From Fonticula alba ATCC 38817 (lineage: Eukaryota; Protista; Nucleariida), in NCBI GenBank assembly GCA_000388065.2, contig KB932210.1: 25,783 bases of DNA. One strand, 5' to 3'. A program made the position numbers and the translations under genes. Under the pieces are notes generated by a model, which was not told the DNA's origin, did no database searches, and saw only the letters and a program-made list of their open reading frames with translations. This document shows positions 1-25,783 of the stretch, in pieces; within the stretch, counting starts at the first letter, position 1, and each line of letters begins with the position of its first letter.

Positions 1-33
1 CCCCCCCCCGCCCCCTGGTCCGACGTCACCCAG

Positions 34-233
34 GCCTGGGCTTCGACGAAATCCGCGCGTGCGTGGCGGCCGGCACGCGCCCCGGGGACGGGCAGCCCGC
101 GCCCGGCCCGGCCGCCATGGCCGACCTGCTGACGATGGCCTGGGACCCGGCCCCCGGGTCGCGCCCGCTGGCCGCCTCCTTCCGCCAGGCCGTCGCCTCG
201 GCGGCCGTCTTCTCGGCCGCCGCTCGCCGCTGA
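34..233 (+). CDS. Last exon of an upstream receptor-like kinase paralogue (gene 0), kinase C-lobe end; rest lies 5' of window
   Basis: CAG acceptor at 31-33 after a C-rich tract. Phase-1 exon reads (G)LGFDEIRACVAAGTRP...MADLLTMAWDPAPGSRPLAASFRQAVASAAVFSAAARR* (TGA 231-233). Aligns with the last exon of gene A (GMCFEEITASVLVGARP...DLLQMAWDSNAHTRPLAASLRQ). Confidence 0.85.
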
Positions 234-330
234 GAGCCCGCCATTCGGGGTGCTGTTCACACATGCTGCCTTTCTCTCTCTCTCTGGGGGGGAGGGCCGG
301 GGCTAAAAGAGGAACAATGGCCCGGTGGGC

Positions 331-334
331 AAAA
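331..334 (-). terminator. Probable Pol III terminator (T4) of tRNA-Val copy 1
   Basis: TTTT on the minus strand 9-12 nt past the tRNA 3' end. The same CTTTTGCCC context occurs at the same spacing after copy 2 (18551-18554). Confidence 0.45.
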
Positions 335-342
335 GAAGTCAC

Positions 343-416
343 TGTCCGAACCAGGACTCGAACCTGGGACATTCTGTGTGTTAGACAGATATGATAACCA
401 TCTACATCATTCGGAC
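343..416 (-). tRNA. trnV(AAC): tRNA-Val (anticodon AAC), copy 1
   Basis: Reverse complement folds as a cloverleaf: acceptor GTCCGAA/TTCGGAC, discriminator A, anticodon stem TCTGT/ACAGA with loop CT-AAC-AC, T arm CCAGG-TTCGAGT-CCTGG, D loop with GG. No encoded CCA, no intron. Confidence 0.95.
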
Positions 417-2271
417 TGCCAGCACCCCGGCCGGGGGCCTACTTCTTGTTGTTGCTTTTTTCCCCGGCACACCACGCCCACGAAACACCGCCCCCTGCCC
501 CTGGCACAATGCGGCGGGCAATAATAAAGGCCACTATTTTAAACCCATGTATGTGGCGCTTGTTTTTCCGGCATACGCCCCGGGGCCGCGGCCGTCCGGG
601 GCGCACTCCCCCCCCCCCCGGGAAGGGGCGGACTCGCGGGCGGCATGGCCACCATGGGGACCATGCCTGTTTCAGGGCGGGCAAGCGGGCGGCGCGCAAG
701 AATGCGCCCTTTCGGAGGCGCCCGGGGCCGGGGGGCATCGCGGCCCGGGTGCGCGCAACCGTTCCCGCTGTGTCCCCCGTCCCCCCCCCGCCCCTCGGTG
801 CGGCCGGGTGTTTTTCCTTTCTTTCCGGTTGGCGATCTTGGTCTTCCCGCCGGCGGCGGTCGGCTCCGCGCCTTGCAAGCCGGCCTGGCCGGCATCCGAT
901 GCCCGTGGCGATGTTGCACGGGGCTCGGGCGGGGGGAGGGGACGAGCGCCCAGGTCGCCGGGCCCATGCGCCCTGCCCGCGCGCCCGCCGCGCTCGCCCG
1001 GGATGCCCTGTGTGCCGGGCGCCGCCACCGGGGAGGGGGTTTGGCTCGGGGGGCGCCCGGCCACCGGGGCCGAGCCCTGACACCGTGGCCGAGCGGGGGC
1101 CGCCGCCGGCATGCGCCACGCAGGGCCCCCTTCCCGGTTGCCCGTCCCTGGTAAACACGGCCACGGCACACGGCCCGGCATCGAGCCGCCCGAGCGCCGA
1201 GCCGCGCCGCCCGGCACCGGCCGGCACACATGCCGCGCGCCGGGGTCCCCTGCTCGAGCCTTGGCTGGTCGGCGGCCGGGCGAGACGGGCCGCCAGCCCT
1301 GTCGTCGGCCCGGGGCTCGTGCGCGTGGCGGCCTTCGGTCCGTGGTCTGGCCCGGCGGCACCCTGGCCGAGGGCCTACTCGCCCTCCGGGCCGACGGGGC
1401 TGGCGGCCCGTCTCGCACGGCCACCGGCCCGCCCGCCCCCGCCCGTGGCTGGGTGGATTCTTGCGTGGCCCTGCCGGCGCATGGGCCTAAGTGCCTCCCC
1501 GTGTGTGTGTGTGTCGATGGATCTGCGCATGGCCCGGTCCACCCGCATGGCAGGCGCCGCCCCCCCCCCCGCCCCTCCCCCCGGCTCCCGGCCATGTCCA
1601 CCGGCGCGTCGCTCACCTGCCGGGCAGGGCCCTCCCCGCCAAGCTGCCGGCGCCCCCCGCACGCGGAACACCGGCACCCTGCGAAGCGCCCCAGCCCGCA
1701 GGCTGATCGGCGGTCCAGGGCGGCAGAAGGCAAAGCTGCCAGCACCCCGCAGCGCCAGCATCCCCCCGCCTCCCTGCCGATCGCAGAGGAGGGAAGCCCC
1801 TCGGGCACGCGGCTCTTTTTTTTTCCCCCCAGGGCCCCGTACGCCATGCCCACACCCACAGGCAGGGGCGGGCAAAGCGCAGCTCGCGGCCGGCGCGCAC
1901 CCCCCGCCACCGGGGGCCGGAGACCCCCGGACAGGCTCCTGGCATACGCGAGCAGGCGTCCCCACACGAGCGGAGGCCGCGGTTAGGCCTCCGCCCCCGC
2001 CGTGGGTGGGGAGTAGAGCGTTGGCACTCGTCGCATCGCACGCCCGGCCGCCGGCAGGGCGTTGTTACATGACTCACGCCGCACGTGCGGGTCGTCGGAC
2101 GGCTTCTTGCCCGATGAGGGTGCCGCACACATCCCGGCCATGGTGCCCACTTCACGGCCCGCGCCGCCGCCGCCGCGGCCGCCGCCGGATCCGGCCCGGG
2201 CCGCCATGACCCGGCCCACCCGGAGCCGGGGCTGGGAAGCAGGGCCCCGGGCGCGCCAGCTTCCGAGGCGT

Positions 2272-2273
<2 letters not shown>

Positions 2274-2308
<35 letters not shown>
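2274..2308. repeat. Poly-C tract (35 nt) about 190 nt upstream of gene A start
   Basis: Direct read. Homopolymer length may be unreliable. Confidence 0.85.
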
Positions 2309-2309
<1 letters not shown>

Positions 2310-2499
2310 CGCACGAAGGAGCCCCCCCGCCGCTCGGGCAGATGTTTGAGGCCGACCGCCGCATGACCGGCCGCCCCCGCCCCCCCGGAGCGCCTGCCGC
2401 ATGCCCCCCCCCTCCCCTGCCTCCCCCCCTCCTCCGCCGCCGCCTCCCCCTCCCCAGCCCCGTCCCCTCGCCGGCTGCCGCTCGGCCTTCTCCACGGAA

Positions 2500-3889
2500 A
2501 TGGCGCCACGGCCCCCCCGGCGGGCATCGGCGCCTGCCCATGCGGTGGCCCTCGCCCTCGGGGTGGCCCTTGCCCTTGCGATGGTCCTGGCCCTCGCGCT
2601 TGCCCGGTCCCCGGTGGTGCCGCCGCCGGGCCCCACCCCGCCGATCGACAGCAATCCCGTCTACTTCCAGCAAATGCTCACCCCCTGGACCCACTCGCCG
2701 ACAATGGATCTTTCCGGCCCCCCGGGTCCCGGCCTGGGCACGGCCATGGTCGCGGCCCTCCTGGACCGCGAGTCGGTGCTCCTCTCGCAGCCCTCCCCGC
2801 CCGGCCACCCGTGGGACCTCCGGGTCGGTAGTCTTACATCGGTCGATGCCGGCCCCCCCCTGGCCGAGGCCCTAGTTGCCCCGAGCACGGGCTACACGCC
2901 GCTGGTGACCTTTTCCCCCCAGGGCCCGGTTGTGTCGGCCCTGGCATCCGACAACAAGTCCTTTGCTTCGAATGATCGCTCCTCCTGGCGGCATTTGCCA
3001 CATCAGCGGGTCAGCTGGGTGTTGGCCTCCGTGGCCGACGGCCCCGACCGGGTGGGCATCCTCTATTTCGACACCAGCTCCCACGGCCTCATGCTGGTCC
3101 GCTTCCGGCCGGGCGCGGAGCAGGAAAATGCCCCGGTCAATGTTCTCTCCCTGGCGCAAGGATCCCATCCCCTGGCGGTGGCCGGGCCCATGCGCACTTT
3201 CCTGGTCTACAGCGGGGCTACCGTTTATTGGTTCCAGTTTGATTGGTCCAATTATGGCTTTCCAATCGAGCAGTCCTCCTTCGGCGCCCCGGTGATCGAT
3301 GCCATGCTCGTGCGGGTTTTTTCAGACGCCGCGGTTGAGCGCGTTCTCCTCTTCGGCGATGGCACCATTCAAGTGTGCATCAACTTCCTGTCGCAGCCTG
3401 ACTGTGTCCATCCCCGGCATTTCGCCTTCCCACCTGGCAGTTCGGGCTCCGTGCGTTTGGTCAGGCCGCTGGCCGACACTCCCGTCGGCTGGATCTACCT
3501 GCAAGACATGGACCCCCCGGGCATGCTGTGGCGCGTGTATATCGCCCCCGACGACCCGGATGCCTCGACCATCTGGCAAAGGGTGATTCTCCCGGGGACA
3601 TTGGCCAGCGACCCGTTGAGCCTGGTGCTGCTGGTCGATCGGGATGCCCGTGGCGCCTGGGCCCTGACCAGCTCCTCGCAAACCTACCTGGAGAGCAAGG
3701 ACTTCAACTGCGATGGCGACCCGTCGATCGTGTGCGACGGTGATGCCAGCCCGGCCGGTGGGCCGCCCCAGCCGCTGGGCTTCAAGTGCGCCGCCAACCG
3801 CACCCTGGCGCCCTTCATCCAGCCGGGGACCCTGTGTGCCGGCTGTGCGGACGGCACGTACAACGGCTTCTTCCTGTCCGCTCACACTG
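2500..3889 (+). CDS. Gene A exon 1: signal peptide, beta-rich N-terminal domain, Cys-rich linker
   Basis: In ORF 2401..4311; ends at G|GTGCGT donor (3890). Confidence 0.8.
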
Positions 3890-6800
3890 GTGCGTTCACG
3901 CGCATGTGCGCGTCCCCTGTCTCTCTCTCTTTTTTTCTTTCTTTCTTTTTCTCTCTCTCTCTTTCTTTTTTCTTTCTTTTTTTTTCTCTCTCTCTTTCTT
4001 TTTTTCTTTCTTTCTTTTTCTCTCTCTCTCTTTCTTTTTTNNNNNNNNNNNNNNNNNNNNNNNNNNNNNNNNNNNNNNNNNNNNNNNNNNNNNNNNNNNN
4101 NNNNNNNNNNNNNNNNNNNNNNNNNNNNNNNNNNNNNNNNNNNNNNNNNNNNNNNNNNNNNNNNNNNNNNNNNNNNNNNNNNNNNNNNNNNNNCCCTCCG
4201 CCAACACACCCTTGCAGAGCCACATTGCCTGCCCTGTTCGACGGCACATTGCCTGCAGTGTCTCGCCGATCAGTGTGTCGTCTGCGAAAGCGGGCACCTA
4301 CTGCAAGTTGACACGGGCACCGGCATCACCCAGTGCCTCCCGCAGTGCGAGTCGGCCTACACCGAGGCAGGGACCGTGTGCGTGCCGGCCTCGCCGCCGG
4401 ATTCGCGCGCGTTCGCCGCCTCCACGCACCGGCTGCCCATCGACGCCGGCGCCATTGCCGACTTCCGGCTTCTGGCCCACACGTCGCTCTGCCCGCCGCC
4501 GGAGGGTGGCGGCCCGCCACAACTCCTCAATCCACGGCTGCCCCTCGACCAGCAGCCCCATCACTATCTGGCCTTCGTGGCCTCGTCCAATCTTCCGGCC
4601 CTACTACAACTGGCCCCCGGGCAGCATGCCCCGGAGCATCTGTCCCTCCGGCAGCCCTTCATCTGGCCCTTCGGCGCGAAATTCGTGCACGCATACCTGG
4701 AAACCCGGCCGCCCAGCCCGTGGACCGACGACTCTCACGCCCTGGCCAGCTTCTTCCTGTGCGCCGGCGGGTCCCTGTCCTATGGGCAGATGTTCTGCCA
4801 GGCGGGCACCGGCTTCGTGGCCAACCCCTCGGCTTCCACCTGCCCGGTGGAGGTGGTGACCCAGAGCGAGCTCGTGGGCATCGGCTGCCAAACCATCCGT
4901 CCCTATGGGCCGGACCGGGTGACGGTGCTCACCGACGCCGGGCTGCTCCTCTTCTCCGCCGGCCACACCCAGCCCCCGAGCTATGTCCCCCTGCCGGAGG
5001 TCTTCGAGCACCCGGCGGCCTTCCCCTCGGGGCTCTTCCCCGCCGGCGATGGGCGCGCCTCGTGGATGTTCCTGCTGCGCGACGGGCTGCCCGTGCTCCA
5101 GCCCCTGGATGCCATCGTCCAGGGGCATCCCCAAACGCTCGCCCCTCTGGCGGCCCTGCCCCAGATGCCGGGCTCCTTCGAGCCGGTGGTCCTGCCGACC
5201 GACCGGACCCTCTTCGGGGGGGAGTTTTTCCTGGCCATGCTCACGCCCCCGCACCGAGCCACCGACCTGGTCTCTTGGGAGGTGTGGCATGTGCCGCTGG
5301 GCATGCGGGCCTCCTGGCGCACGGTGCACCTGCCCCACACGCGGCAAACGCTCGGCCCCCTCCCGGCCAATCCCCAGGGGGCCTTCCGGTTCATGGGGCT
5401 CGACCTGCGGCCCCTGGGCGAGCCGCACCACCCGGCGGCGCTGGTCCTCCTGACGCCGCAGCATGTCGGCCTGGCGCTGCTGCACTGCCCGTCGGCCACG
5501 GCCAATGCGCCCTGCTGGCTGCAGCCGGCCCGGTTCGTCGCGCTGGGCACCACCCTCCCGCACGTGGCCCCTGTCAATGTGGTCCTCCTGCCGGCCGGCT
5601 CCCCGGCCGCCGGCTCCCCGGCCGCCGGGGCCTCGGCCGCGGGGCCGGATGTCGGCCTGCTCCTGGCCACCGGGACCGAGGAGCTGCTGGTTGTGTCCGT
5701 GCCGGCCGGGGGCCACTGCCCGCCCGGCACCTTCGGGCCCGGGTGCACGCCCTGCCATGAGCGTTGCCTGTCGTGCAACGGGCCGCTGGCGGCCGACTGC
5801 ACGGCCTGCCGGCGGTCCATCGGGGCCTTCACCAGCCCGGACTCCTGCCTGGACTCCTGCCCGGAGGGGCTGCACGAGCGCGGCCACCTGTGCCTCTGCC
5901 ACGACACCTGCTCATCCTGCGGGCAGGTGCCCGGCTCCGACAGTGCGTTCCACTGCCTGGCATGCGGCGCGGGGCATGCGCTGCCGGCGGGCGCGTCGGC
6001 CGCCGCCGCCTGCCAGCCCTGCCACGCCACGTGCGCCGAGTGCCGCACCCCTGGCGACCCGGGCTCGTGCATCGGATGTGCCGCCGGCCACTTCCTCCAT
6101 CAGGGCCTGTGCTTGGAAAGGTGCCCGGCCGGCAGCTGGGGCGATGCCGCCAGCCAAACTTGCGCCCCCTGCCCCGGGCCATGCAGCTCCTGCTCCTCGG
6201 CCAGCGACTGCACTGCCTGTGCCGCCGGGCACTTCCTCAATGCCAGCCACATGTGCCAGCCCTGTGACAGCTCCTGCACCGCCTGCACCGACGGGGCCAC
6301 CTGCACCATCTGCCGGCCGGGGATGATCTTCCTGGACCCGGACCCGGGCGCGCCGTCCCTCTGCGGCAGCACCTGCCCCCCGGGCGAGTATGTCGCGTTC
6401 ACCCGGTGCGCCGCGTGCGTTGCTTCCTGCGCCCTGTGCGCCGGCGGGCCGGACCAGTGCCGGGTGTGCGCCGAGGGGTTCCGCTGGGCCGGGCCCGCCC
6501 CGGGCCCCGGCGGCACTGGCACGTGCGTCGCCTGTGAGCCTGGGTGCGCCTCCTGCACGAGCGCCGCATGTCTGTCCTGCGAGGCGGGCCTCCTGCTGAC
6601 GGCGGCCGGCGCATGTGTCGGTGCCTGCCCGGCCGGGTCGTTCAGCAACGGCGAGTCGTGCCAGCCGTGCGACATTAGTTGCGCCGCCTGCGCCGACGGC
6701 CAGCCGGACCAGTGCACGGACTGTGGCCCGGGGCTGGAACTTGTCGAGGTGGCCCCCGGTGTCGGCACCTGCGAGTCGGGCTGCGCAGAGGGCGAGTACC

Positions 6801-9706
6801 TCCAGGGGACGGACTGCCTGCCCTGCGACGCGGCCTGCGCCACGTGCAACGGCCCCACGGACAAGGACTGCTGGCGGTGTGTCGGGGCCGTGCTCCAGGG
6901 CGGCGACTGCGTGCAGGCCTGCGCCGCCAGGCATGTGGCCGTGGCCGGCCGGTGCCTGCCGTGCCATGTCTCCTGCGCCGAGTGCATGGGCACTCGGAGC
7001 ACCGAGTGCCTGCCGGACTGCGCACCCGACTTGCTGGCCCTGCCGGCCGGGCAGTCGCCCACGCGCTGCGTGCCGGCCTGCCCGGCCGGGCACCACACCT
7101 CGGCGGCCGGGTGCGCCCCCTGCGGGGCGCACTGCGCCAGCTGCCCGGAGTCGAACGACACATGCGCCCTGTGCGAGCGCGGGTGGCTGCTGGACGCGCC
7201 GAGCTGCGTGACCGAGTGCCCCCCCTCCTCGGTGGCGCAGGGCGGGCTGTGCGCCACCTGCCACGCCACCTGCGCCACGTGCTACGGGCCGGAGCCGGGG
7301 CACTGCCTGTCGTGCGGCGGCTCGATGTACCTGCACATGGATGGGACCTGCCTGGGCGCCTGCCCGGCCGGGTTCTTTGGCCAATCGGGCGCCTGCCTCC
7401 CATGCAGCGCCGCCTGCGCCGAATGCCTCGGGCCCGGCAGCGGCCAGTGCTCGGCCTGCCCGCCGGGCAGCCTCCTCCACCAGGGCACCTGTGTCACCCT
7501 CTGCCCGGCCGGGTACTTCGCCGACGCCGGCCGCGTGTGCCGGGCCTGCGATGCCGAGTGCCTGACCTGCTCCGGCCCGGGCCGGTGCTCCTCCTGCCGG
7601 GCGGGCCTGCTGCTGACCGGGGCCGGGGGCTGTGTGGCCGGCTGCCCGGCCGGGTGGCTGGCCTGCCCGCCAACCGGCCGGTGCGATGCCTGCCCCGGGG
7701 GCTGTGCCGCCTGTCAGGCGGACGTCCAGGCCGGCTGGGGCTGCACCGCCTGGTGCACTGCCTGCGACCGGGGGCTCGTCCGGACCGCTCGGACGGGGGC
7801 CTGCGCCGGGGCCTGCCCGCCGGGGGAGTTCCTGGCCGCCGGGTCGGCCGACGCCTGTGCCCCCTGCCATGCCGGCTGCGGCACATGCTTCGGCACGGCC
7901 TCCCACTGCACGTCCTGCCCCCTGGCCGAGCAGTGGCTGGACGTCGAGGCCGGAGCCTGCGTGGCCGGCTGCCCGGCCAGCGAGCTGGCCCCGGCCGAGC
8001 TCCCCTCCCCGGGTGCCGGCCGGCCGGCGCGCGTGTGTCTCGCCTGCCCGAAGCACTGCGAGCGCTGCGCCGCCGGGCCCGACATGTCGCCGTGCGACCT
8101 GGCCCCGGGCGGGGCGCTCGCCTGCCCGGCCATCGACACATGCGCCCAGTGCCTGCCCGGGTTCCTGCTGCTCGGCGGGGCCTCCTGTGTGGGCGAGTGC
8201 CCGGTCGGGTACTTCCCGCAGGAGGACGCCCGCCCGCCGGGGTGCCTGCCCTGCCACGCCCGGTGCAAGGCCTGCTCCGGCCCCGGCCCCGGGGACTGCA
8301 CTTCGGTGGCCGGCCCCTCTCGCGGCCGACTCGGTGCGGGCGCCGTCCCTTCCCTCCTTCCGCCCCTCTGCCCATGCCTCTGACACGCGCCTTCTCCTGC
8401 CCCGGCTCCGGGCCACACGCGCCCGTATTTTCCCGGCCCCCTGCCGGGGCAGCCCTCGGCCTGGGCCTCGGCCTGGGGCTCCTGCTGCTGGTCCTGCTGC
8501 TGCTGCTGGTGGTCCTCCTCTTCCTGCGCCTGCGTCGCCGGCGCCGGGCCCCGAGCAAGGTGCGTCCCTGCTGGCCGGCGGTCGCCGCCGCTCACTCTGC
8601 CCTCCGAGCACATGTGTTTACTGACACCACGCCGCACAGGCCCGCGACGATGAGGACGCCACCGTCATGAACACCATCGTGGAGCTGTCGCTCCCGGGCA
8701 GCATCCTGGTGAGCATCGCCAGCGACTTCTCGCCGCTCAACGAGGATGCGCTCGGTGCCGGGACCCAGGCGTCGGTCTACGCGGCGCGCGCCGTCGGGGC
8801 CGGCATCTCCGACCGGCTGGGCTGCCCGGGCACCGTGGCCATCAAGCAGCTGAAGGCCGAGCGTCTGACCCCCACGCAGGTGACCCTCTTCCAGAACGAG
8901 GTGGCGCTGATGTGGCTGCTGCGCGACGCGCCGAACGTCGTCCGGCTGTACGGCTACAGCGAGCAGCCGCCGGCCATCGTCATGGAACGCTACCAGACGG
9001 ACCTGGCCACGCTGCTGCACTCGGACGTCCCCCTGGACCAGGGCACCATCCTGGACATCGCCCAGCAGTGGGCCTCCGGGCTGGAGGCCATGCACGCGCA
9101 GGGGATCGCCCACCGCGACCTGAAGCCGGGCAACGTGTTTGCCAGCCAGCGCCCGGATGGCTCCTGGACGGCGGCCCTCGGCGACCTGGGCACCTCGCGC
9201 AACCTCAACACCGACCGGTCGTCGACACTGGTGACCGAGGCGCCGGAGCTGAACGCCCTGACGGCGCGGTACGCGGCGCCCGAGGTGCTGGCCGCCTTCC
9301 AGCGCCGGCGCCCGCTGGACCCGGAGCTCCTGCTCCCGGCGGACATCTTCAGCGCGGCCATCATGCTGTGGGAGTGCCTCAACCGCACACTCCCCTGGGC
9401 CGGTACGTTCCCTTGGGCCAGCCGGCGGGCCGCGGATGTGGTGTGACCCATGGACTGACTGCTGACACCTGCCTCCAACGGCGCCCCCCCCCCCCCCTGC
9501 CCTGGCAACCAGGCATGTGCTTTGAGGAGATCACGGCCTCTGTGCTGGTCGGTGCCCGGCCCGACTTGGAAGGCATGCCGGCCGGCTTGCTGGCCTCCTT
9601 TGGGGACCTTCTGCAGATGGCCTGGGACTCGAATGCCCACACGCGGCCGCTGGCCGCCTCCCTCCGGCAGAAGGCCGCCATGGCGGCCCTCGGCCCCGGC
9701 GGCTGA
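2500..9706 (+). CDS. Gene A: receptor-like TKL-type Ser/Thr kinase with furin-like Cys-rich ectodomain. Exons 2500-3889, 4218-8333, 8453-8559, 8640-9402, 9513-9706 (about 2189 aa)
   Basis: All four introns are GT..AG and phase-consistent; exon sum 6570 nt = 2190 codons. N-terminal hydrophobic stretch (AVALALGVALALAMVLALALA), roughly 20 CxxC/FU repeats, TM (ALGLGLGLGLLLLVLLLLLVVLLFL) followed by RRRRR. Kinase motifs GAGTQA, VAIK, HRDLKPGN, DLG, ARYAAPE, DIFS. The start could alternatively be the in-frame ATG at 2401. Confidence 0.88.
3920..4040. repeat. TC/T low-complexity microsatellite in gene A intron 1
   Basis: Only C and T for about 120 nt, running into an N gap. Confidence 0.9.
4041..4193. 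other. Assembly gap (153 N) in gene A intron 1
   Basis: N run. Confidence 0.99.
4218..8333 (+). CDS. Gene A exon 2: FU pair, second beta-rich domain, long furin-like repeat array
   Basis: TTGCAG acceptor at 4216-4217, open frame of ORF 3713..8383, GTGCGG donor at 8334. Confidence 0.88.
8453..8559 (+). CDS. Gene A exon 3: transmembrane helix and basic stop-transfer
   Basis: CAG acceptor, phase 1; about 25 hydrophobic residues then RLRRRRRAPSK; AAG|GTGCGT donor. Confidence 0.85.
8640..9402 (+). CDS. Gene A exon 4: juxtamembrane and kinase subdomains I-X
   Basis: TACTGAC branch point and ACAG acceptor; canonical kinase motifs; G|GTACGT donor. Confidence 0.92.
9513..9706 (+). CDS. Gene A exon 5: kinase C-terminus
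   Basis: CCAG acceptor; GMCFEEIT...AWDSNAHTRP...; TGA at 9704-9706. Confidence 0.88.
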
Positions 9707-10023
9707 GACGCCCCGGGCTGGGCCCTGCCCCGCTTGGGCCCGGGAAAAATACACCCCCACACCCTGTCCGTCCGCCCGTCCGGGCACCGGTTGTCATTCG
9801 CGCCGGCACTGCTCGCGAGAGGGGGAACACGTGCAGTCCGGCTGCGGGCCCGCCGTCGCGGCGGCGAAGCCCCCTTGTCGCCGTGCCTCGCCGGCTGCCT
9901 TTCTGGCTCCCCCCTCCCCTCTCTCTCTCCGTGTCTCATTCACTCGCTGGCGGCTGTGGGCATGGCCTGGGGATGGGCGACCGCGGCCGGGCCGCCCAGG
10001 GCCTCAGTCCCCCCCCCCCCTCT

Positions 10024-10048
10024 ACACACACACACACATATACACACG
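10024..10048. repeat. (CA)n microsatellite between the convergent 3' ends of genes A and B
   Basis: acacacacacacacatatacacacg, direct read. Confidence 0.7.
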
Positions 10049-10333
10049 CATGGGGGCGCCTGGCTTGCCGCTGTCGCCACCGCTGGCGGGGCTGGCCACC
10101 GGGCGAGTTTAGTGGTCTGCTCGTCGTCGGGTGCGGGTGGCGGTCGCGCAGGGCACAAGGCGACCATGCCCCTCTTCGAGCCGGATGACGGGCACATAGT
10201 GCAGCTGGCCGTGGCGCAGGGCCGCCCGGTTGGCCGGCGACCAGGCTCACATGCCGGGCTGGGCCTTCCCGGCGCCAGCGCCAGAGCATGGCAGCAGCGA
10301 AGGCCCAGCCCGGGTCCATGCGCGGCCCTTTGC

Positions 10334-10539
10334 TCACATAAGGTCCACGCACAGGGCACGGAAGTGCGAGGCCACCGGGCGGGCGTGCGGATCCTGGACC
10401 CAGGCCGCCTGGATGGCGTCCATGGCCGGGCCCGGGTTCGCGGTGGGCGGCGTGGCGGCTCGCTCGCTGGCCAGGACCAGCGACAGGTCCGGGCGGATGC
10501 CGGCCCCGACGCTGGAGCTGATGCTGGCGAACTTGAAGC
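10334..10539 (-). CDS. Gene B last exon (kinase C-terminus)
   Basis: CCCAG acceptor; GFKFASISSSVGAGIRPDL...AWVQDPHARP...LM*. Confidence 0.85.
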
Positions 10540-13500
10540 CTGGGTGGGCGCCGGGGCGCCGAGGGGGAGCAATGCCGCGGGGAAAGGGGGCGGGAGCGGC
10601 ACAGTCAGCGACGCACGCTCCGGCAAAATGTCCAAGCAGACGCACTGTCCCACGGGCAGGGTCGTCGCCCCACAAGCGCATGGCCCTACACGGAAACACA
10701 CACGGACACAGACATGAGCACAGGCTAACACGATCACCGACACAGGGCGCACTTATGGCCGCAGGAAATGCACGCACCCTTCCAGGGCAGCTGCCGCGAC
10801 AGGCACTCCCACAGCATGATGCCCGCGCTGAAGATGTCCGCCGGCAGGAGGAGAGCCCGGTCAAGGGGCCGGCGCCGGGTCATGGCGTCGAAGATTTCGG
10901 GCGCCGCGTACCGCGCCGTCAGGGCGTTCAGCTCCGGCACCCCGGCCACCAGGGCCGACGACCGGTTGCTGAGGTTGCGGCTGGCCCCGAGGTCGCCGAT
11001 GGCCGCCCGCCAGGCCGGCCCGGCCTGGCTGACAAACACATTGCCCGGCTTCAGGTCGCAGTGGGCCACGCCATTGGTGTGCATGGCCTCCAGCCCGGCG
11101 ATCCACTGGTGGCAGAGGTCCACCAGCGCCGGCAGGTCCAGCGGCACCGCCGAGTGCAGCAGCGTGCCGAGGTCCGTCTGGAAGCGCTCCATGACGATGG
11201 CCGGCGGTTGCTCGCTGTAGCCGTACAGCCGGACCACGTTCGGGTGCTCGCGGAGCATCCTGCCGGGGCGGGTGGGCGGGCGGGCGGGCGTCGGGTTAGG
11301 GCGCTACAGCAAAAGAAGAAAAAAAACCCCGAGCGCGCGGGCCGGCACGGCGAGCCAGGGGCGAGAACAGCAAAGTGGCCCACGCCCACGCCCACGCCCG
11401 GGCCGGACGCACCACATGAGGGCAATCTCATTCTGGAAGAGGGTGGCCTGGGTGGCGGTCAGCCGGTCGGCCTTCAGCCGCTTGACCGCCACGACCGGCG
11501 GGCAGCCCAGGCGATCGGCGGTGCCGGCCCCGACGCACCGGGCCGCGAAGACCGCCGCCTGGGTCCCGGCCCCGAGGGTCTCCTCCGGCAGGGGGGCGAA
11601 GTGGTCCAGCCCGAGGTGGATGTGCCCGGGCAGCGAGAGCTCCATGATGGTATTCAGCACGGTGGCACTGGCGTCGGCGTCCAGGTCGGCCGCCTGCCGG
11701 GTTTTTTTTTTTTTTTTTTCGGGTCCGGCCCCGAAGCAGGCAGGGGCCCGACAGGGGACCGGCACGCGCGCATGGCCATGCAGGGGGATGCGCCGGCACG
11801 GGCCGGCATTCATCGGCATGGCGGGGGGCACACGGACAGGCATGTGCCCATGGACACGGAAAAATGCAAAGCCATACATGTACACGAAAAGACACAAGCA
11901 CGCACATGCACACACATGTGCACGGCACCAGGGCCAGTGACAGGGGAAGCGGCAGCAAAAGTTAGAGCCGGCCATGCCAGGCGCGCGCCAGGGGCAGAGC
12001 CACCGCCGCACCTTGTTGGTCCGGGCCGCACGCCGGCCAGGGCGCCAGACCAGGAAAAAGACCACGAGACCCAGCACCAGGAGGAACAGCAGGCCCAAGC
12101 CCACGCCCAGGCCGAGGGCCACTGCAGGGGGGGGGGCAGGGGGAGGTGACAAGCAGACGCACATGGGCGCACGGCACACGAAGGTTAGTCGGACCTGGGG
12201 GCAACACGGGCAGCCGGGCACTGCCCGCCGGCCCGGGGCCGGGTCGGGCCAAAGAGCACCCGCGAAGAGCACGTACACACGCCATGGCGAGCCCCCGGCA
12301 CATGGCCGCCGTGGCTGTCGCCGCCGCCGCCGCTGCTGCTGTCGCTGCCGGGCCCCGGGCCGGGGCAGAGCCCGGTCGGGCCGCACCCGGCCACGCAGGC
12401 CGCCGGGCAGGGCAGGCACACCGGCACCCCGGCCAGACCCCGGCCGGGGTGGTGCCCGGCCGGGCAGGCGTCCACGCAGGCCGTCTCCCCCGGGGCCCGG
12501 GTCAGCAGCCGGAGCCCGGGCCGGCAGCGGTTGCACTCGGTGGCCGGGTCGCACAGGAGGGCCGCCGTGTGGGCGTCCACCCGGCAGGCGGGCAGGCGCG
12601 TCGGCGCGTCGCACACGTCGCACCCGGCCGGGCAGTGGAGGCACGCGCCGACCATGCCCATGCCCGGGACCAGCCCCAGCGCATGCTGGTACGGGGTGCC
12701 ATCCTGCGGGCAGAAGGCCCCGCACGACCGGCCCCCATCGTAGTCCATCAGCATGTACGACAGGGCGCACAGCTTGCAGGCCCCCGGGGTGTCGATGCAG
12801 CCGCGGCACTGCCCGGCGCAGGGCAGGCAGACATTCCCCCGGCCCGGGGCCGGGGCCGTCATGTCCGGCGGGCAGGCCGCCTCGCAGGTGGCCCCATGCT
12901 CGGCCGACGTGAGGAAGAGCCCGGCCCGGCAGGCCAGGCACCGGGGCTGGCAGGCGGCCCCGGCGGCGGGCAGGCGCTCGCACGCCAGGCACCCCGGGCC
13001 GCAGGGCGCGCACGCCCGCGTCCCGAAGCAAGCGAACGTCCCCCCGGGGCAGGCCTCCACGCATGTGACCTGGTGGAGCCAGCTGCCGGCCGGGCAGGAC
13101 CCGCACTGGCCGGCCGACGGCCCGGTGCAGATGGTGCAGCTGCTGGCGCAGGGCTCGCAGGTGGCCGGGCCGTCGGCCGCCGGCCCCGGGGCCGGGTAGA
13201 ACCCCTCCGGGCAGGCCAGCAGGCAGGCCCCGGCGAAGGGCACCCGCCCGGCCGGGCAGCCGGTGCACTGGTCCGCCCCGGGCCCGGAGCAGGTGCCGCA
13301 TGTCCCGGCGCACCGGGCGCACTGGTCCCCGGGCGGCCGGTCGGCCGCCAGCAGGTGCATCCCGGCCGGGCAGGCGGCCCAGCAAGAGGACCCCACCTGC
13401 AGCGGGGCATGGGCCCGGCAGGTGGCGCACTGGTCCGGCCCCGGGCCGAAGCATGTCCGGCAGGACCCATGGCACGCGGCGCACAGGCCCCCGAAGTTGG

Positions 13501-16500
13501 TGGTTCCCTCCGGGCAGTCGGCCACACAGCCGCCGGCGTGCAGGAGCCAGCCGCGCTGGCACCGGGTGCAGGCCCCGGAGTCCGGGGCCCCGCACGCGGC
13601 GCACTGCTCCGGGCAGGGGACGCACCCGGCCGGGGTGGCCCGCCAGCCGGCCGGGCAGGAGTCCAAGCACCGGCCGGTGGCCTGGCCGGCCACGGCCGGC
13701 AGCAGCCCGGCCGCGCAGCCCCGGCACTCGGTGCTCCGGGACCCGACGCACCCCTGGCAGGAGCCATGGCAGGCGATGCACCGGCCCTCGACGCTGGCGA
13801 AGCCCGGGTCGCAGGCCGCCACGCAGGCGGCCCCCTGCAGCACGAGCCCGGCATCGGCGCAGCGCCAGCAGTCCCCCATGGCCGGGCCGGTGCAGGTCAG
13901 GCACCCGGCGGCGCACGGCCCGCACGGGTCCTCCAGCCGCAGGCGATACTCCCCGGGCGGGCAGCCGGAGTAGCAGCCATGGCCGCCGGCCTCCGGCGGA
14001 CCGGGCTCGGCCCCGGGCACCGGCAGCAGCTCCCACCCCGGGGGGCAGGCCGTGCACCGGTCGGCGCCGGGGCCGCCGGCGCACGCGGCGCAACTCCCGG
14101 CACACGGGGCGCACGCCTGGGCCGCCGTCGTATCCGGCCACGTCCCCGCCGGGCAGGTGGCCACACATGCCCCGGCATCGGTGAGCAGCAGGCCGCCGGT
14201 GCAGCCGACGCACCGGCCATCCGTCAGGCACTGGTCGCAGCCGGCCGGGCAGGGGACGCACGAGCCGACGGCGGCCGGCCCGGCCGGGCCCCACCGGTGC
14301 CCGGCCGCGCACGCCTCGCACCGGTCCGGCCCGGCCCCGGCGCACAGCTGGCAGGCTGCATGGCAGTCGACGCACTGGCCGGCCTGCTCGTACTGGCCCC
14401 CGGGGCAGAGGGCCGTGCAGAGGCCGGCCTGGCCCGACTCGGCCGCCAGGAAGCTCAGCCCCGGCCGGCACTCGGTGCAGGCATCGGCCCCGGCGCACGC
14501 GGCGCACGACCCGTCGCAGGGGTGGCACCCGCCGTCCGGGCCCGGGCCCGGGAAGTGCCGGTCCAGGCACCGGTCGCACTGGCCCCCGGGCCCGGAGCAC
14601 TGGGCACAGTTGGCCGGGCAGTCGCGGCACGCCCCGGCCAGGCCGTCGGGCCAGGTCCCGGCCGGGCACGCCCCGACGCAGGCCCCCCGGTGGAGGAGCC
14701 CGGCCGCCGGCCCGGCCCGCGGGCACGCCGTGCAGGCCAGCGGGTCGCCGGGCTGCGCGCACTCGGCGCACGACCCGGCGCACGGCTGGCAGGCCCCGGG
14801 ATGGAGCCCGGCATTGACCGGCAGCGCGTGCCCCGCCGCGCAGGCCGTGCACCGGTACGGCCCGAAGGGCTCCGACGCCTGCGCCGGCTCGCACGTCCGG
14901 CAGGTGCCCAGGCAGCGGCACTCGCCGGTGCTGTCGGGCCCGGAGGGGGCCAGCCCGGCCGGGCACTCGCCGGCGCAGGCGGTCGCCCGGCCCGGCAGGT
15001 GCAGCCGGCAGCCGGTGCACCCGCCCGGCCCGGCCGCCGCGCACTCCCGGCAAAGGCCATCGCACGGGGCACACAGCGGCCCGTAGGTGGCCGGCCGGAA
15101 GCCCACCTGCCCCGGGCTGCCGGTGGAGGTGCTGGCACAGGCCCGCGCCTCCAGCACCACGGTCACCGGGGCCCCGGCCCCGGGGAGGGCCACGCGCAGG
15201 GCCGCGGCCCCGGGCCCGGCCGCCGCCGACGGGGCCGCGAAGACCGCCGACCAGCCGGCCCCGGCCCCGGGCAGCTGCCCGAAGAGCGCCGGCTGCAGCC
15301 AGCAGCCCCCGGTCCCCGGGCAGAAGACCACCGACACCCCGACCAGCGGCCCGGCCAGCAGCACCACCGCCGCCGGGCGCATGGCCAGCCCCGGGCCCAG
15401 GGCCACCGCGTGGAAGGCCACCTCGGCCGCCGGCACGGCCAGCCCCGGCGGCAGGCCGCCCAGGACCTGCCCCACCCCGGGCAGGGCGCTGGTCCGCCGG
15501 TGCGGCCCCGGGCCCTGGGGCAGGTGCTCCGCCTCCCAGACCAGCCCGCCGGCCGGCCGGCCCGGGCCGGACCCCGGTCAGGACCAGCCCCGGCCCGGGG
15601 GTGCCCGGCAGGAGGAGCACCGTGCCGGCCGGGCCGCCGCCGGCCGCCCCGGGCCGCCGCATGAACACCCCCGGCCCCGGCCCCGGCCCCGGCCCGGCCA
15701 CGCGCGCATCCCCCGACAGGTGCATTGCCAGCGGCGTGAGGACGGCCGCCGGCCGGGCCGGGCCCTGCCACAGGAGCCAGCCCCCGGCAGCACGCCGGGC
15801 CCGGCCCCGGCCCCATGCACCCGGGCCCCGGCCACCTGCCCGTCCGCCAGCAGGTGATACAGCACCAGGCCGTCGGGCCCGGCGGCGGCCACGGCCCGCG
15901 GGGACACCGGCCGCAGCCGGTCGCACGGCCCGGACCCGGGGCCCCGGGCCGCCGGGCCGGCCACCCGGGCCGGGCAGGCCGCCCCCGCCCCGGCCCCCGG
16001 CGCCTCGGTGCACTCCACGCGCGCATGCCACACCCCGGCCGCCGAGGCACATGCAAAAAGGTGCCCCTGGCCCGGGCGGCCGAAGGGCGGCAGGGCGGCC
16101 ACGGCCCGCACCGGCCCGGCCCCGGCAAAGAGCTCGGCCCCGGCCCCGGGCAGCGGCCCGCGAAGCAGCGGCCCGGCCCCGGGGCCGCCCGGCCGCAGCC
16201 ACACCACCGGCGACCCGTCGGCCGGGAAGCCGAGCAGGTTCTCCGCCAGCCGGTCGGCCGGCGTGTCGGCCGGCAGCAGCCCCAGCCCGCCGGCCGGGCC
16301 GGCCGCCAGCCAGGACTCGGCCACGCAGGCCAGCCCGCCGGCCCCGGGGTCCTGCAGGGCGCTCGGCACCGACAGCTCCGTGGCCGCGTGCTCCCAGGCC
16401 GGCATGCACCGCTGGCCCACCCCGGCGACCGCCGTGTGGTCCGGCAGGCAGGCCTCCACGCAGGCCACCACCCCGGTCACCGGGTGGACTTGCAGCAGGC

Positions 16501-16578
16501 GCGGCTCCATGCACACGAGGCAGGCCCCGTCGGCCTGGCACACCCGGCACCCGGGCTCGGCGCAGGCGGCGCACGTGC
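10334..16578 (-). CDS. Gene B: receptor-like TKL-type kinase paralogue (non-RD, HCD). Exons 16578-12277, 12121-12012, 11693-11413, 11259-10778, 10539-10334; 5' end lost in gap
   Basis: Introns are GT..AG and phase-consistent. FU repeats colinear with gene A; TM LALGLGVGLGLLFLLVLGLVVFFLVW; kinase motifs GAGTQA, VAVK, HCDLKPGN, DLG, ARYAAPE. Two compensating frameshifts near 15785 and 15575. Confidence 0.85.
10778..11259 (-). CDS. Gene B kinase exon (subdomains IV-X)
   Basis: ORF 10734..11258; GGCAG acceptor, G|GTGCGT donor at 10777. Confidence 0.9.
11413..11693 (-). CDS. Gene B juxtamembrane and kinase N-lobe exon
   Basis: AADLDADASATVLNTIMELSLPG...VAVKRLK...QNEIALMW; phase-2 donor TG|GTGCGT at 11412. 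Confidence 0.9.
12012..12121 (-). CDS. Gene B transmembrane exon
   Basis: GACTAAC branch point (about 12184-12190), CTGCAG acceptor, AAG|GTGCGG donor. Confidence 0.85.
12277..16578 (-). CDS. Gene B ectodomain exon (FU pair, beta-rich domain, furin-like repeat array)
   Basis: ORFs 15578..18019 and 12185..15475 share one frame. About 200 nt between them reads best in the adjacent frame. GTACGT donor at 12276. Confidence 0.75.
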
Positions 16579-16702
16579 CTGCCAGGGCCCGGGCGCGGCG
16601 GCAGCAGTGGCGGAGGCGGTGGCCGGGGCAGCAGCAGCAACAGGAGGTAGCAGAGACAACAACAGCGGCGACAACAGCGGCGACAACAGCAGCGACAACA
16701 GC

Positions 16703-16712
16703 NNNNNNNNNN
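16703..16712. other. Assembly gap (10 N) joining gene B 5' region to the middle of + strand gene D
   Basis: N run; the two flanks belong to different genes on opposite strands. Confidence 0.95.
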
Positions 16713-18282
16713 CGGCCCCACGGACAAGGACTGCTGGCGGTGTGCCTCCGGCGTCCTGCAGGGCGGCGACTGCGTGCAGGCCTGCGCCGCCAGGCATGTG
16801 GCCGTGGCCGACCGGTGCCTGCCGTGCCATGTCTCCTGCGCCGAGTGCGCCGGGGTCCGATCGACCGAGTGCACCGCCTGCCCCGGGGGGCTGCTGCCGC
16901 TGCCGGCCGGGCAGCCGCCCATGTGCTGTGTGCCGGCCTGCCCAGTGGGCTACCACACCTCGGCGGCCGGGTGCGCCCCCTGCGGAGCACACTGCGCCGG
17001 CTGCCCGGAGCAGGCGGGCACCTGCGCCCTGTGCGAGCGGGGCTGGCTGCTGGACGCACCAAGCTGCGTGACCGGCTGCCCGCCCTCCTCGGTAGCCCAG
17101 GGCGGGCTGTGCGCCAACTGCCACGCCTCGTGCGCCACATGCTTCGGCCCGGCGCCCGGGGCACTGCCTCACCTGCAGCCCGGCGTCCCCGCTGCTGGTG
17201 GGTGGCACCTGCGCCCGGCGCGTCGGGCCCGACCTCAACCAGTGCACTGCCTGCCCCGATGGCAGGGTCCTGTCGGGTGGGGTCTGCCTGGGCGGCTGCC
17301 CGGCCGGGCTGTTTGCCCAGGAGGGCATCTGCCAGGCCTGCCACGGCTCCTGCCAGACGTGTGACCGGGCGGACGCCTGCACCGGCTGCCCGGCGGAGAC
17401 CCTGGCCCAGCCGGGCGGGCTGCGTCCCGGGACCTGCCCGGCCGGGTGGGCAGGCTGCGCCGCCGCCGGCCGCTGCGTCGCCTGCCCGGAGCACTGCGCC
17501 GCATGCGCGGCCGGCGGCGACTGCGCGCCCGTATGTACCGTCTGCGCGTACGGCCACCTCCTGTGGGAGGGGGCCTGCCACCTTTCCTGTCCCGCCGGGC
17601 GGCTCGCCGACCCGGCGAGCGGGGCCTGCATGCCCTGCGAGGCCGACTGCCGGACCTGCTCCGGGCGCGGGGACACATGCACATCCTGCCACTCCGGGGT
17701 GCTGCCCATTGAGGAGTCCACCTGCGCGGCCTCGTGCTCGGGGGGGGGGGGGGGGGCTTCCCCCCGGCCGGGGGGTACTGCCCTGCCTGCCCGGCCGACT
17801 GCGGCCAGTGCGAGGCCCCCGCTCCTCCCCCCCCCCCCCAGGAGAGCGAGGGGGGGCATGGCTGCACGCTCGGCCCCGACGGGCGGCTGTCCTGCCCGAG
17901 GGTGGCCTCCTGCACCCGGTGCAAGGGCGGGCTCCTCCTGCTGGGCGGGGCGGCCTGCGTGCGCGCCCGTCCGGCGGGCGCCTTCGCGGAGCACGATGCC
18001 CCCCCCCCCCGCAACCCAACTAACACACGCCAAGCATCTCTCGCCCCCCGCCCCCTCGGCCGTGGCAGGGGCCCGAGCATGGAGGACCTCCTTCGGGCGG
18101 TGGAGGCCGGCCGACGGCCATCTCTGGCGGCGCCGCCCCCCGGGCCCGGGCCCCAGCTGCTGGCGGGCCTCTCCTGTCGGTGACCTGGGCGGCCGACCCG
18201 GCCAGCCGGCCCTCGGCCGTTGTCTTCCGGCAAAAGTGCGCCTCGGCCGTGGCGCGCCGCTGCACGGCCACGCCCCCCCTGA
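16713..18282 (+). pseudogene. Gene D: degenerate paralogue; FU repeats fused to the last intron remnant and last kinase exon, TM and main kinase exons absent
   Basis: 16714-17160 is highly similar to gene A 6851-7290. Frameshifts near 17158, 17740-17756, 18069 and 18170; Cys-to-Arg changes at 17423 and 17968; in-frame deletion near 17215. CTAAC (18020) and CAG (18066-18068) precede an exon reading SMEDLLRAVEAGRRP...LSVTWAADPASRPSAVVFRQKC. Confidence 0.75.
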
Positions 18283-18562
18283 CGTTGTTTTTACAAATAC
18301 ATCCCCCCCCCGCCCGCCGGGGTGTGGGTTGGGCCTTTCTCCCCTCCCTGCCCGGGGCGCCTTCTTCCGGGGTGGCTCTCTCTGTTTGTTGCCGCGCGGT
18401 CCCTCTCCACCGGGGTGGGGGGCATCCAGACACCCCCGGAGGTCGCTGCGCGGGGATGCACGCACCCCCGCGGGCGGATGCGCACCGCAGCCTGGTCCTT
18501 TTCCAGGTGCACAGACACGGACGCAGAGCTACCCGCGGTCCCCCCCGGGCAAAAGAAAGCGC

Positions 18563-18636
18563 TGTCCGAACCAGGACTCGAACCTGGGACATTCTGTGTG
18601 TTAGACAGATATGATAACCATCTACATCATTCGGAC
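18563..18636 (-). tRNA. trnV(AAC): tRNA-Val (anticodon AAC), copy 2
   Basis: 74/74 nt identical to 343-416. Confidence 0.95.
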
Positions 18637-19533
18637 TGGGGGCTTGCGCTGCTTGGGCATTTTTCATTGGCCGGCTTTTCCCGGCGACCGCGCCGTCCGT
18701 TGGCTTCCCCCCCAGCGCGCCCTGGTCTTTTGGAACCCCGGGACACCACGCGCACTGACATGAGGGGGAATAATAAAAAAATATCCAAGCATATGGAACA
18801 TAAAAAATGCACATTATTCGAGCCGCCGCCATTGCCGCTGCCGGTCGCCGTCCCGGAGGGCGCCGACACCCTCGAACGGCGTGTCCCGGCGTCGGTGCGG
18901 ACAGCCGCACATGGCCTTTCCCTTGCGTGGCCATTGTCCGGTCCCCGGCCCCGGAGGTCGACCAAACGGCCGCCAGCCACACCCGCGGCCGGTTAAGCCC
19001 GGCCCCCCCGCGTGACCGGCGCCGAGGCAGTTAATGCGGGCCTCCTCCCGCGCGTGATTGCCCGCCGTTGGTCGTCCGTTTGTTTTCTTTTTGCCTCCCC
19101 TGCCCGCCGAGGCCGCGCCCCTTTTCCCGGAGGCAGCGTGTGCGCCCCATGGTCGGGGCATGCACGCGCCTGCGTCCACCCGCGTCCGGATTTCTTTCAC
19201 GGGGGGGATTTTTCCCGCGGCCGGCATGGCCTGGGCCCGGGCGCGACTGGGCCGGCACGCGATTTGGTCCGGCCCCGACGTGCGCGCGCGCCCTCGGGCC
19301 CTGTTGTTTCCTGGTCCTGTAGTGTCAAGGCCCGAAGCCAAGCAGGGGGCCAAGGGGCCTGCGATACCGAACGACACCTCATCAAACACGGGCAGGGTGC
19401 GCCTGTGGCGGAACACCAACCGGGCACATGGGGCTCGGGGCACGCATGCCGCAAAGCACACATCGGGGGCCCGGGCACGCGCCGGCTGGGTGCCCGCTTG
19501 CTGACGCGTCCTGCGGGGCCCTGCCGTGCCCTT

Positions 19534-19564
<31 letters not shown>

Positions 19565-19924
19565 AGTCCCGGGCCAGCACGACCAGGGCCCGACCGGCCG
19601 GCGACCCCGGGGCCGGGGCATGCGCAACATCCGCCGGCGAGTCCGCCGGCCACCGCGCCCCGCACGCGCCCCTGCAAGATGACACAGCCAACCGGCCTTG
19701 CCAATCCCCGCCGGCCCGGGGTTTAGTCTTGCGCGCGCACGAACGCGGCGGCCGGCGCATGAATGAGCCGGAATTTCACGCCTTTTCGGCCGGGGCCCCT
19801 TGGCGGATGGCCGCCACGCGTCGCGGCCAGACACGGCCCCCTCCTGCTCCTCCTCCTTCCCCTCGCCGCTCGCCTCTCCGCCACGCCGTCTGCCGCCGCA
19901 TCCCCTGCGATCTGCGCCACACTC

Positions 19925-19926
<2 letters not shown>

Positions 19927-19999
<73 letters not shown>
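19927..19999. repeat. Poly-C tract (73 nt) ending 23 nt before gene C start
   Basis: Direct read. Length may be unreliable. Confidence 0.8.
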
Positions 20000-20001
<2 letters not shown>

Positions 20002-20022
20002 CGCCTGACTCGACCATCCCCC

Positions 20023-21773
20023 ATGGGTCGACATTGCATACCGTGGTTTCGGCAGCTGCCTCTGCTGCTGCCGCTGCTGCTGCCGCTGCTGCTGCCGCTG
20101 CTGCTGCCGCTGCTGCTGCTGTTGTTGGCCCCGGCCACGCACGGCCATGTGGCCAACGCCCGGGCCCTGTACACAGACCCCCCGGCCGTGGGCTTCTGCC
20201 AGGCCCCGGCGCCCCTGTTCAGCCGGGCGGACGTCGAGACGGCCGTCGGCTTCTTCAGCCTCACCCTCGGCGGGGCGCGAAGCCAGCTGGCGGCCCTGCA
20301 GCCCACCGGCGAGGTGCTGCTCTTCCAGCAGTCCGCCCTGCACTTCAACCTGCATGACGACCCGCGTGTCGGGGCCCTGCTCCAGGACGTGTGCTCTTCC
20401 GATCTGGCGGACGTCGAGACGGCCGTCGGCTTCTTCAGCCTCACCCTCGGCGGGGCGCGAAGCCAGCTGGCGGCCCTGCAGCCCACCGGCGAGGTGCTGC
20501 TCTTCCAGCAGTCCGCCCTGCACTTCAACCTGCATGACGACCCGCGTGTCGGGGCCCTGCTCCAGGAGGACGCGCCGGTGGCGCTGGGAGGCCCCTTGGA
20601 CCCGGCCCCCGGGCCCTGGCGCTTGCTGCTGGCCGAGGCCCCGGCCGGGCCCGAACTGGCGGCCCTGGCCGACGGCGAGTTCTGCCTCTTCCTCAATCAC
20701 CAATGGTCGTGCGTGCAGGCCAGGCCGGAGTCGGCCGGCGCCGGGCCGGCCACCTACCTGGCGCACATGGTCCCCGGGCCCGGGCGCATGAATGTGCTGT
20801 TCCACCGCCCGGGGGCCGGGCAGCTGGAGCTCCTGCAGCTGGGCGCCGCGCCCGGCTGGAAGGCCTTCCCGCTGAGCCTGCCGACCGGCGGCCCGGCCCC
20901 CGGGGCCGCCTTCCACCCGGACGGCCTGGTGCTCGTGTGGCACGGCGCCGGCAACTGGTTCGCGCATGTGGACTATGCCGATGGACAAGTCCCGGCCGCC
21001 TGGCGCGCCGACCTGCCCGGGGGCCTGGTCGATGTGGTGTCCCTGCCGCTGGTGTCCAACCAGCCGGAGGGCCTGGTCCTGGTCCTGGACACCGGGGCCA
21101 TCCGCGTGTGCTCGACACTCCAGGGGACCAACTGCCTGAGTGAGTGGCAGGCCCTGGACCCCGGGGCCCTGGGGCCCGGGGCCCAGCTTCGCATCCATGA
21201 CACCCCGCGGAACTTCCTGGACCCGGGTCGCCTGGTCGAGTGGGTGGTCCTGCGCGATGGCCACTCCGAGCGCCTCTTCACCATGAGCCTTGTCCAGGGC
21301 ATGGCGAATCCCCTGAGATCGGAAGAGCGTCGTGTACCTGGGGCCCGGGGCCCAGCTTCGCATCCATGACACCCCGCGGAACTTCCTGGACCCGGGTCGC
21401 CTGGTCGAGTGGGTGGTCCTGCGCGATGGCCACTCCGAGCGCCTCTTCACCATGAGCCTTGTCCAGGGCATGGCGAATCCCCTGCGCCTGATGGCCCTGC
21501 CTCCGGGCAGTCCGGCGGCCGGCCAGCTGCGGCTCTTCCAGGCGGCCACCGGCCCCGGCGATTCCACCTGGTCCCTGACCGATGGCCGGGTGCTGCTCCT
21601 GGTGGACAGCCTCTTCTGTCAAGCGGACTCGACCATTGTGTGCCCCTCGCTCAATGGGGCTGCCCCGCCGCCGGGGGGGTTCGCCTGCGCCCCGAGGCGC
21701 GGCCTGTCGCCGCTGCACGTGCCCGGGGCCCTGTGCAGCGGCTGTGCCGATGGGGCCTTCATGATGGACACCG
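20023..21773 (+). CDS. Gene C exon 1: signal peptide, beta-rich N-terminal domain, Cys-rich linker (contains two adapter-derived artefactual duplications)
   Basis: MGRHCIPWFRQLPLLLPLLLP... signal peptide. The frame is continuous once 21316-21484 is removed. Ends LCSGCADGAFMMDT G|GTGCGT at the same position and phase as gene A intron 1. Confidence 0.8.
20386..20405 (+). other. Illumina TruSeq adapter remnant GACGTGTGCTCTTCCGATCT between duplicated segments 20226-20387 and 20406-20567
   Basis: Exact 20-nt match to the known adapter 3' end. Confidence 0.95.
21316..21336 (+). other. Illumina TruSeq adapter remnant AGATCGGAAGAGCGTCGTGTA between duplicated segments 21168-21315 and 21337-21484
   Basis: Exact 21-nt match to the known adapter read-through sequence. 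Confidence 0.95.
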
Positions 21774-21912
21774 GTGCGTGGTCTGTGCTTGGCGTCGCCT
21801 GCCCGCGTGTTGCCCGGCGTGCTGCCTCTGAGCATCATGCCTGCCCGCCGCGCCATCCGGTCTGGCACTTCCCTTGTCCTTCTCACTTTCTTCTCCCATG
21901 ACTTTCTTTTCT

Positions 21913-22000
21913 CATCACCTTATTCTCGCATCACTTTATTCTCGGATCACTTTATTCTCGCATCACTTTATTCTCACATCCTCTCATCCTCTCATCCTCT
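21913..22000. repeat. Intronic minisatellites in gene C intron 1: 4 x 16-nt CATCACTTTATTCTCG and 3 x CATCCTCT
   Basis: Direct read; units start at 21913, 21929, 21945, 21961, then 21977, 21985, 21993. Confidence 0.85.
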
Positions 22001-22076
22001 GATTCTCTTTTCTTCTTTCGCGCTCTTCTTCCTCCCTGCCCCGCCCCTCCCCCCGGAACACCGCCACCACGCTCAG

Positions 22077-25000
22077 ACTGCACCAACTGCCCGGGCACCG
22101 GGTGCGCCACCTGCAATGCCACCGGCTGCCTTGCCTGCCAGGAGGGGCTCCTCCTGCTGACCGGGCCGGGGCTCGGGGCCGGGGCATGTGTGGCCGCCTG
22201 CCCGGCCGGAGCCGAGCCGGCCCCCGGGACCTCGCGCTGCCAGCCCCCGCCGGGGGCCCCGCCGCCGCCGGTGGCCGCCATCACCAGCATGCGGCCCCTG
22301 GTGCCGGCGGACCCCCAGCAGCCGGCCATCCCGGTGGTCTTCCCCTCGCGCATGCACATCGACAATGGCCAGTGCATGCTCTACCCGGCCACCATGGCGG
22401 ATGTGCAGTTTTCCGGCAACGCGGTGGCCCTGCCCACCGGCGGGGCCCGGCCCCTGTGGGTCCGGCCCGACCCCGAGCAGCCGGGCGCGCTGCTGGTCCA
22501 GGAGATGCCCTGCATCGGGCCCCTGCCCTCGGGACTGGGCGCAGCCTCGGTCGTCGAGCTGCCCATGGTGGAGGACGATGACCGGCGGCCCACCACCCGG
22601 CTGGTGACCTGCGCCGGCGATGGCACGCTCCACATGACCACGGTGGTGTGCCCGGCCGACTCGGCCGAGCAGCCATGCGCCCTGGCCTCGGCCGCGGCCC
22701 AGACGGAGCTCATCGCCACGGCGGCCGGCTGCCTGGAGGTGGCCCCCCTGGCGCCGGGGCTGGTGGCCGTGCGCCTGGCCAATGAGCAGGTGCTCCTGCT
22801 GCAGGTCAGCTTGGAATCCGGAGCCATGCGCCAGGCCAGCCTGCCCCGGGCGCCGGCCCTGCCGGCCCTGCTGCCGGGCATGCGGCCCGGGCCGGATGCC
22901 CCGGAGGCCGGGGAGTGGCTCTTCCGGGGGTTTGTCCCGGGAGCCGGGCCCCCCGGCGGGGCGGCCTACCCGGTGGAGCTGCTGCTGGCGCGCGACTCGC
23001 GTGTCCTGGCGGCCGAGCATCTGCCGGCTCTGCGGCTGGGCGGGGCGTCGGCCGGGCTCGGGCTCGGGCCGCTGGCCCCGGTGCTGGTGCCGGACGTCCG
23101 GCCCGCCTGGGGCTCCGCCTCGGACCCCCCGGCCACCGGGGAGCTGATGCTGTCCGGGCTGGTGGCCGGCGTGCCGGCCGGGGCCCCGGCCCGGTGGGTG
23201 GTCATGCAGCCGCCGCTCGGGGCCCACCGGGCCGGCCGGGCCGCCGGCCTGCCGGTGAATGTCGAGCTGCTGGGCCATGTGCCGGCGGCCGGCGGGCCGG
23301 CAGGCAGCCTGGGCCAGGTCCCGGCCCACCGGACCCTGGCCGTCAGCCTGCCCTGGTCCGAGGGCACCCCGGCGGCCCTGTTCCTGCTGACCCCGGAGCA
23401 TGTGGGCGTGGCGCTGGTTCGCTGCGACTCGAGCCCGGACCGGGTGTGCTGGCCGCAGCCGGCCCGGTTCTTCCGGCTGCCCGGGCCGCTGGCCGGGCCG
23501 CTGGACCGCGTGTCGCTGCTGGCCGTGGCGCACGACTGGGCCTTCGACGACCCGGAGCACCGGCCGGCCTCGGCCATTGTCCTGGCGGCGGCCGGGCTGC
23601 CGCTGCCGCTGGTCCTGTCGCTGGCGCTGGACCCCTGCCCGGAGGGGCACTACGCGCCGGGGTGCCTGCCCTGCGGGCCCGGGTGCGCCCGGTGCACGGG
23701 CCCCGGCCCGGAGGACTGCACCGTCTGCCGGGCCCAGCTGGCCGAGGCGCCGGGCCGGTGTCTGGCCGCCTGCGACCGGCCGGCCCTGCCGGTGCCCGGG
23801 TCGTCGACCTGCGCCTGCGAGCCCCTCTGCCAGGAGTGCGATGCGGCCCTGGACCCGGCGGGGCTCGTTTACCGGGCGGTGTGCCGGGCCTGCGTGCCGG
23901 GGGCCGCCCTGCATCCCGAGGCCGACCCGGAGGCCGGCCAGTGCCTGCCCTGCGACGGGTCCTGCGCCGAGTGCTCGGTGCCCGGGGACCTGGCCGGGTG
24001 CACGGCCTGCCCGGCCGGCTCCGGCCGGCTGCTCCACCAGGGCCGCTGCATGGATGCCTGCCCGGGGGGCTTCTTCCCGGCGGCCGACCTGCCCGAGTGC
24101 CTGCCCTGCCCGGAGGCCTGTCACGAGTGCGCCGGCCCGGGCGCCTGTGGCCGCTGTGCGCCGGCGCACTTCTGGGACCCGGCGGCCGGCCGGTGCTCGG
24201 CCTGCCACGGGTCGTGCGCCTCGTGCGCCGGCCCGGGCGTCTGCGCCACCTGCCGGCCGGGGCTGGTGTTCATGGCCCCGGACCCGGCGGTGGAGGCGCC
24301 CTGCGGGGCGGCCTGCGCGCCGGGCGAATTCCCCGGGCCCGACCGGTGCACCGCCTGCCATGCCTCGTGCGACCTGTGCGCCGGCCAGGCCGACCGGTGC
24401 CTGGTGTGCGCGGCCGGGCATCGGTGGGCCGTCCCCCCGGGCGCCGGGGCCGCCGGGCTGTGCGTGCCCTGCGCGGCCGGGTGCGCCTCGTGCACCGGGG
24501 CCGACCGGTGCCTGGCCTGCCAGCCGGGGCTCCTGCTGGCCGGCGATGGCACATGCGCCACGGCCTGCCCGGCCGGCGAGTACAGCAACGGCGAGTCCTG
24601 CCAGCCGTGCGACCTGTCGTGTGCCACGTGCGCCGGCGACGGCGCCGACCAGTGCACCGGCTGCGCCGCCGGGCTGGAGTTCCACCCAGTGGACCAGGCC
24701 CGGGGCACTTGCGAGTCCATCTGCCCGCAGGGCCAGTACCTGGACCTGGCCACGGAGGCGTGCCTGCCCTGCAGCGGGGCCTGCGCCACGTGCAACGGCC
24801 CGACCGATCGCGACTGCTGGCGCTGCCAGGGGGCCATGCTGCAGGGGGACCAGTGCGTGCAGGTGTGCGCGGCCAGGCACCACGCCGCCAATGGCCGGTG
24901 CCTGCCCTGCCATGCCTCCTGCGAGGCGTGCACCGGGGTCCGGAGCACCGAGTGCACCGCCTGCCCGGGGGACCTGCTGGCCCTGCCGGCCGGGCAGACC

Positions 25001-25783
25001 CCGGGCCGGTGCGTGGCCGCCTGCCCGGCCGGGTACAACACCGGGCCCGGGGGGTGCGCCCAGTGCGGCGCCCATTGCGCCAGCTGCCCGGCCGATGTGG
25101 CCGCCTGCCGGCTTTGCGACCGGGGCTGGCTGCTGGCCGGGCCGGCATGCGTGGCCAGCTGCCCGGCCGGGTCCTCGCCCCTGGGCGGCCAGTGCACCAC
25201 CTGCCACGGGAGCTGCCTGGCCTGCTTCGGCCCCGGGGCCCAGGAGTGCCTGGCCTGCGCGCCCGGCAGCCCCTTCCTGGTGGATGGGGCCTGCCTCGGC
25301 GCCTGCCCGGGCGGGTCCTTCCCCAGTGGCCCGGCGTGCGCCCCCTGCCACGGGACGTGTGCCACCTGCACCGGGCCCTCGGGGGCCGAGTGCACCGCCT
25401 GCCCGCCCGACCGGGCCCTCACCCCCGGCGGGGCCTGCCTCGCCTCCTGCCCGCCCGGCGAGTACCCCGCCCAGGAGTCCGGCGGCCGGGTGTGCCGGGC
25501 CTGCGATGTCGCCTGCGAGACCTGCACCGGGCCCGGGCCGGGCCACTGCACGTCCTGCGCCCCGCCGGCACTGCTCGCAGGTGGGGCCTGTGTCGACGCC
25601 TGCCCGGCCGGGCACTTCGTGTGCCTGGCGTCGCGCCGGTGCGAGCCCTGCCCGGCCGGGTGCGCCGAGTGCCAGGAGCAGGGCACCTGCCAGGCGGCCT
25701 GCACCGCGTGCGAGGCCGGCCTTCTCCTGTCGGGCACGGCCTGTATGGCAGCCTGCCCGGCGGGACACTTCGCCCCGGCCGGG
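22077..25783 (+). CDS. Gene C exon 2 (partial, runs off window): FU pair, beta-rich domain, furin-like repeat array
   Basis: CTCAG acceptor, phase 1 (DCTNCPGTGCATC...). Frame appears open to the window end (read through to about 23880, spot-checked at the end); absent from the ORF track, probably because no stop is reached. Repeats colinear with gene A (NGESCQPCD, CNGPTDRDCWRC, RSTEC, RGWLL). Confidence 0.88.

What the first reader, a model, noticed from the sequence alone, without database searches (positions are those of the whole stretch)
34..25783. Dense array of giant CxxC/furin-repeat receptor kinases with variable tips: candidate recognition-receptor repertoire
Seen: five paralogues in 26 kb. 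Kinase and FU stalk are conserved, while the two membrane-distal beta-rich domains are barely alignable between A, B and C. One copy is decayed. Known: CxxC-rich ectodomain plus TM plus kinase is the design of Entamoeba transmembrane kinases, which resemble Giardia VSPs. Birth-and-death clusters with variable distal domains are typical of recognition receptors such as plant RLKs and Dictyostelium tgr loci. Inference: a diversifying cell-surface sensing family for kin, prey or pathogen recognition in this protist.
Basis: partly seen in the sequence, partly recalled or inferred. Interest (0 to 1): 0.75.

Follow-up and report, generated by a model that had tools for sequence, protein, structure and literature searches.

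The report
Fonticula double-propeller receptor kinase array
This stretch of the social amoeba Fonticula alba (a sister of fungi) holds one complete gene and four partial or damaged copies from a species-only family of about 60-90 giant surface receptor kinases, each with its own very old pair of propeller-shaped sensor heads on a cysteine-rich stalk; what the heads sense is untested.

Summary
The window (Fonticula alba, contig C10) carries pieces of five paralogues. Only gene A (2500-9706, NCBI "TKL protein kinase", 2189 aa) is complete. E is a last exon only. B has lost its first head at the 16703-16712 gap and has two frameshifts. D is a decayed fragment. C runs off the end and carries two Illumina-adapter assembly artefacts.

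Each receptor reads signal peptide, seven-bladed beta-propeller, Cys-rich linker, second propeller, about 18 CxxC repeats, one TM, Ser/Thr-type kinase. Identity rises from 26-41% in the heads to 44-51% in the stalk and 68-72% in the kinase.

A head-1 profile found 62 proteins among 1.84 billion. All 52 checked are F. alba.

The "diversifying" reading is only partly supported. Synonymous sites in the heads are near saturation, so the heads look old rather than recently diverged. Stalk segments, and probably kinase exons, are kept alike by gene conversion, with abrupt switches to 93-100% third-position identity inside one exon.

Ligands are unknown and dN/dS is not measurable from paralogues. 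I found no paper describing the family. The scan has already found this family on other DNA of the same genome, with the same reading.

The parts
3..230 (+). E: last (C-terminal kinase) exon of the upstream paralogue; stop at 231-233
   Evidence: 52.7% identical to A's last exon by tblastn (49% in the MAFFT alignment). 100% match to the C-terminus of P0026, residues 3398-3462.
343..416 (-). tRNA-Val(AAC), copy 1, just downstream of E's last exon
   Evidence: ARAGORN. 96.7% identical, flanks included, to the copy at 18547-18638. At least 28 copies genome-wide.
2500..9706 (+). Gene A, complete receptor kinase (NCBI 'TKL protein kinase', 2189 aa). Exons about 2500-3889, 4217-8333, 8452-8559, 8640-9404 and 9515-9703.
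   Evidence: Exact mapping of P0001 on the window. Third-position GC of 0.8-0.99 in frame.
2689..3819 (+). A head 1: seven-bladed beta-propeller (residues about 64-440), followed by a short conserved Cys knot
   Evidence: AlphaFold2 pLDDT 79, pTM 0.83. Foldseek and VIA-align give generic seven-blade propellers, Z 16-18. No Pfam family in 30 members.
4041..4193 (.). Assembly gap inside intron 1 of gene A (intron about 3890-4216, CT-rich microsatellite)
   Evidence: The flanking exons join collinearly, as in C and in P0001.
4418..5572 (+). A head 2: second beta-propeller (residues about 531-915). No detectable sequence homology to head 1.
   Evidence: AlphaFold2 pLDDT 82, pTM 0.81. Generic propeller matches. 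hhalign of head 1 against head 2 gives probability 0.4%. No Pfam family in 27 members.
5573..8332 (+). A stalk: about 18 CxxC (furin-like) repeats, 140 Cys in 920 residues
   Evidence: Motif count and about 48-residue period. Sub-threshold Pfam hits to VSP, Furin-like_2 and GF_recep_IV.
8452..8559 (+). A transmembrane exon: hydrophobic segment, then an Arg-rich stop-transfer
   Evidence: Only two hydrophobic peaks in the protein, the signal peptide at residues 13-35 and the TM at 1836-1860.
8640..9703 (+). A kinase domain (two exons): VAIK, HRDLKPGN, DLG, APE. An RD, Ser/Thr-type kinase.
   Evidence: Pkinase 103.8 bits against a cut-off of 31.7. Nearest solved structures are B-Raf and Raf-1, E 4e-16. 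Motifs read.
10337..16702 (-). Gene B, 5'-truncated at the gap. Exons about 10337-10537, 10776-11258, 11412-11693, 12012-12119 and 12278-16576. Non-RD kinase (HCDLKPGN). Head 2 has two frame changes and an in-frame stop at 15578-15580.
   Evidence: The NCBI model P0074 (1697 aa) starts at an internal Met (16405) and bridges the frameshifts with 56- and 58-nt 'introns' that delete two near-invariant Trp positions.
16703..16712 (.). Assembly gap that separates B (minus strand) from D (plus strand); not continuous
   Evidence: The left flank is a microsatellite intron of B. The right flank starts in mid-repeat of D's stalk.
16714..18282 (+). D: decayed copy. Stalk remnants at 16714-17160 (82% aa identity to A), 17153-17689 and 17863-18009 lie in three frames. 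There is no TM or kinase exon. A last-exon remnant at about 18078-18282 carries a frameshift.
   Evidence: tblastn of P0001, translations and homopolymers G17, C13 and C12 at the breaks.
18563..18636 (-). tRNA-Val(AAC), copy 2, downstream of D's last-exon remnant
20023..25783 (+). Gene C, 5' part (runs off the window). Head 1 at 20023-21772, intron 1 at about 21774-22057, then linker, head 2 and stalk at 22058-25783.
   Evidence: The DNA beyond the window is withheld.
20388..20567 (.). Assembly artefact in C: adapter (20388-20405) plus an exact duplicate of 20226-20387
21316..21484 (.). Assembly artefact in C: adapter (21316-21336) plus an exact duplicate of 21168-21315. It causes a false +1 frameshift.

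Best explanation
The window is a segment of a tandem array of Fonticula alba 'double-propeller' receptor Ser/Thr kinases.

Each intact member is a type I membrane protein. From the outside in, it has a signal peptide, a seven-bladed beta-propeller, a short Cys-rich linker, a second unrelated-in-sequence propeller, a rod of about 18 CxxC repeats roughly 900 residues long, one TM helix and a TKL-like kinase. The kinase is either RD (HRD, gene A) or non-RD (HCD, gene B).

Inferred mechanism: the two membrane-distal propellers bind extracellular ligands that differ between paralogues. The rigid disulphide-rich stalk holds them far from the membrane. Ligand-driven clustering or rearrangement then activates the cytoplasmic kinase.

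Evolution, shown here: the heads are ancient and gene-specific. The stalk is repeatedly homogenised between paralogues by gene conversion, and the kinase exons of the C10 subgroup appear to be as well. The array also sheds copies (D, perhaps B). The contrast between variable tips and a conserved stalk and kinase is therefore produced largely by old head diversity combined with concerted evolution of the signalling end. It is not demonstrated positive selection.
For: Architecture:
- P0001 maps exactly on gene A.
- Pkinase scores 103.8 bits. Catalytic motifs are intact.
- There are two hydrophobic segments only, and 140 Cys in the stalk.
- Both heads fold confidently as propellers.

Family size and restriction:
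- Head 1 has at least 88 genomic matches and head 2 at least 64. None of the head-1 matches has an internal stop, and only one head-2 match does. By my own estimate, about 6 stops per 430 random codons would be expected at 75% GC.
- The head-1 HMM found 62 proteins in 1.84 billion, with a sharp cut-off. All 52 checked are F. alba.
- Kinase relatives drop from 46-89% identity (F. alba) to 30% or less outside it.

Old heads:
- Third-position identity is 0.35-0.55 against 0.37 expected by composition.
- The highest head-1 identity among 69 domains is 0.60.

Conversion:
- In three independent pairs, one exon switches abruptly from 25-40% aa identity and 0.45-0.55 third-position identity to 90-100% and 0.93-1.0. 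Identical-codon use for the same amino acid rises from about 0.55 to 0.94-1.0.
- A's kinase exon is 88-93% identical in DNA to at least 10 paralogues whose heads give no DNA match.
- The head-to-kinase distance ratio is 9.6 in A's subclade, against 2.9 in another.

Gene death: D and B's frameshifts.
Against: - No ligand, expression or activity data exist.
- The stalk's furin-like assignment is below Pfam cut-offs and has no PDB sequence match.
- Propeller matches are generic, so they do not point to a ligand class.
- Head and kinase trees agree on the major subfamilies. Conversion therefore acts within whole-gene lineages and does not erase them.
- Strong codon bias (GC3 0.95) inflates synonymous identity, although the 'identical codon given same amino acid' measure controls for this.
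- The assembly is a draft with adapters and gaps, so some frameshifts in B and D may be sequencing errors.
Confidence: 0.7

Rival explanations
1. One reading: a birth-and-death recognition repertoire whose heads are driven apart by positive (diversifying) selection for kin, prey or pathogen recognition.
For: - The heads are the most divergent part.
- The family is large and clustered.
- There are dead copies.
- About half of the kinases are non-RD (HCD 26 against HRD 22 motif matches). From my own knowledge, that trait marks plant pattern-recognition receptor kinases.
- The propeller scaffold residues are conserved while the rest varies.
Against: - Synonymous sites in the heads are near saturation, so the divergence is old rather than fast and recent.
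- No closely related head pairs exist on which to measure dN/dS.
- The conservation of the stalk is explained by conversion, and probably that of the kinase too.
- There is no second strain and no functional data.
Confidence: 0.2
2. A largely decaying, functionally redundant array. Head divergence reflects relaxed constraint, and many members are pseudogenes.
For: D is dead and B is disrupted as assembled. A's head 1 has lower third-position GC (0.70-0.89) than other coding parts.
Against: - Head matches are open across the family, although about 6 stops per 430 codons are expected by chance by my estimate.
- Invariant Cys, Trp and Arg scaffold positions are kept.
- The heads fold confidently as propellers from family alignments.
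- Catalytic motifs are intact.
Confidence: 0.06
3. The pattern is an assembly artefact: collapsed or chimeric repeats in a draft genome.
For: There are adapter insertions with exact duplications in C, two gaps, and a misjoin-like B/D junction.
Against: - The near-identical stalk tracts are 90-97% identical, not 100%. They involve loci on different contigs (L040 on C46 and L048 on C10). They also show clean codon-level structure.
- NCBI models exist for A, B and E.
- Coding periodicity is strong.
Confidence: 0.04

Closest known systems
Entamoeba histolytica transmembrane kinases (e.g. PATMK; PMC2211552, PMC2880585)
   Same: Amoebal type I receptors with a signal peptide, a CxxC-repeat ectodomain (25 repeats in PATMK), one TM and a kinase. 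They form a large multigene family. PATMK acts in phagocytosis, which makes it a plausible functional analogue for a bacterivore.
   Different: - No propeller heads are reported for the TMKs.
- No Entamoeba kinase appeared among relatives.
- The Fonticula kinase clade and heads are species-restricted.
- Kinship is not shown.
EGFR/ErbB and insulin-receptor ectodomains (L1 - furin-like Cys-rich - L2 - Cys-rich)
   Same: Two globular ligand-binding domains separated by a Cys-rich furin-like module, then a further Cys-rich region, a TM and a kinase. There are weak hits to GF_recep_IV and Furin-like_2.
   Different: - The heads are seven-bladed propellers, not L-domain beta-helices.
- The stalk is about 18 repeats long.
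- The kinase has the Ser/Thr-type HRDLKPGN loop.
- Fonticula has no tyrosine kinases (PMC4342544).
Plant receptor-like kinases in tandem arrays, including non-RD pattern-recognition receptors
   Same: A lineage-specific expansion in clusters, with variable ectodomains on a conserved Ser/Thr kinase, frequent non-RD kinases, pseudogenes, and recombination between neighbours.
   Different: The ectodomains are unrelated (LRR, lectin and others against propellers plus CxxC stalk). Kinase kinship to the IRAK/Pelle group was not tested. No immune function is known here.
Propeller-bearing receptor kinases of animals (MET/RON Sema-PSI; ROS1/Sevenless YWTD)
   Same: A beta-propeller ligand-binding head followed by a Cys-rich module, a TM and a kinase.
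   Different: Those are tyrosine kinases with Sema or YWTD propellers. No Sema or YWTD family hit was found here. This looks like a convergent design.
Dictyostelium tgrB1/tgrC1 kin-recognition locus
   Same: A clustered, highly diverse set of surface proteins in an aggregative amoeba.
   Different: Tgr proteins are Ig-like (IPT/TIG) with no kinase, and their diversity is allelic between strains. Here the diversity is between paralogues, and strain data are lacking.

Membership tests
Eukaryotic protein kinase (Pfam PF00069/PF07714) | Profile match above the curated cut-off | tested here: met
   A scores 103.8 bits against 31.7. B scores 84.6 bits. The whole protein P0001 scores 99.1 bits.
Eukaryotic protein kinase (Pfam PF00069/PF07714) | Catalytic Lys (VAIK), catalytic-loop Asp and Asn, Mg-binding Asp (DFG), APE | tested here: met
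   A has VAIK, HRDLKPGN, DLG and APE. B has VAVK, HCDLKPGN, DLG and APE.
TKL kinase group | Groups with TKL kinases rather than other groups | tested here: inconclusive
   The nearest solved structures are B-Raf and Raf-1 (E 4e-16), and NCBI names the protein 'TKL protein kinase'. No group-level phylogeny was made, and outside relatives are only 30% identical or less.
Tyrosine kinases / receptor tyrosine kinases | Catalytic loop of the HRDLAARN or HRDLRAAN type | tested here: not met
   The loop is HRDLKPGN or HCDLKPGN. Suga et al. found no tyrosine kinase in Fonticula (PMC4342544).
Furin-like / growth-factor-receptor Cys-rich repeats (PF15913, PF14843) | Profile match above the cut-off | tested here: inconclusive
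   A scores 22.6 against 28 and 19.5 against 29.5. B scores 25.8 against 28 and 28.2 against 29.5. Many paralogues carry these Pfam labels precomputed. There is no PDB sequence match.
Furin-like / growth-factor-receptor Cys-rich repeats (PF15913, PF14843) | Regular CxxC-containing disulphide-rich repeats | tested here: met
   55 CxxC motifs and a repeat of about 48 residues. Cys makes up 15.2% of residues 916-1835.
Entamoeba TMK family | Signal peptide, CxxC ectodomain, TM and kinase architecture | tested here: met
   compared with PATMK as described in PMC2211552.
Entamoeba TMK family | Sequence kinship of the kinase or ectodomain | tested here: inconclusive
   No Entamoeba protein appeared among hits at E<=1e-10. 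That search is limited by shared words and by length, and no direct comparison was run.
Giardia VSP (PF03302) | Profile match above the cut-off | tested here: not met
   28.3 and 24.1 bits against a cut-off of 31.4.
EGFR / insulin-receptor L-domain receptors | Receptor L domains (beta-helix) flanking the furin-like region | tested here: not met
   The heads have no Pfam match and fold as beta-propellers.
WD40 / Sema / YWTD / FG-GAP propeller families | Sequence profile match to a named propeller family | tested here: not met
   0 of 57 head sequences match any such family at E<=0.1. The structural matches form a flat list of generic seven-blade propellers, Z 16-18.
Non-RD receptor kinases (plant PRR-like class) | Arg before the catalytic Asp is replaced | tested here: met
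   B has HCD. There are 26 HCDLKPGN and 22 HRDLKPGN matches genome-wide. This is a functional class, not a family, and IRAK/Pelle kinship was not tested.

The most novel reading that the evidence does not exclude
The double-propeller kinases could be an innate recognition repertoire of a fungal sister lineage. Each ancient head pair would read a different microbial or conspecific surface molecule (prey discrimination, defence, or partner recognition during aggregation). The non-RD half of the family would signal as plant pattern-recognition receptors do, and gene conversion would keep one shared signalling module. That would be a receptor-kinase 'immune or kin-sensing' system evolved independently in Holomycota, whose fungal relatives have no receptor kinases.
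Probability: 0.2. Interest if true: 0.8.

Novelty: new variant of a known kind. Interest (0 to 1): 0.6.

Why it matters
No receptor-kinase domain architectures were found in fungi (Kiss et al. 2019, PMC6733946), and Fonticula has no tyrosine kinases (PMC4342544). Yet this closest amoeboid relative of fungi, which feeds on bacteria and aggregates into fruiting bodies, has built its own large receptor Ser/Thr kinase system. That system has a head design (two orphan beta-propellers) seen nowhere else in 1.84 billion proteins.

It is a clean natural example of modular receptor evolution, with old, diverse sensors on a signalling end kept uniform by gene conversion. It also gives concrete candidates for prey sensing or cell-cell recognition in an independent origin of aggregative multicellularity.

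On the practical side, the public assembly here contains adapter-derived false duplications, and gene models that hide frameshifts as introns.

Tried and rejected
- dN/dS per domain was not computed. Head paralogues are at 20-40% aa identity with third positions near the compositional expectation, so dS is saturated.
- Fetching whole neighbouring genes for codon-level kinase comparison failed. Kinase conversion therefore rests on DNA identities and tree distances.
- The look-up of encoding contigs had no record for P0001.
- The ESM Atlas gave only a weak, uninformative hit for head 1 (0.77).
- Identity correlation between head 1 and kinase was about 0. I do not use it as evidence of decoupling, because head identity is saturated. 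Trees show that the major subfamilies are congruent.
- Counting contig-label changes on the trees was uninformative, with 20 observed against about 21 in shuffles for both trees.
- hhalign found no head 1 to head 2 homology, so an internal duplication origin is unsupported.
- A PDB sequence search of the stalk found nothing.
For C, the adapter-plus-duplicate stretches were simply left out and the pieces were analysed separately.

Full report
**Identity and layout**

The window is G000:C10:391377-417159 of a 31.3-Mb genome. It is 57-84% G+C per kilobase, mostly above 70%. A word search with exon 2 of the first large gene returned a 100% identical NCBI protein, 'TKL protein kinase [Fonticula alba]', 2189 aa, on a 619,120-base contig. 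The organism is therefore Fonticula alba, whose genome is reported at 70.3% G+C (PMC10752896).

Coding regions stand out by third-position G+C of 0.9-0.99. I used tblastn of gene A's exons against the window and frame-by-frame translations. Together these resolve five paralogue-derived units:

- E: last exon only, 3-230 (+).
- A: 2500-9706 (+).
- B: 10337-16702 (-).
- D: 16714-18282 (+).
- C: 20023-25783 (+), running off the end.

Two tRNA-Val(AAC) genes (343-416 and 18563-18636, both on the minus strand) follow the last exons of E and D.

**The gaps, tested first**

Gap 4041-4193 sits in intron 1 of A, between CT-rich microsatellite flanks. Exon 1 ends after the conserved Cys knot of head 1, and exon 2 starts with the Cys-rich linker. 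The fully sequenced gene C shows the same arrangement, and the NCBI model joins the exons the same way. Nothing coding appears to be missing.

Gap 16703-16712 is a true discontinuity. Its left flank is a microsatellite intron of B on the minus strand. Its right flank starts in mid-repeat of a plus-strand stalk, which belongs to D. B's first head and 5' end, and D's 5' half, are simply not in the assembly.

**State of each copy**

A is intact, with five exons that map exactly to P0001.

B's head 2 needs two frame changes (about 15790 and 15575) and has an in-frame stop at 15578-15580. The NCBI model P0074 starts at an internal Met and bridges the shifts with 56- and 58-nt 'introns'. These delete two Trp positions that are nearly invariant in the family alignment. 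They therefore look like hidden frameshifts, whether real or sequencing errors.

D has stalk remnants in three frames. It has no TM or kinase exon: only about 70 bases, including a C12 run, separate the last stalk repeat from a last-exon remnant, and that remnant is itself frameshifted. D is the decayed copy.

C looked frameshifted and internally duplicated, but both features are artefacts. Illumina adapter sequence lies at 20388-20405 and 21316-21336. Each is followed by a 100% identical copy of the preceding 162 or 148 bases. With those stretches left out, the frame is continuous.

**Protein architecture**

P0001 has two hydrophobic segments only, a signal peptide (residues 13-35) and a TM (1836-1860) followed by an Arg-rich stop-transfer. 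The stalk (residues 916-1835) contains 140 Cys, and the whole protein 55 CxxC motifs, most of them in the stalk with a period of about 48 residues, which gives about 18 repeats.

Pfam gives Pkinase well above its cut-off. VSP, Furin-like_2 and GF_recep_IV score only below cut-off, and the stalk has no PDB sequence match.

The kinase of A has VAIK, HRDLKPGN, DLG and APE. B has HCDLKPGN, so it is non-RD. The catalytic loop is of the Ser/Thr type. The nearest solved kinases are B-Raf and Raf-1 (E 4e-16). Suga et al. found no tyrosine kinase in Fonticula (PMC4342544).

**The heads**

The two heads have no Pfam match in any of 57 family sequences. I built alignments of 30 and 27 paralogous heads and predicted structures with AlphaFold2. 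Head 1 gave pLDDT 79 and pTM 0.83. Head 2 gave pLDDT 82 and pTM 0.81. Both are all-beta with about 28 strands.

Foldseek and VIA-align return a flat list of seven-bladed propellers for head 1, including bacterial PLL/PHL/CV39L lectins, WD40 proteins and integrin alpha, at Z 16-18. No family stands out. Head 2 also matches generic propellers, more weakly.

A profile-profile comparison finds no head 1 to head 2 homology. The conserved positions are a few Trp and Arg, plus a C-terminal Cys knot in head 1.

**Family size and range**

Head 1 has at least 88 genomic matches and head 2 at least 64, at 24-46% identity. They cluster on C10, C5, C9, C11 and other contigs. Only one head-2 match has an internal stop, and no head-1 match does. 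By my own estimate from base composition, about 6 stops per 430 random codons would be expected at 75% G+C. At least 19 kinase hits lie across 305-575 kb of C10.

A head-1 profile searched against 1.84 billion representative proteins found 62 hits. Of these, 61 are at E<=1e-10, with nothing weaker. Fifty-two were checked by name or by near-identity to this genome, and all are F. alba.

Kinase relatives fall from 46-89% identity in the kinase-bearing F. alba proteins to 30% or less elsewhere. That search sees only proteins of 1204-3830 aa.

HRDLKPGN occurs 22 times in the genome and HCDLKPGN 26 times.

**Mode of evolution**

Within the window, identity rises from the heads (26-41%) through the stalk (44-51%) to the kinase (68-72%).

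The heads are old. Their third-position identity is 0.35-0.55, against 0.37 expected from composition. No head-1 pair among 69 exceeds 60% identity. That protein set came partly from a library collapsed at 50% identity, which hides close pairs.

By contrast, three independent paralogue pairs switch abruptly inside one exon. These are A against C10:363.7 kb, L036 against L052, and L040 against L048, the last pair on different contigs. Each goes from 25-40% aa identity and 0.45-0.55 third-position identity to 90-100% and 0.93-1.0. Identical-codon use for identical amino acids rises from about 0.55 to 0.94-1.0. That step in synonymous similarity is the signature of recent gene conversion or recombination, not of protein-level constraint.

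A's kinase exon is 88-93% identical in DNA to at least ten paralogues whose heads give no DNA match. D's stalk remnant is 85% identical in DNA to A.

Head-1 and kinase trees agree on the major subfamilies, so whole-gene duplication built the family. However, the head-to-kinase distance ratio is 9.6 in A's C10 subclade, against 2.9 in another subclade and 3.2 overall. This fits local homogenisation of the kinase.

The receptor-repertoire part stands. The family is large, clustered and species-only, with open, scaffold-conserving but otherwise very different heads, with dead copies, and with many non-RD kinases.

The 'diversifying selection' part is not shown. The data fit long-kept head diversity plus concerted evolution of the signalling end at least as well. 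Kin, prey or pathogen recognition is possible. Entamoeba PATMK, a CxxC receptor kinase, acts in phagocytosis (PMC2211552). That function remains untested here.

**Literature and earlier scan notes**

I found no paper that describes the family. Kiss et al. only count 323 Ser/Thr kinases in Fonticula and found no receptor-kinase architectures in fungi (PMC6733946). Searches combining Fonticula with receptor-kinase terms found nothing relevant. The genes themselves are in GenBank under automatic names.

Earlier follow-ups of this scan, on other windows of the same genome, reached the same reading: a double-propeller receptor kinase, about 65-95 members, conversion of stalk and kinase. I reached these points independently before reading those summaries, apart from the organism lead, which I verified.

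**Limits**

C's 3' end is withheld. Codon-level proof of conversion is available for the stalk only. For the kinase it is inferred from DNA identity and tree distances.

Noticed in passing
window 20388-20405 and 21316-21336: Illumina adapter sequence is embedded in the public assembly. Each insertion is followed by an exact duplicate of the preceding 162 or 148 bases. Together they create a false 60-aa duplication and a false frameshift in gene C.
   Followed up: yes
window 2274-2308 and 19927-19999: Long poly-C tracts (C35 and C73) lie just upstream of the start codons of A (2500) and C (20023). Shorter C and G runs sit in introns and at D's breakpoints (17740-17756, 17827-17839, 17999-18010). 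They could be a promoter or 5'UTR feature, or a slippage hotspot.
   Followed up: partly
window 343-416 and 18563-18636; G000 C10 469337, 470721, 521445, 528403, 534295: tRNA-Val(AAC) has at least 28 near-identical copies in the genome. Several sit shortly after the last exon of a receptor kinase gene, which suggests the tandem duplication unit carried a tRNA gene.
   Followed up: partly
window 15515-15572 and 15765-15820 (minus strand): The NCBI model of gene B (P0074) places 58- and 56-nt introns here. These remove two near-invariant Trp positions of head 2. They look like frameshifts papered over by the gene caller.
   Followed up: yes
window 11259-11411 (minus strand) compared with 8640-9404: B has an intron inside the kinase domain, between the N-lobe and the C-lobe. 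A lacks it, so intron presence varies among paralogues.
   Followed up: partly
proteins P0030, P0034, P0039, P0045 (445-478 aa, other contigs): Several annotated F. alba proteins consist of little more than a head-1 propeller, with no stalk, TM or kinase. They may be secreted or decoy versions of the receptor head, or truncated gene models.
   Followed up: no
window 3890-4216, 16577-16702, 21774-22057: Intron 1 of A, B and C is a low-complexity microsatellite (CT-rich or GCN repeats). In A and B it is exactly where the assembly broke.
   Followed up: partly
window 9707-10336: A (RD kinase) and B (non-RD kinase) lie tail to tail, with only about 630 bases between their stop codons. B is the only inverted member in this stretch.
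   Followed up: partly
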